DNA from: Amphritea sp. HPY | GTDB taxonomy: Bacteria > Pseudomonadota > Gammaproteobacteria > Pseudomonadales > Balneatricaceae | Direction: 5' to 3' | NCBI RefSeq assembly: GCF_050870985.1 | Contig: NZ_CP194015.1 | Location: 1,941,407-2,005,406, forward strand | DNA length: 64,000 nt | Translations under genes and position numbers: made by a program | Notes under the pieces: generated by a model | The model's input: only the letters and a program-made list of their open reading frames with translations | What the model was told of the DNA's origin: nothing | Database searches by the model: none | Part shown: piece by piece, positions 1 to 64,000 of the stretch | Numbering within the stretch: the stretch's first letter is position 1 | How the letters are laid out: the number at the start of each line of letters is the position of its first letter

Positions 1-1013
1 ATCATGCTTCAGTTTAATAACAGCATCCTGTAACTGCTTATGAATCTGTACCGGGTTCAGCCCCCGGGTATCGATTCCCATCGTCTCGGCGATGACTTTA
101 AATTTATCTTCCGTGGAGCGGTAGTTGTAACTGATCACATGCTCCAGCAGCATGGCATTGCACAAACCATGAGGCAGATCCAGGAAGCCTCCCAAACTAT
201 GCGACATGGCGTGCACGGCACCAAGAATTGCATTTGAGAACGCAAGTCCCGCCTTCATACTGCCCAGCATCACCTGCTCCCGCAGTTTAATATCCAGCGG
301 ATTTTTCACCAACGCGACCAGATTTTCATTGACCAACCGGATCGCGTCTAACGCATGCATATCCGTGAGCGGGCCACTGCCGGTGGAAACAAAAGCTTCA
401 ATCGCATGAACCAGTGCATCAACACCGGTGCAGGCTGTAAGAAACGGGTCCATTGTCACCGTTGTTTCCGGATCAATCAGTGAAACATCGGGTACTACCG
501 CTTTACTGACTATGGATATTTTCACTTTCTCTGCCTGATCCGAAATGATGGCAAACTGAGAAACGTCGGCGGATGTGCCTGCGGTAGTCGGAATAAAGAT
601 CAACGGCGGAATAGCCACATCGATAGTATCCACCCCTTCAAATTCAAGGATATGGCGCTTATGAGTGCTTACAATACCTATGCCCTTGGCACAATCCATC
701 GGGCTGCCGCCACCCACCGCGACGATCACATTACAACCGTGCAGGTCATAAAACTCAGCCCCTTTCATTACCTCTTCTGCGCGGGGGTTGGGTGAAACGC
801 CGGTAAAAGTCACATACTCCAGGCCCGCCATCTGCAAGCTCTGCTCAACATCTTCAACCCAGCCTGCCGCTTTCACTCCAGGATCAGAGACCAGTAGCAC
901 CTTACGGGCACCAAATGTGCGGGCAAAATTGCCTACCGTTTTACGGGCACCGGCGCCGAAAATAATTTCGGGTGATACAAATTTACGCAGGTTGCCAATA
1001 TCATCACTCATTA
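1..1013 (-). CDS. Iron-containing (group III) alcohol dehydrogenase, partial. The N-terminus is at 1013. The C-terminus lies beyond the window start.
   Basis: Reverse-strand translation starts MSDDIGNLRKFVSPEIIFGAGARKT...GGGSPMDCAKGI...AVHAMSH. It has the typical Fe-ADH GGGS and histidine motifs. It is absent from the ORF track only because there is no stop codon inside the window. Confidence 0.8.
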
Positions 1014-1130
1014 TTTAGTCCGCTTCCGGGGCTGATCTTTCGCCCCGATTTATTGTTATTGTTCTGGTTTCCAGCTGTCTCAGGGTAATTTCAAGACAAC
1101 TTAATCATTCGATTATATCAGTGTAACAGA

Positions 1131-1160
1131 CATAAAAAAGGCGACCGATGGTCGCCTTTA
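1131..1160 (-). terminator. Rho-independent terminator downstream of htpG.
   Basis: GGCGAC-loop-GTCGCC hairpin followed by a T-run on the minus strand. On the + strand this reads A-run, hairpin, TTT. Confidence 0.55.
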
Positions 1161-1213
1161 GTTATAAGCATTACTACTTAATTGCTATTCAAAACACCGT
1201 TCTTAACAGTATT

Positions 1214-3121
1214 TTAGCTGATCAGATTTACCAGCAGCTTATTCAAACGGTTTACGTAAGCGGCAGGGTCATCCAACTGACCACCCGCTGCCAGTTGCGC
1301 CTGTTCAAACACCACCAGCGCCAGCTCATTGAAACGATCTTCATCGGTTTCAAGATCCAGCTTGCTGACCAGTGGATGCTCAGGATTGATCTCGAAGATC
1401 GGCTTAGTATCAGGGACAGCCTGACCAGCCGCTTCCATGATCTTACGCATCTGCATACCCATATCGTAGGCACCCAGAACCACACAGGCCGGTGAGTCGG
1501 TCAGACGATGCGTAACACGTACTTCGCTAACCTGCTGCTCCAGACTGGTTTTCAGACGCTCGGTCAGACCTTCCATCTCTTTGGCGGTCTCTTCCTGAGC
1601 TTTCTTCTCTTCTTCGTTTTCGGTCTCACCCAGATCCAGATCACCTTTGCTGACATCCTGGAAAGACTTACCGTCAAAGTCGAACAGCTGGCTCATCAGC
1701 CACTCATCGACACGGTCAGACATCAGCAGCACTTCGATACCTTTCTTACGGAAGATCTCCAGGTGCGGGCTGTGCTTAGCCGTGTTGTAGTTCTCTGCAA
1801 CGGTATAGTAGATCTTCTCCTGACCTTCCTGCATCCGGGAAACGTAGTCTTCCAGATTTACCGACTGTTCAGAAGAATCGTTATGGGTAGAAGCAAAACG
1901 CAGCAGCTTCAGCACAGTTTCACGGTTAGCGTGGTCCTCTGCCGGGCCTTCTTTCAGAACTTCACCGAACTCGGCCCAGAATTTAGCGTACTGCTCCGGA
2001 TCTTTCTTAGCCAGTTTACCCAGCATATCCAGGGCACGTTTAGTCAACTGGGTACGCAGCTTATCTACGACTGGATCTTTCTGCAGAATTTCACGGGAAA
2101 CGTTCAGTGACAGATCATTTGTATCAACCACACCTTTAATAAAGCGCAGGTACATCGGCAGGAACTGGTCCGCTTCATCCATGATAAAGACGCGCTGCAC
2201 GTAAAGTTTCAGGCCACGGGGTGTATCACGGTTCCACAGATCATATGGTGCGTGAGCCGGGACATACAGCAAGCTGGTATATTCCAGATTACCTTCGACG
2301 CGGTTATGGCTCCACTTCATCGGATCCTGAAAGTCGTGGGACACGTGCTTGTAGAACTCTTTGTAATCATCATCGCTCAGCTCGTTCTTGGAACAGGTCC
2401 ACAGAGCTGTTGCGCTGTTGACTGTTTCATCCTCTACAGCAGCAGGCTCTTCGCCCTCTTCCGCTGGCATCGGCTGAGATTCCATGATCACAGGCAGAGA
2501 AATATGATCAGAATACTTGCGTACTAAAGTGCGCAGGCGTGAAGCATCGGCGAACTCTTCCTCACCCTCTTTCAGGTGCAATACGATGGTGGTACCACGT
2601 TGCGGCTTATCAACCGTCCCGATAGTAAACTCACCCTCGCCCTGGGAAACCCAGTGCACACCGTCAGCAACCGGGGCACCGGCTTTACGGGTAAATACTT
2701 CAACCTTATCGGCAACAATAAATGCGGAGTAAAAACCAACACCGAATTGTCCGATCAGTTGTGAATCCTGTTTCTGGTCACCGCTCAGTTCTGACAGAAA
2801 CTGGGAGGTACCGGATTTAGCAATAGTACCCAGGTGATCAACGACGTCCTGACGGTTCATACCGATACCGTTGTCAGCAATTGTTACTGTCTTGGCATTG
2901 GCATCAAAATCGATACGGATATTAAGATCGCCGTCACCTTCATACAGATCATTATTGGCCAGGGCCTCAAAACGAAGCTTATCGGCAGCATCGGAGGCAT
3001 TCGAGATCAATTCCCGCAGGAAGATCTCTTTATTGGAGTAAAGAGAATGGATCATCAGGTGAAGCAGCTGCTTCACTTCGGTTTGAAAGCCAAGCGTTTC
3101 TTGCTGAGTTTCTGTGCTCAT
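1214..3121 (-). CDS. htpG: Molecular chaperone HtpG (Hsp90).
   Basis: 635 aa. N-terminus is [45 protein letters not shown], with GHKL ATPase motifs and Hsp90 middle and C-terminal domains. Confidence 0.97.
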
Positions 3122-3244
3122 TTATCAATTCCCAAACTAACTAATACAGAATAAATACTGCAAAAATAGATGGGGCCAGCACCTTTCTTTTCAAGGGGCT
3201 GGCGTAAAAAAATGATCTGAAACGAAGCTTTGTCGAATTAGAAC

Positions 3245-3958
3245 TCAGTCGGTCTTGCTGATCACCAGCTGACGCAAAGTAGAGGATTTAAATTCACGAC
3301 GGTAGAGAATAAAGACCACTCCGGCAGTCAGGGCCATAAACAACCAGGGATTAATAAACCAGCCCAGCACCGCCATACTGAAATAATAGGTACGCAGCCC
3401 CAGATTGAAGTTATTCGCCGCCATCGAACTCATCACAGCCAACCGGTTAGCATGAGCTTTATGTTCCTGTTCAGTTGAGCCATCTTCAGGCATCGGCGCA
3501 CCACCGATCATCACCGAGGTAAAGCCGTACTGGCGCAGACTCCAGGTAAATTTAAAGAAGGCATAGATGAACAAGCCGATCAGCAGCAATAACTTCAGCT
3601 CCCACTCCGCCTTGGTAGCATGACCGGCAAACGGGATATCGCCGACCACATCAATGACCTTCTCGGTCGAGCCCAGCACGGTCATCAGGCCCGCCAAAAT
3701 AAGCATGGTCGATGAGGCAAAAAATGAAACGCTACGTTCCAGGTTTGCAATCACCGTTGTATCAGCGATGCGCACCTCCCGGCTGAGCATATGGGTCATC
3801 CACTGCAGTCGATACTGATGCATCAGGCTGGCCAGACAGTAGGTATCCCGTGCTCGCTTACGGGTATAGGCGTTATAGCCCTTGAAACAAGCCAGAAACC
3901 AGAACATCGCCAGCAGGTTGAGCCAGTTAGTCGAGATAAAGCTGAGCAGCTGTTCCAT
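3245..3958 (-). CDS. DUF599-family integral membrane protein.
   Basis: 237 aa with several hydrophobic helices. Architecture and length resemble DUF599 proteins. Confidence 0.45.
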   Translation of the reverse strand: MEQLLSFISTNWLNLLAMFWFLACFKGYNAYTRKRARDTYCLASLMHQYRLQWMTHMLSREVRIADTTVIANLERSVSFFASSTMLILAGLMTVLGSTEKVIDVVGDIPFAGHATKAEWELKLLLLIGLFIYAFFKFTWSLRQYGFTSVMIGGAPMPEDGSTEQEHKAHANRLAVMSSMAANNFNLGLRTYYFSMAVLGWFINPWLFMALTAGVVFILYRREFKSSTLRQLVISKTD

Positions 3959-4225
3959 GTGCGATGATCCGGATAGAAAACGTTATAAGCTATTGTAATT
4001 AAATAATTCAAGTAGACAACCATGGTTCAGAGCAGCTTCTCATATAAGACCACAATTGAAACTTGAGTAACTCATTGAACGATGATCCAACAGTGCTAGA
4101 ACGTATAGCCCGTATTCAAAACACTGAGCATTTATCTGCCTCACCGGACAGATATACAAAAAAGCCCTCATTCCGAAAAATGAAGGCAAGGTTTTATCTC
4201 TACGACAATGATAAAACGAAGTACT

Positions 4226-4573
4226 TTACTTAGCAGCGGTTACCGATATTTCTACCAACAGATCGGGGCTTGCCATCGCAGCCTGTACACAAGCCCTGGC
4301 GGGGGCATGACCTTCAGGTACCCAGCTATCCCAAACAGTATTCATCTCTTTAAAATGATCCATGTTTTTAAGATAAATAGTTGCTGAAAGCATTTTTTCC
4401 GGACTGCTACCAACAGATACAAGCAGATCAGACACTTTCTCAAGCATCGTGCGGGTTTGATCCATAATATTGGCGGAGCGATCTTCAGCTACCTGGCCAC
4501 ACAGATAAATCGTATTTTCATGTACAACAACCTTACTCATACGGGCTGCTGTCTGATAACGTTCAATTGTCAT
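4226..4573 (-). CDS. ridA: RidA/YjgF family reactive enamine/imine deaminase.
   Basis: 115 aa. The chorismate-mutase-like fold signature is ...IYLCGQVA...[11 protein letters not shown]...ARACVQAA. Confidence 0.8.
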
Positions 4574-4598
4574 TTCAAATAATTCTCTTAATAAACTA

Positions 4599-6005
4599 TC
4601 AGTTTGAATCGGTATTACCGATCGCAGCCAATTCGCCCAGGGTTAATGGCTTAATAGGTGCGCGGATATTGTAATAACCAACCTGAGCAGGCGATGTTTT
4701 GAGCTCGCTGGCCAATAATGATGCAACGGTTGTTCCGCATTGGCGCCCCTGGCATGGCCCCATGCCTGCACGACAAAAAGCCTTGGTCTGATTAGGGCCG
4801 CGACACCCATCATTTGCCAGTCTACGAATTTCCCCGGCAGTCACCTCTTCACAGCGACAGACAATGGTTTCATCCGGCGGCGACATAAACTCTTCAGCAG
4901 GGCTATATAAACGGTCCAGAAACGGCCTGATGACTAACTGCTGCTGCAATTCCTGTATAGCCTTTTCCTGTTCAATCTCATTGCTCCCAGTACCAGCAGA
5001 TCCGGCAGCTCTTTGGCGGACGATCTCAAATACGGCCAGTTTGCCCTGCAGCTCAGCCGCAAGTGCACCACCGATTCCGGCGGAGTCACCCGCGACCAGG
5101 ATATCCGGATGGCTACTCTGTCCCCACTTATTAAGCTCAGGTTTCCAACACTTCTGTACTTCATCCCAAATATGGGCAAGACCAAGCGACCGGGTCAGCT
5201 GGGTATTAGGTATCACACCCTGATGAACTAACAGAGTGCTACAGGGAAGAGTTTGCCGATTACCTTTATGATAATAATTAACCGCCGAAAGATTGCCTGA
5301 CTCGTCCTGGTCTGCACTGAGGCCGGAAACACCACTCAACTGCTGAATCCCGGCTTTTCTTATTTCAGAAAGCATCCGCATACCCTTCAGCACAAAGCGC
5401 CAGCCCTTTAAAGCACCAAGGAATTCAGGCAAAGCCGATCGATAGTTCTTACCTGGGGTCGTATCCAGAATCGCATCAATCTTAATACCGGCCCTGATCA
5501 ACTGACATGAAATCAGTAACAGCAGAGGGCCACTGCCGGCAATGACTATTGGCCCCGGCGGCGTAAGCCCGGATGCCTTTAACAATATCTGAGCAGCTCC
5601 ACAGGTCATTACTCCAGGCAAAGTCCAGCCGGGGAAAGGAGCGGGCCTTTCCTGTGCGCCGGTCGCAATAAGCAGCTTATTAAATTCAAAGCACCGGCTT
5701 TCACCGTTAACAGATACATAGAGGATATTATCTGTAGTCACTTCCCAGACAGTTGCCCCATGCAGATAGGTGACACCAGCGCCAGAAAAAGCAGTTAATA
5801 GCTTTTCACCATAGTAATAGTCTGGCCCAAGTATCTGCCTATCTTTTAAGACGGGGCTACCGATATTGCGATAGATCTGCCCGCCCGGGCGTGGCTGTTC
5901 ATCGAGCAACAAGACCTTAAGCCCCTGCTTCGCTGCAGTGCTGGCTGCCGACATACCGGCAGGGCCTGCCCCGATAATCACTAATTCAAACTGGTTAGAT
6001 TTCAT
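4599..6005 (-). CDS. NAD(P)/FAD-dependent oxidoreductase subunit with a C-terminal BFD-like [2Fe-2S] domain. HcnB/OoxA/LhpE-like alpha subunit.
   Basis: 468 aa. N-terminal GAGPAG dinucleotide-binding motif. C-terminal [14 protein letters not shown]...[10 protein letters not shown] is a BFD-like cluster motif. Confidence 0.8.
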
Positions 6006-6322
6006 AAATCATCACCCAATACCTGACGCGCCCCACGCTGAATATTCACGACCATTCCATCACGGACTTCAGTCATACAGGCTTGCGTATTTGGCTTGCC
6101 GTCTATTTCCATCAGGCAATCGAAACAGACGCCCATCATGCAAAAGGGAGCCCGCCCGCTGTCAGTGACCGGTGTTGTACGAGTAGGTCTGACCCCTGCC
6201 TGTAATACTGCAGCAGCCACACTTTCACCTTCTAACACTGTTATTGTCTGGCCTTCAATACAGATAGAAACCAGCCCTTTTTCACTAACAGGCAGACGAT
6301 TAAACCTGGAATCTGTCGGCAT
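6002..6322 (-). CDS. Small (2Fe-2S)-binding subunit. HcnA/OoxA-N/LhpF-like gamma subunit.
   Basis: Cys cluster CMMGVCFDCLMEIDGKPNTQAC. The ORF track starts it at 6415, which would overlap the upstream gene by 115 nt. The ATG at 6322 (MPTDSRFN...) gives a 106-aa product with a 23-nt coupling overlap instead. Confidence 0.6.
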   Translation of the reverse strand: MPTDSRFNRLPVSEKGLVSICIEGQTITVLEGESVAAAVLQAGVRPTRTTPVTDSGRAPFCMMGVCFDCLMEIDGKPNTQACMTEVRDGMVVNIQRGARQVLGDDL

Positions 6323-7430
6323 GAAATTTCTCCAAATTAAGTACCGGATCAGCATTACCCTCGGTAATCCAATCAGCGATTGGGCCTGCGTGCGCTGCTG
6401 CCAGAGTGACGCCACTATGGCAGGTCACCAGAAATGCTCCCGGGAATTCTTCTGACTGCTGGTAAACAGGGTGTCCGTCCGGAGTCATTATTCTTAAAGC
6501 CCCCCATGAACGAATCAGGCGGACATCTTTCAACAGTGGAAACATGGTCACGGCCCGGCGAGCAATATCCGCAATGACATCGGTGGTAGTGCCACTGTCA
6601 AAGCCAACATCCTCCTTTGAATCGCCGCACTGAATCGTGCCTTCAGCGGTTTGTCTTACATGTCCGGTTGGATAATCCAGGAAATGCTTCACTCGCTCGG
6701 CTATCAGCACTTGCCCACGATTAGGAAAAATGGGGGCCTCAATACCAACCATTGAAGCAAGTTTCTTATTCCCTAAACCCGCCGCTAAAACAACTTTTTC
6801 GCTAACGTAACTACCAACAGCACTGTGCAGATGAAACTGACCATTTACCGGCTGAACACGGTTGATTGCGCCGGAATTAATTAGCTTCCCACCTAAATCA
6901 GTAAACCTTTTTAATAAGGCACGCATCAGATATAACGGATTAACATGACCATCTTCCGGTCCCCAGGTGGCACCGGCCACTTCAGGACCTATTTCAGGTA
7001 CCATCTCTTTAAGCTGCTGATGATCCAACACCTCAAACGGGTAACCTTCGCTATGTTTCGCTGCCATCTGATCGAGCATTTTCGCCCGTTGTGCCAGTTC
7101 ATTCTCAGACAGGCAGATAAACAAACCGCCCTTCTGTGACAGCTGAATATTTATGCCGGTGCTGTCTTCAAGACTGGCAGCCATGTCCCCCCACAATCGT
7201 GCTGATAAACGGGTTAAATTGGCATATGCCGGGTAGCTATCCCCCTTCCCCTGCACCCATACCAGACCAAAATTGCCCCGCGATGCCCGGAAAGCGATAT
7301 CCCCCTCATCATAGATGGTGACTTGCTGCCCTTTCTCCTGGATGCCCAAAGCGACAGCCAAACCAACTAAGCCACCGCCAACAACAGCTACATCAGAACC
7401 ATTACGGCTTGTTCGAATACCCGCCGCCAT
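6300..7430 (-). CDS. FAD-dependent oxidoreductase. DadA/HcnC/OoxB/LhpB-like beta subunit.
   Basis: 376 aa. N-terminal VAVVGGGLVGLAVA Rossmann motif. DAO-family architecture. Confidence 0.8.
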   Translation of the reverse strand: MAAGIRTSRNGSDVAVVGGGLVGLAVALGIQEKGQQVTIYDEGDIAFRASRGNFGLVWVQGKGDSYPAYANLTRLSARLWGDMAASLEDSTGINIQLSQKGGLFICLSENELAQRAKMLDQMAAKHSEGYPFEVLDHQQLKEMVPEIGPEVAGATWGPEDGHVNPLYLMRALLKRFTDLGGKLINSGAINRVQPVNGQFHLHSAVGSYVSEKVVLAAGLGNKKLASMVGIEAPIFPNRGQVLIAERVKHFLDYPTGHVRQTAEGTIQCGDSKEDVGFDSGTTTDVIADIARRAVTMFPLLKDVRLIRSWGALRIMTPDGHPVYQQSEEFPGAFLVTCHSGVTLAAAHAGPIADWITEGNADPVLNLEKFHADRFQV

Positions 7431-7530
7431 CTGCTTCTCTCCAATAGTTTTGGTAAATCTTATTCTGGTAAAACTTAAAGTTTGATCAGGTAGGTCCGGT
7501 CAGGCATGTAGCCTGACCGGCAGATCGAAC

Positions 7531-8532
7531 TTATTGAGCCAGAGCGGCGTTAAGAATTTTCTCAGCCCATTCCTTACCGATATCATCGACAATTTCAGGC
7601 CATACATTCTGTTTAACTTTTTCAGCAGTCGCTGCAATCTGCTCAGGGGTTACCTCAACAATTGTTGCACCGGCGTCAGCCAGACGCTGCTCATTAGCCA
7701 CCTGATCCTTCTCAGCCGTAGCCCAACGACGGTTTTCAAAGTTAAGAGCCGCCTGAGATACAGCAGCTTGCTGCTCAGGTTTCAGATCATTGAAGCGCTC
7801 TTCATTGATCAGCAGGTACCACACTTCAAAGTGTGTATTCAGTGGCACATAGTATTTTGTCACATCGCGGAATGATGCAAAGTATCCCTCAGCACCCGAG
7901 CCTATAACACCATCAACCACACCGGTCTGAACAGCGGTAAATGCTTCTGAGAATGGTAGTGGCGAACCGATAAAACCGACATTATCTGCCAACAACTGGA
8001 ACACCTTGATCGGCGGAACACGTACTTTAGCTGACTTGCTAATAGTGGAATCAGCAGCACCATCAACTTGCTTATTCAGCGCAACACCGCCGAAATAAAC
8101 AGGCCACGCACCCAATACTTTGATGCCCTGCTGCTGGTACAAAGAAGATACGGTTTCACGCATTACAGAACCGGGGCCAAATTTACCCTTGGCATCTTCC
8201 CATCCCTGAACCATGTATGGCAACGATACGATCTGGAAACGCTTATCAACGCTGGAGGCGATTGGCTGCACTGCCATATCGACAGCACCTAGCCCTACAC
8301 GTTCCTGTACCACCGTATAATCACCCAGTGCATTTGCCGCGTACAATTTGACTCGCAACTTACCCTCTGTTGCTGCAGAAACATCTTCAGCGAACTGCTT
8401 GGCATCTATATCAATAGCGGCCCCTTGTGGACGAACGTGGGAGAGCTTAAGCGTTGCCGCTTCGGCAATTCCAACGGTGGCCAGCGACAAAGACATCGCC
8501 AGAACTAATTTTTTAGTAATTGATGTAAACAT
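7531..8532 (-). CDS. TRAP transporter substrate-binding protein, DctP family.
   Basis: 333 aa. Signal peptide followed by a DctP-like periplasmic binding fold. Confidence 0.85.
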   Translation of the reverse strand: MFTSITKKLVLAMSLSLATVGIAEAATLKLSHVRPQGAAIDIDAKQFAEDVSAATEGKLRVKLYAANALGDYTVVQERVGLGAVDMAVQPIASSVDKRFQIVSLPYMVQGWEDAKGKFGPGSVMRETVSSLYQQQGIKVLGAWPVYFGGVALNKQVDGAADSTISKSAKVRVPPIKVFQLLADNVGFIGSPLPFSEAFTAVQTGVVDGVIGSGAEGYFASFRDVTKYYVPLNTHFEVWYLLINEERFNDLKPEQQAAVSQAALNFENRRWATAEKDQVANEQRLADAGATIVEVTPEQIAATAEKVKQNVWPEIVDDIGKEWAEKILNAALAQ

Positions 8533-8582
8533 GGTTTTCCTCTTTTTGTTTTAAGACCATTACGGACTGTATTTAAACGTTT

Positions 8583-9887
8583 TTAGTAACCAAGCTTTGC
8601 CGGTATAAACTCTGAAAGTTCGGGCCAGATTAAAACCAGCACTACCACCGGCAGATAGCCAAACAGCAACAGGATCATTGCCGGCTTAATGACTTCGGTG
8701 AATTTGACATTGCCTATACGAGCACCCAGATAGAGGATGCTGGCATACGGAGGTGTCACCCCGCCCATTGCAGTGGTAACACCCATAATGGCGGCAAACT
8801 GGATAGGACTTACGCCAAGCGCGCCCATCAACGGCATCAGCAGTGGCGCAGTCAGAATGATCGCGGTGATATCATTCACCACCATGCCGATAGCGAACAG
8901 AAACAGCGTGACCAGAATCAGCAGCGTCGTTTTGTCCTGAGTAATCTCAAAAATAAACTCCACCAGCGCTTGCGGAATATCCTCCATAACGAACATCTGA
9001 CTCAGCATCAGACTAAACAGGATCATGATCAGGATGGCGCCGACTGCGGTCGCTGACTCTTTGCCCGCTTCAAGGAAGCCTTTCCAGGTAAGTCCTTTAT
9101 AGATCATGAAACCTACCGGCAGGGCATAAATCACAGCAACAGCAGCCGCCTCGGTTGGCGTCATGATGCCGCCATAGATACCACCCAGAATAATCACCGG
9201 CATTAACAAGGCAGGTGTAGCCAGTACGGTATTTGAGCCGGCCTGCTTTACCATTTCACCCATCGAGACTTGTTCATCCAACACCAACGGGAACTTACGA
9301 GCCATCACCAGATTCACAATGGCAAAATTCAGCATTATCAGAAGCCCTGGCCCCAGAGTTGCCAGAAAGCTTGCCAGAATTGAGGTCTCGGTGACCCAGC
9401 CATAAACGATCATGGTGACACTGGGTGGAATCAACAGGCCCAGAATTGAAGAGTTGGCGATCAGCGCCGTGGCATACGCCCGAGGGTAGCCTTTACGCTC
9501 CATCTCAGGAATCAACAGTGGGCCAATGGCCGCAATGCCTGTCAGGCCACTACCGGAAATTGCACCAATAATTGCACAGCTGATTGAAGCCACAACACCC
9601 AGGCCACCACGAATACGGCCGACAAAGACGTTAACAAACTTCAACAGACTTGCGGCAATACCGCTGACACTCATGATGGTGCCGGCAAATACGAATAAAG
9701 GAATAGCCAGAAGCACAGGGTTTGTTAACTGACTGAATCCCCATAGCATCATCCCCTTAAAGGTCGCTTCACCGATTAATGCCATTACCATCAAACCGGC
9801 ACCGAAGCAGTACGGCAGGGGCACCCCTAAACTAAGCAAGATCACGAGTACCGCGAATGCTAATAGCGCTATTTCAACCATCTGCAC
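8583..9887 (-). CDS. TRAP transporter large permease, DctM family.
   Basis: 434 aa polytopic membrane protein with typical DctM length and composition. Confidence 0.88.
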   Translation of the reverse strand: MQMVEIALLAFAVLVILLSLGVPLPYCFGAGLMVMALIGEATFKGMMLWGFSQLTNPVLLAIPLFVFAGTIMSVSGIAASLLKFVNVFVGRIRGGLGVVASISCAIIGAISGSGLTGIAAIGPLLIPEMERKGYPRAYATALIANSSILGLLIPPSVTMIVYGWVTETSILASFLATLGPGLLIMLNFAIVNLVMARKFPLVLDEQVSMGEMVKQAGSNTVLATPALLMPVIILGGIYGGIMTPTEAAAVAVIYALPVGFMIYKGLTWKGFLEAGKESATAVGAILIMILFSLMLSQMFVMEDIPQALVEFIFEITQDKTTLLILVTLFLFAIGMVVNDITAIILTAPLLMPLMGALGVSPIQFAAIMGVTTAMGGVTPPYASILYLGARIGNVKFTEVIKPAMILLLFGYLPVVVLVLIWPELSEFIPAKLGY

Positions 9888-10434
9888 GCACCTCTTTCTG
9901 TTCTAACATCTGAAATTCATCGAGCTCACTGGTATGGGGATGCTCATGATCTATCGGCTTATCTGCATCAGGACCTCCTTTGATCAGGAATCCAATATGC
10001 TTATACAGATGCCAGGCGACATAACCACTCATCAGCAGCAGACCAATAAACAAGGCTGACTCATAAATAATGGTTGGTAGATAAAGGGTCGGAGTCTCTT
10101 TGCCGACACGCATGGCATACTTGAAGTAGTCCCAGGCCCACCAAGTCAGCCAGACAGAGATGATCAAACTTAAGAACTCTGATATCACTAACAGAATATG
10201 ACGGGCTCTTTCCGTATCGAGAAAAATCTCAAGGACATTAGCCCTGATTTGAGTATCCTCACGTGAGGCATTTACTGCGCCAAGGATGTAAAGCCAAAGG
10301 GTCGGAATAACAGCGACCTCCTCTAATCCCATAATCGGGGTTTCAAAGACGTAACGCGTAATAACCTGAACGAATTGCAAACCAGCAACGGTGCTGATTA
10401 ATATCGCCAGTGTGTATCTGAACAACCTCTCCAT
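9874..10434 (-). CDS. TRAP transporter small permease, DctQ family.
   Basis: 186 aa with 4 TM helices. Overlaps the dctM start, consistent with translational coupling. Confidence 0.8.
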   Translation of the reverse strand: MERLFRYTLAILISTVAGLQFVQVITRYVFETPIMGLEEVAVIPTLWLYILGAVNASREDTQIRANVLEIFLDTERARHILLVISEFLSLIISVWLTWWAWDYFKYAMRVGKETPTLYLPTIIYESALFIGLLLMSGYVAWHLYKHIGFLIKGGPDADKPIDHEHPHTSELDEFQMLEQKEVRADG

Positions 10435-10600
10435 AATTATTATCTCTTTGCTGGAGCCTATTAAAAGTTGATAGTGCTGAAACGAAGTTCATCTCAGCAG
10501 GTCATGCCATGGTCACAAAACGAGCAAATAACATCAAATCGTTTGTTTTTGGCACTTGATAACATAATGTTATATAGTTTCGCCTTGAAGGAGATCTAAT

Positions 10601-11527
10601 ATGGCCAAATTGAGCTTTAGACAGGTAGAAGCATTTCGTGCGGTAATGATTGCAGGCACCACAACCGGTGCAGCTGAGATGTTGTTTATTTCACAACCTG
10701 CTGTCAGCCGCCTGTTAAGTGACTTCGAAGCATCAGTTAAGGTATCGCTGTTTGAGCGTCATAAGAAACGCCTGCTACCGACACCTGAAGCTTTAATACT
10801 TTTCGAAGAAGTTGAAAGATCATTCGTTGGCGTTGAACAGCTGGCAAGAACGGCTGAAGAACTCAGGGAATTTCATCGGGGAACACTCCGGATAGCCTGT
10901 ATGCCAACGATGGCTCAGGAGTTTCTGCCGAAGGTAGCCCATGACTTTCAGCAACAGAATAAAGGAGTTTCGATGACCCTTCAGGTCAGAAGCTCACAGC
11001 AGGTAGCCGACTGGATTGCTACCCAACACTTCGATATCGGATTGTCCGCAATAAAAGTGTCTGACCCTGCCATTAAAGTCGAGTCGCTTGCACAGACTCA
11101 GCTAGTTTGTATCTTGCCGCCCGGCCACCACCTGAAGGACAAAAGTGAAATTGTTCCTAAAGATCTTGAAGGTGAGTTATTTGTTTCACTGGGAACGGAG
11201 CAAAGCATCAGGTACAAAGTTGATGAAGTATTTGAGCAAGCGGATGTTAAAAGGCAGATGCTGTTCGATACCCAGGTTTCCCATGTGGCTTGCTCCTACG
11301 TACTGGCGGGATCAGGAGTATCTCTGGTAGACGCAGTTACGGCAATTAACTACGCCGACAGAGGCTTAATCATTAAGCCTTTTACCCCGTCGATACGCTT
11401 TAATTACAACATTATCTATCCAGCCACACGCTCAAAATCCAGGCTGGCACTGGAATTCTCAGAACTTTTGAGATCAAGACTTGCAGAGCTATCAAACAGA
11501 TCAAATGGACTACTTATCATTAAGTGA
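10601..11527 (+). CDS. LysR-family transcriptional regulator, divergent from the TRAP/oxidase operon.
   Basis: 308 aa. N-terminal HTH (FRQVEAFRAVMIAGTTTGAAEMLFISQPAVSRLLSDFE) plus a LysR substrate-binding domain. Confidence 0.9.
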   Translation: MAKLSFRQVEAFRAVMIAGTTTGAAEMLFISQPAVSRLLSDFEASVKVSLFERHKKRLLPTPEALILFEEVERSFVGVEQLARTAEELREFHRGTLRIACMPTMAQEFLPKVAHDFQQQNKGVSMTLQVRSSQQVADWIATQHFDIGLSAIKVSDPAIKVESLAQTQLVCILPPGHHLKDKSEIVPKDLEGELFVSLGTEQSIRYKVDEVFEQADVKRQMLFDTQVSHVACSYVLAGSGVSLVDAVTAINYADRGLIIKPFTPSIRFNYNIIYPATRSKSRLALEFSELLRSRLAELSNRSNGLLIIK

Positions 11528-11778
11528 GGAGCTCAATAAAGATCTAAAAAAATGGCTCTATCGATACACGCCACCATCGACAAACAAGATTAAACGACAA
11601 CAGATAAGCCCACGCCTTAGTAGTTGTTTTTACAAATTCTTTCCTGACCTTCGCGCCTAAGCAATGCTCTTATCTATTACTGATAGCATCTCAACCTTCA
11701 CACGCTGTATCATCACCTCTATCGATGAAGAGAAACAGTTCTAACTATATTCTTTAGCAAGCTGCAGGATAGACAACC

Positions 11779-12642
11779 TTGGCAACCCAACAATCCCGCT
11801 TACTGCTCGGCGCAAGCCTGGCCCTGGCCACCTCATTAGTGATGAGCCTGGCTGCTGCGGCGATTAAATATACTGCCGGTTATGTTTCGGTTGAACAGAT
11901 CGTACTGGCTCAGTATCTGATCTGTGTCGCGGTAATGCTGCCCTGGCTGTGGCGTAAAGGCCCGACAGTTCTGAAAACCGAGCGCCCACTATTGCATCTG
12001 ATTCGCGGTGCGGCAGGCTGGCTCTGTTTTTACTCCTACTATCTGGCATTAGATGCCATTCCAATGGTCGATGCTGCTCTGCTGCGTAACGCCGCGCCAC
12101 TTTGCGTACCATTTGTCTTATTAGCATGGCAGGGCTATCGCATGCCATGGCTAAACTGGCTACCGATACTGATCGGTTTTGTCGGCATCGCCCTGGTCTT
12201 AAAACCCGATGGCAGCAACCTCAGCATCTGGTACCTGGTAGCCTTTGGCTCGGCGATCACTCTGGCGGGTTCTATTGTAACCACCCGGGTTTTGACCGCT
12301 AGCGAGCCAACCAACCGTATCCTGTTTTACTATTTTGGTTTTTCAGCCGTATGCAGCCTGCCCCTGGCCATCATTAACTGGCAGCAGGTGCCGCTGTTTA
12401 CCCTGCCGCTGATGCTGGCAATCGGGCTCTCAATATGGATAATCATGTGGCTCTATACCCGGGCCTACAGCTACGCAAAAGCGTCGGTGATCTCACCAAT
12501 CAGCTATTTCGGGGTTGTTTTTACTGGCATACTGGGCTGGCTTTTCTGGCAGCAAGTACCTGATATGATTGCAATTATCGGTGCAGCACTTATTATCACA
12601 GGCGGTATCGGCTCAGTGTATTTAGGCAGAGAAAAGGATTAA
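11779..12642 (+). CDS. DMT-superfamily (EamA-like) transporter.
   Basis: 287 aa with about 10 TM helices and two EamA-like halves. Confidence 0.7.
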   Translation: MATQQSRLLLGASLALATSLVMSLAAAAIKYTAGYVSVEQIVLAQYLICVAVMLPWLWRKGPTVLKTERPLLHLIRGAAGWLCFYSYYLALDAIPMVDAALLRNAAPLCVPFVLLAWQGYRMPWLNWLPILIGFVGIALVLKPDGSNLSIWYLVAFGSAITLAGSIVTTRVLTASEPTNRILFYYFGFSAVCSLPLAIINWQQVPLFTLPLMLAIGLSIWIIMWLYTRAYSYAKASVISPISYFGVVFTGILGWLFWQQVPDMIAIIGAALIITGGIGSVYLGREKD

Positions 12643-12644
12643 CG

Positions 12645-12962
12645 ATGTACTTTGAATTATCAGACCTGCTCTGGCTAACCTTCCTTGGTCTGGCCGGGTT
12701 ACATTGGTGGCATGGCCAGAAAGCCAAAGAGATCGCGCTCAGAACCGCCCAAAAGCATTGTAAAGAGCTGGATCTGCAGCTACTGGATCAAGGTATCTAT
12801 CTGCGCGGTTTCTGGTTCAAGCGGGATGAAAAAGGCGCTATCAGAATCTGGCGCTCCTACCAGTTTGATTTCACAGCCACCGGCGATGATCGCGCCAAAG
12901 GACGGGTGGCGATGCTCGGCTTTAAAGTGACCGGCATATCACTTGAGGCGCATCGAATCTAA
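12645..12962 (+). CDS. DUF3301-family protein.
   Basis: 105 aa. N-terminal hydrophobic segment followed by a basic region. Resembles DUF3301. Confidence 0.45.
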
Positions 12963-14599
12963 TCTGATGCGCCAGCCTGCGATACTCTGAAACCAGTCAA
13001 CTGCTGCTGTAAGTCCGTACTCATTTCAGTCATATCTAAACTGTATTTTGCACTGGCCTCACCTTCTGTCTTTACATCCTGAAAACTCTGATCCATCAGG
13101 GTAAAACTGTTAGTCACCGTTTCCAAATTACTATTCTGCAAAGCCACCGACTGCACTATCTCTTCTGCTGAACCGGAAATGTTAGCCATAACCTCCTGCA
13201 GGTGTGCCAGATTCTCCCGCGCATGCTCTATCTCGCTAACACTCTCACGTGAGCCATTCTCACCCAGCGCCATTGCAGTAACAACCCGTTGCGTGCCCTG
13301 CTGAATCGCCTCGACCATCGACTGCACTTCCATAGTGGAGTGCCGTGTTTTAGCTGCGAGATTACGCACCTCATCAGCGACTACCGCAAAGCCACGCCCA
13401 GTATCTCCTGCTCGAGCAGCTTCAATAGAAGCATTCAACGCCAGTAAGTTAGTCTGTTCAGCAATACCATTGATCACATCAATAACAGAAGCTACCGCCT
13501 CACTATCCTGCTTCAGCTGCGCCACTGCATCGGAAGCCCCCCGCATCTCATCAGACAGGTTATTCAGGCTACCACTAAGGCCCGCAATTACATTACCACC
13601 GTCGGTAACCACTTGATCACCGTAGCTGGTTGCCTCATTGATCTTAAAAGCTTCGTCGTATACCTGCCTGGCAATGTCAGCCGTAACATCGATAGATTCA
13701 CGCAGCATCATGCTCTGCTGATTTTGTTCGCTGGCCTGCTGATTAATAAAGGTATTGGTCTGCGCAAGATTTTGCGACAACGGCACCAGCTTAATAACCG
13801 AACCAACCACCCCGGACACCATCTGATCACTCATAGCGATGAACCGGTTAACACCACGCCCCAGCTCGGTAACCTCGTCGTTACCGCTAAGCTTTAACCT
13901 GTGGGTAAGGTCCACCTGACCTTCAGACAGAGAATCGACCATAGTCTGCATGCGACGAATCGGACGCAGAACATAGTGAACAGTCCCGCTAAACAGCAAC
14001 ACCATCATCAATATCATCGCGCCAAGAAAGAGATCACCGAGCTGCCGGCTTAACTCAGCACTGTTTATCTGCCGGGTCATCGATAACTCTGACTCCGATA
14101 GGCTCACAGTCATTAATTGATCTATCTGCTGATATATAGCACTGGCAGCCCGATCAAAATCCGCCATCATCCGGTTACCCGCCACAGGGCCTTGCGCGAC
14201 ATAAGCTTCGGCCATTGTGATACCGGCCTGATAGTAATTATCGAACACCACCAATAAGGCCTGGTAACGCTCACTGTTTGCGCTATCCAATTGCTCGAGT
14301 TGCAGCAAGGTCTGACGAAAAGAGATAGCCGACTTCTTCGCTTCATCAAAGCCATCATCGAGACCGTCCAGCCCACGGGTTGCACTGATATCCGTAAGCC
14401 ATTGCTGCACCTGAATCACATCGACCTGCAATGTTTGCGAATGTTCCAACACCGGCTGGTAGAACTGACTATAACGGAGTGCTTCAGAATACACCTGATC
14501 AGACTGGCGATGGGTAAACCAGGCCTGTGCCGCGAGAATCAGGATCACGATGCCAAAGAAAATAATTCCTTTACTACGAATACTACCGGCGTTCATCAA
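12959..14599 (-). CDS. Methyl-accepting chemotaxis protein.
   Basis: 546 aa. N-terminal TM and sensor region, HAMP, and the conserved MCP signalling domain (...[31 protein letters not shown]...). Confidence 0.9.
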
Positions 14600-14846
14600 T
14601 CACCTTCTATTACCTTTAAAGCCAGATAACCACAAATTAAATAAGCCTAAACAGAAACTAACAAACAGGCTAAGCCTATCCAAACCTATATATACCACTT
14701 TGGGAGGTGGTATTAGAGAGTGCCTGGAAATAGGCAACAGTTATCTAATGCGCAATAAAAAAGAGCGCATAACAGGATAGAGTTATATAAAAAATCGACA
14801 GGGAATCATAAGTTACTGGCCAGCTACCACAGCTGGCCGAAAGACC

Positions 14847-15845
14847 TTAAAACTGCAAGACCGCCAGCTTCAGTGGGTATTTACCATCGGGGGATGGAAA
14901 ATCACTTTCCGGGGTGATTATATCCAGCTCACGCACCGGCCGTCCCGCCTTAGAAGCGCAACGTCGGACCACATCCAACCAGTCATCTAAACCAACACTG
15001 GCAACATTGTTAGCACAGACCAACTGCCCCCCCTCTTTCACGGCCAGCAAAGAAGGCTTCAGCACACTGGGGTAATCACGAATCAGATCAACGGTACCAA
15101 AGGCGCTCTTCGCCCAACGAGGCGGATCAAGAAACACCAGATCGAACTGTTCCTCGTCGATATGTGGAAAGGGCTTGGGTTTGCGCCCCCGGCCAACCCG
15201 CTGTTTAATCGGAATACCGGCAAGCTGCTTTGCAGCTGTAAAAAAATCACTCTGAAAAAATTCGATCTGTGACCGGTCCAGATTATTCAATTCGGCGTTG
15301 CGTTTGCCTACATCAAGCGAGCGGGTAGAAAAATCGACATTCAGCACCCGGTTGGCACCCGCGCTGGCTGCAACGACACCGACACCGCAGGTATAGGAAA
15401 ACAGATTCAGAACCGACTTATCAGCAGCGTTCTGCTGCACCCAACGCCGCCCGGCCCGCATATCTAGAAACAGTAGTGGATCCTGCCCCTGATGCTTACC
15501 TTTAACGAGGTAACTAACACCCAGCTCGAGACCGGTATATTCCTGCCCATCGATCCTTTGCTCATCACTGCGGCGAGAATTCTTCTGGCTACGGTCGTTG
15601 TAAACCAGTTGCAACGGTTTACCCAACTGCTCTTCAACTGCCTGCTGAATCTGCTCGGCATCCGTCTGGCTGATCGACTGATGAAAGGTCTGAATCAATA
15701 GCTGCGGGCCATATCGATCAACGGTAAGACCGGAACAACCTTCATTGGTCCCATGAAACAAGCGATAACAGTCAGTATTTTCATTGTGCAGCTGATCCAG
15801 TAAACCGGTGCGGTTTGCCAGCGCCTGTTGCAGCAGAGCTATCAT
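14847..15845 (-). CDS. Class I SAM-dependent (r)RNA methyltransferase, RlmI-like.
   Basis: 332 aa with an LDPPRWA motif IV and a Rossmann-like SAM fold. Confidence 0.65.
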   Translation of the reverse strand: MIALLQQALANRTGLLDQLHNENTDCYRLFHGTNEGCSGLTVDRYGPQLLIQTFHQSISQTDAEQIQQAVEEQLGKPLQLVYNDRSQKNSRRSDEQRIDGQEYTGLELGVSYLVKGKHQGQDPLLFLDMRAGRRWVQQNAADKSVLNLFSYTCGVGVVAASAGANRVLNVDFSTRSLDVGKRNAELNNLDRSQIEFFQSDFFTAAKQLAGIPIKQRVGRGRKPKPFPHIDEEQFDLVFLDPPRWAKSAFGTVDLIRDYPSVLKPSLLAVKEGGQLVCANNVASVGLDDWLDVVRRCASKAGRPVRELDIITPESDFPSPDGKYPLKLAVLQF

Positions 15846-16405
15846 TAAAATTCCTTAAGCGTTGTCAGAATCAATTCGAGTCTCTGACGAGGGTTATCCA
15901 ACTCAAGCATCTGCTGTTTTTCAGATCCTGAAAATGGCAATAGATCAGCAATTTGATAGCTAATAGTGATCGCATCGGTTGCGAGTAGATCCAGAGGCAG
16001 GAATGATACCAGAGGATGCTGCTGAATATGCTGTAATATCTCATCAAGCTCATCATGAGCATCTAAAGAGGTCGATTCAGCCTTTAACAGCTCCAGGTTA
16101 GCGACTATAAGGCCATCCTTTTCACTACTGAATTCAAGCACACGAACTTTCGAGAGACCTTTCAGCTCAATACCGATCATTTCATTAGGTAGCGGATGCC
16201 AATCGACAATTTCGCCATAGGTGCCAGTAAGATGAAAGCTGATATCCGGATGTTTACTATCCTTTCCCTGAACTACCGCAAAGCCACTATTCCGGGCAAG
16301 ACACTCTTTAACCATGCGCCGATACCGCAGCTCAAAAATCTGCAAGGGCAGCAAGGTCTCGGGAAATAACACAACAGGCAGGGGAAACAGCGGTATAGAT
16401 TTCAT
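15845..16405 (-). CDS. LON peptidase substrate-binding (Lon N-terminal) domain protein.
   Basis: 186 aa, MKSIPLFPLPVVLFPETLLPLQIFELRYRRM... matches a Lon N-domain. Confidence 0.75.
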   Translation of the reverse strand: MKSIPLFPLPVVLFPETLLPLQIFELRYRRMVKECLARNSGFAVVQGKDSKHPDISFHLTGTYGEIVDWHPLPNEMIGIELKGLSKVRVLEFSSEKDGLIVANLELLKAESTSLDAHDELDEILQHIQQHPLVSFLPLDLLATDAITISYQIADLLPFSGSEKQQMLELDNPRQRLELILTTLKEF

Positions 16406-16432
16406 CAGATCAGTATAGCGACTGAGTAATCT

Positions 16433-18007
16433 TTATGCCCCGGAGGCCAGAACGGCTTTATTAAGATTGTAGTTAATTCTGGCCAGATGCCGGCTAACCC
16501 GGCGAGTCCAGCGAATTGCCTCAAGCATATCGGTTCCCTGCGGTACATCTATTTGGGAGTCAGCTATCGCCTGGGTAACCTGATCACGGCACTGACTACT
16601 GTCCTCCTCAATTCTGATACGGCAACGATTAGCACGTAGATATGCATCCATCCACCGGCCACTGCTGATATCCTGATCGACCCCCGACACGGTTGCACTA
16701 AGCAACTGACACATACTTTCAAGAGGCCTTGCAGTGCTGGCTGTAATAGCCCGGTCACTTTCCTCTTCACAACGCTCATGTAATCTTTGCAAGTGATCCA
16801 AGGCATGTAGCAAGCCCCTTAATCGGGCCATATCAACGGAGGTTCCTGCGATAATCAGATCAAGATAACGATGGGTTTCATCCAGTGATCGCTGCAAGTC
16901 AGCCAGTGCTTTTCGCTCGGTTTCATCACCACTAAGAATGGCTTCAAGATAGCTCAGTAAGACCTGGTACTCTTGCAACACTGAGCGTTGCACTGCGTTA
17001 AGCGCCAGCCCTGGCTGACTCAGCAGCACATCCTCAAGCCCCCGGGTCAGTGCATCAGCCGGGGCTGGAAACAGCCACACTATAAGCCTCTCAAACTGCC
17101 GGGTGCATGGCAGCACCAGAATTACACCGATCAGATTAAAACTACTATGAAAGCCAACCAGAGCAAGCTCTGCTTCACGCTCAATCAGCCCCGGTTGTAT
17201 CCATTCCAGCATCTGCTGAAACGGTGTAATCAGAAATAACGCGACTAATCCCGTGCCCAGATTATAAATAACATGGGAAAAACCGGTTCTGCGAGCATCA
17301 ATGCTGCCACCTATTGTTGCCAGTGCCGCAGTCACCGTAGTGCCGATATCCATACCTATAACGATAGCCGCCCCATGCTGCCACTGAATCAGCCCCGCAA
17401 ACAGGGCGGATAAAACCGCAGCAATACCTGCACTCGAAGATTGAGTAACCAGGGTAAAAGCGACTCCCAATAGCACCAACTGTATACGCCCGCTAAGACT
17501 GTCTCCCGGCAATCCACTGAAATCAAAAACAGCCTGCAGCCCTGCCATCCCTTCCTGAAGCGTAGTCACACCAACAAAAATAAGACCAAACCCTGCCAGC
17601 GCAAAGCCGATATTGGATATCCTGCCCCGCCTGAATAACTTAAGCACTGTGCCAACAAAAACAATGGGCAACGCGATGACGCCAAGCTTTACCTTAAAAC
17701 CAAGCAGCGCAACCAGCCAGCCGGTCAGTGTAGTTCCAAGGTTTGCTCCGAAAATGACCCCAAGTGCGTTCTGAAAGCTCATCAGTTCAGCACCAACAAA
17801 GCCGACTGCAGCAACTGTTGTGGCGCTGGAAGATTGCAAAACTGCAGTGCAAAATACCCCCATGACAGCCCCGGTCGCCGGGGTCCGTGTGAAACGCATC
17901 AAGCCGGCTCGCAGTGAATCTCCTGCCAGCGTCTTCAGGGCATCGGTCATTATCACCATGCCCAGTAGAAAAATACCCAATCCACCGATGATTATTATGT
18001 AAGGCAT
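16433..18007 (-). CDS. Na+/Pi cotransporter family protein (NptA-like, with PhoU-like C-terminus).
   Basis: Duplicated QSSSATT / QSSSAG motifs. The start is moved to the internal ATG (MPYIIIIGG...) at 18007. The longer ORF from 18085 has no RBS and begins inside the upstream terminator. Confidence 0.8.
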   Translation of the reverse strand: MPYIIIIGGLGIFLLGMVIMTDALKTLAGDSLRAGLMRFTRTPATGAVMGVFCTAVLQSSSATTVAAVGFVGAELMSFQNALGVIFGANLGTTLTGWLVALLGFKVKLGVIALPIVFVGTVLKLFRRGRISNIGFALAGFGLIFVGVTTLQEGMAGLQAVFDFSGLPGDSLSGRIQLVLLGVAFTLVTQSSSAGIAAVLSALFAGLIQWQHGAAIVIGMDIGTTVTAALATIGGSIDARRTGFSHVIYNLGTGLVALFLITPFQQMLEWIQPGLIEREAELALVGFHSSFNLIGVILVLPCTRQFERLIVWLFPAPADALTRGLEDVLLSQPGLALNAVQRSVLQEYQVLLSYLEAILSGDETERKALADLQRSLDETHRYLDLIIAGTSVDMARLRGLLHALDHLQRLHERCEEESDRAITASTARPLESMCQLLSATVSGVDQDISSGRWMDAYLRANRCRIRIEEDSSQCRDQVTQAIADSQIDVPQGTDMLEAIRWTRRVSRHLARINYNLNKAVLASGA

Positions 18008-18095
18008 CAGATGTAAAATACAAACGCTCCTGAAAAGTGCATTCTGCGTTAATAAAGATGTAACACAGGATGGCAAACCGCGCATTTTTCAGGGC

Positions 18096-18126
18096 AAAAA
18101 AAATCACCCCGATGGGGTGATTTTTT
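18096..18126. terminator. Bidirectional rho-independent terminator after mqo.
   Basis: A-run, TCACCCC-GAT-GGGGTGA hairpin, then TTTTTT. Confidence 0.6.
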
Positions 18127-18143
18127 AATTCAGGTCTGCTTAC

Positions 18144-19637
18144 TTACTGATAATCGCGGTCCAGATTAAGCGTAGACAATGTACGTTTCCGGCTAGCACG
18201 CAGCAGCTCGCCGTCCGAGGTCAGATCCTGACCATAAGTCGGCACCATCTGCTTCAGTTTTTCCTGCCATTCAGCCGTCGCCATCTGCTCGGGGAAACAA
18301 CGCTCGAGCACATCGATCATTGTAGGCGTTGCAGTAGACGCACCAGGGGAAGCGCCTAACAGCGCAGCCAGCCTGCGGTCTTCAGAAGAGATAACTTCGG
18401 TACCAAACTCAAGCTTGCCTTTACCGGATTCATTCTTTTTGATGATCTGAACCCGCTGGCCCGCATAGGACAACTCCCAGTCATCATCTTTAGCGCCCGG
18501 GAAGAAACGACGCAGTGCATCCACACGATCAGAATGGGACTGCATCACTTCACTGATCAGGTAGCGGGTCAGATCCATATTCTTAGCCCCCACTTCCATC
18601 ATCGGCTTCAAGTTATTCAACCGCACACTCAACGGCATATCCATGACCGATCCCTCTTTCAGGAACTTGGTCGTAAAGCCGGCAAACGGGCCAAACAGCA
18701 GGGCACGCTTGCCATCGATGACCCGGCTATCCAGATGCGGTACCGACATCGGCGGAGCACCGATAGGCGCCTGACCATAGACCTTTGCCATATGCTGTTC
18801 GACGATTTCCGGCTTATTACACACCAGCCACTGACCGCTAACGGGAAAACCACCGTAGCCGTCACTTTCAGGAATACCGGACTTTTGCAGCAACGGTAAC
18901 GCTCCGCCGCCAGCACCCAGAAACAGAAAGCGGGTACGAATGGATTCGGTATTACCGGTATGGCCATTTTTCAGCTCTACCTTCCAGTCACCATCGGAGT
19001 ACTGAACCATATCCTCAACAGAACGACTCAGCAGCAGCTCGAAATTATCCTGCTGTTCCAGATAATCAACCATATTACGGGCCAGCGCACCGAAGTTCAC
19101 ATCGGCGCCGTAACGCACCCGGGTCCCCGCAACAGGCTCATCGGCAGCGCGATTCTGCATAATCAGTGGCATCCACTGTGACAGAATTTCAGGATCATCC
19201 GAAAATTCCATCTCGGCAAATTGCGGCTGGGAACTCAGCGCGGCATGACGCTGACGGAGGAATTCAACGTTCTCTGCACCCATAACAAAGCTCTGGTGCG
19301 GTACGTTATTGATAAAATTATGGGGTTCCGGCAGAGAGCCCTGCTCTACCAGATAGGACCAGAACTGAAGACTGGTTTCAAACGCGCCGTTTATAGCAAA
19401 AGCCTTGTCGGTATTGATACTACCGTCAGGATTCTGTGAAGTATAATTCAACTCACAATAGGCGGCATGGCCTGTACCTGCGTTATTCATCGCGTCGGTA
19501 CTTTCGCTGGCAACGTGATCGAGACGTTCAACCATAGCGATTTTCAAAGATGGGTCCAGCTGTTTAAGCAAAACCCCCAAAGTAGTACTCATTGCACCTG
19601 CACCGACCAGCAGTACATCAACAGATTTTGAGGTCAT
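18144..19637 (-). CDS. mqo: Malate:quinone oxidoreductase.
   Basis: 497 aa. N-terminal VLLVGAGAMSTTLG FAD motif and Mqo-family length. Confidence 0.92.
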   Translation of the reverse strand: MTSKSVDVLLVGAGAMSTTLGVLLKQLDPSLKIAMVERLDHVASESTDAMNNAGTGHAAYCELNYTSQNPDGSINTDKAFAINGAFETSLQFWSYLVEQGSLPEPHNFINNVPHQSFVMGAENVEFLRQRHAALSSQPQFAEMEFSDDPEILSQWMPLIMQNRAADEPVAGTRVRYGADVNFGALARNMVDYLEQQDNFELLLSRSVEDMVQYSDGDWKVELKNGHTGNTESIRTRFLFLGAGGGALPLLQKSGIPESDGYGGFPVSGQWLVCNKPEIVEQHMAKVYGQAPIGAPPMSVPHLDSRVIDGKRALLFGPFAGFTTKFLKEGSVMDMPLSVRLNNLKPMMEVGAKNMDLTRYLISEVMQSHSDRVDALRRFFPGAKDDDWELSYAGQRVQIIKKNESGKGKLEFGTEVISSEDRRLAALLGASPGASTATPTMIDVLERCFPEQMATAEWQEKLKQMVPTYGQDLTSDGELLRASRKRTLSTLNLDRDYQ

Positions 19638-20093
19638 AAATACTTCGCCATTTAACAGTAATTAATGGAAGTTGAGACGACATCCGAACATGGCTTGTGA
19701 CCAGAGCAGAGGCCATATAACAAATCTGTCATATTCAAGCCGTATGCTAGTCCGGACAATCTCTCAGGCAGCTATGGTCAGATAATTATCGATATACTCA
19801 CTCAATCGACAAGCTGAGAGCCATGCTGTTACTGTGGCGCTGATTATACTTATTCCTACCAAAAAATCTTGTGCAATGCGGCAAAAAGTACTCATCCCTT
19901 TGGGTTATTGTCAGCCTAAAGTAGTAGATATTACTGTTTTTTGAGACTTTTACAGACTAAAGGCGTACAACAGAATTTTCCTCTGTTTTTCATGCATTTG
20001 AATCATATTTTTCCTGCGCCTGTTACCAGCAATTTTTCCCCCTTCCTACCAGCAGCTTTGTTATGCTCTGTACAAACCAAAGGAGACAGATTA

Positions 20094-21176
20094 ATGGCAC
20101 ACAGCTCAAGGACGGCCGTTCTCACTGCAATCTGCGCGAACGGGATAGTCACGGTTATCAAATTTTTTGCCGCTATGGCAGGCGGTTCAGCATCGATGAT
20201 GAACGAAGCGGTTCATAGCCTGATGGACACTCTGAACCAGGCCTTCCTGCTTTTCGGTCTGATCCATGCCGATAAACCCGCCGATGAGCAATATGCTTTC
20301 GGTCACGGCCAGAAGAAATATCTGTGGAACCTGTGGAGCGCCATCGGTCTGTTCTCGATAGGCTGCGGCCTTGGACTGGCCCATGCCTGGCACAGCTACC
20401 ATAGCCCGGCGAGCGAAGCGGCAACCGACACGGTAATACTCGGTCTGAGCCTCAGCCCGCTGGTTCTCAGCCTCAGCGTGTTGTTTATCGCATTCATTCT
20501 GGAAGGCTACTCCTTCCTGGTCGCGTTAAAGGAGTTCCTGCAACGGATGAAAGCAGATAAACACCAGGGAGCTTTCAGTTATCTGCTGAAGTGTGAAGAC
20601 GCCACATTAGTCGCAGTCGTACTGGAAGACTCTGTCGCCATGCTTGGCCTGCTCATGGCCGCTATCGGCATCAGCCTGTCTGCGCTAACCGGCAATCCAT
20701 TCTGGGATATTCTGTTTTCAGCCGCGATTGCAACGATGCTAGGCTGTATCGCCTTTTATCTTGGCTACATCAACATGCGCTTTCTCACCGATATGCGTGA
20801 CATAAAAGCTGAACAACTGCTATCGCAGGTGGTAGCACAGCACCCTGAGATCGATCGCCATCACGATCTGCGTTCGATTATTCTGGACGAGCAAACCACT
20901 ATTCTGGTTGCCGAAATAGAGCTACGGGAAGAAGCAATCGTCAGCGGCCTGCACGCTCGCCTGGAACAGGAGCGCGAGAAACTGGCCCAACACATTCCTG
21001 ATGACAAGAAACAGGACGCCGCACTTGCGGAATATATCGATGCCAGAGCCGCTGTTCAGGTCACCCTGGAACGTACGGAAGAGATAATCCGAGAACTGGA
21101 AATGACCATTCGCGATAGCCTGCCAAGGGTCAGCCATATCACTATCGAGGTCAAAGGCATTACCGACGCTAAATAA
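20094..21176 (+). CDS. Cation diffusion facilitator (CDF) family metal transporter.
   Basis: Start placed at ATG 20094, preceded by an AAGGAGA RBS. 6 TM helices plus a cytoplasmic C-terminal domain. The upstream in-frame extension lacks an RBS. Confidence 0.8.
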   Translation: MAHSSRTAVLTAICANGIVTVIKFFAAMAGGSASMMNEAVHSLMDTLNQAFLLFGLIHADKPADEQYAFGHGQKKYLWNLWSAIGLFSIGCGLGLAHAWHSYHSPASEAATDTVILGLSLSPLVLSLSVLFIAFILEGYSFLVALKEFLQRMKADKHQGAFSYLLKCEDATLVAVVLEDSVAMLGLLMAAIGISLSALTGNPFWDILFSAAIATMLGCIAFYLGYINMRFLTDMRDIKAEQLLSQVVAQHPEIDRHHDLRSIILDEQTTILVAEIELREEAIVSGLHARLEQEREKLAQHIPDDKKQDAALAEYIDARAAVQVTLERTEEIIRELEMTIRDSLPRVSHITIEVKGITDAK

Positions 21177-21308
21177 AAGGCATTACCGGCACTTAATAAA
21201 AGGCATTACCGGCACTTAATAAAAGGCATTACCGGCACTTATTAAAAGACATTACCGGTACTTATTAAAAGGTATTACCGGTACTTATTAAAAGGTATTA
21301 CCGATAAA
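21152..21308. repeat. Tandem direct repeat array of about 6.8 copies of a 23-bp unit (AAAAGGCATTACCGGCACTTAAT).
   Basis: Read directly from the sequence. The first degenerate unit is the last 23 nt of the CDF ORF (..GITDAK*). Later units drift toward TACCGGTA. Confidence 0.9.
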
Positions 21309-21318
21309 CCTAAAAACC

Positions 21319-21348
21319 AAAAAAGGCGACCTCGCGGTCGCCTTTTTA
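21319..21348. terminator. Bidirectional rho-independent terminator between the CDF gene and fabV.
   Basis: A-run, GGCGACC-TCGC-GGTCGCC hairpin, then TTTTT. Confidence 0.6.
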
Positions 21349-21363
21349 GTTTCAGATCTGATA

Positions 21364-22557
21364 TCAGATATCGATCACATCGAACTCAACCAGCGGGCTG
21401 ACCTCAGCGTCGTAATCAACGCCATCGACACCAAAACCAAACAGCTTCAGGAATTCGTCCTTATACAGCTGATAATCGGTAACATCGAACAGATTTTCAG
21501 AGGTCACCTGTGGCCACAGTTCGCGACACTTCTTCTGAATATCATCGCGTAGTTCCCAGTCATCCATTCGCAAACGGTTAGTGTCATCGACTGCGCCAGC
21601 ATCACCAGCGATCGCAGTATTGAACAGACGGAATACCTGCTCCATACAGCCTTCGTGAACACCCTCTTCGCGCATGATCTTAAAGACCATAGACAGGTAC
21701 AACGGCATAACAGGGATAGCAGAGCTGGCCTGAGTAACAACGGACTTCAGTACCGCAACGTTAGCACTGCCACCTTTCTTAGCCAGCGTCTCATTCAACG
21801 CAGCTGCAGCACGGTCAACATCTTTCTTAGCCTGACCCAGCGCACCATCCCAGTAGATCGGCCAGGTGATATCGGTACCGATATAGCTGTACGCAACAGA
21901 CTTACAACCATCAGCCAGAACACCGGCATCATTCAGAGCGTTGATCCACAGCTCCCAATCTTCACCACCCATCACTGTTACGGTATCAGCCACTTCCTCT
22001 TCGGTAGCAGGCTCGATCTCAGCTTCGATGATAACGTTCTTGTTGGTATCGATCGCAGTAGAACGGTAAGTTTCACCGATCGGCTTCAGGCAGGAGCGGA
22101 TCACCTCACCGGTTTCAGGCAACTTACGTACCGGAGACGCCAGCGAGTAAACCACCAGATCGATCTGACCCAGGTCTTCTTTAATCAGATCAATGGTCTT
22201 CTGCTTAGCTTCATTAGAGAAAGCATCACCATTCAGGCTTTTTGAGTATAAACCCGCTTCATGGGCCTTCTTGTCAAATGCCGCAGCGTTGTACCAACCC
22301 GCAGTACCGGTCTTACGCTCAGTGGCAGGCTTTTCAAAAAACACACCGATAGTCGCAGCACCACAACCAAACGCAGCAGAGATACGGGAAGACATACCGT
22401 AACCACTTGAAGAGCCGATCACTAATACCCGCTTCGGACCGTTTTCAACCGGGCCCTGAGCCTTAGTGTAATCGATCTGTTCCTGGATATTTTTGTCACA
22501 GCCGGTTGGATGCGTTGTCGTACAGATGAAACCACGAATCTTCGGTTTAATAATCAT
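21364..22557 (-). CDS. fabV: Trans-2-enoyl-CoA/ACP reductase FabV.
   Basis: 397 aa. [20 protein letters not shown]...[11 protein letters not shown] is diagnostic of FabV/TER. Confidence 0.92.
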
Positions 22558-22707
22558 GTTCTGTCCACTTTAGTTCGTCGTATATTGCCGCCCGAAAAAC
22601 CACTGGCGACCGATAAGGAATACAGTATAAGGGCAGCAACCTGAAGGTCAAAAGGCCCCTTAAAAATCAGCCCGTTAAGATACCTGATTTTGACTTTCTA
22701 ATACAGC

Positions 22708-22740
22708 AAAAAAAGCCCGTATCTGTTTCCAGATACGGGC
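22708..22740 (-). terminator. Rho-independent terminator of the etfBA operon.
   Basis: GCCCGTATCT-GTTTCC-AGATACGGGC hairpin, followed by a T-run on the minus strand. Confidence 0.6.
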
Positions 22741-22819
22741 TAATACAAGCATGAAGGGAGGACAACTACCCTTCAAAAGTGCAAAATAATGGGCTGTTTC
22801 CAGCCCTTAGCAGATCGAT

Positions 22820-23749
22820 TTAAAGCTTAGCGTCCAGTTCAGGCACCGCTTCAAACAGATCAGCCACCAGACCATAGTCCGCAACAGAGAAGATTGGTGC
22901 TTCTTCATCTTTGTTAATCGCGACGATAACCTTGGAGTCTTTCATACCTGCAAGGTGCTGAATCGCACCGGAGATACCAACAGCGATATACAGATCAGGG
23001 GCGACAATCTTACCCGTCTGGCCCACCTGCATATCATTAGGTACGAAGCCGGCATCAACCGCCGCACGGGATGCACCTACAGCAGCGCCTAGCTTATCGG
23101 CAACGGATTCCAGCAGAGCAAAGTTCTCACCGTTACCCATACCACGACCACCAGAGATGATCACACTGGCAGCGGTCAGTTCAGGACGATCGCTCTTAGC
23201 AACTTCTTCACCGACAAAGCTGGAGATACCCGCATCATGGGCAGCAGCAACAGCTTCTACGGTAGCACTGCCACCTTCGGTAGCAGCAGCATCAAATGCA
23301 GTACCACGAACGGTAATCACCTTGATAGCATCCAGCGACTTGACTGTAGCAATCGCGTTACCCGCGTAGATCGGACGCGCAAAAGTATCTTCGCTGTCGA
23401 CCCGGATAATATCGGAGATCTGGGCTACATCCAGCAGCGCTGCTACGCGTGGCAAAACATTCTTACCTGTCGTCGTAGCAGGCGCAATAACATGGCTGTA
23501 ATCACGACCCAACTCTGCCACCAGCTGGCTTAGGTTCTCAGCCAGTTGATGTGCGTATGCGGCGTTATCAGCCAGCAATACCTTATTAACACCAGCAACC
23601 GTTGCTGCAGCATCCGCAGCAGCCTGACAGTCAGAGCCTGCGATCAGCAGATGGATATCTCCACCAATCTGAGACGCCGCTGTAACCGCATTCAGCGTAG
23701 CAGCCTTGAGGGATTGATTGTCGTGTTCTGCAATAATCAGAGTAGCCAT
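22820..23749 (-). CDS. etfA: Electron transfer flavoprotein alpha subunit.
   Basis: 309 aa, classic EtfA sequence (…[32 protein letters not shown]…). Confidence 0.93.
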
Positions 23750-24498
23750 CAGATCACCTTCGCTTCATTCTTCAGTTTATCTACCAACTCCTCAACAGAA
23801 GCTACCTTGATGCCGGCCTGACGCTCAGATGGCGGCTCAACACTTATCAGCTGAGTATGCGCTTTTACCGCAACACCCAGATCTTCAGGGGTTTTAGTAT
23901 CCAGTGGCTTGCGCTTGGCTTTCATAATATTGGGCAGAGAAGCATAACGCGGCTCATTCAGACGCAGGTCTGTGGTGATGATCGCTGGCATATTCAGCTC
24001 AACAGTCTGCAAACCTCCATCAACTTCACGGGTCACCTGAACCTTGTCACCTTCAACCTTAACTTCCGATGCGAATGTGCCTTGCGGCATATTAGTCAGC
24101 GCCGCCAGCATCTGGCCGGTCTGATTATTATCACTATCGATCGCCTGCTTACCCATGATAACCAGGCCTGGCTGCTCCTCTTCAACGATCTTAGCCAGTA
24201 ACTTGGCTACGGTCAGCGATTCAAGATTTTCATCTGACTGAACCAGAATACCGCGATCGGCACCCAGCGCCAGTGCAGTACGAACCTGCTCCTGTGCAGC
24301 CTGAGGCCCCAGAGAAACAACAACAACTTCAGAAGCGACACCCGCCTCTTTGAGTCGTACCGCTTCTTCTACGGCGATCTCACAGAACGGATTCATCGCC
24401 ATTTTTACATTACTTAAATCAACGTCACTGTTATCGGACTTAACACGTACTTTTACGTTGTAATCGATAACACGTTTGACAGTTACCAGCACTTTCAT
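23749..24498 (-). CDS. etfB: Electron transfer flavoprotein beta subunit.
   Basis: 249 aa, [19 protein letters not shown]... Confidence 0.93.
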
Positions 24499-24789
24499 CT
24501 GTTTACCGCCTTTTCTCTTAATTTATCAGGGAGTAATCCCAGTTTAACGCACGTTTGAGCCGCACAAAAATTAGGGCATTCCCCTATTTTACACGGGCAC
24601 TTCGAATAAGCAATAACCCTAACAGGCTAAAAAGTTTCAAATTCAGTTGATTTTCCCCCTTGTTTTTTATTAGGGTAAACACCTATAACTAAAATGCATC
24701 TTTCCTCCGCGAGGATAGACGCTCTGATCCGACATGAACTATAATACAGAATTTGTGTTCGCTGGGAGTAAAACGTGACAAGAGAATCG

Positions 24790-26424
24790 ATGGAATTTGA
24801 TGTTGTAATCGTCGGCGCAGGTCCGGCCGGACTATCGACCGCGTGCCGCCTGATGCAACAGGCCAACGAGGCAGGCACAGAGCTGACCGTCTGCGTGGTG
24901 GAGAAAGGCTCCGAAGTCGGTGCGCATATTCTCTCCGGTGCGGTAGTTGAGCCCCGCGCCCTGAATGAGCTATTCCCCGACTGGAAAGAGCAAGGCGCAC
25001 CGCTGAAAACCGAAGTCACCGAAGATCAGATCTTCCTGCTTAAGAATGACCAGAAAGGCAGCAAAATCCCGAACTTCCTGGTGCCGAAGACCATGCACAA
25101 CCATGGCAACTATATCGCCAGTGTTGGCAACCTGTGCCGCTGGCTGGCCGAACAGGCGGAGCAGCTGGGCGTCGAAGTATTCCCTGGTTTTCCGGCCTCT
25201 CACATCATCTACGGTGACGAGGGTCAGGTAACAGGTATCGGTACCGGCGATATGGGGCTGGATGAACAAGGTAACCAGAAGGATAGCTACATGCCGGGCA
25301 TGGACCTGCTGGCTAAATACACCATCTTCAGCGAGGGCTGTCGTGGTCATCTGGGTAAAGAGCTGATCGCAAAATACGAACTGGATGCGGGCAAAGATGC
25401 CCAGCATTACGGTATCGGTATCAAAGAGTTGTGGGACATCGATCCGGCTAAACATCAGCCAGGCCTGGTACTGCACGGAGCAGGCTGGCCACTGACCGAA
25501 GGCGGCGCCAGCGGTGGTTTCTTCCTCTACCACACCGAAGATAATCAGGTCGTGGTTGGTCTGATCACCGATCTGAACTACGACAATCCGCACCTGAGCC
25601 CGTTCGATGAGTTCCAGCGCATGAAACACCATCCGCAGCTTGCTCAATACCTTGAAGGCGGCAAGCGGGTCTCTTACGGCGCCCGCGCCATCACTAAAGG
25701 TGGATTCAATGCTCTGCCGAAGATGACCATGCCCGGCGCACTGCTGCTAGGCTGCGATGTCGGTACCCTGAACTTCTCCAAGATCAAGGGCACCCATACC
25801 GCGATGAAATCCGGCATGATCGCGGCTGAAACGATTTTTGCGGCAATTCAGGGTGGTGATGAAGGTGGTAAGGATCTGACCGCTTACGCTGAAAGCTTTA
25901 AGAATTCCTGGGTCTATGACGAGCTGTACAGCAGCCGCAACTTCGGTCCGGCACTGCACAAATACGGCACGGTAGTTGGCGGCGCGCTGAATTATATCGA
26001 TCAGAACATCTTCAGCCTGCCGTTCACTATTCACGATAACCATCCCGATCACGCGCAGATGAAAGCGGCCAGCGAATGCGCCACGATCAGCTACCCGAAA
26101 CCGGATGGCGTACTCAGCTTCGATAAGCCATCTTCTGTATTCCTGTCGAATACCAACCACGAAGAAAACCAGCTTTGTCACCTGAAGCTGACCGACAGCT
26201 CAATCCCTCTGGGACAGAACCTGCCCAAGTTCGACGAACCGGCACAGCGTTACTGCCCGGCCGGGGTGTATGAAGTGATCGACGACGAGAACGGTGATAA
26301 ACAGTTCCAGATCAACTCACAGAACTGCGTGCATTGTAAGACCTGTGATATCAAAGATCCGGCGCAGAACATCACCTGGGTAACGCCTGAGGGTGGCGGC
26401 GGGCCGAATTACCCTAATATGTAA
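24790..26424 (+). CDS. Electron-transferring-flavoprotein dehydrogenase (ETF:ubiquinone oxidoreductase).
   Basis: MEFDVVIVGAGPAGLS FAD motif. C-terminal 4Fe-4S ferredoxin motif CVHCKTCDIKDP. Position 24775 is a GTG. ATG 24790 is the preferred start. Confidence 0.92.
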   Translation: MEFDVVIVGAGPAGLSTACRLMQQANEAGTELTVCVVEKGSEVGAHILSGAVVEPRALNELFPDWKEQGAPLKTEVTEDQIFLLKNDQKGSKIPNFLVPKTMHNHGNYIASVGNLCRWLAEQAEQLGVEVFPGFPASHIIYGDEGQVTGIGTGDMGLDEQGNQKDSYMPGMDLLAKYTIFSEGCRGHLGKELIAKYELDAGKDAQHYGIGIKELWDIDPAKHQPGLVLHGAGWPLTEGGASGGFFLYHTEDNQVVVGLITDLNYDNPHLSPFDEFQRMKHHPQLAQYLEGGKRVSYGARAITKGGFNALPKMTMPGALLLGCDVGTLNFSKIKGTHTAMKSGMIAAETIFAAIQGGDEGGKDLTAYAESFKNSWVYDELYSSRNFGPALHKYGTVVGGALNYIDQNIFSLPFTIHDNHPDHAQMKAASECATISYPKPDGVLSFDKPSSVFLSNTNHEENQLCHLKLTDSSIPLGQNLPKFDEPAQRYCPAGVYEVIDDENGDKQFQINSQNCVHCKTCDIKDPAQNITWVTPEGGGGPNYPNM

Positions 26425-26464
26425 GGATATAATGAAATAGGGGCTTTCAGAACGAAGGCCCCAT

Positions 26465-26485
26465 AAAGTAAGCAATAAGTAAGCA
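26465..26485. repeat. attL-like direct repeat of the island.
   Basis: Exact 21-mer shared with 45970-45990. Confidence 0.55.
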
Positions 26486-26743
26486 AATCAAATGCAAATT
26501 CAGGCAAAGATTGGACAAATATACTCTCTCTAACCTGCCAGCCATCTTTTCAATCTATCACCGATAGAGACCCCCACCCTCAAAAATTCACATCTCCGTA
26601 GCTCTGGTGCATCCCATCCACACATTTTTTTGGGATCTGAAAACTAACCGAGTCAGCCTTCATCCTCATAGATAATACCGATAGGATTATAGGAAGTTGA
26701 GTGGTCTGACAAGTTCAATATTAAGTAGGTCGAGCTCTAAGCT

Positions 26744-27151
26744 TCATTTCGACACAAAGTGGTAATACCACTTGCGTTCTTTATCCAATCCATCAAACTC
26801 GATTGAGTGTATTTCCCATCCAGCGGCCAAGAACTTCTGAACAGCCACTTCGCAATATTCATTTTCGTAGTCTATTGCAGGATCTACTCCTCCGGCGACG
26901 ATGGCTTGTGCATAAGCAGGGTGATCTAATGTAACACCTACAACCTGAAGAAACGCCCTATTTATTGTTAAGTCAAAATCCAATCGACACCTCATTAAAG
27001 CGTATCCCGGCGAGCCGCCTCCGCTTCTTGCTGCTTCTACGTTACGTGGAAAGGATACGGCGGAAATACTGATAACCACCATTAACGCAACAATTGATAT
27101 AATCAACAAAGACCATATTCTTATTTTTCTTGTGTACATAATGACCTCCAT
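26744..27151 (-). CDS. Hypothetical membrane-anchored protein (island cargo).
   Basis: 135-aa ORF with an N-terminal hydrophobic helix. No recognisable family. Confidence 0.35.
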   Translation of the reverse strand: MEVIMYTRKIRIWSLLIISIVALMVVISISAVSFPRNVEAARSGGGSPGYALMRCRLDFDLTINRAFLQVVGVTLDHPAYAQAIVAGGVDPAIDYENEYCEVAVQKFLAAGWEIHSIEFDGLDKERKWYYHFVSK

Positions 27152-27451
27152 AGAAAGCAGGAGTATTGAGTAAGTGCGTCATGTCATATAGTAGAACGCA
27201 CTGGTCAGTGTGAGCTCATCACCGCCTCGCCCACTACCAAAGTGTAGTAAAGAGATCAGCAAGACTTCGTTCAAGCCCCCCCCCATCAAAAACACATTAT
27301 CCGAATAGAACTAGACATCTCGTCCATACACCGGAGGGGAAAGTTAGAAACTCTGGCTTTTGCTTTGGTGCTCGAATACAACCTACCTAAATTAGATAGC
27401 AGAAACTTCAGGGACGATGCTCGCCAAGCAGGCACTAAGATAGCCCTACAC

Positions 27452-27733
27452 CTAATAACACGTAGTTGTGCAATTGTTATCACTATAACAGTATGTGTTA
27501 CAGATAATTCCGCCAGGGGTAGGGTTAATAGGCTGCAGTCCTTGTCTTGGTTGGGTTGGTGGCTGCCGTACCGCATCGTATGGATTTTGTAGCTCAGCAT
27601 AGTGATTCTCAATAAGTACTGGTTGTTGCACCAACATCAACTGCACGCTTATATTTGATGTTTGGGCTGCTACTGTCGAGAAACCCAAGAGACCTACAGT
27701 AAAGCACGCTGCTATAAAAAAGAATTTGATCAT
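27452..27733 (-). CDS. Small secreted Cys-rich protein of 93 aa.
   Basis: GGAGGG RBS 6 nt upstream of ATG 27733. Signal peptide MIKFFFIAACFTVGLLGFSTVAAQ. Q/P-rich linker. C-terminal IICNTYCYSDNNCTTTCY. Confidence 0.4.
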   Translation of the reverse strand: MIKFFFIAACFTVGLLGFSTVAAQTSNISVQLMLVQQPVLIENHYAELQNPYDAVRQPPTQPRQGLQPINPTPGGIICNTYCYSDNNCTTTCY

Positions 27734-28222
27734 GGAGAGTCCCTCCATTGCGGATTTTTTTATTATTTGTGTCTCTATTATTGATTGTAGTTTAAGGGCA
27801 CTGATGCATATATCGAAATGATAACCATGAGTCTCATTGACGACATTAATTTTGCGCTATTAACCGCTTGGGTTGACTCTTATTGACTAAGGTCTAGCGT
27901 CATACTTATGGTTGTAAAAGAGTGCCGTGAACTAATGCGCGGTACGTTATTCAACTCTGGCTTTTAAGTTTCTCTGCTTGAATTTCCTCTTTGTGTCATC
28001 AGCTGCCGTTGATGGACCTGGTCATATCGTTGGGTCTATGTGTGGCCGTAAGAGGCAGCAGTCGCCCAACAGCGTAATCCGCTGCAAGCTTCTAATAATC
28101 ATGAATATCTCGATTTCTACCGATACGTGAAGCACACCTCCAATTTCGTAGCTATATTTCAACGTAATATGTGTTCCCTTGTTGATTTCATGGACCTAAT
28201 TAACTAGCTGTAAAGGATATAT

Positions 28223-28672
28223 ATGAGAAAAATTCAGATCCTATATTTCATACTTATGGTAGCTTTTATTGCGGGATGTGCATCCACTGTTTTAGAAAGG
28301 AAAACATTCAAAAGTTACGCTATTGGTAAGCAATCAACCACTCCTATTGGTATTCCTTTTCTTATTGATCAAGATGGTTCCGTAGAAAAAGTAAAAACAT
28401 GGGTCGGGATACTTTATTCTCCAGATGGCTGGAAAATCGAAAAAAGGTATTCAGAGGACTTTGTCAGAAAAGAACTTATTTATTCTGGAAAATCAGGAGA
28501 TACCGTTGAAATAAGCTATAGGGAATTTCGAGGTGGCCTTGCCGCACCTGCTTTTTATCAAAACCTAAAATACGATCTTTTAGAGTCGAGAATAGTAACG
28601 TTTCAAAATTTCCGAGTAGATATCATTAATGCTGATAACCAGTCCATAACATACAGAATTGTAAGGGATTGA
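28223..28672 (+). CDS. Lipoprotein, function unknown.
   Basis: Signal peptide with lipobox (FIAGC). 149 aa. Confidence 0.5.
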   Translation: MRKIQILYFILMVAFIAGCASTVLERKTFKSYAIGKQSTTPIGIPFLIDQDGSVEKVKTWVGILYSPDGWKIEKRYSEDFVRKELIYSGKSGDTVEISYREFRGGLAAPAFYQNLKYDLLESRIVTFQNFRVDIINADNQSITYRIVRD

Positions 28673-29125
28673 ACTCCATTAACAACAATATTTATAAATG
28701 TAGACTGGATATTTAGCTACGATCCAAAGCCGGATTTGTTAAGCAGATAATTATTCAGAGCCACACACTGACAACTTATGTGTCATTGGCTACCGAAGGT
28801 GGCGGTAAGCCAGCGTGAAGTCGCTTTGTGCCAACAGCGGTCACGGATAGTAACCCTAAAGATAAGCCGCTATCGACCCAAACCAGACCTATCGCGTACC
28901 AGCTTCACAGACTGCTCTTTGGTAGCTAATGACACATACCCGCCGCTCGCTGAAGTTCAATAACGGCTACAGTTGAGGCAAAGTGTTGGCTTTTATTGGA
29001 CTCTTGGATGGTGTGGGTTGATTGTCCTCTCATCCTAGTAGACACAGCAAAAAGCAGGGAATAGTCTATAGACTCCTCCCTGCTTAACTCACATCAAGGG
29101 CAGCTCACATAGCGATCTATACGTC

Positions 29126-30241
29126 CTAGTGACACGTATCCTTGACAATATTAACGCTGTCAGTGCCTTCAATTGGAGTCCCGTCCAGAAGTTCACCATT
29201 CACCGTGGCGGAGGTCGTATCACCGTCAAGAGCTGCGATATCCGACGTTAAGTAATGACAGACGAGGTCATCAATAGAATCGTCATTGATATCTTCGTAG
29301 CTGCAAAGGGAGTGTGGGTCTTTCTTACCAACCACCTTAACAGCCGTCTCAGCAAATCTGAGGGTCTCGGTATTGATGTCGAATACGTTGAACGTATCAG
29401 AGCCCAGAATCCCAATCGGCACCGTGCCGTTGGAGCAAAGATTGATGCTGTTGGGGAAGCTGTCCGGATGGATGTCGATGGCAACCGAAATACTTACAGA
29501 ACATAATTCCTGTATTTCTTCATCAGAAAGGGCACGGTCATATATGCGCACATCATCAATTATTCCTTGAAATGCGCCATTCCCATTCCCCAAATGATTT
29601 GAGTTTTTGTAATTCCCAATTCTGAGAGGTTCGGGGCCGGTATAGGCTATGACAGAACCAATATTGCTACTTTCCTCCAACACCCCGTTAACGTTAATCT
29701 TGAGATTCGTCCCATCATAGATGCCCACAGCACAGTGCCACTCACCGGGGAGATATTCTCCAGAAGAACGAACCACGAAATCCAAGCCATCCGAAGCCCG
29801 CTCCAATTTATTCCCGAAAAACTCATCAGTCCCAGTTATCCAAAATAGACCAAATGTATCCTCATTTCCCCCATTGTATGCGATTTTCCAAATAATAGGA
29901 CCCGGTGTATCTTCTGAGATATCATCAGGTCTTACCCAAGCTATCAATGTCCAAGAATCGACTAAATCAAATGGGCGGGGGGGATCGCCCGGATTAGGTA
30001 CCTCAATATAATCATCCACACTAAGTCCACCAAACATATAGGCACTATCAGGATTACCAAACCTATCTGCTGTCGAAGTAGCACCAGATACCGTACCGTG
30101 ATGCATGTTTCCACTTGCATCATCAGCGTTTCCATTAAATGGGTAATAAGCTACCAAACCACTAGTCAAATCAGCAAATGTTAAATTGGTAGTAAAAAAA
30201 ATCATAGCTAGAGCTGAAACAAAGATTGAAAATTTTTTCAT
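29126..30241 (-). CDS. Secreted LamG/concanavalin-A-like jelly-roll domain protein with a conserved C-terminal domain of about 110 aa.
   Basis: GAGGAGG RBS before ATG 30241. Signal peptide MKKFSIFVSALAMIFF. The motif LVAYYPFNGNADDASGN...DDYIEV is typical of LamG-like proteins. The C-terminal domain is shared with the 38458-39372 protein. Confidence 0.6.
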   Translation of the reverse strand: MKKFSIFVSALAMIFFTTNLTFADLTSGLVAYYPFNGNADDASGNMHHGTVSGATSTADRFGNPDSAYMFGGLSVDDYIEVPNPGDPPRPFDLVDSWTLIAWVRPDDISEDTPGPIIWKIAYNGGNEDTFGLFWITGTDEFFGNKLERASDGLDFVVRSSGEYLPGEWHCAVGIYDGTNLKINVNGVLEESSNIGSVIAYTGPEPLRIGNYKNSNHLGNGNGAFQGIIDDVRIYDRALSDEEIQELCSVSISVAIDIHPDSFPNSINLCSNGTVPIGILGSDTFNVFDINTETLRFAETAVKVVGKKDPHSLCSYEDINDDSIDDLVCHYLTSDIAALDGDTTSATVNGELLDGTPIEGTDSVNIVKDTCH

Positions 30242-31049
30242 GTTTGCCTCCTCACAAGGCGCTCGCGCATCCACCCAGAAAAAAGAAACGCAGTAGCAAA
30301 CTGTTGTCGAAAAGTTGTTACAAGAAAAAAAGCAAAATATTTGCCATAAAAACTATAAGGGTTATTTTTCAGCGCATTAGGTCATCCCAAGGGTCGGTGC
30401 GGTTTCCCGTAGTTGTCAGCAATACTTTACAGTGGCCCGGTGCTGATATTGCCGCCGCCAGCGAAGTGAAGCCCATTGGCCTAGTTGGACAGCAACAGGA
30501 ATCGCATCGCGGCGCACAGCACTAGAACGCCGTTTATGGGGGCTGTCTCGGCTGAGAATGCGTCGATAGCAGAAGTAACCGACGGATATAAAAAGAGAAT
30601 CGTTGAGAGAATGCTCTGTCATTAGGGACTTATGGGCTGGCCCCAGAGCCTGATTCAATGATTACGCCCCGTTGGGATGAAGCTCTAGCAGCGATCAATC
30701 AAACTCCTGCGGCAGGACTTGAGCGGTTGGGCAGCGGCTGTTAAATTTTTGATACAGCTAAACAGACCATTTGTGGCTTCGCAGGGCAGATCCCTACCGG
30801 GAGTCATTACTAGCAGCCTTGGGCTGTAGGTCTGCTTAATGCGTAACCTGCCGCTCGGCTTTAGCACACTGAATGACTGAAATTCGCCGATAGCCGAAGT
30901 ACAGACAGGTCTCGCTCGAAGGTCAGCTTTGGGTCGTTAGCGGAAGTTCAAACAGGCCAGCCAGAAAGTCAGCTGTGTGCCAACAGCGGACATAATTGCA
31001 CTACCGACTCAGCTTGAATTAACGACTCCTTTCGACCTATAGCGGACTC

Positions 31050-32966
31050 TCACGGCTCTATGGGAAATTCTTCCCGATCCCTACGTTGTTGCTCAGCTCG
31101 GGTAAGATTACCATCTCTGTCACTCTGGTTCGGCCTGCTACCACCTAAGAAATCACCAAGAATTCCAGCTGCAGCGGCAAGATCATGATTACCTTGTTCA
31201 CCTCCAAGAGAAAATACACGATCGGGTACAAACTTGTGGGCATTGGTTAGACCTGTAGTCAAAATATCTGGATGATTCTCGAATAGGTCAAAGATTCGGC
31301 TTACTATTACCTCGAACTTTCGCAGTTCCACTACACGGTCCTCGCCAAGAACTTGCGCCTGTTCCTTCTGTCCTGTAGCTATCAAGCTAAGCTTATCTCT
31401 TTCCCCTTTACCTTCGTTTAGGCGAGCTATTGCAAATTGCTCTGAGCGTTTTACTTCAATTTCTGCCTCGACTAAATTAGGCTGTTTATCCGCCGTGGCA
31501 CGTGCTCTTTCGGTTTTAATACGCTCATCCTGTGCTAACCGTTCTTGGTTATATGACTTGGCAAGTTGTTGCGCAAGCTGTTCTCGCTTTCGAGCTACCA
31601 AAAGTTCAGGTGGTAAGTCTGGTTCGAGCAATCGCACCTCTTTTATATCCACTCCTGCTTTTACGCCCTCAACTTTAATAGTTTCTTCTATATTTGCTTC
31701 TAGTTCTGCACGGCGCTCTATCACATCCAATACCTGTGTACGGCGGTGTATTATCCTTGTTTTCGGATTACCGGTTTCGTCTAATATCTCCTCTCCATAT
31801 TTATCTAACACTGGTACTGTATAGCTAATAAAACCACCAGCAACATTTCGGACGATCGACTGAACAGAGGGGCTCATAATTCGATTCTCGACTTCCTTAA
31901 GCCCACCAACCGAAGCAATCACAAACGGGGCAAGCCTGGGAGTTACCTGAACAAGTACACGTAGTTGTTGAGCTACAGTCCAACCCTCAATCTTGAGAAA
32001 AACTGCTTCATCCACTGCCTTGCTTGGCACCTTTACGTACTCTACATGTTCGCTCTGACTAATACGGCCTTGCTGATCAACGGTAAGGTCTATACGACGT
32101 CGACTGAAACCCCCTCTGTATTCCCATGTTTGAACACGAGTGTCTATTAAGGTGACATGGTAAGCAGAACGATTGATGTAATACTTTCCTGGATTAAGAG
32201 CCCGCTCCCAAATGCCAATACATCCAACAGGAACAAGTGGAACCTCTAACTCGACGCCAATAATCCCTTCTTTGCTGATAGGTGAGCAATCCCTTGGTCT
32301 GTCTGTCTTCAAATTTCCAAAATCGACTCTAGAATGAACATTAGATTTGATCACTCCAACAAAGCCTTTAGGTATTTCCGTCACGGCTTTAAATGTTACA
32401 TCCCAAAGATATTTGTTCAGTCGGTGTTTACCAGGAGTCAGTACTGATGTCTGAGGTCCCTTTTGCCCACCATTTTTTAAGAAGTATGCTGCATCATATA
32501 ACCTCTGACTTGTTTCTCCAGATATAAATGCATCAGCGAATGTCTGATCTGGGCGTAACGGTTGACCGTCACGAGCCATAAGAAACCCATACTTACCTGA
32601 TGGTATTTCGATAACATCCATCACTTTAATATCATACAAGATATTCAAAAAAGGTCTGAAATGAAATCCAGGAGGTAAAATTTCAGCCTGCGGTCCCTTT
32701 TCGCCATCTACTGCGATAATTGATCCATATTTGAGATTACCGCCAGTGTAAATCTTAAACATATGACCTGTTTCGTCGTCTTCTATAAACACAAAAGATG
32801 TCAAAATGCAGACAAAAATAATGACAATAGAGCCTCCATATAGAAAAACACTATCAAAAAAATACTTCTTTCTTTCATCCTTAATTGAGATGAGCTTAGG
32901 CGCAATTAACATGCAAGCCAAGGCAAAAACTATAATCGCAATTAGTTCCATTTTAATATCCTCCAA
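31050..32966 (-). CDS. Flotillin-like SPFH/Band-7 domain membrane protein.
   Basis: 638 aa. Two N-terminal TM helices, a central SPFH-like region, and a long E/R/Q-rich coiled-coil C-terminus. The architecture resembles YqiK/FloT. Confidence 0.5.
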   Translation of the reverse strand: MEDIKMELIAIIVFALACMLIAPKLISIKDERKKYFFDSVFLYGGSIVIIFVCILTSFVFIEDDETGHMFKIYTGGNLKYGSIIAVDGEKGPQAEILPPGFHFRPFLNILYDIKVMDVIEIPSGKYGFLMARDGQPLRPDQTFADAFISGETSQRLYDAAYFLKNGGQKGPQTSVLTPGKHRLNKYLWDVTFKAVTEIPKGFVGVIKSNVHSRVDFGNLKTDRPRDCSPISKEGIIGVELEVPLVPVGCIGIWERALNPGKYYINRSAYHVTLIDTRVQTWEYRGGFSRRRIDLTVDQQGRISQSEHVEYVKVPSKAVDEAVFLKIEGWTVAQQLRVLVQVTPRLAPFVIASVGGLKEVENRIMSPSVQSIVRNVAGGFISYTVPVLDKYGEEILDETGNPKTRIIHRRTQVLDVIERRAELEANIEETIKVEGVKAGVDIKEVRLLEPDLPPELLVARKREQLAQQLAKSYNQERLAQDERIKTERARATADKQPNLVEAEIEVKRSEQFAIARLNEGKGERDKLSLIATGQKEQAQVLGEDRVVELRKFEVIVSRIFDLFENHPDILTTGLTNAHKFVPDRVFSLGGEQGNHDLAAAAGILGDFLGGSRPNQSDRDGNLTRAEQQRRDREEFPIEP

Positions 32967-33324
32967 GTTTTCATTAACCCCTGAATGGCTTATTAATAAA
33001 TATGCGACACTAGAGGGTATGTTATAAAATATTATTCTTACTCTTAATCCAGGAGTTATGAATAAAATGAAAATTTATAATAGGTTGCGTCTTAATTCAG
33101 ACTGCCTTTAGGAAAATGGGATGAGCTCCCCCTCTAACAGTATCTATGTTTCGTCAACTGCCGTTCATTATCTTAGTGAGATCGTTGGACCTATGTGTGA
33201 AGATAGGGACCGCAGTCGGCACAAAGCGGGTCTCTGACAACTCAGTAATAACACTTTGTTACGCCTAGTGGTTTGGAGGTGGCGCCATCAAGGTGTCGGT
33301 TAAGCTACTTGTTAAGAGGGCCTT

Positions 33325-33843
33325 CTATCTTTTCCTGTAAAACCACTCTTCGACTTGTTCACGCAACGCTTCACGTATAGCTGGATTGCTAAGTTCAGGG
33401 TGTGTTTCTTCTCCTTGAAGGATGCTATGAGCTTGTCGAACGTATGAGTTCGCTTTGCCATGACGTCCCTTACCAGCGCTTATGTTGGCTAGTACCATTA
33501 ATGAGTTAACGACTGATGTATTTGTTGGACCACACGCTTTTTTGAAAATGCCCAGCGCACGATTAGCATAACCCTCAGCTTCCTCCCACCGTTCCTGAAA
33601 CAAAATAGCAATCGCCAAGCTTATTAGCACAGGTGCGGTGTTACTCTCATCCCAATGAGTCTCAGCTAACTTAAGTGCTTGTCTTAGAACAATCTCTGCT
33701 TCTACCATTTTTCCATTTACCATATAGTCAGCGGCTTCTTCTTCAAGCTTCGTGACTTTCCACAGCGGGTATATATTCCAAAATAGAATTACTATACCAA
33801 CAGCTATGGTACCTAGAACCAATTTCCACCAAATCATTTTCAT
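33325..33843 (-). CDS. TPR-repeat protein with an N-terminal TM anchor.
   Basis: 172 aa, TPR-like helical repeats. Confidence 0.45.
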   Translation of the reverse strand: MKMIWWKLVLGTIAVGIVILFWNIYPLWKVTKLEEEAADYMVNGKMVEAEIVLRQALKLAETHWDESNTAPVLISLAIAILFQERWEEAEGYANRALGIFKKACGPTNTSVVNSLMVLANISAGKGRHGKANSYVRQAHSILQGEETHPELSNPAIREALREQVEEWFYRKR

Positions 33844-33867
33844 CTCCTAACGCCACGCATGCGATTG

Positions 33868-34611
33868 TTAGGTTTTCGGTTCCGAAATCACAGTTGACTC
33901 TATGTTTGGCAGATCTTTTGCGAGCTGGACATATGCTAAAGACATACTTCCTTCCTCAATATCCGAGACCTTCCATTCCCCATTGTCCATAGTAAAAGAC
34001 CAAACTGTTGATACTTCTTTGCATCGTTTGCTCCCTTCAACAACCTTGCCTGTATTTCTATCTTGAAGGTAGTCTCTCATTATTGCTTTTATTAAAATAA
34101 CAACCATAGAGTCTTCATGCTCTTTCCCTTCATTCCGATGAACAAATAGAAGGGGCTTAATGCAGGTAATTATATTTACATCACAAATATTTTTTAGCCC
34201 TTCTTTTTTCCATCTATCTAGATGCAGGAATTGTTGGTTCTGCCAATACCAATCTGTCATCCAGTTAGTGACACCAGAAAGATCTTCATTTTCCCAACCT
34301 GAGTGAACTCGGAAGAAACAATCTATTGCTCTTTCTTGGACCTTTAACCATTCAAATTTAGAACTATGTACCGCCATAAATCGTAAATCTTTTCGAGCAC
34401 GACGCTCCGATAGCTTCTCACGCAAAAAAACATAAGTGATTAACGGGAAAAAAATAATTGTCAGAATCCCGAGAACCACCTGCCCCCAAAATGTTTCAAA
34501 AACAACACTAGCGATTTTACCACCAGGTCCTGCAAATGCCGGATCAGCAAAAACAAATGCAGTTGCCACAACCAACACAACCATTACTACTACCTTTTTA
34601 TTCATATCCAT
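33868..34611 (-). CDS. Membrane-anchored protein, possibly with a Tim44-like/NTF2-like C-terminal domain.
   Basis: 247 aa. N-terminal signal or TM segment. The weak C-terminal resemblance (..WSFTMDNGEWKVSDIE..) was judged by eye only. Confidence 0.3.
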   Translation of the reverse strand: MDMNKKVVVMVVLVVATAFVFADPAFAGPGGKIASVVFETFWGQVVLGILTIIFFPLITYVFLREKLSERRARKDLRFMAVHSSKFEWLKVQERAIDCFFRVHSGWENEDLSGVTNWMTDWYWQNQQFLHLDRWKKEGLKNICDVNIITCIKPLLFVHRNEGKEHEDSMVVILIKAIMRDYLQDRNTGKVVEGSKRCKEVSTVWSFTMDNGEWKVSDIEEGSMSLAYVQLAKDLPNIESTVISEPKT

Positions 34612-34728
34612 TTCTCCAATGTATACGTCTAACAGCTAAAGTGTGCTAAAACGGTATTTGTGTCGCTAGAGGGTAGTGCTTACAATGTTATAAGCAGAAC
34701 TAATAGCACTCTGCCAGAGAGTTAACTG

Positions 34729-35670
34729 ATGGAGTTTAGAGACCCTTATAAAGTAATGGATCTGAAAGCACTGAGGTGCTTCTGGGCCACTGCTAAACAC
34801 GGTAGCCTGACACAAGCGGGCGTTGAACTTGGCATCTCAGAAGCCGCTATCTCCCAACGGCTAAAATCTCTGGAGTCCTATCTGGATTCCAAGCTTTACG
34901 AAACAAGAGGAGGCAGGTTCAAGCTGACTGCCGCTGGACATCAGACATTCGATCTTGCCGTTCTCGTGTTTGATCAGTTACAGGCCTTCGAGAGCAGCAT
35001 TCATGATAACGATCAAATTGCCAATATCGTATTGGCATGCCCCGAATCAATTATTCGCTATGCTTTGCCTGACGTGATGCATCAATTTGCGCGAAATCAT
35101 CCCCTCTGCGAAGTAAAGATCCTAAGCCGTACGCCAAAAGACACTATTGAATTGGTTAAATGCAACGAAGCGGATTTCGGAATCATCCCCGATCGAATAC
35201 TTCCAAAAGGTATTAGTTTTTTGCCATGGCGAACCTATGCTGCTTACCTGATCATGCCAATCAATCACCCGGTAGCGTGTGGTAACCAGTCAAATTTTCA
35301 GGATATTGTTAATGAATTAAAGCGCAAGAAATATCGTTTTATCGCTAATGAATTAGACGAACATCAAAACCAAAAAATAGCCAAAGGCATGCAAGAAGCA
35401 GGACTGGATTATGAGGTCAGTCTGGAAGTCGGTTCAATCGATACAGTAAAACTGTATGTAGCAAGGGGACACGGAATCGCAATCGTTTCCGGGCTCTGCC
35501 TCACAGAGATTGATAAGCATTCGATATCTGCAATCAAAATTCCAAACGGCTACTGCAGTGATACGCTCTATGGCGTGATATTGCGGGACAATAAATGCGT
35601 CTCTAGACTGGTAAAAACCTTATTAGAAGCATTGGGTATGATGCCAATAGATGAAATTTGCAGTCGCTGA
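34729..35670 (+). CDS. LysR-family transcriptional regulator (island-encoded).
   Basis: HTH LKALRCFWATAKHGSLTQAGVELGISEAAISQRLKSLE. 313 aa. Confidence 0.85.
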   Translation: MEFRDPYKVMDLKALRCFWATAKHGSLTQAGVELGISEAAISQRLKSLESYLDSKLYETRGGRFKLTAAGHQTFDLAVLVFDQLQAFESSIHDNDQIANIVLACPESIIRYALPDVMHQFARNHPLCEVKILSRTPKDTIELVKCNEADFGIIPDRILPKGISFLPWRTYAAYLIMPINHPVACGNQSNFQDIVNELKRKKYRFIANELDEHQNQKIAKGMQEAGLDYEVSLEVGSIDTVKLYVARGHGIAIVSGLCLTEIDKHSISAIKIPNGYCSDTLYGVILRDNKCVSRLVKTLLEALGMMPIDEICSR

Positions 35671-35764
35671 TACGCCCGGATAGATTTTAGTACCACCTGC
35701 TATCGAACTGACCATTGATCCATAGCTGCTCCGGTTCTGTTTGGTCGCTTACTGACACAAAGAA

Positions 35765-37237
35765 TCATTCGCCTGCTGTGTTTCTCAGCAACTGTACGTA
35801 AAATCGAATTATCTCGCCGTAATTCACAATGCTGATTCTTTCGTCCTTTCCATGAATTCGTTTCAGATCTTGCTTTTCCAGGCGCATAGGAATAAAGCGA
35901 AAACTCTGTTCAGCGATCTTTTCATAATGTTTTGAGTCGGTGCCCCCTATCACCAGGCTAGGAGCAACCACCGTATCTGGAAATACCTGTCGAATGGTTT
36001 TGTGCAACGCCTGGAACTCAGATGATTCATGATCTGAAACAGAAGAGGCCTCCACCGAATGACCAAGTTTATTAATCGTGATGTCTAAGCCACTAACGGT
36101 CTGCTTCACGTGGTCTAATACCCCCTGAATTGTATCACCTGGAAGGATTCGGAAGTTGATAATCGCTCTGGCCTGTTCAGGGATCACATTCTCCTTTGTT
36201 CCCGTCTCAGGCAGCATTGTCGGCGTTGTAGTTGTCCGGATGATTGCATTGGTCGCGGGTGAGCCTTCCAATTGTGACAACAATAGCGGTTCGAAAAGCC
36301 AGCGATTAGCCACCACTACGCGCATGCCGATAGACATTTCTGAAGCCAGATATTCAAAAATCCCGGCAGCCGGCTGCCTTAACTCCGCGGGCATCCGGTT
36401 ACTTTCCAGGCGATAAATGGCCCTTGCAAGTTTCTCGATAGCCGTTGGGTGTTTCGGCCTGGAAGAATGTCCCCCTTCACCGATCGCAGTCAACTCAAGT
36501 GTTAAATACCCTTTCTCGGCCAGAGCAATCAGTGCAACCGGCTTTGCTACTCCAGGTACGACGTCCTTAACAATGGCAGAGCCTTCGTCCAGAGTAAATT
36601 CTGCCAGTACCCCACGCTCCTGAAGCAAGTTCGCAATCTTTGCTGCACCGTTCTGCCCCCCGGTTTCCTCATCATGCCCGAAGGCAAGATAAACTGTGCG
36701 CTGAGGCTGGAATCCTTGTTTGATTAGGATTTCTACTGCTTCAAGGGATGCTGTTATCGCCAGCTTGACGTCCAGACTCCCACGACCCCATATATATCCA
36801 TCCGCTATATGCCCATCGAATGGTGGGTAGGTCCAGTCACCCTCCTTTCCACTTACACTTGGCACGACGTCCATATGAGCGATCAAGACGATTGGCTTCA
36901 GCGTCTTAGAAGATCCTTTCCAGGTATAAAGCAGGCTGAAGTTGTTAACCACTTCCTTACTTAGTGTCGTGTGGGCTCGAGGAAAAGCCTTTTCGAGGTA
37001 CTGATGTAGTTTAAGAAACTCCGCACCATTTCTTTGCGAGGGGTCTTGGTAAGAGATCGTCTTGTAGCGGATGGCTTCAGCCAGGCGCCTAGCAGCTTGA
37101 TCTACAATTAGGGTAGTCGGTACTACCGGCTCGACAATAATTTGCCGATTGCTTATTAGAGAGGTTCGAAAGAGAATAACACCGAGAAAAATCAAAATAA
37201 TTCCGGTGATCACTGCTGCCATGAGCTTCATGTGCAT
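35765..37237 (-). CDS. M20/M25/M40-family metallopeptidase, membrane-anchored.
   Basis: 490 aa. N-terminal TM helix. M20 metal-binding motifs (..HMDVV.., ..GHDEETGG.., dimerisation domain). Confidence 0.8.
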   Translation of the reverse strand: MHMKLMAAVITGIILIFLGVILFRTSLISNRQIIVEPVVPTTLIVDQAARRLAEAIRYKTISYQDPSQRNGAEFLKLHQYLEKAFPRAHTTLSKEVVNNFSLLYTWKGSSKTLKPIVLIAHMDVVPSVSGKEGDWTYPPFDGHIADGYIWGRGSLDVKLAITASLEAVEILIKQGFQPQRTVYLAFGHDEETGGQNGAAKIANLLQERGVLAEFTLDEGSAIVKDVVPGVAKPVALIALAEKGYLTLELTAIGEGGHSSRPKHPTAIEKLARAIYRLESNRMPAELRQPAAGIFEYLASEMSIGMRVVVANRWLFEPLLLSQLEGSPATNAIIRTTTTPTMLPETGTKENVIPEQARAIINFRILPGDTIQGVLDHVKQTVSGLDITINKLGHSVEASSVSDHESSEFQALHKTIRQVFPDTVVAPSLVIGGTDSKHYEKIAEQSFRFIPMRLEKQDLKRIHGKDERISIVNYGEIIRFYVQLLRNTAGE

Positions 37238-37608
37238 CTACTCTGTGATCGCTAGGTCCAGTGTTCAGCCAATAGCGCTGACTGATTGAGTTAGTGTAGA
37301 CCTGTGACGCACAATCTTCTAAGGGCTCAAAAGCCGGATATTTCCAGTATCAACCGGAAGTGATACTGGGGAGGACTCAGCGGAAGGGTATGCATACCTG
37401 GCTCCAAGATCCGCTTTGGGTCGTAAGCGGAAGTTCAAACAAGCCAGCCAGAAAGTCCGCTGTGTGCCAAGAGCGGACATGGCGCAGTACGACAGGATTA
37501 GACTCTTATCGACCCAAAGGAGACCTCCGAACCAAGCCTACTTTCAACCCGGGGCAGGCAGTGTTCCCTTCAGGCTATGGAGTTACCTTTCTCGAACTTA
37601 AATACGCG

Positions 37609-38169
37609 TTACTGAACACCAACCGGTGCCGCGCATGCTATTGGTAATACTAAGGTACATGGGAAGCGATCCATACGGTCGTACGGAGCGATGGACAATC
37701 CAGTTAACGCAGACTCGTTTGAGTATAAGTCACACGAAAGGAAATCCATGGTCGATTGTGCTGACGTGCTAGGCTCGCTCAGGACTACAACGCGGGTCTC
37801 GAACGCTTGAAATAAATTGTCCGATCGAATGATTAATTCGACATGATCCGGTTGAATCCATGCCCGTTCGGTTACTACACTTGAAATGGCGGGCGTCCGA
37901 AGCGCATCTAATGCTGTAGCCGCTCGGGCTAAGGGACCGTATTCGCCGCACCATAAATTCGCTGCGGACGGTCCGAAAACGGTAACCCCTTCTAAGTTGT
38001 ACCGTACGCGCCCGGTGGTGCGGTGAGTTGTTATTCCGACGACCCTATATTCCGTACCAATGGTATCGTTGCCGCGCTGACTCGGAGGGGCTGCATGCGC
38101 ACAGGGCGGGAGGATCAATGGTAGGCACAGAGCAATACATACTACGACTTTCTGCTGGTAAAGTGACAT
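37609..38169 (-). CDS. Secreted hypothetical protein.
   Basis: 186 aa. Signal peptide MSLYQQKVVVCIALCLPLILPPCAHA. No family recognised. Confidence 0.4.
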   Translation of the reverse strand: MSLYQQKVVVCIALCLPLILPPCAHAAPPSQRGNDTIGTEYRVVGITTHRTTGRVRYNLEGVTVFGPSAANLWCGEYGPLARAATALDALRTPAISSVVTERAWIQPDHVELIIRSDNLFQAFETRVVVLSEPSTSAQSTMDFLSCDLYSNESALTGLSIAPYDRMDRFPCTLVLPIACAAPVGVQ

Positions 38170-38457
38170 GTGAAAGCCCCTAAACTTAAAATAGTTGTGA
38201 ATTAAATCCTTGGTAGTGAGACACGCATAACTTACATCGCTCAGTTGTTACGCTGAACTTGTACTTGTCATTATAGTTAGAGTTGAAGCACTGATGTTTC
38301 TATTAACTAAAACTGCCACTATTAATACCCTTTCTATACCAGGTCGCCTGCTGGCGGTTAATTTCTATCAAATCACCACCTTCTTGTTTTGACAGCCCGG
38401 CCTCTTGAACTTTACTTACTAGTACACGTCGAACTGTCACATACAATAGGTATCTGT

Positions 38458-39372
38458 ATGAAAAGCCGCCTGCTCATAGCCACCTTACTTTTTTTGGGTG
38501 CAGCAAATGTATTCAGTGCGCCAACAACGAGTATCCTCGATTTCGAAGTCCTGCGGCACGATGATGCCAATATAAGCGTTCACGGGCCAGAGTATGTCGA
38601 GGACGGTTTTCGGCTGAAAGCGCAACACTCCGAACCTGGAAATCCACTTCGACTCAATACGCTAGGCACACTTCAGCCTGGATTTCCGGGATCAACCGCA
38701 CTGTATCAAGGCGTAGTCTTGGGAGAAATCATACTCACTGAGGTTGACGGTAAGCCCTTCGATCTGCTTTCGATTCAGCTCGCTGAACTACCGGGTCTCG
38801 ATACGTCGGGGCTGCCAATCAATAGCGGGCCTTTCGATGTTACCTTCTTTGGACAGCAAGTTGACGGTTCGTTAGTTACGAAGACTTTCATCGTCGACGG
38901 GTTCCTAACGCTAAACACCTACTCATTTTCTGGATTCACAGACTTGCTGTCAGTCAACTGGTTTCAGGGTGGCGGTGACATACCGACTCACCAGTTCGAT
39001 AACATCACTGTCGCTGTGACCCCTTTAACAGTAGATATTGATATAAAACCTGGCAGCGACCCGAACTGCTTTAATACCAATGGCCATGGTGTGATTCCTG
39101 TGGCCATTCTCGGTAATGATAATTTTGATGTGCGTAATATCGATCAAAGCAGCCTGTCTTTTTCCGGGCAGGAGGTTCGGATGAGAGGGAATAAAGGTCC
39201 ATTATGTGGGGAGGAAGATTCTAACAGCGACGGATTCTTCGATCTGGTCTGCCATTTCGAAGACGACTCCACGAACTGGTCTCCGGGCAGCTTTGGCAAT
39301 GCAACACTCACCGGAGTGATGCTCGATGGTACCGAGTTCGAGGGCACCGATTCGATCTGCATTGTTCTGTAG
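38458..39372 (+). CDS. Secreted protein carrying the same C-terminal ~110-aa domain as the LamG protein.
   Basis: Start moved to MKSRLLIATLLFLGAANVFSA, which is a signal peptide. The C-terminus DIDIKPGSDPNCFNTNGHGVIPVAILGNDNFDV...LVCHF...LDGTEFEGTDSICIV aligns with AIDIHPDSFPNSINLCSNGTVPIGILGSDTFNV...LVCHY...LDGTPIEGTDSVNIV. Confidence 0.5.
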   Translation: MKSRLLIATLLFLGAANVFSAPTTSILDFEVLRHDDANISVHGPEYVEDGFRLKAQHSEPGNPLRLNTLGTLQPGFPGSTALYQGVVLGEIILTEVDGKPFDLLSIQLAELPGLDTSGLPINSGPFDVTFFGQQVDGSLVTKTFIVDGFLTLNTYSFSGFTDLLSVNWFQGGGDIPTHQFDNITVAVTPLTVDIDIKPGSDPNCFNTNGHGVIPVAILGNDNFDVRNIDQSSLSFSGQEVRMRGNKGPLCGEEDSNSDGFFDLVCHFEDDSTNWSPGSFGNATLTGVMLDGTEFEGTDSICIVL

Positions 39373-39584
39373 CCAATCCTGAATCATAAAGTCATTGATT
39401 GAGACTAGTCCTCAACGGTGGTTAATTATTCTTGTCGAGGGTCTCCTAAGTGCCGAAAGCATACTTAACTATGACAGCTGCTCAAAGCCAAACTAGCTAT
39501 GAATAAGAAACTAAAACAAAAGATGCCTCAAAGATAGGGAATCGTCTCAAGTTCAGCTAATAACAGACTAAATAGCTGGTTTTT

Positions 39585-40181
39585 TTATTCTGTTGGTAGG
39601 CCAATCGATAAGGGAGCAGAAAAGCCACCATTTGGTACGCCAGTTATCACTGGATCGTTTGGCATCGCTTCGACAGCTGGACCGCCAAAGTTACCGCATG
39701 ACCCATTGGGAGCTAGGGAGTAGAAAGAACCGTTGACCTCGACTGGATTAATTGGAATATAAAATAAGTCTGTGACTTCCCCATTTACAATCGCAGGGGG
39801 GTATTGAAAGAGCTGTCGTGGTGTCGCATCACTTTGTCGGAACGATTCATACCAGGACGTAGAAAGTCTCACATAGCGTGGTATATCAGAACAGTCGGAT
39901 GTCATGTAAAGAAGATCTTTACTGGAAAAAGTACCTAAAGGTGTGATCTCAAATAAATACCCTGTTGAGCTCATGGCGAGTACGATTCCTTCTTCACTAA
40001 CTTCGCTTATGAGCTCTCGAACATCCACAACCACTGCTACAGCTTTTCCTGAGGAGTTAATTAACGCTGCGGGTGATAGAGTCTCCTGCTTTTTATTTGC
40101 GTGAGATGGGGGCTCACTCAATGCGAGGGATGAAGCTATGAATGCAGCGAAGGAAATCAAACCTAACTTAATTTTATTCAT
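39585..40181 (-). CDS. Secreted hypothetical protein.
   Basis: 198 aa, signal peptide MNKIKLGLISFAAFIASSLALS. Confidence 0.4.
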   Translation of the reverse strand: MNKIKLGLISFAAFIASSLALSEPPSHANKKQETLSPAALINSSGKAVAVVVDVRELISEVSEEGIVLAMSSTGYLFEITPLGTFSSKDLLYMTSDCSDIPRYVRLSTSWYESFRQSDATPRQLFQYPPAIVNGEVTDLFYIPINPVEVNGSFYSLAPNGSCGNFGGPAVEAMPNDPVITGVPNGGFSAPLSIGLPTE

Positions 40182-41074
40182 TTCGATGACTCCTTATCAC
40201 GAGGAGTTGATACTGAGTTCGATATACTAATTAGCCTAGTACATATGTAGTTGATCAGCGTGCTATCCACAAAAGACAAGCCCCCTTGTAGTGGTCAAGT
40301 TCATGATGGCACTAAAGCCCTACAGGAAGCAGCGGATTCTGCATCTCTGAAGCTGGACCATCTGGATCGGGTGACTGTGCAGGGGTAAAACAGGGGACCG
40401 AGCTCCCTCACTCTGCCAGCCTCTGGGCAAAACTGGTTGTGGGGATGGTTACGCCCGCAAACTGCAGACTGCCGCATTGCGATTGGAAGTTGCACTCGAT
40501 GTTCTGCATTAGAAATAAAAGCCACCGCTGAGATCCGCTTTGTGCCTTTTGCTGAAGCTTTGCGCAGCAAGCCAATAAGACCGCTCTGTGCCGTTAGCTG
40601 AAGTCCAAGCCGCCTTAGTGACATGTCCGTTTTGTGTCGCTAGCTGCCGTCCAGGGGCTGTTCAGGCCCTTAGAAATGGCTATTACTATGAGTGTCTAGT
40701 CAGGCTTGATGTAACGCCCACAGTTTTCATTACATTACTTAATAGCCTAATATAATATACTTTTTCAATATCTATCAATAGTATGCGTATCAACACGCTA
40801 CATTATATTAGCTGGCTCTAATATAGAAGCAATTCATGAATGTCAGTAGCCAAATTCCAACGAAAATAGATCTGTATAACGCCATTGCATAAGACTAATG
40901 GCTCATTAAATAGGTCCACCTTTACCCACACGCACACCCTCGTTGAAAAACATTGAGCATACTTATCAGCCAAATAAGGTTGTATAAAAGCTCATCAATA
41001 CTCGATTTCACAGACCGAATTCTTCATTTTATTCTCCAGCTTCCCCTTTTTGAAACCCTACCCATCTACCTTCC

Positions 41075-41182
41075 GCATGGTTACTGGGCTGTAGAGAATT
41101 TTGAAACTCTACTTCAAACTACTTGGTAGAGTTTTCTATATCGCTAGAGAGGGCATGGTTACTTGCATGTAGAGAGGTAGAG
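41075..41182. repeat. Iteron-like direct and inverted repeats at the 3' end of the Prim-Pol gene.
   Basis: GCATGGTTACTNGNNTGTAGAGA occurs twice, at 41075-41098 and 41153-41176. There are six (G)TAGAG or CTCTAC copies and a GTAGAGAATTTTGAAACTCTAC hairpin. Confidence 0.4.
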
Positions 41183-43248
41183 CTTTGATCAGAGGGATTG
41201 GGAAGATAACGTGCAAAAGCGTCTTCGAACATGGCTAATTCATAGCCATTTTTGTTCACGGTATCAATCTTTATCTGGCGAGGCTTAATCCCATAATGTT
41301 TGAGTAACCTTGCCAATGAGTTCGTAGTCAACTGTTTGCCATGATTCCATTCAGCCCAAGGACGATCCTCTAAACAGACTAACTCTCGAACTAAATCCAT
41401 TGAGTGAATCCGGCTCGATTGTTGTCCCGCAAATATCTTTTGGATATCTTGTAATAGCTGTGGCCCAATACTATCTTCATCATCCTTAACTCTCTCCAGT
41501 GCCATCATTGCCTCCCTGGCTCGAATGGGCCATTCACCTCCTAGGCAATCAGCAATGGCGAGTATTGGAAGCCAATTATCTTTGGCTCTATCGCTATTAA
41601 CTTCAGGAATCTGAGGCTCTGCAGTTTTCAAATTCTCAAAATGATCTTGAGCCCACCGAAGACACTGGCGTCGCAAGTTCTTGTTCTGTTCGAACAAGTC
41701 CAGAGGTAACCGGTCAACACTTTCACTCTGTAACTTCCGGCGCAACAATATCATAATCGACCGATCGCGAATGGTATCTGGAGGAGACTTTATCATAGCG
41801 ATAGCCATTGCTGACCATGTACTAAATCGCTTAGGCATTAGATGCTTACCATCCCCTACAGTCCTAACTACAAATGCAGTACTCCGTGTATGCCCAGAAT
41901 TAATTATTCCGCGTAATTCTTCATTACCCTTCATAAAAGTATCTCCCTCATCAATTAATAAGGTCGAATGCCATTGATCGATCGCACGAAAAATAGCTGA
42001 TGGAGTGATATTGGATGCTATGAGTGATTTGTTAACTAAGGCCCCCAATACTTCTAAGGTAGTTGTCTTACCACAACGCTTTTCAGGAGAAGATAGACAC
42101 ACTTTCGGAAAGATTCTGAAAGCATTTAAGCAGTAAGTCCCCAGTGTCCAAATAGTTAACGCTTCAGCCGCACCTGGTGGGAGTAGCGTGTAACTTTTAA
42201 AGTTGTTAAGAATAGATTCCGCAATTATCTGACCGTCTACTGAATCATGCCAAGGCTCTATGCCATCACTGAACTCGGCACTGTCTTCCTTAGCCATATC
42301 ATCAACTTTTGATTCCGACTTCGGTACTGATCTAGGCTGTAGCATGCCAGCGGAAAAACCACTATTGATTGTTCGATCCGCTTCATCAGTGTGTAAACCA
42401 CACAAACAGCCTGCATTCATTAACATCCCCCTGGCTGTTTCTTCTTTTAATTCTCCACTCCCTACAAGCTGACCAGCGGAAAATGCTGCACGATTAAGCA
42501 TATCGTTCCTGCAGCCCTCTAACGCCTTAGCAACGCTTTCACATCCACGTTCAAGAGCAGCTAAAGCGTAAGAGCTTCCATTACCTATAACCTGCTGAGA
42601 GGGCTCTGAGGCTGCCTGTTCATGTGAGGGTTCCTTTTTCACAATCATATTCAGTAACCATTCTGGAGGTTGAGGCAGAGGAGTATTGAACAAATCTGTA
42701 AGAAATTCGTACCGATTTCCGTTTGAATGAATGGATGGAGGAGCGACAATGTAACCACCATCACCCCTTACATCAAAGCAACTTTTAACATTACAACGAG
42801 TTCGAATTGGTACGTCATCAGGAATAACAAAGAATAGGTGTAGCCCTTTCCCTGTTTGCACGACAGGTCCTGCAGGAAGCTCTCCTCCGTTGTCCGAAAG
42901 CAACTTTCCCCAGACTTCTAAATTATCAACATCAACGACAAAAAAACCATTGATCTTTCCTGTACATAAACCAATGTTGTAATCATGTCCGTTCCACATC
43001 TGTTTAACTAATTCAGGATCCTTTTCAGCATCTTTAAATCCATGCTTCGTTGCAGGTTGCTTGCCCTTAGGTTTCAGAGGAAAAACAGAATATCCCTGCT
43101 CAGCGTATTGGACCGCAGCTTCCGAAAGAGATGTACAAGATTCTGAACTCGAACTCTCTGGTTCGGAGGAGTGCAACACACTATCTTTGGTCTGCTGATC
43201 AAGGAGGTTACTGTCTTGTGTGATTATGTTCTTTTCCATTGTCATCAT
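41119..43248 (-). CDS. Bifunctional DNA primase/polymerase (Prim-Pol) fused to a P-loop NTPase. Island replication protein of the P4-alpha/D5 class.
   Basis: 709 aa. The N-terminal Prim-Pol signature is YSVFPLKPKGKQPATKHGFKDA...NIGLCTGKINGFFVVDVDN. The Walker A motif is SPEKRCGKTTTL. Confidence 0.75.
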   Translation of the reverse strand: MMTMEKNIITQDSNLLDQQTKDSVLHSSEPESSSSESCTSLSEAAVQYAEQGYSVFPLKPKGKQPATKHGFKDAEKDPELVKQMWNGHDYNIGLCTGKINGFFVVDVDNLEVWGKLLSDNGGELPAGPVVQTGKGLHLFFVIPDDVPIRTRCNVKSCFDVRGDGGYIVAPPSIHSNGNRYEFLTDLFNTPLPQPPEWLLNMIVKKEPSHEQAASEPSQQVIGNGSSYALAALERGCESVAKALEGCRNDMLNRAAFSAGQLVGSGELKEETARGMLMNAGCLCGLHTDEADRTINSGFSAGMLQPRSVPKSESKVDDMAKEDSAEFSDGIEPWHDSVDGQIIAESILNNFKSYTLLPPGAAEALTIWTLGTYCLNAFRIFPKVCLSSPEKRCGKTTTLEVLGALVNKSLIASNITPSAIFRAIDQWHSTLLIDEGDTFMKGNEELRGIINSGHTRSTAFVVRTVGDGKHLMPKRFSTWSAMAIAMIKSPPDTIRDRSIMILLRRKLQSESVDRLPLDLFEQNKNLRRQCLRWAQDHFENLKTAEPQIPEVNSDRAKDNWLPILAIADCLGGEWPIRAREAMMALERVKDDEDSIGPQLLQDIQKIFAGQQSSRIHSMDLVRELVCLEDRPWAEWNHGKQLTTNSLARLLKHYGIKPRQIKIDTVNKNGYELAMFEDAFARYLPNPSDQSSTSLHASNHALSSDIENSTK

Positions 43249-43487
43249 GCAGCTCCTTTACCCGAATCATATAGTTCCCCATCACGTGCAGTATCTACTC
43301 GGCTCTGCTCGATAAACGCCCGATAATCAGCCATCCGATACCGAACTGAAGATCCAATTTTTATGAATGGAATGCCTTGTTTGAGATAGCGATCATTGCG
43401 TAGCCGAGACAGAGAAAAGCCTGTCAGCTCCGCGATTTGATGTTCATCTAGTAAAACGTCAGTTTCGTTGTGTATGTTGTTATTCAT
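43245..43487 (-). CDS. AlpA-family phage transcriptional regulator/excisionase.
   Basis: GGAGG RBS before ATG 43487. The HTH LDEHQIAELTGFSLSRLRNDRYLKQGIPFIKIGSSVRYRMAD is typical of AlpA/Xis. The stop overlaps the Prim-Pol start. Confidence 0.7.
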   Translation of the reverse strand: MNNNIHNETDVLLDEHQIAELTGFSLSRLRNDRYLKQGIPFIKIGSSVRYRMADYRAFIEQSRVDTARDGELYDSGKGAA

Positions 43488-43637
43488 GTATGCCTCCATC
43501 CACATAGGTTTGTATTGAATGATGGTCTACAAAGTCAGCGGCTAATAGATAGCAGGGATTGGTAGGTTAGGGTAAAAAGGGATGGGTAGGTTAACTGAGG
43601 GTTACTGCTGGCGGGGCTTTCAAGGATTGGTAGGTTT

Positions 43638-44582
43638 TTAATCACTTTTAGGGCTACCACCTCTTTTTTTCCAATTTATCATCGTGGCTATGCGCTTAAT
43701 TGCTTCGCCTGAGAGTTTACTCGGGTGGTCTTTAAGCCACTTTTCTATGGCCTGTTTAGGTGACTTCTTGATTACTTTTTGGTCCTGAAAATATTCCCAA
43801 GCTTCAATGGCTAAATCTAACTCTTGGCTATACCTCGCGTTTTCAGGATTCAAGTATTCCGGTTTGTGGTTTATTTCTGGAAGACTTGCCTGCTCTACAA
43901 ACCTTTTTAGTTCCTCGTCATAGTCAAACCTTTTCGATTCTAGCCACTTCAAGAATGATTTTGGCTGGTTATGAGGCTCATTAAGTTCACCTACCTCAAT
44001 GCTTCTGGATGCAACGTGAAAACGCTCCATATATTGATCTGGCACGCTAAATCCGTAACCAAACTCGTCCTCCATATTTTCCAATTTTATAGTGTAAGGA
44101 TTTAAGCCTAATGAAAGACAAATCCCCTCCTCAACAGACCAGTACGACATGCGGCTCCAAAGCTCATATTTTGCTCTATTCACTGGAATATTCCACCATT
44201 CCCGATAGGGCTTGAACTCTTCTAGTTCTTGTAATGTTTTTTCTCGTAAAGCGATGCAACGCTCAATAAGCTCCTTCCTCACCAGTGCGCTTAATTCCTC
44301 CTGAAAGCTGTCTTCATTAGACTCTTGCCCTTCGATGTCTTCTGCACTGCCATTTTTATCTACCAATCTGTAAGAAAGGATCCCGTTATTTAAGAATTCG
44401 GCCCGAAGCAGGATATCTCGAAGCGCTCGGTCAGATAACAGGTCAAGGTTCTCTAAAGTGCCTAGTCTTCGCCATAGGAAACGGTATTGCTCATTACATT
44501 CATCCAAGTCTTCTGGAATTTTTGGTCCTGGCTCTTCATTCATCTGTATGCTGCCTCGGGCCCCCTTCAGTAGAGATATCAA
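43638..44582 (-). CDS. Hypothetical island protein (orphan).
   Basis: 314 aa, acidic/charged, no recognisable motifs. Sits between the integrase and alpA. Confidence 0.4.
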   Translation of the reverse strand: MISLLKGARGSIQMNEEPGPKIPEDLDECNEQYRFLWRRLGTLENLDLLSDRALRDILLRAEFLNNGILSYRLVDKNGSAEDIEGQESNEDSFQEELSALVRKELIERCIALREKTLQELEEFKPYREWWNIPVNRAKYELWSRMSYWSVEEGICLSLGLNPYTIKLENMEDEFGYGFSVPDQYMERFHVASRSIEVGELNEPHNQPKSFLKWLESKRFDYDEELKRFVEQASLPEINHKPEYLNPENARYSQELDLAIEAWEYFQDQKVIKKSPKQAIEKWLKDHPSKLSGEAIKRIATMINWKKRGGSPKSD

Positions 44583-44638
44583 ATCAGGCCATGATAATGA
44601 CGACTATTCGGAACATATCCTCAACTTGCTAAAACCAG

Positions 44639-45946
44639 TCAGTGTTTATTAATTGGCACCACGTTGCTGACCTTGTCTTCATTCTCCAAAATATTTTCAA
44701 GCGTCGTAGCCCACTGGTCCAAGTAGCGCCTTTTCTGCTTAATATAGCCACTATTGATGTAAACCTCGGTCACATCACCAAAGCTATGATTGAGTACTGC
44801 TTTTATATCCTCCCGTCGCACTTCTTCATTACTTAACATTGTAGCTACAGTGCGTCGAAGGTCATGGGGCGTGAATCCTTTATCTTGATCAATGCCTAAC
44901 TTATCGAAGTCTCTGCGAAGTAGATTTGTGACTGTTTGGGGCGCTATATGGTTGTTAGGATTACGCGGAGCAGGGACCAAATATGGGGATCCAGCAGACA
45001 ATTCCTTCATCTTCTCCAAAGTACAGATCGCTAACGATGATAATGGAACAATATTGGATCCTTTCCTATTTTTTACGCTCGCCCTGGGAATTGTTAAGGT
45101 TTTCTGATCCCAGTCGATCCAGTCCCATCGTGCTGTAACAATTTCACTACGTCTTTGGGCAGTCACTAATAACAGTTTGAGAGCCAGTTGAACTAGAGGC
45201 GGTATGCTTGTCTTTTCTAAACCAAACCAAAAACATCGTATCTCCGCTTCCGAAAGTGTCCGCTCTACGGGGATATACTGATAATCGGTAGATACATCTG
45301 TACACGGATTCTGGCCAATATACTCTTCGTCTAATGCAAACCGCATGAGGGCTTTCAGTCTCTGCAGTACGTTGTTTGCTACTTTGTCGCCATGCTTGTT
45401 AGAGATGCCACGAATGAATGTCCTAACATCTACTCGTTGAATGTCAGTGACCAATGCATCTGTCCAATAGGGGCGTATGTGCTTTTCGATAGTCCATCGG
45501 TATTGTTTCAGGGTGTCTTTAGATAGGTGTTTGCCGCCTTTACCCTTTTCTGCAGCCATTTGCCGCTTTTCATGATGATTGTAGTACTCTTCAATTAGTC
45601 TTCTCATAGATGGTTTACGAGCCATCTGTAGCTTTTGGTGAGCAGCTTCTGCTTTGGCTTGTTGTCTTTCTTGTATGGGATCGCTTTTGTTAGCCAGTAT
45701 GCTTCGTGCAATACCTCGTGCCTTTTCCACAGCTAACACATCAACTTTGCCAATCCTGGAAAATTTCATTCTAGGATTACCTTCTGGTCGATACCCTACG
45801 ACATAGGACTTTTTACCACTGGGGTAGAGCCGCACGCCGAACCCAGCTAACTTGCCATCCCAGATATATTGGACGCTCGGGCCTTCTGGATCATATGTTG
45901 CGGACTCAATTAATGCCTTGGTGAGATTATCTTTCTTCTTGGACAT
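44639..45946 (-). CDS. int: Tyrosine-type site-specific integrase (P4-like, with an N-terminal arm-binding DUF4102-type domain).
   Basis: 435 aa. N-terminal YIWDGKLAGFGVRLYPSGKKSYVVGYR. C-terminal catalytic region ..HDLRRT..., ..LNHSFGDVTEVYI... Confidence 0.9.
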   Translation of the reverse strand: MSKKKDNLTKALIESATYDPEGPSVQYIWDGKLAGFGVRLYPSGKKSYVVGYRPEGNPRMKFSRIGKVDVLAVEKARGIARSILANKSDPIQERQQAKAEAAHQKLQMARKPSMRRLIEEYYNHHEKRQMAAEKGKGGKHLSKDTLKQYRWTIEKHIRPYWTDALVTDIQRVDVRTFIRGISNKHGDKVANNVLQRLKALMRFALDEEYIGQNPCTDVSTDYQYIPVERTLSEAEIRCFWFGLEKTSIPPLVQLALKLLLVTAQRRSEIVTARWDWIDWDQKTLTIPRASVKNRKGSNIVPLSSLAICTLEKMKELSAGSPYLVPAPRNPNNHIAPQTVTNLLRRDFDKLGIDQDKGFTPHDLRRTVATMLSNEEVRREDIKAVLNHSFGDVTEVYINSGYIKQKRRYLDQWATTLENILENEDKVSNVVPINKH

Positions 45947-45969
45947 ACAGCTACCAATTGATCAACCGA

Positions 45970-45990
45970 AAAGTAAGCAATAAGTAAGCA
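45970..45990. repeat. attR-like direct repeat of the island, followed by extra AAGTAAGCA-like motifs.
   Basis: Exact 21-mer shared with 26465-26485. AAGTAAGCA-like motifs recur at 46006 and about 46065. Confidence 0.55.
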
Positions 45991-46130
45991 GATTGGATGA
46001 AGAAGTAAGCAAACAGGAATAAGCAGCAAGAAATCAAACTTACTTAACGTGCTGTATATTAAGAATAGATGTGAAAGCAAGTAAGCGCAAAGAATCAACT
46101 TTACATACTACCCGAATATGTAAAAGAGCA

Positions 46131-46200
46131 GTGGCTAGACCGCCGCTGCGCGGCTCGCTAGAACGGAAAGCAAGCTTTCCTGCTAGTGGCTAGAAAAAGC
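46131..46200. repeat. Left copy of a roughly 70-bp inverted repeat pair bracketing the caspase cassette.
   Basis: GTGGCTAGACCGCCGCTGCGCGGCTCGCTAGAACGGAAAGCAAGCTTTCCTGCTAGTGGCTAGAAAAAGC. Its reverse complement is found at 49561-49632 with about 90% identity. It contains internal hairpins (GGAAAGC..GCTTTCC, GCCGC-TGC-GCGGC). Confidence 0.8.
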
Positions 46201-46358
46201 AACTTCAAAAACATAAAACCGCCTGCAGGCGGTTTTCTTTATTATGGGAGTCATGACGCCCTAATAATGTGCAAAAAATTGGTTGCTAAAATGTTGAGGA
46301 ACGAAAACAGCAAACCGTTTTTTATCCTTATTAATTAGCTTGTTATGCCGAATTCCAC

Positions 46359-46934
46359 TTATTTAGGCTTCTCTTCGTGAACAAGCATGTTCATGAATTT
46401 TGCAAACCGCCTTAGTCTGGTTTCGGGTTTCTTTGCACTTATCAATCCGTACGCGATAACATAACGACTCGATTTATTAAGAGTTTCAAAAAACTCTTTT
46501 ACATTCGGCTTGCTCTCCAGAGCTGCCAGGAAATCCGCAGGCACTTCCATTTCACTTACCACATAGGCTTTTTCCCAACGACCGTCAGCTTTTGCAGCAC
46601 GAATATGCACGAGCCCTGATTCCATCATCCGCCCCTCACTTATCAAACGTTCCGCATGTTCTGTGTTCCTTTTAGACCAGTTGCTTCGCTTTTTTCTGGG
46701 AGTAATGCGCTGAAGATAGGCTTGATCATCGATTGACCTCTTAACACCGTCGATCCAACCCCAGCATAGAGCCTCGATCACGACATCATTCCAAGTTACG
46801 CTCTGAATTCCAGTATTTTTCTTGTATATCTTCACCCATAGTTCACTTTCACAGGCGTGATTCACCTTGAGCCACTGGCCGAGACCTTTCGATGATTCAA
46901 ATGTCATAATTCTCAATGGATCTGGTTCAGGCAT
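46359..46934 (-). CDS. YdeI/OmpD-associated family protein.
   Basis: 191 aa. Resembles the YdeI-like (DUF1801-type) family. Confidence 0.5.
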   Translation of the reverse strand: MPEPDPLRIMTFESSKGLGQWLKVNHACESELWVKIYKKNTGIQSVTWNDVVIEALCWGWIDGVKRSIDDQAYLQRITPRKKRSNWSKRNTEHAERLISEGRMMESGLVHIRAAKADGRWEKAYVVSEMEVPADFLAALESKPNVKEFFETLNKSSRYVIAYGLISAKKPETRLRRFAKFMNMLVHEEKPK

Positions 46935-47012
46935 CTAATTAGATTCTCTTCGGCATAACGCCTAAAGCAGCGGGCGCACGTTAGTGCGTCCGACTGCCTT
47001 TTTTTGTTATGC

Positions 47013-47519
47013 CTATTTAGTGGTCTTAAGCTCAAAGTTACCACCTATTTTAACTGAAGCTTCTCTTTGGGATTTTATATAGTAGTCAGCGTCTAGCGGT
47101 GACTGACGACCTAAAACCTTACTTGAGCATTTTCCACACTTATGGGTAGGGTCTTCATTGGACCAGGCCAGCAATGGGAATAAGTCTTTTGATTGTGCCC
47201 AGCACGTTGGACAATGTGGACTGCCTGTAGGGTCACCATCGTCATTGACGTAATAGCGGGCACCAAGAAAGCCAACAGTTTCTCCTTGCGTTTTTATCTT
47301 TTCCTCTAATGATGAGATCGTTTCATCTTTATCAATCAAATCCAATTTGATATTTGCAACATCCACTTTTGCATCAGCTAGTGCTCCTAGCAATTCAGCC
47401 ATATGGAGTTTAACTTCGGCCTGCTCTAGGCTAGACCCGCTGTCTTTAATAAGGCGAGCGATTTCGGTTGCAGTCTTAATACTTCCCAGTGCTGCGCCAA
47501 TGGTTGCTAAATCTGGCAT
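47013..47519 (-). CDS. Coiled-coil protein with a C-terminal CxxC...CxxC zinc ribbon.
   Basis: AAGGAG RBS 7 nt before ATG 47519 (MPDLATIGAALGSIK...). CPTCWAQ....CGKCSS zinc ribbon. No family assigned. Confidence 0.45.
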   Translation of the reverse strand: MPDLATIGAALGSIKTATEIARLIKDSGSSLEQAEVKLHMAELLGALADAKVDVANIKLDLIDKDETISSLEEKIKTQGETVGFLGARYYVNDDGDPTGSPHCPTCWAQSKDLFPLLAWSNEDPTHKCGKCSSKVLGRQSPLDADYYIKSQREASVKIGGNFELKTTK

Positions 47520-47627
47520 CCTATCTCCTTGGGGGCATAACGCCTCGTTAAGAGGCGATAAATTGTTGGCTAAAATTAGCGACGAAGGAGCAAAAGCCAA
47601 CTGTTTTTTGTCCTTTTAAACGACTTG

Positions 47628-49097
47628 TTAACTGCGCTTTACTGAGTGCCAATAAGGAAATTTTAGTTTGGAACTTTCATCAATATCAATACTGGACTGT
47701 AAAGATATATATTTTTTGGGAATCATCATCTCCATGGAAAGTTTATCCATGAATGTATCATAACGCATTGAGTCAAAGGATACTTTTCCGTCCAAAGTGT
47801 ACTTCTCCCAGCCTTTTTCACCATACAGTATATTTTCACCATCAAAATAAACTTCTTTGATAAGAATGCTTCCTTTTTTGTTCTCTTTAACCGTTAACTC
47901 TATCGCTGCATCTTCAATTGATTTCCCCGGTATTATGTAGAAACTATTACTGAATGGTAATAGTAATTCAGCCATAAAATCAAAGGCGGGTTTAAATTCA
48001 GGATGGATATCTAAGTCAAAAATAGTGTTGAACATTGTGACTTTAAAGGAGTCCCTAAAGTCACCTTTAGAATTAAAAAATATTTCAAACAGCATTCCTT
48101 CAAGAATGCAAATCTGCTTGGCGATTGGTATTCCATTTACTTTTGATTTGAAGTTATTCAAGTACTCAATGGCACTACCTGAATCACCGCATGCAGCTTG
48201 ATAAATGTTTCTTCCCAACACAAATAACGTATCATCATCGGACTTTGAAATTATAATGGACGACAAGCTATTAATCGCAGGGTTTTGCGTATACCAGTTA
48301 TGACTCTTCAATTTTGAAATTATTTTATGGCAGGCAATAGTCGAATCTAATACGTAAAGCTCATCAGCTATAGCCAATTTGCTATATTTATCAATTCTAT
48401 TCCCAAGACTTAAATTAAAATAAAAATCACCCGTTAGAGATGTATGCTCCCATGAGGTTTGCTTTCCTTGGGTAACAACTGATAAAGAGTTTCTAACTTT
48501 TTTAAACACATCTTCGATTGTTATATCTGGCTTATTTATATGTTTTAATAACGATTCAGTATAGGCGCCATTATTCCCAAGGCCGTCGGAAGCTATCTCC
48601 CCTGGAGATGTTGAATAAGCAATAAGAGTTCCTTTTGGAGCAAACATAGGCGCTAATGAACTCGCTTTTGCGGATCTAGCCCAACCTTTTTCGCAAGGGT
48701 TATCCCTGCAAGCGTCAAGAATGACAAGATTAGTCTTATTGGAGCAAGAGTCCATTGCTTCAATCAAGCGATTCAAAGGGTAAGATGTATACCTTACGGA
48801 GGACTCATCGATAAAGGATGAGTTAATAGCTGTTATATAATTTTCACCATCAATTTGTATACCGTGACCAGCAAAATAGAATAACCCCACATCATTGCTA
48901 TTTAGACTGTCTTTAAACGATGATACTGCTCTATCTAGATCCTCTATATTACAATCTACGTGTTTTATAACCGTGAATCCAAGTTTATCCAATGCCGTAG
49001 CCATGTCATTAGCATCATTTACAGCATTGATTAGTTTTGTTATGCCATTTTGATATTCGCCATTTCCGACTATCAAAGCAATCATTTTTCTATTCAT
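47628..49097 (-). CDS. Caspase (peptidase C14) domain protein with an uncharacterised ~270-aa C-terminal domain.
   Basis: N-terminal IALIVGNGEYQNGITKLINAVNDANDMATAL...FYFAGHGIQIDGENY...LVILDACRDNP carries the catalytic His in AGHG and the catalytic Cys in DACR. AT-rich coding sequence. Confidence 0.7.
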   Translation of the reverse strand: MNRKMIALIVGNGEYQNGITKLINAVNDANDMATALDKLGFTVIKHVDCNIEDLDRAVSSFKDSLNSNDVGLFYFAGHGIQIDGENYITAINSSFIDESSVRYTSYPLNRLIEAMDSCSNKTNLVILDACRDNPCEKGWARSAKASSLAPMFAPKGTLIAYSTSPGEIASDGLGNNGAYTESLLKHINKPDITIEDVFKKVRNSLSVVTQGKQTSWEHTSLTGDFYFNLSLGNRIDKYSKLAIADELYVLDSTIACHKIISKLKSHNWYTQNPAINSLSSIIISKSDDDTLFVLGRNIYQAACGDSGSAIEYLNNFKSKVNGIPIAKQICILEGMLFEIFFNSKGDFRDSFKVTMFNTIFDLDIHPEFKPAFDFMAELLLPFSNSFYIIPGKSIEDAAIELTVKENKKGSILIKEVYFDGENILYGEKGWEKYTLDGKVSFDSMRYDTFMDKLSMEMMIPKKYISLQSSIDIDESSKLKFPYWHSVKRS

Positions 49098-49144
49098 ACA
49101 TCCCTACAGCTTGAAGAACACGAAAGCAGTTAACATTTTAATTG

Positions 49145-49363
49145 TGCGCATGCGCATATGTACGGAGTGAATGACTCTGATAGATAGCAATAACTATTTG
49201 ATACTAAAGGTCTGTTGAGCAAAATCCATCTCCGGTGATTCCATGAAAACGCGCATGCGCGTTATTCTTTTTGCGTTGCGCATAAGTTCCGATGCGCAAT
49301 TTCGTAACCCTCTGATACTAGTTACTTTTCTGCAGAACTGCCAGATGCAAATACGCATGCGCT
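49145..49363. promoter_or_regulatory. Cluster of GCGCATGCGC-type palindromes upstream of the caspase gene. Putative operator array.
   Basis: TGCGCATGCGCA at 49145-49156. AACGCGCATGCGCGTT, a perfect 16-bp palindrome, at 49249-49264. TGCGCA half-sites at about 49277 and 49293. ACGCATGCGCT at 49353-49363. Confidence 0.4.
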
Positions 49364-49560
49364 CCGTGCAAACACGCAATAACTGTCGTGAATCAAAACT
49401 TAACTGTATACCCGCTCAGGAATCATGATGGCCGCAAGAGAGCGACTTAAGAAGAGCTTCCGAGCCATGAATCTCAGCTTGTTGGGCTTCGTTTCACTCA
49501 AACCAACCTACAGTTCTTACGGAGTGAAATGTTTAAATTGGCAGACTGTTTCTTAAGAAG

Positions 49561-49632
49561 GCTTTTACGCTTTTTCTAGCCACTAGCAGGAAAGCTTGCT
49601 TTCCGTTCTAGCGAGCCGCGTAGCGGCGTTCT
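49561..49632. repeat. Right copy of the inverted repeat pair bracketing the caspase cassette.
   Basis: Reverse complement of the 46131-46200 element. Confidence 0.8.
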
Positions 49633-49681
49633 AGCTAGTCGAACTTGTTCGACGGTCTAACGGCTATCCCTCTACAGCCTT

Positions 49682-50944
49682 TCAGCCTTCTACCACCTGC
49701 TCTTTACAGATCACGTATCCATTTTTACCGTTACGTTTTGCATCGTACATCGCTTCATCCGCATAGGCTTTGAGGGTATCAAAATCATTGCCGTGCTGGC
49801 CGTATACGGCGACCCCCATACTCAGGGTCGCCTTGCGAATTTCGCCATTGATCAGGAAAGGACGGTTAAACTGCTTAACGATACGTTCGGCGATACTGAC
49901 TACCTCTTCATCCTCTTCCAGCACCATCAGCATGATAAATTCATCTCCGCCAAAGCGCGCCACGGTGTCCATATCCCGGCATTCAATCGCTAAGCGCTCC
50001 GAAACTTTGATCAGCAGCTCGTCGCCGGCAGAGTGGCCCATGGTATCGTTAATCTGCTTAAAGCCATCCAGATCGATAAACAACAGGGCAACCTTGCCTC
50101 CCCGACGCTCCTGATGTGCCATCGCTTTCTTCAGGCGATCTTCAAACAGAGTACGGTTGGGCAGTCCGGTCAGGCCATCGTAAAACGCCTGTGCAGCAAG
50201 CTTTTGATTCAGATTTTCTAGTTCCTGAGTACGCTTTTTAACTTCCGCTTCGAGCATCTGATCACGGCTTTCGATCTGTTCCAGCATGCCATTGAACACC
50301 GTCGCCAGATCACCGATCTCGTCATTTTCCCGAACCCTCGCCCTTAACGAGTAGTTTCCCAGGTCTTTAACTTCGCGCGCCACGTTAGACAGATGCACGA
50401 TAGGACCCGACAGTTGCTTTTGCAGCCAGAACGAAAGGGCCAGGGAGAACATCACCGAACCAATCAGTACAAATATCGCGACCGCAAGGTAGATCTCGAT
50501 CTGACTGTAGAAAGAGGCTTTATCTCCCACCAGCAGCAAGCGGCCTACTCTCTGGCGATCAAGATACAACTCGCGCTCGATAACCACGTAATTGCTATAC
50601 AAGGTTCCGATATCAATCTGATCAAAACTCTGATCACCGTAGCTGGCCATCACTTCGCCAGTGATATCTGTCACTCTGGCAAAGCGGATGCTCATATCCG
50701 CGTTAAGGATGTTAATCAATTCGCCGGTGGCATCCTTATCATCAAAGGCGACTGCCGCGGTGATGTTTTCAGCCACGACTTCGCCTAGTAGCGTGACCCG
50801 TTCACGCAGCTGACGTTCAGCCGAATAATACTCATTCATGGTAAACATCGCGGTAGCAAAGATTATAGATACCGTACTGATCAGCATGATCAGCGCGACA
50901 AATTTCTGCGCAATCGTCAGTCGGGAGAACAATGATTTAATCAT
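49682..50944 (-). CDS. Membrane-bound diguanylate cyclase, YfiN/TpbB-like (periplasmic sensor, HAMP, GGDEF).
   Basis: Two TM helices, a HAMP domain, and the GGDEF active site RFGGDEF. Start taken at MIKSLF.., overlapping the upstream gene by 8 nt. Confidence 0.85.
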   Translation of the reverse strand: MIKSLFSRLTIAQKFVALIMLISTVSIIFATAMFTMNEYYSAERQLRERVTLLGEVVAENITAAVAFDDKDATGELINILNADMSIRFARVTDITGEVMASYGDQSFDQIDIGTLYSNYVVIERELYLDRQRVGRLLLVGDKASFYSQIEIYLAVAIFVLIGSVMFSLALSFWLQKQLSGPIVHLSNVAREVKDLGNYSLRARVRENDEIGDLATVFNGMLEQIESRDQMLEAEVKKRTQELENLNQKLAAQAFYDGLTGLPNRTLFEDRLKKAMAHQERRGGKVALLFIDLDGFKQINDTMGHSAGDELLIKVSERLAIECRDMDTVARFGGDEFIMLMVLEEDEEVVSIAERIVKQFNRPFLINGEIRKATLSMGVAVYGQHGNDFDTLKAYADEAMYDAKRNGKNGYVICKEQVVEG

Positions 50945-51494
50945 TGGATGTCTCCTCATTCCGAATCAGCTTTGCCAGACGCAGCAATCGTGAACTGATT
51001 TTCAGACCCGAGTTCTCCAATGAATCCAGATTAATTTCGAAGCGCAGCTTATTGCCCGCCAGAAAGAAGTTAATATTACCCACTTCATGGGCAAACCCAC
51101 GGCGTTCGCCGACGATCAGAATACCTTCAGCATCCACTTCAGAAAGATACTTAACCCAAAGGTCAGCCTCTTCCACCAGAATAAACAGCAGATCACACTG
51201 CCATTCTTCCCCTGGATCAACAGCGGTAAGCCGAATAGGCTTGTTTTCAACCTGTTTGCCTTTAAGCGCAGGACGGGCAATTTCAACGAACCGTTCACTG
51301 CTGGAACAAAACACAAACTCAGAGCTTTCCGTTTTACGGGTAATATCCGGCCACTGGGTATAGCTTATGAAGTTAGTCAGGAAAGCGATCTTGATCTGGT
51401 ATTCCCTGTCTCCGGGCGCAGCGATACTGCCGCTGATACCGCATAGCAGTATCAGCGTAGTCAGTAAAACCCTAAAACCCGATGATAGTTTCAA
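50937..51494 (-). CDS. YfiR-family (DUF4154) periplasmic protein.
   Basis: 185 aa with a signal peptide. Operonic with the YfiN-like diguanylate cyclase. Confidence 0.65.
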   Translation of the reverse strand: MKLSSGFRVLLTTLILLCGISGSIAAPGDREYQIKIAFLTNFISYTQWPDITRKTESSEFVFCSSSERFVEIARPALKGKQVENKPIRLTAVDPGEEWQCDLLFILVEEADLWVKYLSEVDAEGILIVGERRGFAHEVGNINFFLAGNKLRFEINLDSLENSGLKISSRLLRLAKLIRNEETSND

Positions 51495-51512
51495 CCGATC
51501 AATCTTCCTTTA

Positions 51513-53510
51513 TCAGAATGTCCATACCGCACGGGCATAGACATCACGCTCAATCTCGGTGGTATATGAATTAGTCAGTTCCCCGGAAGCAAACTCAGGA
51601 TGGGACGGATCAAACAGGTTCTGGACATATAAACCCAATTCCAGATCCGGGTTAACCTGCCAGGTGAGCCCGGCATCAACTGTTGTGTAGCCATCGATGG
51701 CTACATTCAGGTTATCCGTAAAACCGTTCTGGTAAGCTACTTTAATATAGCTGCTGAGCGATGACGTGTGCCGATAATCTGAGCGAATGGCTACCTGCTT
51801 TTGAATCATGCTGGGTAGTAACGGCAGGTATTCGGGTCTGTTTGCTCTATTCTGCTGGTCAAGATAGTTGAAGCTTAACTGCAGGCTCCAGTTATACAGC
51901 GGCTGCAGATTGATAAGCAGTTCGCCGCCTTGCTTAACCAGATGCGCGCCATTTACCGTTTTGCCATTAATTTGTGACGGGATGAAAAATGGAGGGAAAG
52001 GGACAACTGCACCTAGCACCTCATTTTCCAAAGACACCGCATTATCCGACTCTATATAAAACAGTGACAGATCAACCTCGACATCATCGAACTGGCCTCG
52101 ATATCCCAACTCATAGTTGTCGAATTTCTCAGCATCAAAATCCGGCGACCCGACGAGAAAACTTTGAACACCTGCTAACGGATCCGGAGTTGGTACTCGC
52201 AGTGTGATATTTGTCGAGTAGTCGGTTGGCGTCAGTACCGAGCGGGATACTCCGCCCCACAGACGGTGTTCCGGGGTCAGTTTATGCATCAGACGTAATG
52301 AAGGCTGATATTCCCAGCCGCTGATCGCATCTTTATCAGCACGGACCGCGCCTATCAGAAAGGTCTGGTCTGCGATCAACTCGACTTCGTTCTGAATAAA
52401 GCCACCGAAGTTATCCAACCGGCTATGGCCGTCACCCTCTATCATAATAAAGTCGTTTTCAACGGTGAAAGCCTTATTCTGCTGATATTCTAATCCCCAA
52501 TCCAGCTTGTGCCTTGCAAACTCAGTATTCATCGAATAGTTCAGATTGAGGAGTTCCAGATTACCATCCAGATCATCAACTGCAGCGCTGCCATCTGAAT
52601 AGGCAAACTGAAGCATCTGACTTCGGGTCGCAGAGAGCCGCTGGTCAAGACGCAGCATCAGATTGGTCTTCTCAGCCACGGTGTTATTTTGCCAGGGGGT
52701 ACCCTGATATAAAGGTGCGGATATTTTATTGGTGGTAATCTCGCTGTCGCTATCCAGATAGCTGGCCTTAACCATCAGTGAGAGGTCATCACTGAAGGTA
52801 TAATCCATGCGGGTACTGAATGAGTCGACTTGTTGGCCATCATGGGCCGGCTCGGCGAAATCAGCCGAACGATCTATTTTCTGTGTACCCAGGTTAATAC
52901 GGTAGCTACCGCCATCACCAAACAGGCCACCATAGCGCAGATTAACTTTTCTTTCGGTACGGGTACCCGTGCCCAGCGTCACTTCGAATCCCTGAGTATC
53001 GATACTGTGGCTGGTAATAATATTGATCACGCCGTTGCTGGCTTTGCTACTCCACAGCGTGCCAGCCGAGCCACGAATCAGCTCGATCCTTTCGATCTCA
53101 CCGAGGGGGATTTCCAGATGTTCCCAGATAGTACCCGGGAAAATAGGGTTGTAAACATAACGACCGTCGATCATCAGCAGAAAGCCTAAGCTCAACTGAT
53201 CGGGGGTTTGCCGTATACCGACCGCGCGCTGACTATTGCTCATCTCCCGGTAGAACAAGCCCGGCAGCAGGCTTACTGCCTCGGTTAAAGTTGTCGCCCC
53301 TGACAGGTTGATCTGATCCGCTGTCAGGACATATACCGATGCGGGTGTATCGATGACAGACTCAACCCGTTTCATTACTGAGGTTGCCTGTACATCGAGA
53401 GACATCAGCGCCTCCAGATCCATCGTATTGATCGAATCCTGATCTGCCAATGCAACCGAACAACAAGTTGTAAAACCAGCGCCTAACAGCCAATATTTCA
53501 TAGTACGCAT
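51513..53510 (-). CDS. TonB-dependent outer-membrane receptor.
   Basis: 665 aa. Signal peptide, plug domain, beta-barrel, and a C-terminal aromatic residue (…ARAVWTF). Confidence 0.9.
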   Translation of the reverse strand: MRTMKYWLLGAGFTTCCSVALADQDSINTMDLEALMSLDVQATSVMKRVESVIDTPASVYVLTADQINLSGATTLTEAVSLLPGLFYREMSNSQRAVGIRQTPDQLSLGFLLMIDGRYVYNPIFPGTIWEHLEIPLGEIERIELIRGSAGTLWSSKASNGVINIITSHSIDTQGFEVTLGTGTRTERKVNLRYGGLFGDGGSYRINLGTQKIDRSADFAEPAHDGQQVDSFSTRMDYTFSDDLSLMVKASYLDSDSEITTNKISAPLYQGTPWQNNTVAEKTNLMLRLDQRLSATRSQMLQFAYSDGSAAVDDLDGNLELLNLNYSMNTEFARHKLDWGLEYQQNKAFTVENDFIMIEGDGHSRLDNFGGFIQNEVELIADQTFLIGAVRADKDAISGWEYQPSLRLMHKLTPEHRLWGGVSRSVLTPTDYSTNITLRVPTPDPLAGVQSFLVGSPDFDAEKFDNYELGYRGQFDDVEVDLSLFYIESDNAVSLENEVLGAVVPFPPFFIPSQINGKTVNGAHLVKQGGELLINLQPLYNWSLQLSFNYLDQQNRANRPEYLPLLPSMIQKQVAIRSDYRHTSSLSSYIKVAYQNGFTDNLNVAIDGYTTVDAGLTWQVNPDLELGLYVQNLFDPSHPEFASGELTNSYTTEIERDVYARAVWTF

Positions 53511-53729
53511 AATTTATACCTTACTCCCTAGATTCCATATCATGACCTATCAAAAGGCCGTCCATTCCAACTTTGTCACCATCCATTCTGGTGCACAATT
53601 ACCGGCCATAATACCTCAAAACTACTCATTCTGATGAAAATTATTGACAACAGTTTGATTATCGTCACTACGACCGGTTTTATTTGATGCTACTGTTGCC
53701 GCATTATTGTTATCTAATCGGTTATTTTA

Positions 53730-54371
53730 ATGGCACGCCCTAACACTCTGACCCCCGCGACTATCTCAGCCGCCGATTCGACACTAGTTTACCGGATCGA
53801 AGACAACCTATATGTCAATCTGACAGATCGCTGCACCCTGGCATGCCAGTTTTGCCCTAAACATAACGGTTGTACTGAGGTAAAGGGCTATGAGCTGGAG
53901 CTTGGCCAACGGCCGGATGCTGAAAAAATTATCGGCCTGATCGGTGACCCGAAAAACTATAACGCCATCGTCTTTTGCGGTTACGGTGAACCGACTTTAC
54001 GCCTCAAAGTACTGTTAGAGATCGCCCACTGGATTAAAGCTAACGGCGGCAACACCCGGATCAATACTGACGGCTTAGGCAATCTGGTAAACAAGCGAAA
54101 TATTTTGCCTGAACTTGGCGAATGTATTGATGCACTCTCGATCTCACTGAATGCACAGAATGAAGAGATCTATAATCGCCACTGCGTACCCGCTCTTAGC
54201 GGTGCCTATGACGCAATGCTGGACTTCGTTGAGCAGGCTCCGCACTATATTACTGATGTCAGCGCCAGTGCTATCAACGGCTTACAAGGTGTCGATATTG
54301 ACGCATGCCGCCAACTGTCAGAACAGCGCGGCGTAAAATTCCGCCAGCGGGAGCTGGACGTTGTTGGATAA
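53730..54371 (+). CDS. Radical SAM protein, TatD-associated small family (TIGR04038-like).
   Basis: 213 aa. CTLACQFC is a CxxxCxxC cluster motif. Confidence 0.55.
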   Translation: MARPNTLTPATISAADSTLVYRIEDNLYVNLTDRCTLACQFCPKHNGCTEVKGYELELGQRPDAEKIIGLIGDPKNYNAIVFCGYGEPTLRLKVLLEIAHWIKANGGNTRINTDGLGNLVNKRNILPELGECIDALSISLNAQNEEIYNRHCVPALSGAYDAMLDFVEQAPHYITDVSASAINGLQGVDIDACRQLSEQRGVKFRQRELDVVG

Positions 54372-55380
54372 CACATATTTAGTCGCACCAGCCCAGGCAT
54401 CAGCCAACCCGGACATGAACCTGACCCGGTATATCAATACCTTTGCCTGTGCGATGCAGCAGCGTTACGGCGAAAAAGTACATAAGGTCTCGATCAATGC
54501 GGCCTTCACCTGCCCTAACCGGGACGGCACTAAAGGCATTGGCGGTTGCACCTTCTGCAACAATTCATCATTCAACCCCAATACCCAACAAGCACCCGGA
54601 GTGTGTGAACAGGTTGCGGCCGGTAAGCAGGTGATACGCAAGCGCACAGGTGCACGAAAGTATCTGGCCTACTTCCAGGCATACACCAACACTTACGCTG
54701 AAATCAGTAGCCTTAAAGCACTCTATGATGAAGCGCTTGCCATCGATGATGTGATCGGCCTGTCGATAGGTACCCGCCCCGATTGCGTACCGGACAAAGT
54801 TCTCGACCTGTTGGCCAGCTATCGCGATCAGGGTTACGAAATCTGGCTTGAGCTGGGCCTGCAATCCACTTCAGATAAAGTCTTGCAAGGGGTCAATCGA
54901 GGCCACGGCTTCGGCGAATATGTTGATGCAGTAAACCGAGTTCAACAAAGGGAGCTGCAGTACTGCACCCATCTCATTGCAGGCCTGCCGGGGGAATCCG
55001 TTCAGGCCACCGCAGACTCTGCTCAGCGAGTAATCTCCATGGGGACTACTGGCCTGAAACTACATCCATTACATATTGTCCGCGGCACCCAGATGGCCCG
55101 CCAGTGGAAACAGGGCGGCGTCACACCGATGACGCTTGATGAATACATCCAGGTGGTCGCAGATATTGTCTGTGAAGCACCGCCTGAACTGATATTTCAT
55201 CGCCTGACCGGCACGGCTAATAAGGATCTGCTACTGGCGCCGGACTGGACCGAATATAAGTGGAAGGTACTGAATGGTATCTATCTGGAGCTGGAACAAC
55301 GGGGAACCATCCAGGGTAGCGCCTTCGGCGCAAGGATTCGTCAGGATAACAACGCGATAATTCAAAGTCTTAGTATATAA
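54361..55380 (+). CDS. yhcC: TIGR01212-family radical SAM protein (YhcC-like).
   Basis: 339 aa, ...AAFTCPNRDGTKGIGGCTFCNNSSFNP... is characteristic of YhcC. Confidence 0.8.
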   Translation: MLDNTYLVAPAQASANPDMNLTRYINTFACAMQQRYGEKVHKVSINAAFTCPNRDGTKGIGGCTFCNNSSFNPNTQQAPGVCEQVAAGKQVIRKRTGARKYLAYFQAYTNTYAEISSLKALYDEALAIDDVIGLSIGTRPDCVPDKVLDLLASYRDQGYEIWLELGLQSTSDKVLQGVNRGHGFGEYVDAVNRVQQRELQYCTHLIAGLPGESVQATADSAQRVISMGTTGLKLHPLHIVRGTQMARQWKQGGVTPMTLDEYIQVVADIVCEAPPELIFHRLTGTANKDLLLAPDWTEYKWKVLNGIYLELEQRGTIQGSAFGARIRQDNNAIIQSLSI

Positions 55381-55640
55381 CTCGTTGTTCGTGGCTCGAA
55401 CGTCGCTTCGCAACTTGCTCGTGGCTCGGAAAAGCCTTCCTAAGCAGGAGCTGTGAATGGTTTCACAGAAAAGCTTGGTAAGAAAGTTGGGTAAAAGCGT
55501 GTTTAGAGGCGTATTTACAGACTTTCTTACCCGTCACACTGTTAAGCTTTTCTAACAAACAGCATAAAGAAGGATTTTCTGGTTTTTCGAGCAACGAGTA
55601 ACGAGCAACGATCTTTTAGTTTTTCGAGCTACGATTGTTT
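55381..55640. repeat. MITE-like structured intergenic element of about 260 bp with terminal inverted repeats.
   Basis: Left end CTCGTTGTTCGTGGCTCGAACG..CTTGCTCGTGGCTCGG. Right end TTCGAGCAACGAGTAACGAGCAACG..TTTTTCGAGCTACG, the reverse complement. An internal 11-bp stem GGTAAGAAAGT...ACTTTCTTACC lies at 55487-55530. Confidence 0.4.
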
Positions 55641-56096
55641 CCGCTTCAGCATATGCGTCACAATAAAGCTGATCACCTGATCGTTATGCTGGTTATAGCC
55701 CCGTACATAATAACGAATAACACCCAGATCAGCCTTCGATGCTGAAGCATTATGTTCAATGATTTCCAGCTCGGATCTAAGCGTATCTCCCGGTCTGACC
55801 GGCGCCATAAAACGGGTTTCATCAATTGCAGGCCCACCCAGCGAACAAGCTTCAAAGATCCCCTGCTGCACCAGCAACCTGAAGCACAACCCCATCGTCT
55901 GGAAACCACTGGCAATCAGACCACCAAAGTGGCTCTCAGCCGCCGCATTAACATCGATATGGAAGCTCTGCGGATCATAGGTCAGCGCAAAATCAATCAT
56001 CTGCGCTTCGGTCAGCGTCGCACTGCGTCCCTGAAAAACATCGCCCACTGCGAAATCGTCAAAATATCTGTCCATCTCTCTCCCCTTTATATTCAT
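55629..56096 (-). CDS. MaoC-family (hot-dog fold) dehydratase.
   Basis: 155 aa. The start could instead be MDRYFDD at 56075. Confidence 0.75.
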   Translation of the reverse strand: MNIKGREMDRYFDDFAVGDVFQGRSATLTEAQMIDFALTYDPQSFHIDVNAAAESHFGGLIASGFQTMGLCFRLLVQQGIFEACSLGGPAIDETRFMAPVRPGDTLRSELEIIEHNASASKADLGVIRYYVRGYNQHNDQVISFIVTHMLKRKQS

Positions 56097-56258
56097 TATT
56101 TTTTGTTAGCAAGAGGTATATCTTTTTCAACATTGGCAACAGCCAATGCGAGGTAAGCGCAGCCAGCAATGTTTCATTGCGCCTGCTGCGTGATACCGAC
56201 ATCTGCTCAGGGTTTACCGGGCTGGGTAGAACTTTGAACCTTAGCCTGAGCAGATAAA

Positions 56259-56286
56259 ACAAAAAAAAGGGAAGCAAGCTTCCCCT
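56259..56286 (-). terminator. Rho-independent terminator of prpE.
   Basis: GGGAAGC-AA-GCTTCCC hairpin followed by 8 T on the minus strand. Confidence 0.6.
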
Positions 56287-56381
56287 AAAAAGGTACCTTT
56301 GCAAGTACCAGCGCTATTTCAGACAAGCAAAATCTAAACAGACATCTGAATAAGAGATGCCTGTTTTAAAAGGCCAGCGAG

Positions 56382-58271
56382 CTACTTAAGCATACCCGCC
56401 TGATCCATCAGTTCAGTAATTTCACCGAGGATACTTTCATCATCAATGGTGGATGGCATCTTATACTCTTCATTCGCCGCGATCTTACGCAGAATAGCGC
56501 GCAGGATCTTACCTGAGCGGGTCTTCGGCAGACGCTGCACGATAACTGCCCGGCGGAAACAAGCCAGTGCACCGACCTGATCACGCACCATCTGTACCAG
56601 TTCAGCTTCCAGCTGTTGCTCATCTACCTCTTCACCGGCTTTCAGCACGATCAGACCAACCGGCAGCTGCCCGCGCAGAGAATCATTCATACCGATAACG
56701 GCACACTCGGCAACCGCCGAATGGGATGACACGACTTCTTCCATTTCACCGGTCGACAGACGATGACCCGATACGTTGATCACATCATCGGTACGCCCGG
56801 TGATGTAGACGTAACCATCGTCATCTTTAAAACCACCATCACCGGTATGGTAGTAACCCGGGAATGCAGTCAGATAGGAGTCAGTAAAGCGCTCCGGCTG
56901 ATTCCAGATATCCCACGCTACACCTGGTGGCATCGGCAGGGTCACTACGATGTTGCCGGTTTCGTTAGGCTCGACCTTGTTACCTTCGCCGTCCACCACC
57001 TGAATGTCATAACCCGGTATCGGCTTATTGGTCGACCCTAAACGCGCCGCTGAAGGACTATCCCAGCCCATCATCGGTGAAGTCATCGGCCAGCCGGTTT
57101 CGGTCTGCCACCAGTGATCGATTACCGGTACCTTAAGCAGGTCATCAAGCCAGTTATAGGTCGACGAATCGAGCTTCTCACCGGCAACAAACACCCAGTT
57201 GAGGCTCGACAGATCATATTTCTTCGACAGTGCACCTTCCGGATCTTCCTTACGGATTGCACGGAAAGCGGTTGGCGCACAGAACATTGAATTGACGCCA
57301 TACTCTTCGATCACGCGCCAGAAAGTACCGGCATCTGGATTGCGGATCGGTTTACCTTCGAAAAAGATAGCGCTACAGCCCCCCATCAAAGGACCGTAAA
57401 CGATAAAGGAGTGACCAACGACCCAACCGATATCGGATGCGCCCCACCAGATATCGCCGGGATTCATGCCGTAGACATTATGCAACGCGTAGTTCAGTGC
57501 CACCGCATGGCCGCCATTATCACGCACGATGCCTTTTGGTGCCCCTGTAGTACCTGAGGTATACAGGATATATAACGGATCACTGCCTTTAACCGGCACG
57601 CAATCGGCAGGCTCGGCACCTTGCTGGAAATCGTTCCAATCAAGATCACGCTCACCCTGCATTTCAGCTGCCAGCATAGGACGCTGGAAAACAATCGTAT
57701 TGTCAGGCTTGTGTGTGGCCAGATCGATCGCTTTATCCACCAGCGGCTTATACGCGATCTGCTTATCAAACTCGATACCGCAAGACGCCGTTATAATCAG
57801 TTTCGGCTTGGCATCATCGATTCGGATCGCCATCTCGTTCGGCGCAAAACCACCAAATACGACCGAGTGAATTGCGCCGATACGGGCACAGGCCAGCATC
57901 GCGACTGCTGCTTGCGGAATCATCGGCATATAGATTACAACGGTATCGCCCTTCTCTACCCCAAGGCCTTTCATCGCTCCAGCAAACTGCGCAACCTGCT
58001 GATGCAGTTCGCGGTACGTAATTGCCTGCTTAGAGTTGGTCGCTGGCGAATCATAATACAGCGCTACCTGGTCACCGCGGGTTTCCAGATGCTGATCCAG
58101 CGCCAGATAGCAGCTATTCAGTTCACCATCGGGATACCAGCTAAAGGTACCGTTTGCGGTTTTTTCAAGAATAGTTTGCGGCTTTTTAAACCAGCTGATG
58201 CGGTTGGCCTGTTCGGCCCAGTATGCTTCCGGATTCTGTTGTGCAGCCCGGTACTCTTCGTTGTAACCCAT
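56382..58271 (-). CDS. prpE: Propionate--CoA ligase.
   Basis: 629 aa. ACS/PrpE family with MPMIPQAAVAMLACARIGAIHSVVFGGFA, YTSGTTGAPKG and LPKTRSGKI motifs. Closer to PrpE than to Acs. Confidence 0.88.
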   Translation of the reverse strand: MGYNEEYRAAQQNPEAYWAEQANRISWFKKPQTILEKTANGTFSWYPDGELNSCYLALDQHLETRGDQVALYYDSPATNSKQAITYRELHQQVAQFAGAMKGLGVEKGDTVVIYMPMIPQAAVAMLACARIGAIHSVVFGGFAPNEMAIRIDDAKPKLIITASCGIEFDKQIAYKPLVDKAIDLATHKPDNTIVFQRPMLAAEMQGERDLDWNDFQQGAEPADCVPVKGSDPLYILYTSGTTGAPKGIVRDNGGHAVALNYALHNVYGMNPGDIWWGASDIGWVVGHSFIVYGPLMGGCSAIFFEGKPIRNPDAGTFWRVIEEYGVNSMFCAPTAFRAIRKEDPEGALSKKYDLSSLNWVFVAGEKLDSSTYNWLDDLLKVPVIDHWWQTETGWPMTSPMMGWDSPSAARLGSTNKPIPGYDIQVVDGEGNKVEPNETGNIVVTLPMPPGVAWDIWNQPERFTDSYLTAFPGYYHTGDGGFKDDDGYVYITGRTDDVINVSGHRLSTGEMEEVVSSHSAVAECAVIGMNDSLRGQLPVGLIVLKAGEEVDEQQLEAELVQMVRDQVGALACFRRAVIVQRLPKTRSGKILRAILRKIAANEEYKMPSTIDDESILGEITELMDQAGMLK

Positions 58272-58475
58272 TACCTAACTCCTGAACTTTTTCTTATAGG
58301 GAGTCTGCCGAGCGAAACCGACAGGTGGTCATATATCTTGTTCTGGTAATTCTTAGTGCTGAAATGAATGCGGTAGAGCAAGGCAAATTTTGTCGAAATA
58401 GCGGAGCCTACACACCGTAGGTGAGCATATTGAGACTAAATTTAACGCCGCTATCCCGCATTCAGGCGGCACTGA

Positions 58476-59366
58476 TTAGCTATCCTGATACAGTTTGATC
58501 ACGCTTGAGAAATCCAGACCGCCATTACCTTTCGCTTTATGCAAGCTAAACAGTGAACGCGCCGCAGAGCCCATTGGAACCGCAGCAGCACTCTGCTGAC
58601 TCAGGTCCATCGCCAGCCCCAGATCTTTAAACATCAGATCAACCTGGAAACCACCCTGGTAGTCGTTAGAAGAAGGCACCCCGTCCATCACACCGGGTAC
58701 CGGGTTGTATACGTTCAGCGCCCAGTTACCACCGGAACTTTGCTTCATAATCTCTGACAGTACCGCCGGATCCAGACCGTTCTTCATGCCCATATTCAGA
58801 GCTTCACAGGTACCGGTCATCAGAATTGACAACAGCATGTTGTTACACGCTTTAGCGATCTGGCCCGCACCACTCTGACCCGCATGGAAGATATTCTTGC
58901 CCATGACATCAAGAATTGGCTTAGCCTTGGCAAACTGCTCATCTGTTGCACCCACCATGAATGCCAGGGTACCGGCGACCGCGCCACCAACACCACCGGA
59001 TACCGGCGCATCGATAAAGCTCAGGCCACGCTCAGCCGCAGCTGCAGAAACACTCTGCGCTGTTGCTGCATCAATAGTCGAGGAATCGATAATCAGGGCA
59101 TCTTTAGATACCACATCAAACAGCGGTTGATCGCCGCTCTGGTACAGGCCTTGTACATGCTTACCTGCTGGTAGCATTGAAACAATAAAGTCAGCGCCTG
59201 TAGCTGCTTCTACCGCAGATGCAGCGGCACTGGCACCTTCTGATACCACATGATCCAGTGCTGCCTGAGACAGGTCGAATGCTTTAACTGAGTGACCCGC
59301 CTTAACCAGGTTGATCGCCATTGGGCCGCCCATGTTGCCCAAGCCAATAAATCCTATTGTAGCCAT
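58476..59366 (-). CDS. mmsB: 3-hydroxyisobutyrate dehydrogenase.
   Basis: MATIGFIGLGNMGGPMAINL NAD-binding motif. 296 aa. Confidence 0.88.
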   Translation of the reverse strand: MATIGFIGLGNMGGPMAINLVKAGHSVKAFDLSQAALDHVVSEGASAAASAVEAATGADFIVSMLPAGKHVQGLYQSGDQPLFDVVSKDALIIDSSTIDAATAQSVSAAAAERGLSFIDAPVSGGVGGAVAGTLAFMVGATDEQFAKAKPILDVMGKNIFHAGQSGAGQIAKACNNMLLSILMTGTCEALNMGMKNGLDPAVLSEIMKQSSGGNWALNVYNPVPGVMDGVPSSNDYQGGFQVDLMFKDLGLAMDLSQQSAAAVPMGSAARSLFSLHKAKGNGGLDFSSVIKLYQDS

Positions 59367-59416
59367 AACACTTTGCCTCTTTTAATTCTTATTTAATTCT
59401 TTCAGAAACGACGGAA

Positions 59417-60553
59417 TCACATATCTGCCAGTGGATTCACTTCCCACGGCGAAACAAAGAATTCATCAACCACTGCCTGATCTACTTCACCGACAGTCTT
59501 GTAAGTCCACTGTGGCGCGCCATCTTTATCCACCAGCAATGCCCGTACACCTTCGGGGAATTCACGGTGCTTACTACACTGTACCGACAGAATCAGCTCA
59601 CTTTCGAAGATCTGTTTAAGGGACATATGCTTAGTTACATCCATCTGCTTCTTGATCAGATGCACCGCCAGTGGGCTACCGTGGCTGATCGCTTTCTGCG
59701 CCCGGGTGATCCACTTGTCATCACTTTCTTCGGCCAGCAGTGCTTCAACAACCTCACTAACACTGTCCTGATCGGTGACTTTCTGAATAAAATCAAAATG
59801 ACTCTGAACCGGCGAATCAGTATCAAAAGCTGACTGGGATTCTTCCTCAAGCTCGCGCAGTACCCGGTTAGTCGATGCCGTAGCATCACCATCCCAGGAC
59901 TCAGCCTGTAACCGCTCTACCAGCAGACCACGACACTCTGAAGCGATAAAGCGGTCTGCCAGGCCCAGAAACAGCGCATCGGCTGCATTCATCGGATTTC
60001 CGGTCAGGCCCAGGAACAAACCTGTGCGACCAGGCATATGGTTGAGGAACCAGCTGCCACCGACATCCGGATATAAACCGATAGTCACTTCCGGCATCGC
60101 CATACGGGTTTTCTCAGTCACAACCCTATGGCTGCAACCGTTCATCAGACCCATACCGCCGCCCATCACGATACCGTGGCCCCAGCATATGATCGGCTTA
60201 GGATAAGTATGGATGGTGTAATCGAGAATATATTCCCGGGCAAAGAAATCGGTAGCAAAGTTCGGATCACCCTCACCCACCATCGACTTATACAGATCGA
60301 CGACGTCGCCACCGGCACAAAATGCCTTCTCACCGGCACTGTTGAACAGTACGCAGACAACCGAATCATCACTCTTCCACGCATCCAGCTTCGGCTGGAT
60401 CAGGTCGATCATCTCCAGCGTCAGGGAGTTCAGGGTACGCTCTGAATTCAACCGGATCTCAACAATTTTCTTACCATCCTGAGTTGCAAACTCATTAAAC
60501 AATACACAGCTCATAGTCATTTTCTCCTGTATACCGCTTAGCGGTTTTTCCAT
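59417..60553 (-). CDS. 3-hydroxyisobutyryl-CoA hydrolase (crotonase-fold).
   Basis: Hydrolase-type enoyl-CoA hydratase/isomerase family, about 360-378 aa. The start is ambiguous between M1, M12 and M14. Confidence 0.75.
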   Translation of the reverse strand: MEKPLSGIQEKMTMSCVLFNEFATQDGKKIVEIRLNSERTLNSLTLEMIDLIQPKLDAWKSDDSVVCVLFNSAGEKAFCAGGDVVDLYKSMVGEGDPNFATDFFAREYILDYTIHTYPKPIICWGHGIVMGGGMGLMNGCSHRVVTEKTRMAMPEVTIGLYPDVGGSWFLNHMPGRTGLFLGLTGNPMNAADALFLGLADRFIASECRGLLVERLQAESWDGDATASTNRVLRELEEESQSAFDTDSPVQSHFDFIQKVTDQDSVSEVVEALLAEESDDKWITRAQKAISHGSPLAVHLIKKQMDVTKHMSLKQIFESELILSVQCSKHREFPEGVRALLVDKDGAPQWTYKTVGEVDQAVVDEFFVSPWEVNPLADM

Positions 60554-61314
60554 TCTGGGGCACGCTTACCAAGGAACGCATTGACGCCCTCTTTCTGATC
60601 TTCGGTGAAGAACAGATCAACAAACAACTCACGCTCAAGAATATAACCGGCATCCCAGTGATTAGTACGGTTGTTCTGGATCAACTGCTTGCAGGAAGCC
60701 ACCGCAGTCGGGCTCTGATGAGCGACATTAGCTGCCAGCTCAAGTGCTTTTTCCAGTGCCTGACCCTGAGGTACAACTTCCTCTACCAGACCGATCTCCA
60801 GCGCCTTCGCCGCCTTAATACGCTCACCACATAGAATGAGACGCTTAGTCCAGCCTTCGCCAACCAGCATGGTCAGATTCTGCGTACCACCGGCACATGG
60901 CAGTAGACCCACTTTCGCTTCTGGCAGCGCCATCTGCGACTGCTCCTCAGCAATACGAACATCACAGGCCAGCGCCACTTCCAGACCACCGCCCATAGCA
61001 AAACCGTTAATCGCCGCGATCGATACGCCGCGGAATTTACTCAGGGTTTCGAACGCTTCACCAAAATAGCGCGCCATATCACGGGCAACGCTGCGATCAC
61101 CGTCGGCAAACAGGTTCAGATCGGCACCGGCAGAGAAAAACTTTTCGCCCTGGCCTGTTATCACCAGACTATAGATATCAAGGTCAGCATTAAGCTCTTC
61201 CACCAGTGTTTTTAAACCCTTCAGGCTTTCTTCAGTCCAGGTATTCGCGGGCGGGTTGTTCATTGTCAGCAGCGCAATATTGCCGCGCTTTTCAACAATC
61301 AGCTTATCGGTCAT
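60538..61314 (-). CDS. Enoyl-CoA hydratase (crotonase family). Methacrylyl-CoA hydratase is likely.
   Basis: 258 aa. ..FFSAGADL.. oxyanion-hole motif. Confidence 0.85.
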   Translation of the reverse strand: MTDKLIVEKRGNIALLTMNNPPANTWTEESLKGLKTLVEELNADLDIYSLVITGQGEKFFSAGADLNLFADGDRSVARDMARYFGEAFETLSKFRGVSIAAINGFAMGGGLEVALACDVRIAEEQSQMALPEAKVGLLPCAGGTQNLTMLVGEGWTKRLILCGERIKAAKALEIGLVEEVVPQGQALEKALELAANVAHQSPTAVASCKQLIQNNRTNHWDAGYILERELFVDLFFTEDQKEGVNAFLGKRAPEWKNR

Positions 61315-61389
61315 AGCGTTCTTCCTTTTTATTCTGACAGGACGTTAATTTCGTCCTTTTATGTTCTTATTAGCGCTTCAGCTCACCCG

Positions 61390-62547
61390 TTACAGAACCG
61401 CAGCTGCGTCTTCCAGCAACAATCGACGGGCGATAATGACATTCATAATTTCGTTGGTTCCTTCAAGGATCCGGTGCACCCGGTTATCCCGCAGGAAACG
61501 TTCCATCGGATACTCTTTGATATAACCATTACCACCAAAGATCTGCAGAGCCTCGTCGGCAATATTAAAACCGACATCGGTAGCAAAGCGTTTCGCCATC
61601 GCACAGTAAGTAGTCTTATCCGGGTGATTGTTATCGAGACGGGATGCCGCCATGCGCACCATCTGACGCGCAGCAACCAGCTCAGTTGCCGCATTGGCCA
61701 GCTTGAACTGCAGCGCCTGGAAGTTAGCCAGAGTCTGGCCAAACTGCTTACGCTCGTGCATATATTCAGTGGCGTTGTTCAAAGCCTGCTGGGCAGTACC
61801 GATTGAACAGGTCGCAATATTGATACGACCACCATCGAGGCCACGCATCGCTATTTTAAAGCCATCGCCTTCCTGCCCCAGAATCGCTGAAGCAGGAATG
61901 CGGACATCTTCAAAGGTAATCATTCGGGTTGGCTGGCTGTTCCAGCCCATCTTCTCTTCTTTGCGGCCGTAGGTAATACCCGGCAGATTGGCATTAATCG
62001 CAAACGCCGAGATTCCCTTAGGACCATCGACCCCGGTACGCGCCATCACCACCAGGCAATCGGTTGCACCGGCACCTGAAATGAAGATTTTGCTGCCGTT
62101 TAAAATGTAGTCATCACCCTCACGACGCGCGCTGGTCTTCAGCGAAGCGGCATCGGAGCCGGCATTCGGCTCGGTGAGACAGTAAGATGCCAGTTTTTCA
62201 CCGGCGGTAAGCTCCGGACACCACTGCTGACGCACATCTTCGGCGCCAAACTCAGAGATCATCCAGGTAGCCATATTATGTATCGTTATGAATGCGGTAG
62301 TGGAAGTACAGCCCATCGCCAACTGTTCGAAGATAATGCTGGAATCAAGACGACTCAGCCCCAGGCCACCCACATCTTCATGGGAATAAAGACCGCAGAA
62401 GCCCAGCTCACCGGCAGCTTTTAACACCTCAACCGGGAAGGTCTGATTCAGATCCCACTCACCGGCATGCGGTGCCAGCTCGTTTTGAGCGAAAGAGCGG
62501 GCCATATCGGCAAACGCTACCTGTTCTTCGTTCAGTTCAAAATCCAT
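61390..62547 (-). CDS. Acyl-CoA dehydrogenase. Isobutyryl-CoA dehydrogenase is likely.
   Basis: ACAD fold with catalytic-region motifs. Start placed at MDFELNEEQ. Confidence 0.85.
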   Translation of the reverse strand: MDFELNEEQVAFADMARSFAQNELAPHAGEWDLNQTFPVEVLKAAGELGFCGLYSHEDVGGLGLSRLDSSIIFEQLAMGCTSTTAFITIHNMATWMISEFGAEDVRQQWCPELTAGEKLASYCLTEPNAGSDAASLKTSARREGDDYILNGSKIFISGAGATDCLVVMARTGVDGPKGISAFAINANLPGITYGRKEEKMGWNSQPTRMITFEDVRIPASAILGQEGDGFKIAMRGLDGGRINIATCSIGTAQQALNNATEYMHERKQFGQTLANFQALQFKLANAATELVAARQMVRMAASRLDNNHPDKTTYCAMAKRFATDVGFNIADEALQIFGGNGYIKEYPMERFLRDNRVHRILEGTNEIMNVIIARRLLLEDAAAVL

Positions 62548-62653
62548 AATTATCCCATTCATTACCAGCGTGCTAAGCGCACGCCTGTTCGATTCTTATT
62601 ATTGAGCAACATAAAAAACGGGAGACTGAAACTTCAGTCTCCCGCTTAATGAT

Positions 62654-64000
62654 TTACTTCAGGTTGATTGAGGTATTCACCCCGGTATCAATATCATCCT
62701 CAAACCAGCGCGCAGTTACGGTCTTGGTCTCTGTGTAGAAACGTACCGCCTGCTTACCGTAAGCATGCTGATCACCGTAGAAAGACTTTCTCCAGCCAGT
62801 GAAAGAGAACATTGGCAGAGGCACTGGTACAGGTACGTTAATACCGACCTGACCAACCTTAATCTCGTGCTGATACTTACGTGCAGCCGCACCGGATGAG
62901 GTAAACATTGAAGTACCGTTACCGTATGGGTTGTTATTGATCAGCTCGATAGCTTCGTCCAGCGTATCAACTTCCAGCGTGATCAGGACAGGACCAAAGA
63001 TCTCTTCCTGATAGATAGACATATCAGTGGTCACGTTACGGAACATCGTCGGGCCAACCCAGTTGCCATCCGGGTAACCTTCAACAACCACTTCAGAGCC
63101 GTCCAGAATACAGTCAGCACCGGCATCTTTACCTTGCTGAATGAAGCCCAGAACCTTCTCTTTAGCCTGTGGATTGATCTGCGGACCATAACCCGCTTCA
63201 GGATCGTTCCATGCACCCGGACGCACTTTAGCCAGCGCATCACGTACTTCAGGGATCCACTCGCGAGACTTACCGACGAACACGGCAACAGAGATAGCCA
63301 TACAACGCTGGCCAGCAGCACCGACTGAAGCACCTGCGATGCTGTTAACAACCTGATTCTTCGCCGCATCCGGCATGATAACCATGTGGTTCTTAGCACC
63401 GGCAAATGCCTGTACACGCTTCATCTTATCGGTACCGGTACGGTAGATATGCTCACCGACAGCAACTGAACCAACGAAAGAGATCGCCGGAGTGTCTTTG
63501 TGAGTCAGTAACTGATTTACCGCATCTTTAGTACCGTGAACAACCTGCAGCAGACCAGCCGGAGCACCCGCTTCCTGGAACAGTTCAGCCAGACGCATCG
63601 GTGTCAGTGGATCCTGCTCAGAAGGCTTCAGTACAAAGGTGTTACCGCAGGCAATCGCCATAGGGAACATCCATAGAGGGATCATTGCAGGGAAGTTGAA
63701 TGGCGTAATACCAACACACACACCTAATGGCTGAGTGATGCTGTAGCAATCGATCTTACGCGCTACGTTTTCAACCGTCTCGCCCATGCTCAGGGAAGCG
63801 ATGTTACAGGCGTGTTCAACTACTTCTATACCACGCCATACGTCACCTTTAGCATCTTCAAACGTCTTACCGGTTTCCTGTGAAAGGATGGTTGCAATCT
63901 CATCGTGGTTTTCTTTCAGCAGCGCCTGGTAACGCAACATCAGACGGGCACGCTCACCGACCGGCGTCTCTTTCCAGGTTTCAAAAGCCGCTTTCGCCGC
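62654..64000 (-). CDS. mmsA: CoA-acylating methylmalonate-semialdehyde dehydrogenase. Partial: the N-terminus lies beyond the window end.
   Basis: ALDH fold with catalytic ..GQRCMA.. The in-frame ORF continues without a start codon to position 64000. Confidence 0.85.

Follow-up and report, generated by a model that had tools for sequence, protein, structure and literature searches.

Certain genomic islands enter the 3' end of a protein-coding gene and rebuild it, as do SGI1 in trmE, GIsul2 in guaA and the dusA-associated elements. With good confidence, the section 26410-46123 of the 64-kb stretch of DNA analysed here (the window) is read from its sequence as a site-specific integrative island of Amphritea sp. 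HPY, this confidence applying to the explanation as a whole, that is att architecture, clade, inferred life cycle and cargo. As in SGI1, GIsul2 and dusA-type islands, its core would be formed by the last codons of a housekeeping gene whose frame is restored, and the integrase adjoins the att site; its target (ETF-QO) and its integrase clade are different, and no mobilisation genes were recognised in it.

P4-like satellites (PMC8628076) have in common with the HPY island a P4-type integrase with an arm-binding domain and an alpA-like gene followed by a large replication protein, and a relative of the island, L084, has as its replicase a P4-alpha-like Zn-ribbon/Toprim/DUF5906 primase. P4-like satellites, on the other hand, target a tRNA gene, whereas the HPY island targets the 3' end of a protein gene, is devoid of psu, sid, delta and epsilon homologues and has a Prim-Pol/DUF3631 replicase. 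In Gram-negative PICIs (e.g. EcCICFT073; Fillol-Salom 2018, PMC6092414; PMC10085698) a terminal integrase likewise precedes an AlpA-type regulator and a primase/replicase, with a specific non-tRNA att site, no lysis or tail genes and a variable accessory cargo. Unlike them, the HPY island has no terS, capsid-morphogenesis or redirecting-packaging gene, carries an extra variable ORF between int and alpA, and encodes an integrase less than 30% identical to every integrase of the phage collection. It has three of the five PICI core functions, for which SatelliteFinder would give 'Type C' (PMC10085698), and at 19.7 kb it exceeds the ~10-15 kb typical of PICIs. A PICI or satellite label for the island is unproven.

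The tmRNA-associated intY-alpA islands moved by jumbo phages (VPI-1; Zhao et al. 2025, PMC12595487) also combine a tyrosine integrase and AlpA with direct repeats and a diverse cargo mostly of unknown function, and lack recognisable transfer genes. They are located downstream of tmRNA, with alpA at the far end, and carry mostly defence systems, in contrast to the HPY island, in whose cargo no defence system was found (PADLOC) and in which a replicase is present. Finally, marine capsid-less satellites (VEIMEs, PMC9618062; PICMIs, PMC10803314) resemble it in their marine gammaproteobacterial host, integrase, AlpA-type regulator, primase and lack of a capsid, but these small elements were defined via virions or helper-phage experiments, while the HPY island is large, has an envelope-protein cargo and is known from its genes. 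It is otherwise of an ordinary integrase/AlpA/primase type, the cargo of exported proteins being the odd part.

The ETF-QO target and its core sites

The features of the att region are as follows.

24775..26424, + strand: ETF-QO gene, integration target (Pfam Fer4_ETF_QO and ETFQO_UQ-bd)
26410..26424, + strand: candidate attL core TACCCTAATATGTAA, codons Y-P-N-M-stop; sole other window match at 46109-23
26440..26462, + strand: hairpin with 9-bp stem, 3' of the ETF-QO stop codon, island-borne (read from the sequence)
26465..26485, + strand: putative P' arm, paired arm-type sites (AAGTAAGCA x2, 11-nt register), 41 nt from the core
45970..46108, + strand: putative P arm of the att site, right 21-mer (45970-90) and further motifs, 118 nt from the core
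46100..46124, + strand: candidate attR core TTTACATA-CTACCCGAA-TATGTAAA, 8-nt inverted half-sites with 9-nt spacer

The ETF-QO of the window, 87-90% identical to Amphritea ETF-QO, has an intact reading frame at attL (...NYPNM*), its final 15 bp being the left core copy, and attR contains a displaced ETF-QO 3' end, TACCCGAATATGTAA, at 46109-23. Only these two matches exist in the window, one at each island end, and they are identical at 14 of 15 positions, with one base different. Four independent relatives, whose integrases are 46-56% identical and whose hosts have 50-66% GC, place recombination within the final 15 bp of the ETF-QO ORF, and consequently the island spans 26410 to 46123, or 19,699 bp, with the core copies 26410-24 and 46109-23 as its ends. 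Its GC content is 0.443, below the 0.495 and 0.510 of the conserved flanks. The core mismatches lie at such positions that no stretch of 6 nt or more is free of them in all three complete elements, so the crossover point is not fixed and the sequence must be supposed to have changed somewhat since integration.

In the proposed mechanism, the P4-type integrase would recombine the core site of the island with the last ~15 bp of ETF-QO (TAYCCNAAYATGTRA, Y-P-N-M-stop), which would rebuild the frame with synonymous sequence, place the island hairpin after the stop codon and shift the native ETF-QO 3' end and its terminator 19.7 kb downstream; on excision, the junctions would map in TACCCNAATATGTAA and not within the 21-mer. 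The hairpin separates the core from the P' arm sites and was not called by a consensus terminator scan since it has no T-run. Downstream of attR come host REP-like GGCTAGA units, similar to those after ETF-QO in A. pacifica, and past both a terminator at 46215-36. No tRNA, tmRNA or Rfam family was found in the 64-kb window, in agreement with the lack of a tRNA target reported in the earlier note, and a literature search returned no paper connecting ETF-QO with an att site.

Probable arm-type sites, relatives and empty sites

The earlier note had placed the att boundary elsewhere, taking identical 21-bp repeats as the identity segments of an island at 26465-45990, inserted in the intergenic region past the ETF-QO hairpin; on this reading the motifs to the right would be host-side or leftover sequence. 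The repeats themselves are as it described: the 21-mer AAAGTAAGCAATAAGTAAGCA has exactly two copies in the window (26465-26485 and 45970-45990), without further copies at up to three mismatches, where shuffles expect 0. Being exact, unique and placed on both sides of the island, one of them 23 nt from the integrase start, these 21-mers could pass for a boundary. In the window, L084 and L136, however, the ETF-QO 3' end is duplicated further out and encloses them at 41 and 118-120 nt, and the 118-nt stretch that would then lie outside the island is positionally conserved in elements of unrelated hosts. Moreover, the hairpin and the 21-mer are absent from the island-free L140 and A. pacifica, whose terminators differ, and neither the motif nor a related integrase occurs at any of 80 ETF-QO loci of other species. 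In L223 (integrase 39% identical) a similar arm pair stands upstream of int, with no ETF-QO core at the equivalent distance. A boundary at the 21-mers is therefore very improbable: from their geometry they are better seen as paired arm-type integrase sites, not crossover repeats, and the hairpin is part of the island.

The pairs would be bound by the N-terminal Arm-DNA-binding domain of the integrase, as P' and P arms. The AAGTAAGC(A) motif recurs exactly at 46003-11 and 46079-86 and, inverted and matching at 7 of 8 positions, at 46038-45; such motifs had been reported before, correctly as to their existence, but they fall inside the P arm and not beyond the island. The P arm must presumably also contain the int promoter, and a sigma-70-like promoter scan of this arm called none.

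The same arrangement was found in relatives. L084 (integrase 56%, ETF-QO 74%) has the core at both ends and arms at 41 and 118 nt in 10,133 bp, and L136 (integrase 47%, ETF-QO 65%, GC 0.66) has it with arms at 41 and 120 nt in 9,342 bp, both being flanked by a duplicated ETF-QO 3' end as in the window. The spacing of the P' arm is thus the same in all three, and that of the P arm is also kept in L137, L138, L139 and L106, with the int-side core at 120 nt. L081 (integrase 59%), on the other hand, has arm sites and no ETF-QO core, which counts against the preferred explanation. The clade members, read from sequence, appear to occupy the ETF-QO end in hosts of 50-66% GC with the order int, variable ORF, alpA-like HTH and replicase, and the integrase group that uses this spot is so far undescribed. 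Replicase types differ among them, being interchangeable, and L136 encodes a D5-type primase-helicase together with a major head protein (PHROG 617, 3.8e-28). The 9-10 kb size of the relatives, about half that of the HPY island, their exchangeable replicases and the capsid protein in one of them make the family satellite-like.

An empty site, proposed earlier as a check, is present in L140, the closest island-free genome at only 90% ETF-QO identity: its own terminator follows the stop codon and radical-SAM genes come 240 nt on, corresponding to window 53730-55380. Nucleotide homology with the window ends exactly at 26424. Since this congener passes directly from ETF-QO to genes found at 53.7 kb in the window, the island appears to be a true insertion, although L140 lacks 27.3 kb relative to the window, more than the 19.7-kb island alone. 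In A. pacifica, a terminator of its own comes after ETF-QO, with GGCTAGA repeats resembling window 46134-46200 beyond it.

Mobility genes and transfer

The mobility genes and replication region comprise the following features.

44639..45946, - strand: P4-type tyrosine integrase, 435 aa, intact (Pfam Arm-DNA-bind_3 + Phage_int_M + Phage_integrase)
43638..44582, - strand: ORF X, 301-314 aa, variable slot between int and alpA
43553..43636, + strand: three 16-nt direct repeats CAGGGATTGGTAGGTT upstream of alpA, in the promoter region of the alpA-replicase operon
43245..43505, - strand: AlpA/excisionase-like small HTH protein
41119..43248, - strand: replicase, Prim-Pol N-terminal and DUF3631 C-terminal (Pfam 2.9e-38 and 2.1e-44)
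40630..41190, no strand: AT-rich non-coding stretch with 14-23-nt direct and inverted repeats, near the replicase 3' end

The analysis recovered the site-specific island described in the earlier note, with its P4-type integrase, AlpA/Xis-like HTH protein and Prim-Pol replicase, and the gene calls of the note were largely right. The integrase does adjoin the right repeat, but it is the start of this minus-strand ORF, and not its end, that lies there. Across the aligned clade, its catalytic residues R265, K292, H361, R364, H387 and Y396 do not vary, and the protein is 100% identical to one of Amphritea sp. HPY. The alpA call holds as an AlpA/Xis-like HTH with sub-threshold matches only (PHROG 66 'excisionase and transcriptional regulator' 1.4e-5; Pfam HTH_17 0.011, below cut-off), and homologues are found at the equivalent position in L084 (56%), L136 and L138 (34-36%). 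The replicase bears a Walker-A-like GKT motif in its DUF3631 domain and also matches PHROG DNA primase/polymerase families, and no full-length relatives were found in the phage collection. ORF X, without Pfam, PHROG, NCBIfam or PADLOC match, has 1,144 representative homologues at E<=1e-3 and a confident, all-helical AF2 model (pLDDT 88.4) for which neither PDB nor BFVD gave a significant fold match; the ORFs occupying its slot in the relatives are not homologous to it.

The iteron-like repeats noted earlier are present, at two places: those at 43553-43636 are candidate operator or iteron sites, and those at 41048-41186, around the replicase 3' end, belong to a candidate replication origin (40630..41190). 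The AlpA-like protein would switch on excision, and the Prim-Pol/DUF3631 protein would replicate the excised circle from repeats near its own gene.

No terS, capsid or other phage structural gene was matched in the island (Pfam, PHROG), the earlier note having likewise reported no structural phage genes, and none of the ORFs scanned has a domain of a relaxase, a coupling protein or a type IV secretion system (Pfam, PHROG, NCBIfam). Lacking packaging, capsid, relaxase and secretion genes, the island would need a helper for transfer, and since L136 encodes a major capsid protein the most likely helper would be a phage, by a satellite-like route or transduction.

That the island is a true phage satellite (PICI-, VEIME- or PICMI-like), induced by a helper and packaged in its capsids, is possible but somewhat doubtful. 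The int/alpA-like/primase-replicase order fits that of Gram-negative PICIs and 'Type C', a clade member bears the head protein and D5-type primase-helicase genes, capsid-less marine satellites are common (PMC9618062, PMC10803314), and jumbo phages can move int-alpA islands without transfer genes (PMC12595487). Against this, no cos/pac-related or phage-interference gene was found in addition to the missing terS and capsid-morphogenesis genes (Pfam, PHROG, PADLOC), the size is about twice that of the relatives, the cargo resembles ordinary envelope proteins, and a search of 2.9 million IMG/VR contigs turned up neither the 21-mer nor any integrase of the clade, the closest one there being 31% identical.

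That the island is moved by conjugation as an integrative mobilisable element, or is a resident no longer mobile, is unlikely. A Prim-Pol/DUF3631 replicase is a typical feature of integrative conjugative elements in actinobacteria (PMC3218068), and the large non-phage cargo with its own REP-like repeats suggests long chromosomal residence; the absence of conjugation domains noted above speaks against the former, and the intact integrase, cores (14/15) and arm pairs (21/21) against old decay.

The cargo

26744-27151, - strand: membrane-anchored ORF, 135 aa (translation, hydrophobic N-terminus)
27452-27748, - strand: Cys-rich secreted peptide, 98 aa (translation, hydrophobic N-terminus)
28223-28672, + strand: lipoprotein, 149 aa (translation, hydrophobic N-terminus)
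29126..30274, - strand: secreted LamG/concanavalin-like protein (Pfam Laminin_G_3 6e-24; signal-peptide-like N-terminus)
31050-32966, - strand: membrane SPFH/Band-7 protein (Pfam)
33325-33843, - strand: TPR protein (Pfam)
33868-34611, - strand: Tim44-like protein (Pfam)
34729-35670, + strand: LysR regulator (Pfam)
35765-37237, - strand: membrane-anchored M20 peptidase (Pfam; NCBIfam NF006113 M20 family peptidase 9e-162)
37609..40181: three orphan secreted proteins of 186 aa (-), 327 aa (+) and 198 aa (-), signal-peptide-like N-termini
28777..40660, no strand: REP-like intergenic repeats, palindrome CCGCTGTGTGCCAACAGCGG in 100-160-nt units, at ~28.8, 30.9, 33.2, 37.4 and 40.5 kb

The 14-kb cargo of 11 exported or membrane proteins and LysR is accessory and unique to the HPY copy of the island. 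Its description as almost entirely exported is borne out, a strongly hydrophobic N-terminal segment being present in 11 of the 12 cargo proteins and not in LysR or the four mobility proteins; Pfam also confirmed the LysR, M20, Tim44-like, TPR, SPFH and LamG calls, as it did those of the integrase and Prim-Pol. The set has the look of ordinary envelope proteins. The C-terminus of the lipoprotein matches PHROG 1353, a family of unknown function, and the three orphans were assigned to no family by Pfam, PHROG, NCBIfam or PADLOC. The SPFH protein belongs to a widespread family, its best outside match being at 68%, and the homologue in L141 is without TPR or Tim44-like neighbours. The REP-like repeats have no exact copies in the 44 kb of the window outside the island, and the ORF at 40301-40624 probably consists of just these repeats.

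Boundaries of the island and its attachment site

A search for the empty site in related genomes, as proposed in an earlier note, found one in L140, an island-free congener whose ETF-QO is 90% identical to that of the window (87-90% for other Amphritea) and whose upstream genes are syntenic with it. Nucleotide homology between L140 and the window ends exactly at 26424; after the ETF-QO stop of L140 come a terminator of its own and, 240 nt further, two radical-SAM genes with 83% and 79% identity to window 53730-55380. A. pacifica (L001) likewise has its own terminator, then GGCTAGA-type REP-like units as at 46134-46200 in the window, where they stand directly after the displaced ETF-QO end. Given the island-free ETF-QO ends of L140 and A. 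pacifica, the insertion is real. Its GC content is 0.443, lower than that of the conserved flanks (0.495 and 0.510).

ETF-QO and the mobility genes of the island
24775-26424, ETF-QO (ORF map and Pfam)
41119-43248, Prim-Pol plus DUF3631 protein, 709 aa (Pfam)
43245-43505, alpA-like ORF, weak match to an excisionase/AlpA-type HTH
44639-45946, minus strand, integrase, 435 aa, with Arm-DNA-bind_3, Phage_int_M and Phage_integrase domains (Pfam)

The island had been delimited by two 21-bp direct repeats (AAAGTAAGCAATAAGTAAGCA) regarded as its att sites. Both exact copies are indeed present in the 64-kb window (26465-85 and 45970-90), and no additional copy with up to three mismatches was found in it, none being expected by chance. 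Their role as att site and island boundaries, on the other hand, had to be reassigned to the 3' end of ETF-QO on account of copies of the core, the last 15 bp of the ETF-QO ORF, and of fixed arm distances. In L084, a related locus whose integrase is 56% identical, an identical 21-mer precedes int by 12 nt and a copy matching at 18/21 positions lies 10 kb off; an ETF-QO gene (74% identical) terminates at its far end, and the last ETF-QO codons (TATCCGAACATGTAA) are repeated 118 nt past the 21-mer next to int. The window is arranged in the same manner, with TACCCTAATATGTAA (26410-24) as the ETF-QO end and, 118 nt past the right-hand 21-mer, TACCCGAATATGTAA (46109-23), and no other core match was detected in it. 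The same layout is seen in L136 (integrase 47%, ETF-QO 65%, GC 0.66).

Distances from core to arm pair on the ETF-QO and integrase sides, and core-to-core length
Window: 41 nt; 118 nt; 19,699 bp
L084: 41 nt; 118 nt; 10,133 bp
L136: 41 nt; 120 nt; 9,342 bp

In a scripted table of arm and core distances, the values of 41 and 118-120 nt were fixed in three complete and four partial relatives; the integrase-side core stands at 120 nt in L137, L138, L139 and L106. The attR core (46100-24) reads TTTACATA-CTACCCGAA-TATGTAAA, that is, 8-nt inverted half-sites around a 9-nt spacer, as is typical of tyrosine-recombinase cores. The island possesses what is expected of the attP of P4-type integrases, namely a core with inverted half-sites and repeated putative arm-type sites. 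In the more distant L223 (integrase 39%), a similar motif pair lies upstream of int, with no ETF-QO core at the matching distance, a behaviour expected of arm-type sites read by a conserved N-terminal domain. We conclude that the 21-mers are putative arm-type sites and that the recombination site lies at the end of the ETF-QO ORF, that the hairpin at 26440-62 is the island's own, and that the motifs to the right of 45990 constitute its P arm. This arm probably carries the int promoter as well, since int starts merely 23 nt from the 21-mer; a consensus scan called no promoter in either att arm. Upon excision, the predicted attP junction of the island would read ...AATCAACTTTACATACTACCC[G/T]AATATGTAAGGATATAATGAAATAGGGGC... 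and the attB junction left behind ...GGCGGGCCGAATTACCC[T/G]AATATGTAAAAGAGCAGTGGCTAGACC....

A tandem or composite island was also considered and ruled out by the lack of any internal copy of the core or of the arm pair. The claim that no tRNA serves as target holds, as no tRNA, tmRNA or Rfam family was detected in the window. Elements such as SGI1 (in trmE) are known to enter a housekeeping gene at its 3' end and to rebuild the reading frame; literature searches found no paper linking ETF-QO to such use as an att target.

Consequently to this reassignment, the boundaries move by about 200 bp and the target gene changes, which illustrates that the most conspicuous end repeats can be arm-type sites and not the recombination site. 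The last ETF-QO codons represent a precise and conserved integration hotspot with recognisable arm and core geometry, by which annotators can find and delimit a whole clade of small mobile elements, both in marine Proteobacteria and in others.

Several further observations were made on this target. In L136 (19113-19190), the ETF-QO stop is gone at the core (CGA for TGA/TAA) and the ORF extends by about 14 codons to terminate within the arm-site pair of the island, so that integration changes the ETF-QO C-terminus there. The marine contigs L081, L082, L083 and L104 (TARA and others; integrase 59%) carry the same 21-mer and a third motif spaced as in the window; their int-proximal flank shows no ETF-QO core upstream and a transposase close by, and they either have a different target or are rearranged remnants. 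Together with L223, L081 hints at cores other than that of ETF-QO. An extended terminator palindrome (CTACCCCAACATGTAAAAA...TTTTTTACATATTAGGGTAG) in A. pacifica (L001 11640-11695) has the ETF-QO 3' end as its outer stem, which places the target of the clade integrases in a conserved structured region. Amphritea sp. HPY also encodes a second ETF-QO paralogue (protein P0238, 75% identical), whose 3' end might serve as a secondary att site.

Mobility genes and resemblance to phage satellites

The integrase displays the P4-type three-domain layout of N-terminal arm-DNA-binding, SAM-like core-binding and catalytic domains, all with E-values that pass the Pfam cut-offs (Arm-DNA-bind_3 5.5e-8, Phage_int_M 7e-10, Phage_integrase 6.4e-19). 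Its R-K-H-R-H-Y set is complete, R265, K292, H361, R364, H387 and Y396 being invariant columns of a 14-sequence clade alignment. With these catalytic residues intact, cores matching at 14/15 and arm pairs at 21/21, the island looks capable of excision. A protein of Amphritea sp. HPY matches the integrase at 100% identity. Clade integrases at 46-59% identity to that of the window were found in metagenome and genome contigs, while every integrase of the phage collection is below 30%; the integrase clade and its ETF-QO target are both new.

From the integrase end, the gene order is int, ORF X, an alpA-like HTH gene and the replicase. An integrative island with these modules and cargo had been proposed, and it is supported overall; among the gene calls, Pfam and the ORF map agree with the integrase, Prim-Pol, LysR, M20 and exported cargo, while alpA stands as a weak match. 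Indeed, integrase and Prim-Pol replicase are clear in Pfam, but ORF X is interposed between int and the alpA-like gene, and the latter matches below threshold (PHROG 66 1.4e-5, HTH_17 0.011) with no Phage_AlpA match. The alpA-like gene is kept in position and sequence in relatives (56%, 36% and 34%). The slot between int and alpA is occupied by ORFs of 240-315 aa without homology among the elements, even by profile search, and the replicases differ as well.

ORF of the int-alpA slot and replicase of each element
Window: slot ORF 43638-44582; replicase Prim-Pol/DUF3631
L084: slot ORF 4368-5297; replicase Zn-ribbon/Toprim/DUF5906
L081: slot ORF 11237-12085
L136: slot ORF 11320-12048; replicase PriCT_2 plus D5_N/DUF5906
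L138: replicase AAA_25

ORF X itself belongs to an uncharacterised family of 1,144 representatives; its predicted model is all-helical and confident (pLDDT 88.4), and this predicted fold gave no match in structure searches. Three 16-nt repeats upstream of alpA and further repeats around the replicase stop codon are candidate operator or origin sites.

Searches of the island ORFs against Pfam, NCBIfam and PHROG revealed no relaxase, secretion, terminase, capsid, tail or lysis genes, nor any coupling protein or type IV secretion genes, and no packaging or capsid-hijack module (terS, capsid morphogenesis, rpp/ppi) was matched in Pfam or PHROG. In the absence of transfer and packaging genes, transfer of the island must therefore rely on a helper. 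A major head protein gene is found in L136, and this makes the clade satellite-like. No link of the window's copy to a phage was found. IMG/VR scans with the 21-mer, the integrase, the integrase clade alignment and the replicase returned no clade member (best integrase match 31% identical; one distant DUF3631 match), and of the 51 loci obtained in a metagenome scan with a 19-mer, nearly all chance or tandem-repeat matches, only L104 and L106 adjoin clade integrases.

In gene order the island resembles Gram-negative PICIs and P4-like satellites, and it is also similar to int-alpA islands without transfer genes that are moved by jumbo phages (PMC12595487) and to capsid-less marine satellites (PMC9618062). 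SatelliteFinder criteria would class it no higher than a 'Type C' PICI (int, AlpA, primase); according to PMC10085698, members of this type may be satellites, defective elements or mobile elements of another kind. Unlike P4-like satellites, it has no psu-delta-sid operon, epsilon or alpha primase-helicase (Pfam, PHROGs), its replicase being of the Prim-Pol/DUF3631 type.

Exported cargo

Pfam also supports the LysR, M20 peptidase, Tim44-like, TPR, SPFH and LamG proteins of the island. The description of the cargo as nearly all exported or membrane proteins agrees with a strong N-terminal hydrophobic segment in 11 of the 12 cargo proteins; none is present in LysR or in the four mobility proteins. 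The 14 kb of cargo from 26.7 to 40.2 kb were found in the window's copy alone. It represents a compact, regulator-equipped set of exported proteins with possible effects on phage adsorption or the envelope.

In a broader reading, the island would be an enlarged phage satellite whose 11 exported or membrane proteins and LysR form a functional envelope-remodelling module that alters the cell surface and so excludes phages or competitors, spread across Proteobacteria by the clade with the ETF-QO 3' end as a private, phage-free docking site, which we consider quite improbable. Such a module would be composed of the LamG, SPFH, TPR, Tim44-like and M20 proteins, the lipoprotein, the Cys-rich peptide and the orphans. 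If true, it would be a type of satellite cargo unlike the cytoplasmic defence systems known so far. PADLOC detected no defence system in the cargo, only weak TPR matches. The family of the SPFH protein is widespread (best outside match 68%), and the homologue of the protein in L141 lacks neighbours of the TPR or Tim44-like type; this context was uninformative.

A REP-like palindrome (CCGCTGTGTGCCAACAGCGG) occurs in six copies in the cargo, inside longer intergenic repeats, and in none of the window's 44 kb of host DNA; this restriction suggests that the cargo passed time in another chromosomal background.

Island-restricted intergenic repeats of 100-160 nt
28777-28938
30892-30993
33208-33234
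37379-37540
40530-40600

Integron-like cassettes were ruled out as an explanation for these repeats by the lack of IntI, the mixed gene orientation and the REP-type look of the palindrome. With its 22-nt terminal inverted repeats, the copy at 28777-28938 looks MITE-like, and the 107-aa ORF at 40301-40624 is probably an artefact of the repeats. A C-terminal domain of about 100 aa without family assignment (DIxPxSxPN...GTDSxxIV) is common to the LamG protein (29126-30274) and a 327-aa orphan secreted protein (38389-39372). In the 10-kb relative L084, the sole sizeable cargo gene (9839-11443, minus strand) encodes a 534-aa secreted protein with a signal-peptide-like N-terminus and no family match, echoing the exported cargo of the window's island.

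Variable region downstream of ETF-QO

Compared with L140, the window holds 27.3 kb of extra DNA, made up of the 19.7-kb island and 46124-53700. A genome scan of 80 ETF-QO loci of other species recovered neither the motif nor a related integrase (0/80) and, downstream synteny being poorly kept among these loci, yielded no nucleotide-level empty site. Even apart from the island, the region downstream of ETF-QO is a hotspot of variation, and it is variable generally in this family.

Genes between the island and the radical-SAM genes, a stretch absent as a whole from L140
46359-46934, OmdA/YdeI, in the 46200-49569 module
47013-47600, 195-aa ORF, in the 46200-49569 module
47628-49097, Peptidase_C14 caspase-like protein, outside the island (PADLOC 'caspase' 1.6e-9)
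49682-50959, CHASE8-HAMP-GGDEF gene, absent from L140
50937-51494, YfiR-like gene, absent from L140
51513-53510, TonB-dependent receptor, absent from L140

The module of OmdA, 195-aa ORF and caspase-like genes (46200-49569) has a GC content of 0.36-0.43 and is bracketed by 67-nt inverted repeats (46134-46200 and 49569-49635, 97% complementary) made of GGCTAGA-type REP-like units; it may be a small defence-type cassette adjoining the island.

Follow-up and report, generated by a model that had tools for sequence, protein, structure and literature searches.

The closest described counterparts of the repeats reported here are found between genes G and FI of P2-like coliphages, in the stretch called the Z (fun) region. 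Phage P2 carries one hairpin following gene G and a second, inverted one ahead of FI, and the two ends have the outer flank ATCTGACAG in common. In the Z region of P2-EC46 (GenBank accession number AJ512680) the elements are already annotated as left and right inverted repeats, about 90 to 113 nt long, around two foreign ORFs. A 'moron position 2' has been described among hotspots of the P2/P4 type (PMC3573123). P2/P4 defence hotspots swap their cargo rapidly between elements, and the mechanism of exchange was stated to be unknown (PMC9122126, published in 2022; Moura de Sousa et al., 2026, PMC13586616). Both studies leave the transfer of near-identical cargo between unrelated elements unexplained, and hairpins or palindromes go unmentioned in them.

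Integron attC arrays resemble the present locus in outline, with short structured sites between promoter-poor accessory genes, cassette arrays and junctions between neighbours. On Acinetobacter plasmids, pdif modules are gene modules flanked by XerC/D sites; here too, 11-6-11 palindromes delimit small modules able to pass from one replicon to another, and the recombinase is encoded outside the module. To our knowledge, the hairpin units have no sequence similarity to dif. REP, BIME and REPIN elements, including the CGTC-tagged REPs, are short intergenic palindromes that reach high copy numbers in some genomes, as the present family does in Hyphomicrobiales. No dedicated transposase is evident for CGTC-type REPs, which is also the case for the present family (PMC3733652; PMC3116915).

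The DNA under study is a 64-kb window of the 5.4-Mb genome of Amphritea sp. HPY, and the HPY repeat scan covered this window. It contains an integrase island of 19.5 kb (26,465 to 45,990) whose ends are 21-bp direct repeats. Synteny with A. balenae breaks off at 26424, beside the left end of the island. The attachment repeats and backbone genes are as follows.

26465–26485: left attachment repeat AAAGTAAGCAATAAGTAAGCA, just 3' of the ETF-QO gene and its terminator; perfect 21-bp match to 45970–45990
41119–43248, minus strand: Prim-Pol/DUF3631 replication protein of the island backbone (Pfam)
43245–43505, minus strand: AlpA-like excisionase/regulator (PHROG 66, E=1.4e-5)
44639–45946, minus strand: P4-type tyrosine integrase (Pfam Arm-DNA-bind_3, Phage_int_M and Phage_integrase)
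45970–45990: right attachment repeat of the island, a perfect direct copy of 26465–26485

The 21-bp att repeats, and not the hairpins, are the substrate of the island integrase. The cargo consists of a lipoprotein gene, a LamG protein gene, an SPFH protein gene, a TPR-Tim44-LysR-M20 block and three unknown genes. No recognised defence genes were found in it, whereas the P2/P4 hotspots carry defence cargo. The island PrimPol has 100% identity to protein P0245 of Amphritea sp. HPY, and its next relatives reach at most 58%. The nearest M20 homologues are 73 to 76% identical, and contigs encoding the 73% ones have a different gene context and lack the repeats. With 58% for the best PrimPol and 76% for the best M20 protein, no close relative of the island was found in databases.

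About 16 related units form six clusters in the intergenic gaps of the island cargo, all between 27,982 and 40,650. A unit spans about 24 to 28 bp with the structure GTCCGCT-N10-AGCGGAC; it can also be read as an 11-6-11 palindrome, ATGTCCGCTTT GGGTCA AAAGCGGACAT. Two loop types occur, A (TGTGCCA) and B (TGGGTCA, with TGAGCGA as the enterobacterial form). At the junction of two cassettes, a B and an A unit form a direct doublet, 42 to 46 bp apart. The repeats had originally been predicted in at least six intergenic regions and in both orientations; their positions proved right to within 1 to 5 nt, and the inverted matches and six clusters were found.

27982–28075: cluster 1, a relative of cluster 4; degenerate unit on the plus strand (27987–28005) and A-type unit on the minus strand (28056–28074), neither of which folds
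28775–28941: cluster 2, a nested palindrome of four units: plus strand at about 28779, A on the plus strand (28822–28840), B on the minus strand (28867–28885) and minus strand (28923–28941)
30918–31047: cluster 3, junction doublet of B (plus strand, 30925–30943) and A (plus strand, 30971–30989) at 46 bp spacing; nhmmer E=3e-13
33137–33235: cluster 4; degenerate unit on the plus strand (33142–33160) and A-type unit on the minus strand (33210–33228), which reads GGCACAAAGCGG on the plus strand
34654–34672, plus strand: weak and doubtful single unit in the Tim44-like/LysR divergent intergenic region; PWM 11.0, no nhmmer match
35746–35764, minus strand: weak and doubtful single unit; PWM 10.3, no nhmmer match
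37404–37530: cluster 5, the best preserved; doublet of B (plus strand, 37412–37430) and A (plus strand, 37458–37476) at 46 bp spacing; nhmmer E=4e-14
40529–40650, plus strand: cluster 6, three direct degenerate units at 40536, 40582 and 40628 with a 46-bp period; nhmmer E=3e-7

Cluster 2 lies where the lipoprotein and LamG genes converge, between their 3' ends; it is 162 nt long, and its terminal inverted arms of 22 nt are 91% complementary. Additional inverted B-like units are found in cluster 3 (31026–31044, 5 nt past the SPFH stop codon) and in cluster 5 (37503–37521). Cluster 6 separates the cargo from the PrimPol gene. The three tandem units expected there are present at 40,533–40,670; their period is 46 bp instead of about 48 bp, and the likeness is confined to the first 24 nt or so. 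Pairwise comparison of the repeats gave 83% identity over 102 nt (30892–30993 and 37379–37480), 75% (27988–28044 and 33143–33199), 90% (28871–28890 and 37507–37526) and 86 to 90% among the repeats at 28823, 30972 and 37459. Inverted matches also connect the repeat loci. The similarity of the 30918–30970 and 37404–37456 units, put at about 90% beforehand, was confirmed at about 92% over a 51-nt core.

The alignment holds beyond chance. The core CCGCTTTGTGCC with up to two mismatches occurs 13 times against 5.5 expected, a count that 0 of 100 shuffles reached; with up to one mismatch, every match falls within 28,821–40,592. The two-unit pattern has three matches in the window and none expected. 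An HMM built from alphaproteobacterial copies alone (114 Hyphomicrobiales doublets among the matches listed) gave 12 window matches at E<0.2, all within 27,980–40,650, the top three at 4e-14, 3e-13 and 3e-7. Family membership of the units is established at the sequence level. So is their confinement, within the window, to the island cargo: an HMM search found no unit in the 39 kb of core flanks. Units are also absent from 65 kb of three other genomes (A. atlantica, A. balenae and one Amphritea MAG).

Each core had been predicted to form a 6- to 7-bp stem, which did not hold: three of 16 units fold better than shuffles (30966–30995, 37407–37436 and 37453–37482; -6.4 to -7.4 kcal/mol, z -3.1 to -4.4) and the other 13 do not. 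The three are the cluster 3 A unit (-6.4 kcal/mol, z -3.1) and the cluster 5 units (z -4.4 and -3.3), while none of the three cluster 6 units folds. Since so few still fold, most units appear to be relics. The entire cluster 2 element folds at -29.9 kcal/mol (z -3.5).

The folding results also bear on an earlier proposal that the repeats are processing or termination signals or sRNA genes. Terminators, mRNA 3'-end stabilisers or small RNAs would suit the placement of some clusters just past stop codons (the 31026 unit after the SPFH gene; clusters 4 and 5 at 80 to 90 nt), and an mRNA-stabilising effect is possible for REP-like hairpins of E. coli 3' UTRs (PMC5082802). However, 13 of 16 units do not fold, none of ten terminator-like sites in 26400–41200 overlaps a unit, no unit has a T-run, Rfam matches are lacking, and clusters 1 and 6 are away from 3' ends. 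At unconstrained stem positions in 113 related doublets, G-U pairs are as frequent as A-C mismatches (37 versus 41), and a strand-specific RNA signal is therefore absent. A function of the units as RNA or transcription signals of the island is considered quite improbable.

The family was predicted to be private to the island. This is true inside the window; elsewhere the repeats are widespread. A small island with a repeat family of its own had been thought unusual, but judged by sequence similarity this family is common to Alpha- and Gammaproteobacteria. It is abundant in Hyphomicrobiales chromosomes, with at least 114 doublets among the matches listed and, again among the matches listed, at least 9 to 11 stretches in each of single Pseudolabrys MAGs. 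The palindrome is present in 3,628 of 5,426 complete E. coli genomes (median one copy per genome), in Pantoea, Mixta and Klebsiella plasmids and in phage P2. Window units 30968–30991 and 37455–37478 fit both GTCCGCT-N10-AGCGGAC with loop TGTGCCA and the consensus of P2, E. coli and the proviruses. The window A units also match the consensus outside the search pattern, with GTC preceding the core, CCAA within the loop and GGACAT following the core. The P2 copy reads GTCCGCTCTGTGCCAAGAGCAGAC and the window copy GTCCGCTGTGTGCCAAGAGCGGAC. The cluster 5 A unit (37455–37478) has 23 of 24 positions identical to a Mixta plasmid copy. The two units of a doublet are 46 bp apart in the window; the figure is 45 bp for alphaproteobacteria (at least 96 cases) and 42 bp for enterobacteria and proviruses (20 cases). 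The first-hairpin loop is GGGTCG in the window and GAGCGA in enterobacteria.

This distribution speaks against binding sites for the island-encoded LysR regulator, as had been suggested, or for another island DNA-binding protein. The 11-6-11 geometry would suit a dimeric protein, and one weak unit (34654) lies within the LysR divergent promoter region. Yet P2, lambdoid prophages, E. coli islands and hundreds of sites in alphaproteobacteria, Hyphomicrobiales chromosomes among them, carry this sequence and do not share the island's regulator, and the LysR gene is distant from the strong units. Operator function is scarcely credible.

Ordinary host elements of the REP/BIME type, chromosome-wide in HPY, spread by a RAYT or stabilising mRNA and merely dense in the island, are unlikely. 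In Hyphomicrobiales the family does behave as a high-copy intergenic palindrome, and its stems are strongly conserved (88 to 93% paired, against 35 to 45% in slid controls). In Amphritea, by contrast, six clusters occupy 13 kb of cargo, against none in the 39 kb of core or the 65 kb of other Amphritea DNA, and no Y1-transposase gene was found among the window ORFs scanned. The family consensus ATGTCCGCT...AGCGGACAT has neither the GTAG tag nor an unpaired CGTC tag (tag definition from PMC3733652); its (A)TGTC is part of the stem, base-paired to GACA(T). The loop is 6 to 10 nt, compared with 4 to 5 nt in REPs, and the consensus sequences of Bradyrhizobium Br-REP1 and Br-REP2 differ from that of the family. 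REPINs and BIMEs are inverted dimers, whereas direct dimers prevail in the large family (at least 96 direct 45-bp neighbour pairs and two inverted ones among the matches listed). Enterobacterial copies are few and tied to mobile elements, each E. coli context fetched being a mobile element. Beyond the window, the family as a whole was located at the G/FI moron site of P2, in the ren region of lambdoid elements, in CP4-like islands and on plasmids.

In E. coli, the limits of homology between different mobile elements fall within a few bases of these hairpins. A P2-like prophage (L256) and a CP4-like island (L257) have a single block in common, 3,445 bp at 99.4% identity. Its left edge is 24 nt ahead of the left hairpin, and its right edge falls within one base of where the right hairpin ends. 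Another locus, L253, and L256 have exactly one common segment, from hairpin to hairpin (2642–4028 versus 6001–7385). Homology is lost and regained at hairpins in P2 compared with L256 and in P2-EC46 compared with P2. In IMG/VR proviruses, hairpins divide conserved backbone from variable cargo: between loci, the 60 nt upstream of the hairpin are 84 to 91% identical and the 60 nt downstream 27 to 39%. E. coli copies fall exactly at the P2/P4 hotspots and in 'cryptic islands' with common cargo. This coincidence of hairpins and breakpoints, which was observed directly, supports reading the units as cassette boundaries. We conclude, with a probability of roughly 0.65, that the Amphritea repeats are mostly decayed copies of a widespread palindrome that, in mobile DNA, marks where accessory-gene cassettes end and where they join. 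The original prediction's cassette boundaries of an uncharacterised gene-capture mechanism are supported by the E. coli breakpoints and the provirus backbone/cargo split; for the Amphritea island they are argued by comparison with E. coli and P2, because the island has no close relative to align.

The units could also be the ends of non-autonomous transposons, each cassette being a miniature transposon with the palindrome in its terminal inverted repeats and the transposase encoded elsewhere. The left and right inverted repeats named in the P2 records, the outer flank common to both P2 ends, the terminal inverted arms of window cluster 2 and the movement of a complete two-cassette block between phage and island are all in keeping with this. 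On the other side, no target-site duplication was seen flanking the L256/L257 block, and no transposase was found in or beside the cassettes examined. Single cassettes are swapped at internal hairpins (L253 versus L256), and the exchange therefore resembles site-to-site recombination, not transposition of a fixed unit. P2/P4 hotspots are almost devoid of transposable elements (2026 NAR study, PMC13586616). Transposon ends are a fairly unlikely explanation.

Returning to cassette boundaries, the family palindrome sits exactly where accessory cassettes swap in phages, islands and plasmids, and the Amphritea island therefore appears to be built cassette by cassette. By analogy, the process at work in E. 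coli would also have assembled this island, through successive insertion or exchange of hairpin-bounded cassettes before or during its residence in the Amphritea sp. HPY lineage, and the window units would now be mostly scars. Crossing-over may depend on a trans-acting site-specific or hairpin-specific enzyme encoded outside the cassettes, or on short-homology recombination on the palindrome of about 25 bp, e.g., by phage annealing proteins. No recombinase candidate was identified. A broader and tentative proposal is that the palindromes are recombination sites of a widespread cassette-exchange system without a linked recombinase, integron-like with a trans-acting enzyme. Through such a system, accessory and defence genes might travel between phages, satellite-like islands, plasmids and chromosomes in both Alpha- and Gammaproteobacteria; it would have multiplied massively on Hyphomicrobiales chromosomes, and the Amphritea island would be an array built by it. 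If true, it would account for cargo swapping at hotspots of the P2/P4 type. The presence of a 24- to 28-bp palindrome at those breakpoints, in a marine island and in Hyphomicrobiales provides a concrete sequence handle on cargo transfer. It enables a search for the enzyme by co-occurrence, excision and insertion tests with defined substrates, and computational delimiting of cassettes in any genome. For the HPY window, what looked like an odd repeat family becomes a map of cargo assembly in the island.

The window and the P2 Z region share the sequence family, the two loop types, the position at accessory-gene edges inside a mobile element and the lack of a linked recombinase. They differ in the carrier (a coliphage versus an integrase/PrimPol island of a marine Oceanospirillaceae bacterium), in number (one pair versus six clusters) and in the second loop (GAGCGA versus GGGTCG). 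Degenerate copies predominate in the window, which also has extra inverted units; these inverted B-like units (28867, 31026 and 37503) were not seen at enterobacterial junctions. In contrast to integrons, the window has no IntI, its only integrase is P4-type and the attC cores RYYYAAC...GTTRRRY are missing. attC sites measure 57 to 141 bp with one per junction, compared with units of 24 to 28 bp and two hairpins per junction here. Genes other than SPFH have mixed unit orientations and extra inverted units, with no clean fit to the hpA...hpC arrangement of E. coli cassettes. The best candidate for a single-gene cassette is the following.

31026–33228, minus strand: putative cassette holding the SPFH/Band-7 gene (31050–32966)

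Two inverted units flank this gene, one of B type at the 3' end and one of A type (33210–33228) on the 5' side. By analogy, the layout would correspond to the hpA...hpC arrangement, as in L256/L257.

The repeats are palindromes of 24-28 bp (GTCCGCT-N10-AGCGGAC) with an A-type (TGTGCCA) or B-type (TGGGTCA) loop, and a B-type and an A-type unit in direct orientation, 42-46 bp apart, form a doublet. Our repeat search recovered all pairings listed in the original prediction, and the positions given there were correct. The repeats are real and exceed chance on computational recheck. The 12-mer core has 13 matches against 5.5 expected (0 of 100 shuffles reached 13), with the near-exact matches all within 28.8-40.6 kb, and the two-unit pattern has 3 matches against 0 expected. 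A weight-matrix scan of the window found about 16 units in six clusters, plus two weak single units:

27982-28075, repeat cluster 1
28775-28941, repeat cluster 2
30918-31047, repeat cluster 3
33137-33235, repeat cluster 4
37404-37530, repeat cluster 5
40529-40650, repeat cluster 6

It had been proposed that each core forms a hairpin. Three units do fold (30966-30995, 37407-37436 and 37453-37482; -6.4 to -7.4 kcal/mol, z -3.1 to -4.4); the other thirteen did not fold better than shuffles. Taken whole, the 162 nt of cluster 2 make up a long palindrome that is imperfect (z -3.5). The intergenic regions 30275-31049 (775 nt) and 40182-41118 (937 nt) are unusually long and hold one repeat cluster each; in the latter, several promoter-like sites lie in an A+T-rich stretch at about 40700-40900. 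Clusters 5 and 6 are overlapped by ORFs 37360-37647 (+, 95 aa) and 40301-40624 (-, 107 aa), which gave no family matches and are probably not genes. Hyphomicrobiales relatives of the repeats translate to MSALGQKRT.../VRFVPIADI-like peptides, which often carry the annotation of hypothetical proteins.

The host, Amphritea sp. HPY, belongs to the Oceanospirillaceae; the window's M20 peptidase and PrimPol match HPY proteins at 100% identity, and its ETF-QO resembles those of Amphritea. Window G+C is lower, 0.40-0.47 instead of about 0.50, in the region of roughly 26-50 kb. The island measures 19.5 kb between two copies of a 21-bp perfect direct repeat:

26465-26485, first copy of AAAGTAAGCAATAAGTAAGCA, island end
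44639-45946, P4-type integrase, island backbone
45970-45990, second copy of AAAGTAAGCAATAAGTAAGCA, island end

AlpA-like and Prim-Pol/DUF3631 genes complete the backbone, and the cargo consists of lipoprotein, LamG, SPFH, TPR, Tim44-like, LysR, M20 peptidase and three unknown genes, most of them without assigned function in PADLOC, PHROGs and NCBIfam. Synteny with A. balenae reaches as far as the stop codon of ETF-QO (26424) and returns at 53775. No tRNA gene was found in the window; the integration site is a non-tRNA site directly after the ETF-QO terminator hairpin (GGGGCTTTCAGAACGAAGGCCCC). In a search for related islands, the PrimPol relatives reached 58% identity at most, and the SPFH protein has no relative among the viral contigs. 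The small lipoprotein of the first cassette (28223-28672) matches PHROG 1353 (E=2.7e-20), which is phage-borne with no function assigned there; this fits a moron-type cargo gene.

The view that the repeats form an island-private family was wrong. Relatives are found in Hyphomicrobiales, enterobacterial plasmids, E. coli genomes and phages, and by sequence similarity the window repeats belong to this widespread hairpin family. A doublet-pattern scan with one genome per species gave at least 118 matches, while far less than one is expected by chance (our estimate from the count of specified bases). Nearly all of the matches listed belong to Hyphomicrobiales (MAGs of Pseudolabrys, Bradyrhizobium, Hyphomicrobium and Methyloceanibacter), where one genome has many stretches; the doublet consensus is ATGTCCGCTTTGGGTCAnAAGCGGACAT, a spacer of about 18 nt and ATGTCCGCTTTGTGCCAAnAGCGGACAT. 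The A units of the window also carry GTC, CCAA and GGACAT at positions left free in the search pattern, which favours common descent over ascertainment. Ordinary host REPs are an unlikely reading, against which the window flanks and related Amphritea genomes speak. A profile HMM built only from alphaproteobacterial (Hyphomicrobiales) doublets gave 12 window matches at E<0.2, every one within 27,980-40,650, and no matches in 65 kb of three other Amphritea genomes. No repeats were found beside the nearest M20 homologues in the contigs examined, and a metagenome scan for the window-specific subfamily gave one singlet on a contig of 65% G+C. The repeats lack the defining features of RAYT-type REPs and of integron attC sites, they differ in sequence from Bradyrhizobium Br-REP1 and Br-REP2, and the supplements of the CGTC-REP paper contain no matching sequence.

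Five doublet-pattern matches (L160, L184, L195, L212 and L234) were rejected as unrelated tandem or coding repeats, from Lysobacter, Dehalococcoidia, Chloroflexi, Solirubrobacterales and Streptomyces. A few family members occur in MAGs labelled Acidobacteriota, Pyrinomonadaceae, beta- or gammaproteobacteria and may reflect binning errors. Many doublets of Pseudolabrys-like MAGs lie no more than about 10 nt ahead of the stop codon of a convergent gene whose protein ends in ...ADEVIE* (L216, L129, L133, L150, L157, L192, L199, L213, L218, L223, L228 and L230). These genes, we assume, encode ABC-type substrate-binding proteins. The L216 doublets at 4052-4130 and 5187-5265 enclose one gene of about 1 kb, which suggests that the paralogous ...ADEVIE* gene family is itself hairpin-bounded. 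GC3-based gene calls near alphaproteobacterial doublets were too crude for placing the doublets relative to genes.

In the large family 88-93% of stem positions pair, compared to 35-45% with the partner slid. Pairing was measured on local hairpins instead of an RNAalifold consensus: RNAalifold across copies, as originally proposed, joined both doublet units, an artefact of repetition. Direct spacing of 45 bp is dominant and inverted pairs are rare. G-U and A-C mismatches at unconstrained stem positions are balanced (37 vs 41), giving no indication of selection on one RNA strand. The earlier suggestion that the copies could be terminators or sRNA genes is argued against by the terminator scan, by the folding results and by Rfam, which in gathering and E-value modes returned no family for the window, the alphaproteobacterial loci or the E. 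coli/P2 loci.

In a BLAST search of plasmids, the best cluster of the window gave matches in Mixta, Pantoea and Raoultella, and a consensus query added to these Duffyella, Klebsiella and E. coli, again with Pantoea. A 32-nt A-type query is present in 3,628 of 5,426 complete E. coli genomes (median one place, maximum eight) and also matches P2-like and lambdoid phages; CP4-6 of K-12 has no copy. The full palindrome occurs in 48 of the 120 viral contigs matched by a loose pattern. Phage P2 carries GTCCGCTCTGTGCCAAGAGCAGAC immediately 3' of gene G and the inverted GTCTGCTTTGAGCGAGGAGCGGAC ahead of FI. This G/FI interval is "moron position 2" (PMC3573123) and a defence hotspot (PMC9122126). About 20-25 nt 5' of the A-type hairpin, the P2 and lambdoid backbones have GGCACAGAG or GGCACAGG (also in the cM2a prophage, L256 5977-6024), complementary to CTCTGTGCC or TTGTGCC of the hairpin in the consensus of the IMG/VR viral contigs (L001-L120); an alternative pairing that takes in the loop is thus possible.

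Homology between these elements breaks at the hairpins. The P2-like prophage of E. coli cM2a and the CP4-like island of E-ge-1 have one block in common, 3,445 bp at 99.4% identity; it extends from 24 nt outside the left hairpin to a point no more than one base from where the right hairpin ends. Between the SE11 island and the cM2a prophage a single segment is shared, and it runs from hairpin to hairpin (2642-4028 vs 6001-7385, 98.5%). Homology also stops and restarts at hairpins between P2 and the cM2a prophage and between P2-EC46 and P2. The two largest context groups among the viral contigs are the P2 G/FI site and the lambdoid region that follows a Ren-like gene; within them, identity is 84-91% across the 60 nt upstream of the hairpin and 27-39% across the 60 nt downstream. 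The cassette order is A-type hairpin, cargo, inverted second-type hairpin, and neighbouring cassettes are joined by a doublet at 42 bp spacing (n=20), a geometry shared with the 45-46-bp doublets in Hyphomicrobiales and the window. Transposition would account for the inverted ends, but neither for the absent duplications (no target-site duplication was found around the moved 3,445-bp block) nor for the exchange at internal hairpins.

The original prediction that the copies could mark cassette boundaries is supported by comparison with the E. coli and P2 elements, and not directly by the island itself. By this comparison, the cargo would have been put together from hairpin-bounded cassettes, and most window units would now be scars of that assembly. 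We infer that the well preserved doublets 30925/30971 and 37412/37458 are cassette junctions and that the remaining clusters are more decayed junctions or ends. The cleanest candidate for a single cassette is the SPFH gene: one B-type unit lies 5 nt past its stop and one A-type unit about 245 nt ahead of its start, each oriented like the gene. The layout is matched less neatly by other cargo genes, and the extra inverted B-like units 28867, 31026 and 37503 are not accounted for. The 11-6-11 form would fit either the core site of a tyrosine recombinase or a protein that binds as a dimer; short-homology recombination, carried out by phage annealing proteins, would be just as compatible with the conserved identity of about 25 bp.

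This kind of element is sparsely described so far. In the P2-EC46 Z region (GenBank AJ512680), the depositor's "left/right inverted repeat" features enclose two foreign ORFs; these repeats were reportedly deposited with a study from 2004 that names site-specific recombination in its title. Neither hairpins nor palindromes are mentioned in the hotspot papers of 2022 and 2026, according to which the mechanism of exchange is unknown (PMC9122126, PMC13586616). Literature string searches with the repeats and with peptides spuriously translated from them gave nothing relevant, and the literature searched has no account of the family spreading into lambdoid prophages, CP4-like islands and plasmids, of its presence in an Oceanospirillaceae island or of its mass amplification in Hyphomicrobiales. 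The main value of the cassette-boundary reading is that the question of hotspot swapping becomes testable.

Beyond the integrase island, 46000-53700 is a second stretch variable relative to A. balenae, in which no hairpin units were found and the TonB receptor position differs. It contains an OmdA-like protein, a caspase-like Peptidase_C14 and a GGDEF/CHASE8 plus YfiR-like pair. The Peptidase_C14 gene (47628-49097) sits in the kilobases of lowest G+C (0.36-0.40).

Follow-up and report, generated by a model that had tools for sequence, protein, structure and literature searches.

By the definition of Cury et al (2016, PMC4889954), an integrase-less cassette array of the CALIN type has two or more attC sites that are clustered within 4 kb on the same strand, with no intI nearby. 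Sedentary chromosomal integrons carry anti-phage defence genes among their cassettes (bioRxiv 10.1101/2024.07.02.601686, in which the word 'caspase' does not occur). In type IV Thoeris, as presented in PMC13243611 and PMC13434031, the effector is caspase-like and an adjacent TIR gene makes N7-cADPR (Rousset et al, 2025). In Canu the caspase domain is followed by an Ig-like domain, and the system further comprises a partner, CanB, and a gated MBL-fold nuclease, CanC (Tuck et al, PMC12799240).

The locus investigated here lies within a 64-kb stretch of DNA, all of which was analysed and which we call the window. As the preliminary description had stated, it carries three co-directional genes, coding for a caspase protein, a zinc-ribbon protein and a YdeI-like protein, all on the minus strand (Table 1). 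That description had taken the three as one functional module and their pairing as an architecture. This view is not upheld: the genes are not co-conserved and each has its own attC site. It is very probable that the locus is a small integrase-less integron cassette array (CALIN) rather than an operon that evolved as a unit, and that its genes are functionally independent. The three attC sites had been missed in the preliminary description.

Table 1. Features of the locus and its surroundings, in window coordinates.
Feature	Position	Strand	Details
Right repeat copy	49569..49635	-	67 nt, REP-like
Non-coding stretch	49135..49568	-	434 nt, right repeat to start of cassette 1
5' boundary of caspase cassette	49128..49134	-	GTTAACT, core-site-like; G/TTAACTGC
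Cassette 1 (caspase), extent	49133-47541	-	first of three, head to tail
Caspase gene	47628-49097	-	489 aa
attC1	47534..47633	-	about 100 nt; covariance model 29.3 bits, E 7e-5
Cassette 2 (zinc-ribbon), extent	47540-46959	-	second
Zinc-ribbon gene	47013-47519	-	168 aa
attC2	46952..47012	-	61 nt; covariance model 45.4 bits, E 6e-9
Cassette 3 (YdeI-like), extent	46958-46257	-	third
YdeI-like gene	46359-46934	-	191 aa, YdeI/OmpD-associated (OmdA) family
attC3	46250..46348	-	about 99 nt; covariance model 26.4 bits, E 4e-4
Terminator-like hairpin	46215..46236		bidirectional, intrinsic; between attC3 and left repeat
Left repeat copy	46134..46200	+	67 nt, REP-like
Direct repeat, first copy	26465-26485		21 nt, exact
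Direct repeat, second copy	45970-45990		21 nt, exact
P4-type integrase	44639-45946		adjoins direct repeat

An attC site was taken to be an imperfect palindrome of about 55-140 nt with an inverse core ending in AAC (R''), a core beginning with GTT (R'), L boxes paired with bulged bases and a variable centre. Sites of this form are present at the locus, the core of attC3 having decayed to GTC. The covariance model used to search for them was built from 19 training sites of other organisms, with no window sequence included and two orthologous sites omitted, and was run over both strands of the whole window (128 kb) with filters off. Its three best matches in the window are attC1, attC2 and attC3, each directly 3' of one gene and on the strand of that gene. 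When 94 kb of Amphritea japonica were searched with the same model there was no match at E <= 1, and the model recovered attC sites outside the training set at loci L083, L096, L095, L082 and L001. Where foreign attC sites are compared with the window, the similarity stops exactly at GGCGTTA.

The structure of attC2 is canonical: GGCATAAC pairs with GTTATGCC, the R boxes pairing at 8 of 8 positions, the spacer is unpaired, the L boxes are bulged and the tip varies; the fold has -21.2 kcal/mol (z -6.7). Its ends are those of the attC that follows a 49%-identical zinc-ribbon homologue (L083), while the central stem differs. In attC1, R'' overlaps the stop codon of the caspase gene (AGTTAACAA) and R' reads GGCG/TTATGCC; two Marinomonas sites, the attC behind the caspase gene and one other, align with it, the similarity again ending at the core. 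The score of attC1 is moderate only. The third site, attC3, is partly decayed, with an R' box of GTCATGA in place of GTT and a poor fold on its own, and is 80-85% identical to repeated sites of Pseudoalteromonas replicons in the plasmid collection.

A tblastn search of the 64-kb window with Vibrio IntI gave a best E of 0.97, so that no IntI was found, and the one integrase in the vicinity has an Arm-DNA-binding domain and is of the P4 type. A complete integron, with intI and attI beside the array, is not present within the window. With three attC sites within 1.4 kb on the minus strand and no integron integrase in the window, the locus is thus a CALIN. Like the integron cassettes described by Cury et al (2016, PMC4889954), those of the locus each have a single promoterless ORF, G/TT boundaries and cargo of unknown function unrelated to resistance genes, and no intI is close by. 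What sets the locus apart is a host REP-like repeat with one copy on either side, and a first cassette that is preceded by a lone GTTAAC core without attC or attI. In the 434-nt stretch before that core we looked for attC, attI and intI and recognised none; it contains three GCGCATGCGC palindromes, at 49146, 49251 and 49353, spaced by about 103 nt. We envisage that the cassettes would have been stacked by attC recombination, with an integron integrase provided in trans either by another integron of this genome or in an earlier host, and that the array would then have come to rest between genes, where two Amphritea REP-like copies are also found. The locus as such is an ordinary integrase-less cassette array. 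It illustrates that cassette stacking can mimic an operon, since three co-directional neighbours within repeats are here three separate passengers.

The separate histories of the genes are seen outside the window. The 5' boundary of the caspase cassette, GTTAACTGC, is common to the window, to Marinomonas (L082) and to a metagenome array (L096), in the latter two of which it follows a complete attC, and the neighbours are different in each of the three. In Oceanospirillum maris a caspase homologue lies downstream of two attC sites with an AIPR gene between them. In the chromosomal integrons of Vibrio, homologues of the zinc-ribbon gene stand as solo cassettes (one of these arrays starts right at intI beside rplT), and they are found in further arrays (separate cassettes at L083, L086-L089 and L095). 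The 25 nt upstream of the YdeI-like gene are identical to those of a 91%-identical homologue (L092/L093), and in L092 that homologue is followed by an attC-like site. For each of the three genes, therefore, the same gene with its boundaries occurs in other arrays beside different neighbours. Gene-neighbourhood conservation had been set beforehand as the test that could refute a module, and the three genes proved not to be co-conserved. By tblastn, 80 caspase loci contained no zinc-ribbon or YdeI homologue; in the zinc-ribbon and YdeI homologue loci examined a caspase was never alongside; and no neighbour of the caspase gene is conserved across the 32-33 loci examined (32 of them full-length), unrelated genes following even in its closest relatives (84%, 78% and 74% identity). 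The adjacency of the three genes is explained by integron cassette stacking, each gene having its own attC.

A three-component defence or abortive-infection system, made of the caspase, zinc-ribbon and YdeI-like proteins and mobilised between the inverted repeats, would account for the common strand, the short gaps, the single terminator 3' of the last gene, the repeats that enclose exactly these genes and the foreign composition of at least the caspase gene. We regard it as very improbable, given the lack of co-conservation, the separate cassettes found elsewhere and a GC content that differs between the genes (about 0.36, 0.43 and 0.48). In addition, YdeI homologues from several orders retain 85-94% identity and stand in housekeeping, unrelated contexts. 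The block had been described as AT-rich, which holds for the caspase gene (0.34-0.38) and not for the zinc-ribbon gene (0.43) or the YdeI-like gene, whose 0.48 is genome-like. The sole terminator of the block is the hairpin AAAACCGCC-TGCA-GGCGGTTTT that had been described just inside the left repeat; it scores as a terminator on both strands. The common strand and this one terminator suggest that the three genes may be co-transcribed here, and as far as the sequence goes some local functional interaction among their products is conceivable.

The locus adjoins an island border, as had been noted. The 21-nt exact direct repeats and the P4-type integrase that they adjoin fit an integrative island with its end just left of the locus. 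That the block is foreign and mobile was also borne out, in the form of a cassette array.

The inverted repeats that bracket the three genes are real, although the copies are 67 nt long and 97% identical, where about 70 bp and about 90% had been given. With arms that are 97% complementary, they are the only long inverted repeat of the window, and 100 shuffles gave no match. Each copy has two GC-rich hairpins between TCTAGC boxes, and the CTAGTGGCTAGAAAAAGC end faces the array. Related elements occur at at least five places in 94 kb of Amphritea japonica, where they are dispersed, intergenic and variable in their hairpins. The 67-nt repeats are copies of this REP-like family and at most candidate ends of a mobile cassette. 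A transposon bounded by them would be expected to have a target-site duplication beyond its repeats and a cognate transposase, and to recur as a unit elsewhere. At the outer ends no such duplication was seen, a transposase was seen neither within the block nor next to it, an exact search of metagenome and viral contigs gave no copy of the repeat, and the right repeat region had no match in plasmids.

REP/REPIN-type dispersed repeats have a GTAG-type REP head and a RAYT gene, and the MITEs of published MITE-flanked integrons are 288-439 nt long. The 67-nt repeats are like REP/REPIN and MITE/IMU elements in being short, structured and intergenic, in having several copies in the genus and in forming an inverted pair that flanks accessory genes. 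They differ from REP/REPIN, as no GTAG-type head or RAYT gene is in view, and from the MITE/IMU integron fragments in their length and in lacking a target-site duplication. The 97% identity of the two copies, set against the variable family of A. japonica, is not accounted for by chance placement.

The pair might alternatively be a non-autonomous mobile unit, of the kind of a MITE- or IMU-bracketed integron fragment, that brought the array, its 434-nt leader and the terminator to this place. This would be compatible with the cassette array and would add a second layer of mobility. It is suggested by two copies that are nearly identical and inverted, with the same ends inward and the array precisely enclosed, and by an inverted pair of A. 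japonica (27182-27224 and 28419-28515) that encloses two small genes in the same orientation, although that pair is just about 80% alike by eye. The missing duplication, transposase and further copies speak against it, as does the look of the family, that of a common REP-like repeat scattered between genes and variable in its hairpins, and we consider such a unit unlikely.

Taking a caspase-hemoglobinase fold with a catalytic His-Cys dyad as the definition of Peptidase C14, the 489-aa caspase protein belongs to this family: residues 6-226 match Pfam Peptidase_C14 (PF00656, E 1.8e-38), and the dyad reported previously is intact, His78 (AGHG) and Cys130 (DACR) being invariant in 73 homologues. 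The domain is closest to the human MALT1 paracaspase (Foldseek E 2.5e-15, profile search E 2e-17), as is reported for CanA (PMC12799240). The C-terminal domain was correctly judged to be of unknown type; its 255 aa form an alpha-helical repeat and a small alpha/beta part, with no Pfam family and no close fold in the PDB. Among the 150 best representatives carrying this domain the N-terminal partner is a caspase in 65, PIN_8 in 40 and TIR in 4, and the motifs NWYxQNPA, FVLGRNIYQ and GMxFExYF together with R348 and K352 are invariant across the caspase, PIN and TIR fusions.

This swapping suggests a single-protein sensor-effector immune gene. Single-protein sensor-effectors with swappable effector domains are exemplified by Avs/AVAST. 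The likeness lies in one conserved non-catalytic domain with alternative protease, PIN-nuclease or TIR fusions; the caspase here differs in that it has neither a STAND NTPase nor a TPR, nor any sensor fold that is known. Judged by these features, the caspase gene most likely encodes a self-contained sensor-effector protein, for which it is a candidate, and it alone of the three genes is a plausible candidate for a stand-alone anti-phage suicide protease. We tentatively propose, as a possibility somewhat short of even, that the cassette belongs to a family, as yet undescribed, of immune or abortive-infection genes whose products act as single proteins and have in common a new C-terminal domain of about 250 aa with a sensor or regulatory role. 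In such a protein the C-terminal domain may sense an infection cue or keep the enzyme inactive; a trigger would then switch on the paracaspase-like domain, probably via oligomerisation as in MALT1 and other caspases, and the protease would cleave host or phage proteins, with growth arrest and abortive infection as the outcome.

More than 4,500 caspase homologues were found, spread patchily across phyla. Homologues occur on plasmids and in predicted prophage regions, and the hosts of the family include Klebsiella, Citrobacter, Vibrio cholerae and Pseudomonas. Among the genes next to them are AIPR, MmeI, Mrr, type I RM, HipA and transposases, while roughly every second neighbour in other genomes is an ordinary metabolic gene. 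PADLOC, which had been suggested as a check, matched only the generic caspase domain, and none of the defence models matches the full-length protein. The metabolic neighbours and the missing full-length match would also suit a non-immune protein, either a toxin-like addiction gene product that stabilises mobile elements or cassette arrays, or a protease under regulation that serves stress or development, and toxin-antitoxin cassettes do occur in chromosomal integron arrays (YoeB/YefM in the Vibrio array L087). We think this improbable: no antitoxin-like partner is conserved, the caspase/PIN/TIR swapping and the RM, AIPR and Thoeris-like neighbours are typical of immune sensor-effectors, and the patchy spread speaks against a housekeeping role. 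The preliminary description was right not to see a housekeeping peptidase, and its suggestion of a conflict or abortive-infection protein is reasonable.

With the integron defence cassettes (bioRxiv 10.1101/2024.07.02.601686) the sensor-effector candidate shares its form, a compact single-gene candidate immune protein carried as a cassette, and relatives lie in arrays with AIPR, AbiH and toxin-antitoxin cassettes. With type IV Thoeris, as covered in PMC13243611 and PMC13434031, it would share a bacterial caspase-like protease as a cell-killing or growth-arresting effector, a role that is here a candidate one. Type IV Thoeris itself was ruled out: there is no TIR gene at the locus or in 31 of the 33 homologue loci, and TIR neighbours are confined to Pseudomonas loci, where the homologue adjoins a pair, resembling type IV Thoeris, of TIR and a different, short caspase of 328 aa. 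The caspase proteins side by side in Pseudomonas are thus two distinct ones. Canu was ruled out on the helical and alpha/beta C-terminal domain and on the zinc-ribbon and YdeI neighbours, none of them conserved. A gasdermin system was ruled out as no neighbour is gasdermin-like, in line with the earlier statement that no gasdermin, NACHT or TPR system is present, and the EACC1-associated caspase (NCBIfam NF047832) was ruled out at 63 bits against a cut-off of 140. The family is large, widely transferred and uncharacterised; the caspase gene is a concrete single-gene candidate for phage-defence screens, and its C-terminal domain is a new candidate sensor domain to seek in other proteins.

The zinc-ribbon protein has no Pfam match. 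Its CPTC...CGKC motif and N-terminal helical or coiled-coil region are kept in 23 homologues, as described, while its length is 168 aa and not 169. The start codon is the ATG at 47519, preceded by the RBS AAGGAG, and the NCBI proteins of Amphritea sp. HPY include one of 168 aa with 100% identity to the product. A 195-aa ORF with a TTG start was rejected as an artefact of the mechanical ORF call because its first 27 codons read through attC1. The YdeI-like identity of the third protein was confirmed by its match to PF13376 (OmdA; E 1e-19, 70.6 bits against a gathering cut-off of 25.6), which places it in this family.

The block consists of a caspase gene, a zinc-ribbon gene and a YdeI-like gene lying between two inverted repeats, the positions of which are listed below together with those of the neighbouring island. 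The preliminary description of these features held up well: the repeats enclose three reverse-strand genes, the caspase has its His/Cys dyad, and the zinc ribbon, the YdeI-like protein and the hairpin are all present. The claim that the whole block is AT-rich applies to the caspase gene (GC 0.34-0.38), the only markedly AT-rich one of the three, but not to the zinc-ribbon (0.43) or YdeI (0.48) genes. No second long inverted repeat was found in the window and shuffled sequence gave no matches. Amongst 73 homologues His78 and Cys130 of the caspase are invariant. The zinc-ribbon and YdeI proteins are both 100% identical to proteins recorded at NCBI for Amphritea sp. HPY. The zinc-ribbon protein has no match in Pfam; its gene starts at the ATG at 47519, which is preceded by AAGGAG, and a 195-aa ORF starting with TTG was discarded as an artefact that reads through the site behind the caspase gene.

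Positions of the features of the block and of the adjacent integrative island (window coordinates)
Feature	Position	Strand	Details
Inverted repeat arms	46134-46200 and 49569-49635		67 nt, 97% complementary
Terminator-like hairpin	46215-46236		bidirectional
Caspase gene	47628-49097	-	489 aa; Pfam Peptidase_C14, E 1.8e-38
Zinc-ribbon gene	47013-47519	-	168 aa; strongly conserved helical N-terminus and CxxC...CxxC ribbon
YdeI/OmdA gene	46359-46934	-	third gene of the block
Caspase cassette	49133-47541
Zinc-ribbon cassette	47540-46959
YdeI cassette	46958-46257
attC1 (behind caspase gene)	47534-47633	-	covariance model 29.3 bits, E 7e-5; second match in window
attC2 (behind zinc-ribbon gene)	46952-47012	-	covariance model 45.4 bits, E 6e-9; top match in window
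attC3 (behind YdeI gene)	46250-46348	-	covariance model 26.4 bits, E 4e-4; third match in window
Integrative island	26465-46013		~19.5 kb; 21-nt exact direct repeat AAAGTAAGCAATAAGTAAGCA at 26465 and 45970 as ends
P4-type integrase of island	44639-45946
Prim-Pol/DUF3631 primase of island	41119-43248

It had been proposed that the three genes form one defence or abortive-infection module. The caspase has more than 4,500 homologues, and full-length relatives of ~480-490 aa occur in Gamma-, Alpha- and Betaproteobacteria, Acidobacteriota, Bacteroidota, Campylobacterota and Firmicutes. In the 80 caspase loci that were fetched, tblastn found no zinc-ribbon or YdeI homologue near the caspase, and all-against-all clustering of the neighbours in 32 full-length caspase loci gave no shared neighbour except in two near-identical Pseudomonas loci. 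The immediate co-directional neighbours are mutually unrelated, and the gene that comes after the caspase differs amongst the closest relatives. In locus L081 the gene after the 84%-identical caspase encodes an unrelated 195-aa protein, with an integrase and a type I restriction-modification (RM) system alongside; in the metagenome array L096 (78% identical) an unrelated gene follows, and in Marinomonas (74% identical) one for a 386-aa protein. The 195-aa gene of L081 equals the mechanical zinc-ribbon ORF in length, yet the two are unrelated, and it was rejected as a counterpart. Conversely, zinc-ribbon homologues never adjoin a caspase in the loci examined, and YdeI homologues have housekeeping or metal-efflux surroundings. 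The three genes are therefore not co-conserved, an outcome that the proposal itself had named as refuting it, and a three-gene module is not supported.

The first clue to how the genes are arranged came from the 79-nt spacer separating the zinc-ribbon and YdeI genes, used as a blastn query. Its zinc-ribbon side matches the sequence that follows a 49%-identical zinc-ribbon homologue in one locus (L083), and its YdeI side the sequence that precedes a 91%-identical YdeI homologue in another (L092). On the gene strand the spacer reads GGCATAACAAAAAAAGGCAGTCGGACGCACTAACGTGCGCCCGCTGCTTTAGGCGTTATGCC and is a textbook attC site, with R boxes ending in AAC and starting with GTT, bulged L boxes, a variable tip and a predicted fold of -21.2 kcal/mol (z -6.7). 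Downstream of the caspase stop codon lies a site that can be aligned over its length with two Marinomonas elements, the one following the caspase gene there and a further cassette site; this similarity breaks off right at GGCGTTA, where recombination takes place. The 5' boundary of the caspase cassette, G|TTAACTGC, is also found in Marinomonas and in L096, in both of which it comes directly after the complete attC of the preceding cassette.

A covariance model of attC was built from 19 sites of Vibrio, Marinomonas, Thalassotalea and metagenome arrays, leaving out the window and two orthologous sites to avoid circularity. When the whole window was scanned on both strands with filters off, the three best matches lay one directly behind each of the three genes. 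The model also recovered held-out sites in other arrays, amongst them one following the YdeI homologue of L092 and two upstream of the caspase homologue of Oceanospirillum maris. In 94 kb of Amphritea japonica it gave no match at E <= 1. The third site, behind the YdeI gene, is an 80-85% match to repeated sites in Pseudoalteromonas replicons of the plasmid collection. At the gathering threshold Rfam found nothing in the window; relaxing it to E <= 1 for the locus gave just one match, to RybB, which is sub-threshold and overlies attC2. A search with a Vibrio IntI query found no integron integrase in the window. IntegronFinder defines a CALIN as at least two clustered attC sites without a nearby intI (PMC4889954); since the window has three clustered sites and no intI, the locus is a CALIN of three cassettes by that definition, and as a whole a fresh instance of this known kind. 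In Vibrio chromosomal integrons the zinc-ribbon homologues are solo cassettes, one such array starting at an intI beside rplT.

The YdeI/OmdA protein is 85-94% identical in Moritella, Colwellia, Thalassotalea, Pseudoalteromonas, Paraglaciecola, Hahella and Porticoccus, and in L092 its homologue has an unchanged 25-nt leader and an attC-like site after the gene. It looks like a cassette that has been passed around widely.

The 67-nt repeats gave no match to the covariance model and lack an R''/R' pair at attC spacing, so they were rejected as attC sites. Each copy has two GC-rich hairpins between TCTAGC boxes, with the CTAGTGGCTAGAAAAAGC end facing the array. The repeat core has no exact match in metagenome or viral contigs, and the 434-nt leader with the right repeat has none in plasmids. 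A plasmid search matched a 94-kb Amphritea japonica replicon bearing housekeeping genes, which holds at least five related intergenic elements with identical boxes and differing hairpin sequences. This argues that the 67-nt repeats are members of a REP-like family also present in A. japonica and not dedicated cassette ends. That assignment leaves unexplained why the two copies in the window are 97% identical when the family is variable, and why in A. japonica a second inverted pair also surrounds two small genes; both would fit a role of the repeats in the insertion or mobilisation of the array, but with no target-site duplication visible at them we consider such a role unlikely and retain the REP-like assignment. 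The A. japonica pair (27182-27224 and 28419-28515) encloses a redoxin and a hypothetical gene and, like the pair in the window, is oriented inward. The replicon, pJCM14782, is annotated as a plasmid, yet carries the core genes carAB, ftsH, nusA, infB, pnp, tyrS and cytochrome oxidases; by its gene content it would be either a chromid or a misassigned piece of chromosome.

The 434-nt non-coding leader of the caspase cassette contains the palindrome GCGCATGCGC three times (49146, 49251 and 49353; span 49146-49362) at ~103 nt spacing, one copy having a mismatch, as well as TTGCGCA half-sites. Only two further copies, each with one mismatch, are found elsewhere in the window. The palindromes may form an array of operators or be left over from a different element.

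The locus itself is ordinary; what merits modest follow-up is the caspase gene with its exchangeable C-terminal domain. For the protease domain the nearest relative is the MALT1 paracaspase (profile E 2e-17, Foldseek E 2.5e-15). For the C-terminal 255 residues, which belong to no Pfam family, a small alpha/beta part behind a helical repeat is predicted with very high confidence (pLDDT 96). When this domain alone was used in an exhaustive HMMER search, 580 representative clusters were obtained. Amongst the best 150 of these, its N-terminal partner is a caspase in 65, a PIN_8 PIN-like nuclease in 40 and a TIR domain in 4; a further 4 have another N-terminal region of at least 60 aa, and 37, which may be fragments, have little or no N-terminal extension. 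D245, NWYxQNPA, FVLGRNIYQ, GMxFExYF, R348, K352 and P390 are invariant in all fusion classes. The PIN_8 fusions P0382, P0397, P0415, P0421 and P0427 are proteins of ~600-720 aa, while full-length examples of the TIR fusions (P0395, P0446, P0417, P0433) have ~405-415 aa.

Single-protein sensor-effector immune genes show this pattern, in which one conserved domain without catalytic activity is combined with exchangeable enzymes that damage the cell. The genomic surroundings agree with it: members of the caspase family are scattered patchily over the phyla and occur as integron cassettes, on plasmids and within predicted prophage regions; AIPR, MmeI, Mrr, type I RM, HipA and transposases are found amongst their neighbours; and in Pseudomonas a Thoeris-like pair lies next to the homologue. 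GenBank phages gave no match to the caspase. We lean slightly towards the caspase being a stand-alone abortive-infection protease, the C-terminal domain of which would either sense a trigger arising from infection or hold the enzyme off. As such it would be an uncharacterised candidate amongst the compact defence genes borne by integrons (bioRxiv 10.1101/2024.07.02.601686). We found no stand-alone caspase defence gene of comparable type in the literature, which is not proof of absence.

Several described systems were considered for the window caspase and rejected. It has no TIR partner, as type IV Thoeris would need, neither the Ig-like domain nor the gated MBL nuclease that are features of canu (PMC12799240), and scores 63 bits against a cut-off of 140 for the EACC1-associated caspase type. 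A gasdermin system, already discounted in the preliminary description, was ruled out on partner genes and domain content. In the suggested check with DefenseFinder or PADLOC, PADLOC matched the generic caspase domain and nothing beyond it.

In Oceanospirillum maris (L001, 6041-8241) a gene of the abortive-infection family AIPR lies between two attC matches upstream of the 73%-identical caspase homologue, so a known Abi gene is an integron cassette in that homologue's array. In the two Pseudomonas loci (L009/L010, 11528-13005) the caspase homologue is directly followed by a gene for a 328-aa caspase-only protein, which overlaps a 163-aa TIR gene; this short caspase and the TIR look like a type IV Thoeris pair. 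A second TIR protein is encoded 2.8 kb upstream.

The integrative island to the left of the locus was correctly recognised, as the P4-type integrase and the 21-nt direct repeat next to it fit an island ending just before the block. On the other side of the block lies a GGDEF gene (49682-50959). It is inserted at the 3' end of a 549-aa gene (24775-26424), no tRNA or tmRNA being found as its target, and also carries an SPFH/Band-7 protein, a TPR protein, a LysR regulator and an M20 peptidase. Between its TPR and Tim44-like genes a 30-nt stub on the reverse strand (33844-33873), ACCTAACAATCG...GTGGCGTTAGGAG, is the fourth-best match to the attC model (18.4 bits, E 0.04); with R''/R' boxes and almost no centre, it is perhaps an attC that has collapsed, perhaps a match by chance. 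A direct repeat of 102 nt, 83% identical, is found twice within the island (30892-30993 and 37379-37480), 6.5 kb apart. Outside the island, downstream of a gene ending at 21176, ~7-8 tandem copies of the 23-nt unit AAAGGCATTACCGGCACTTAATA (21130-21313) look like iterons or an array of binding sites.
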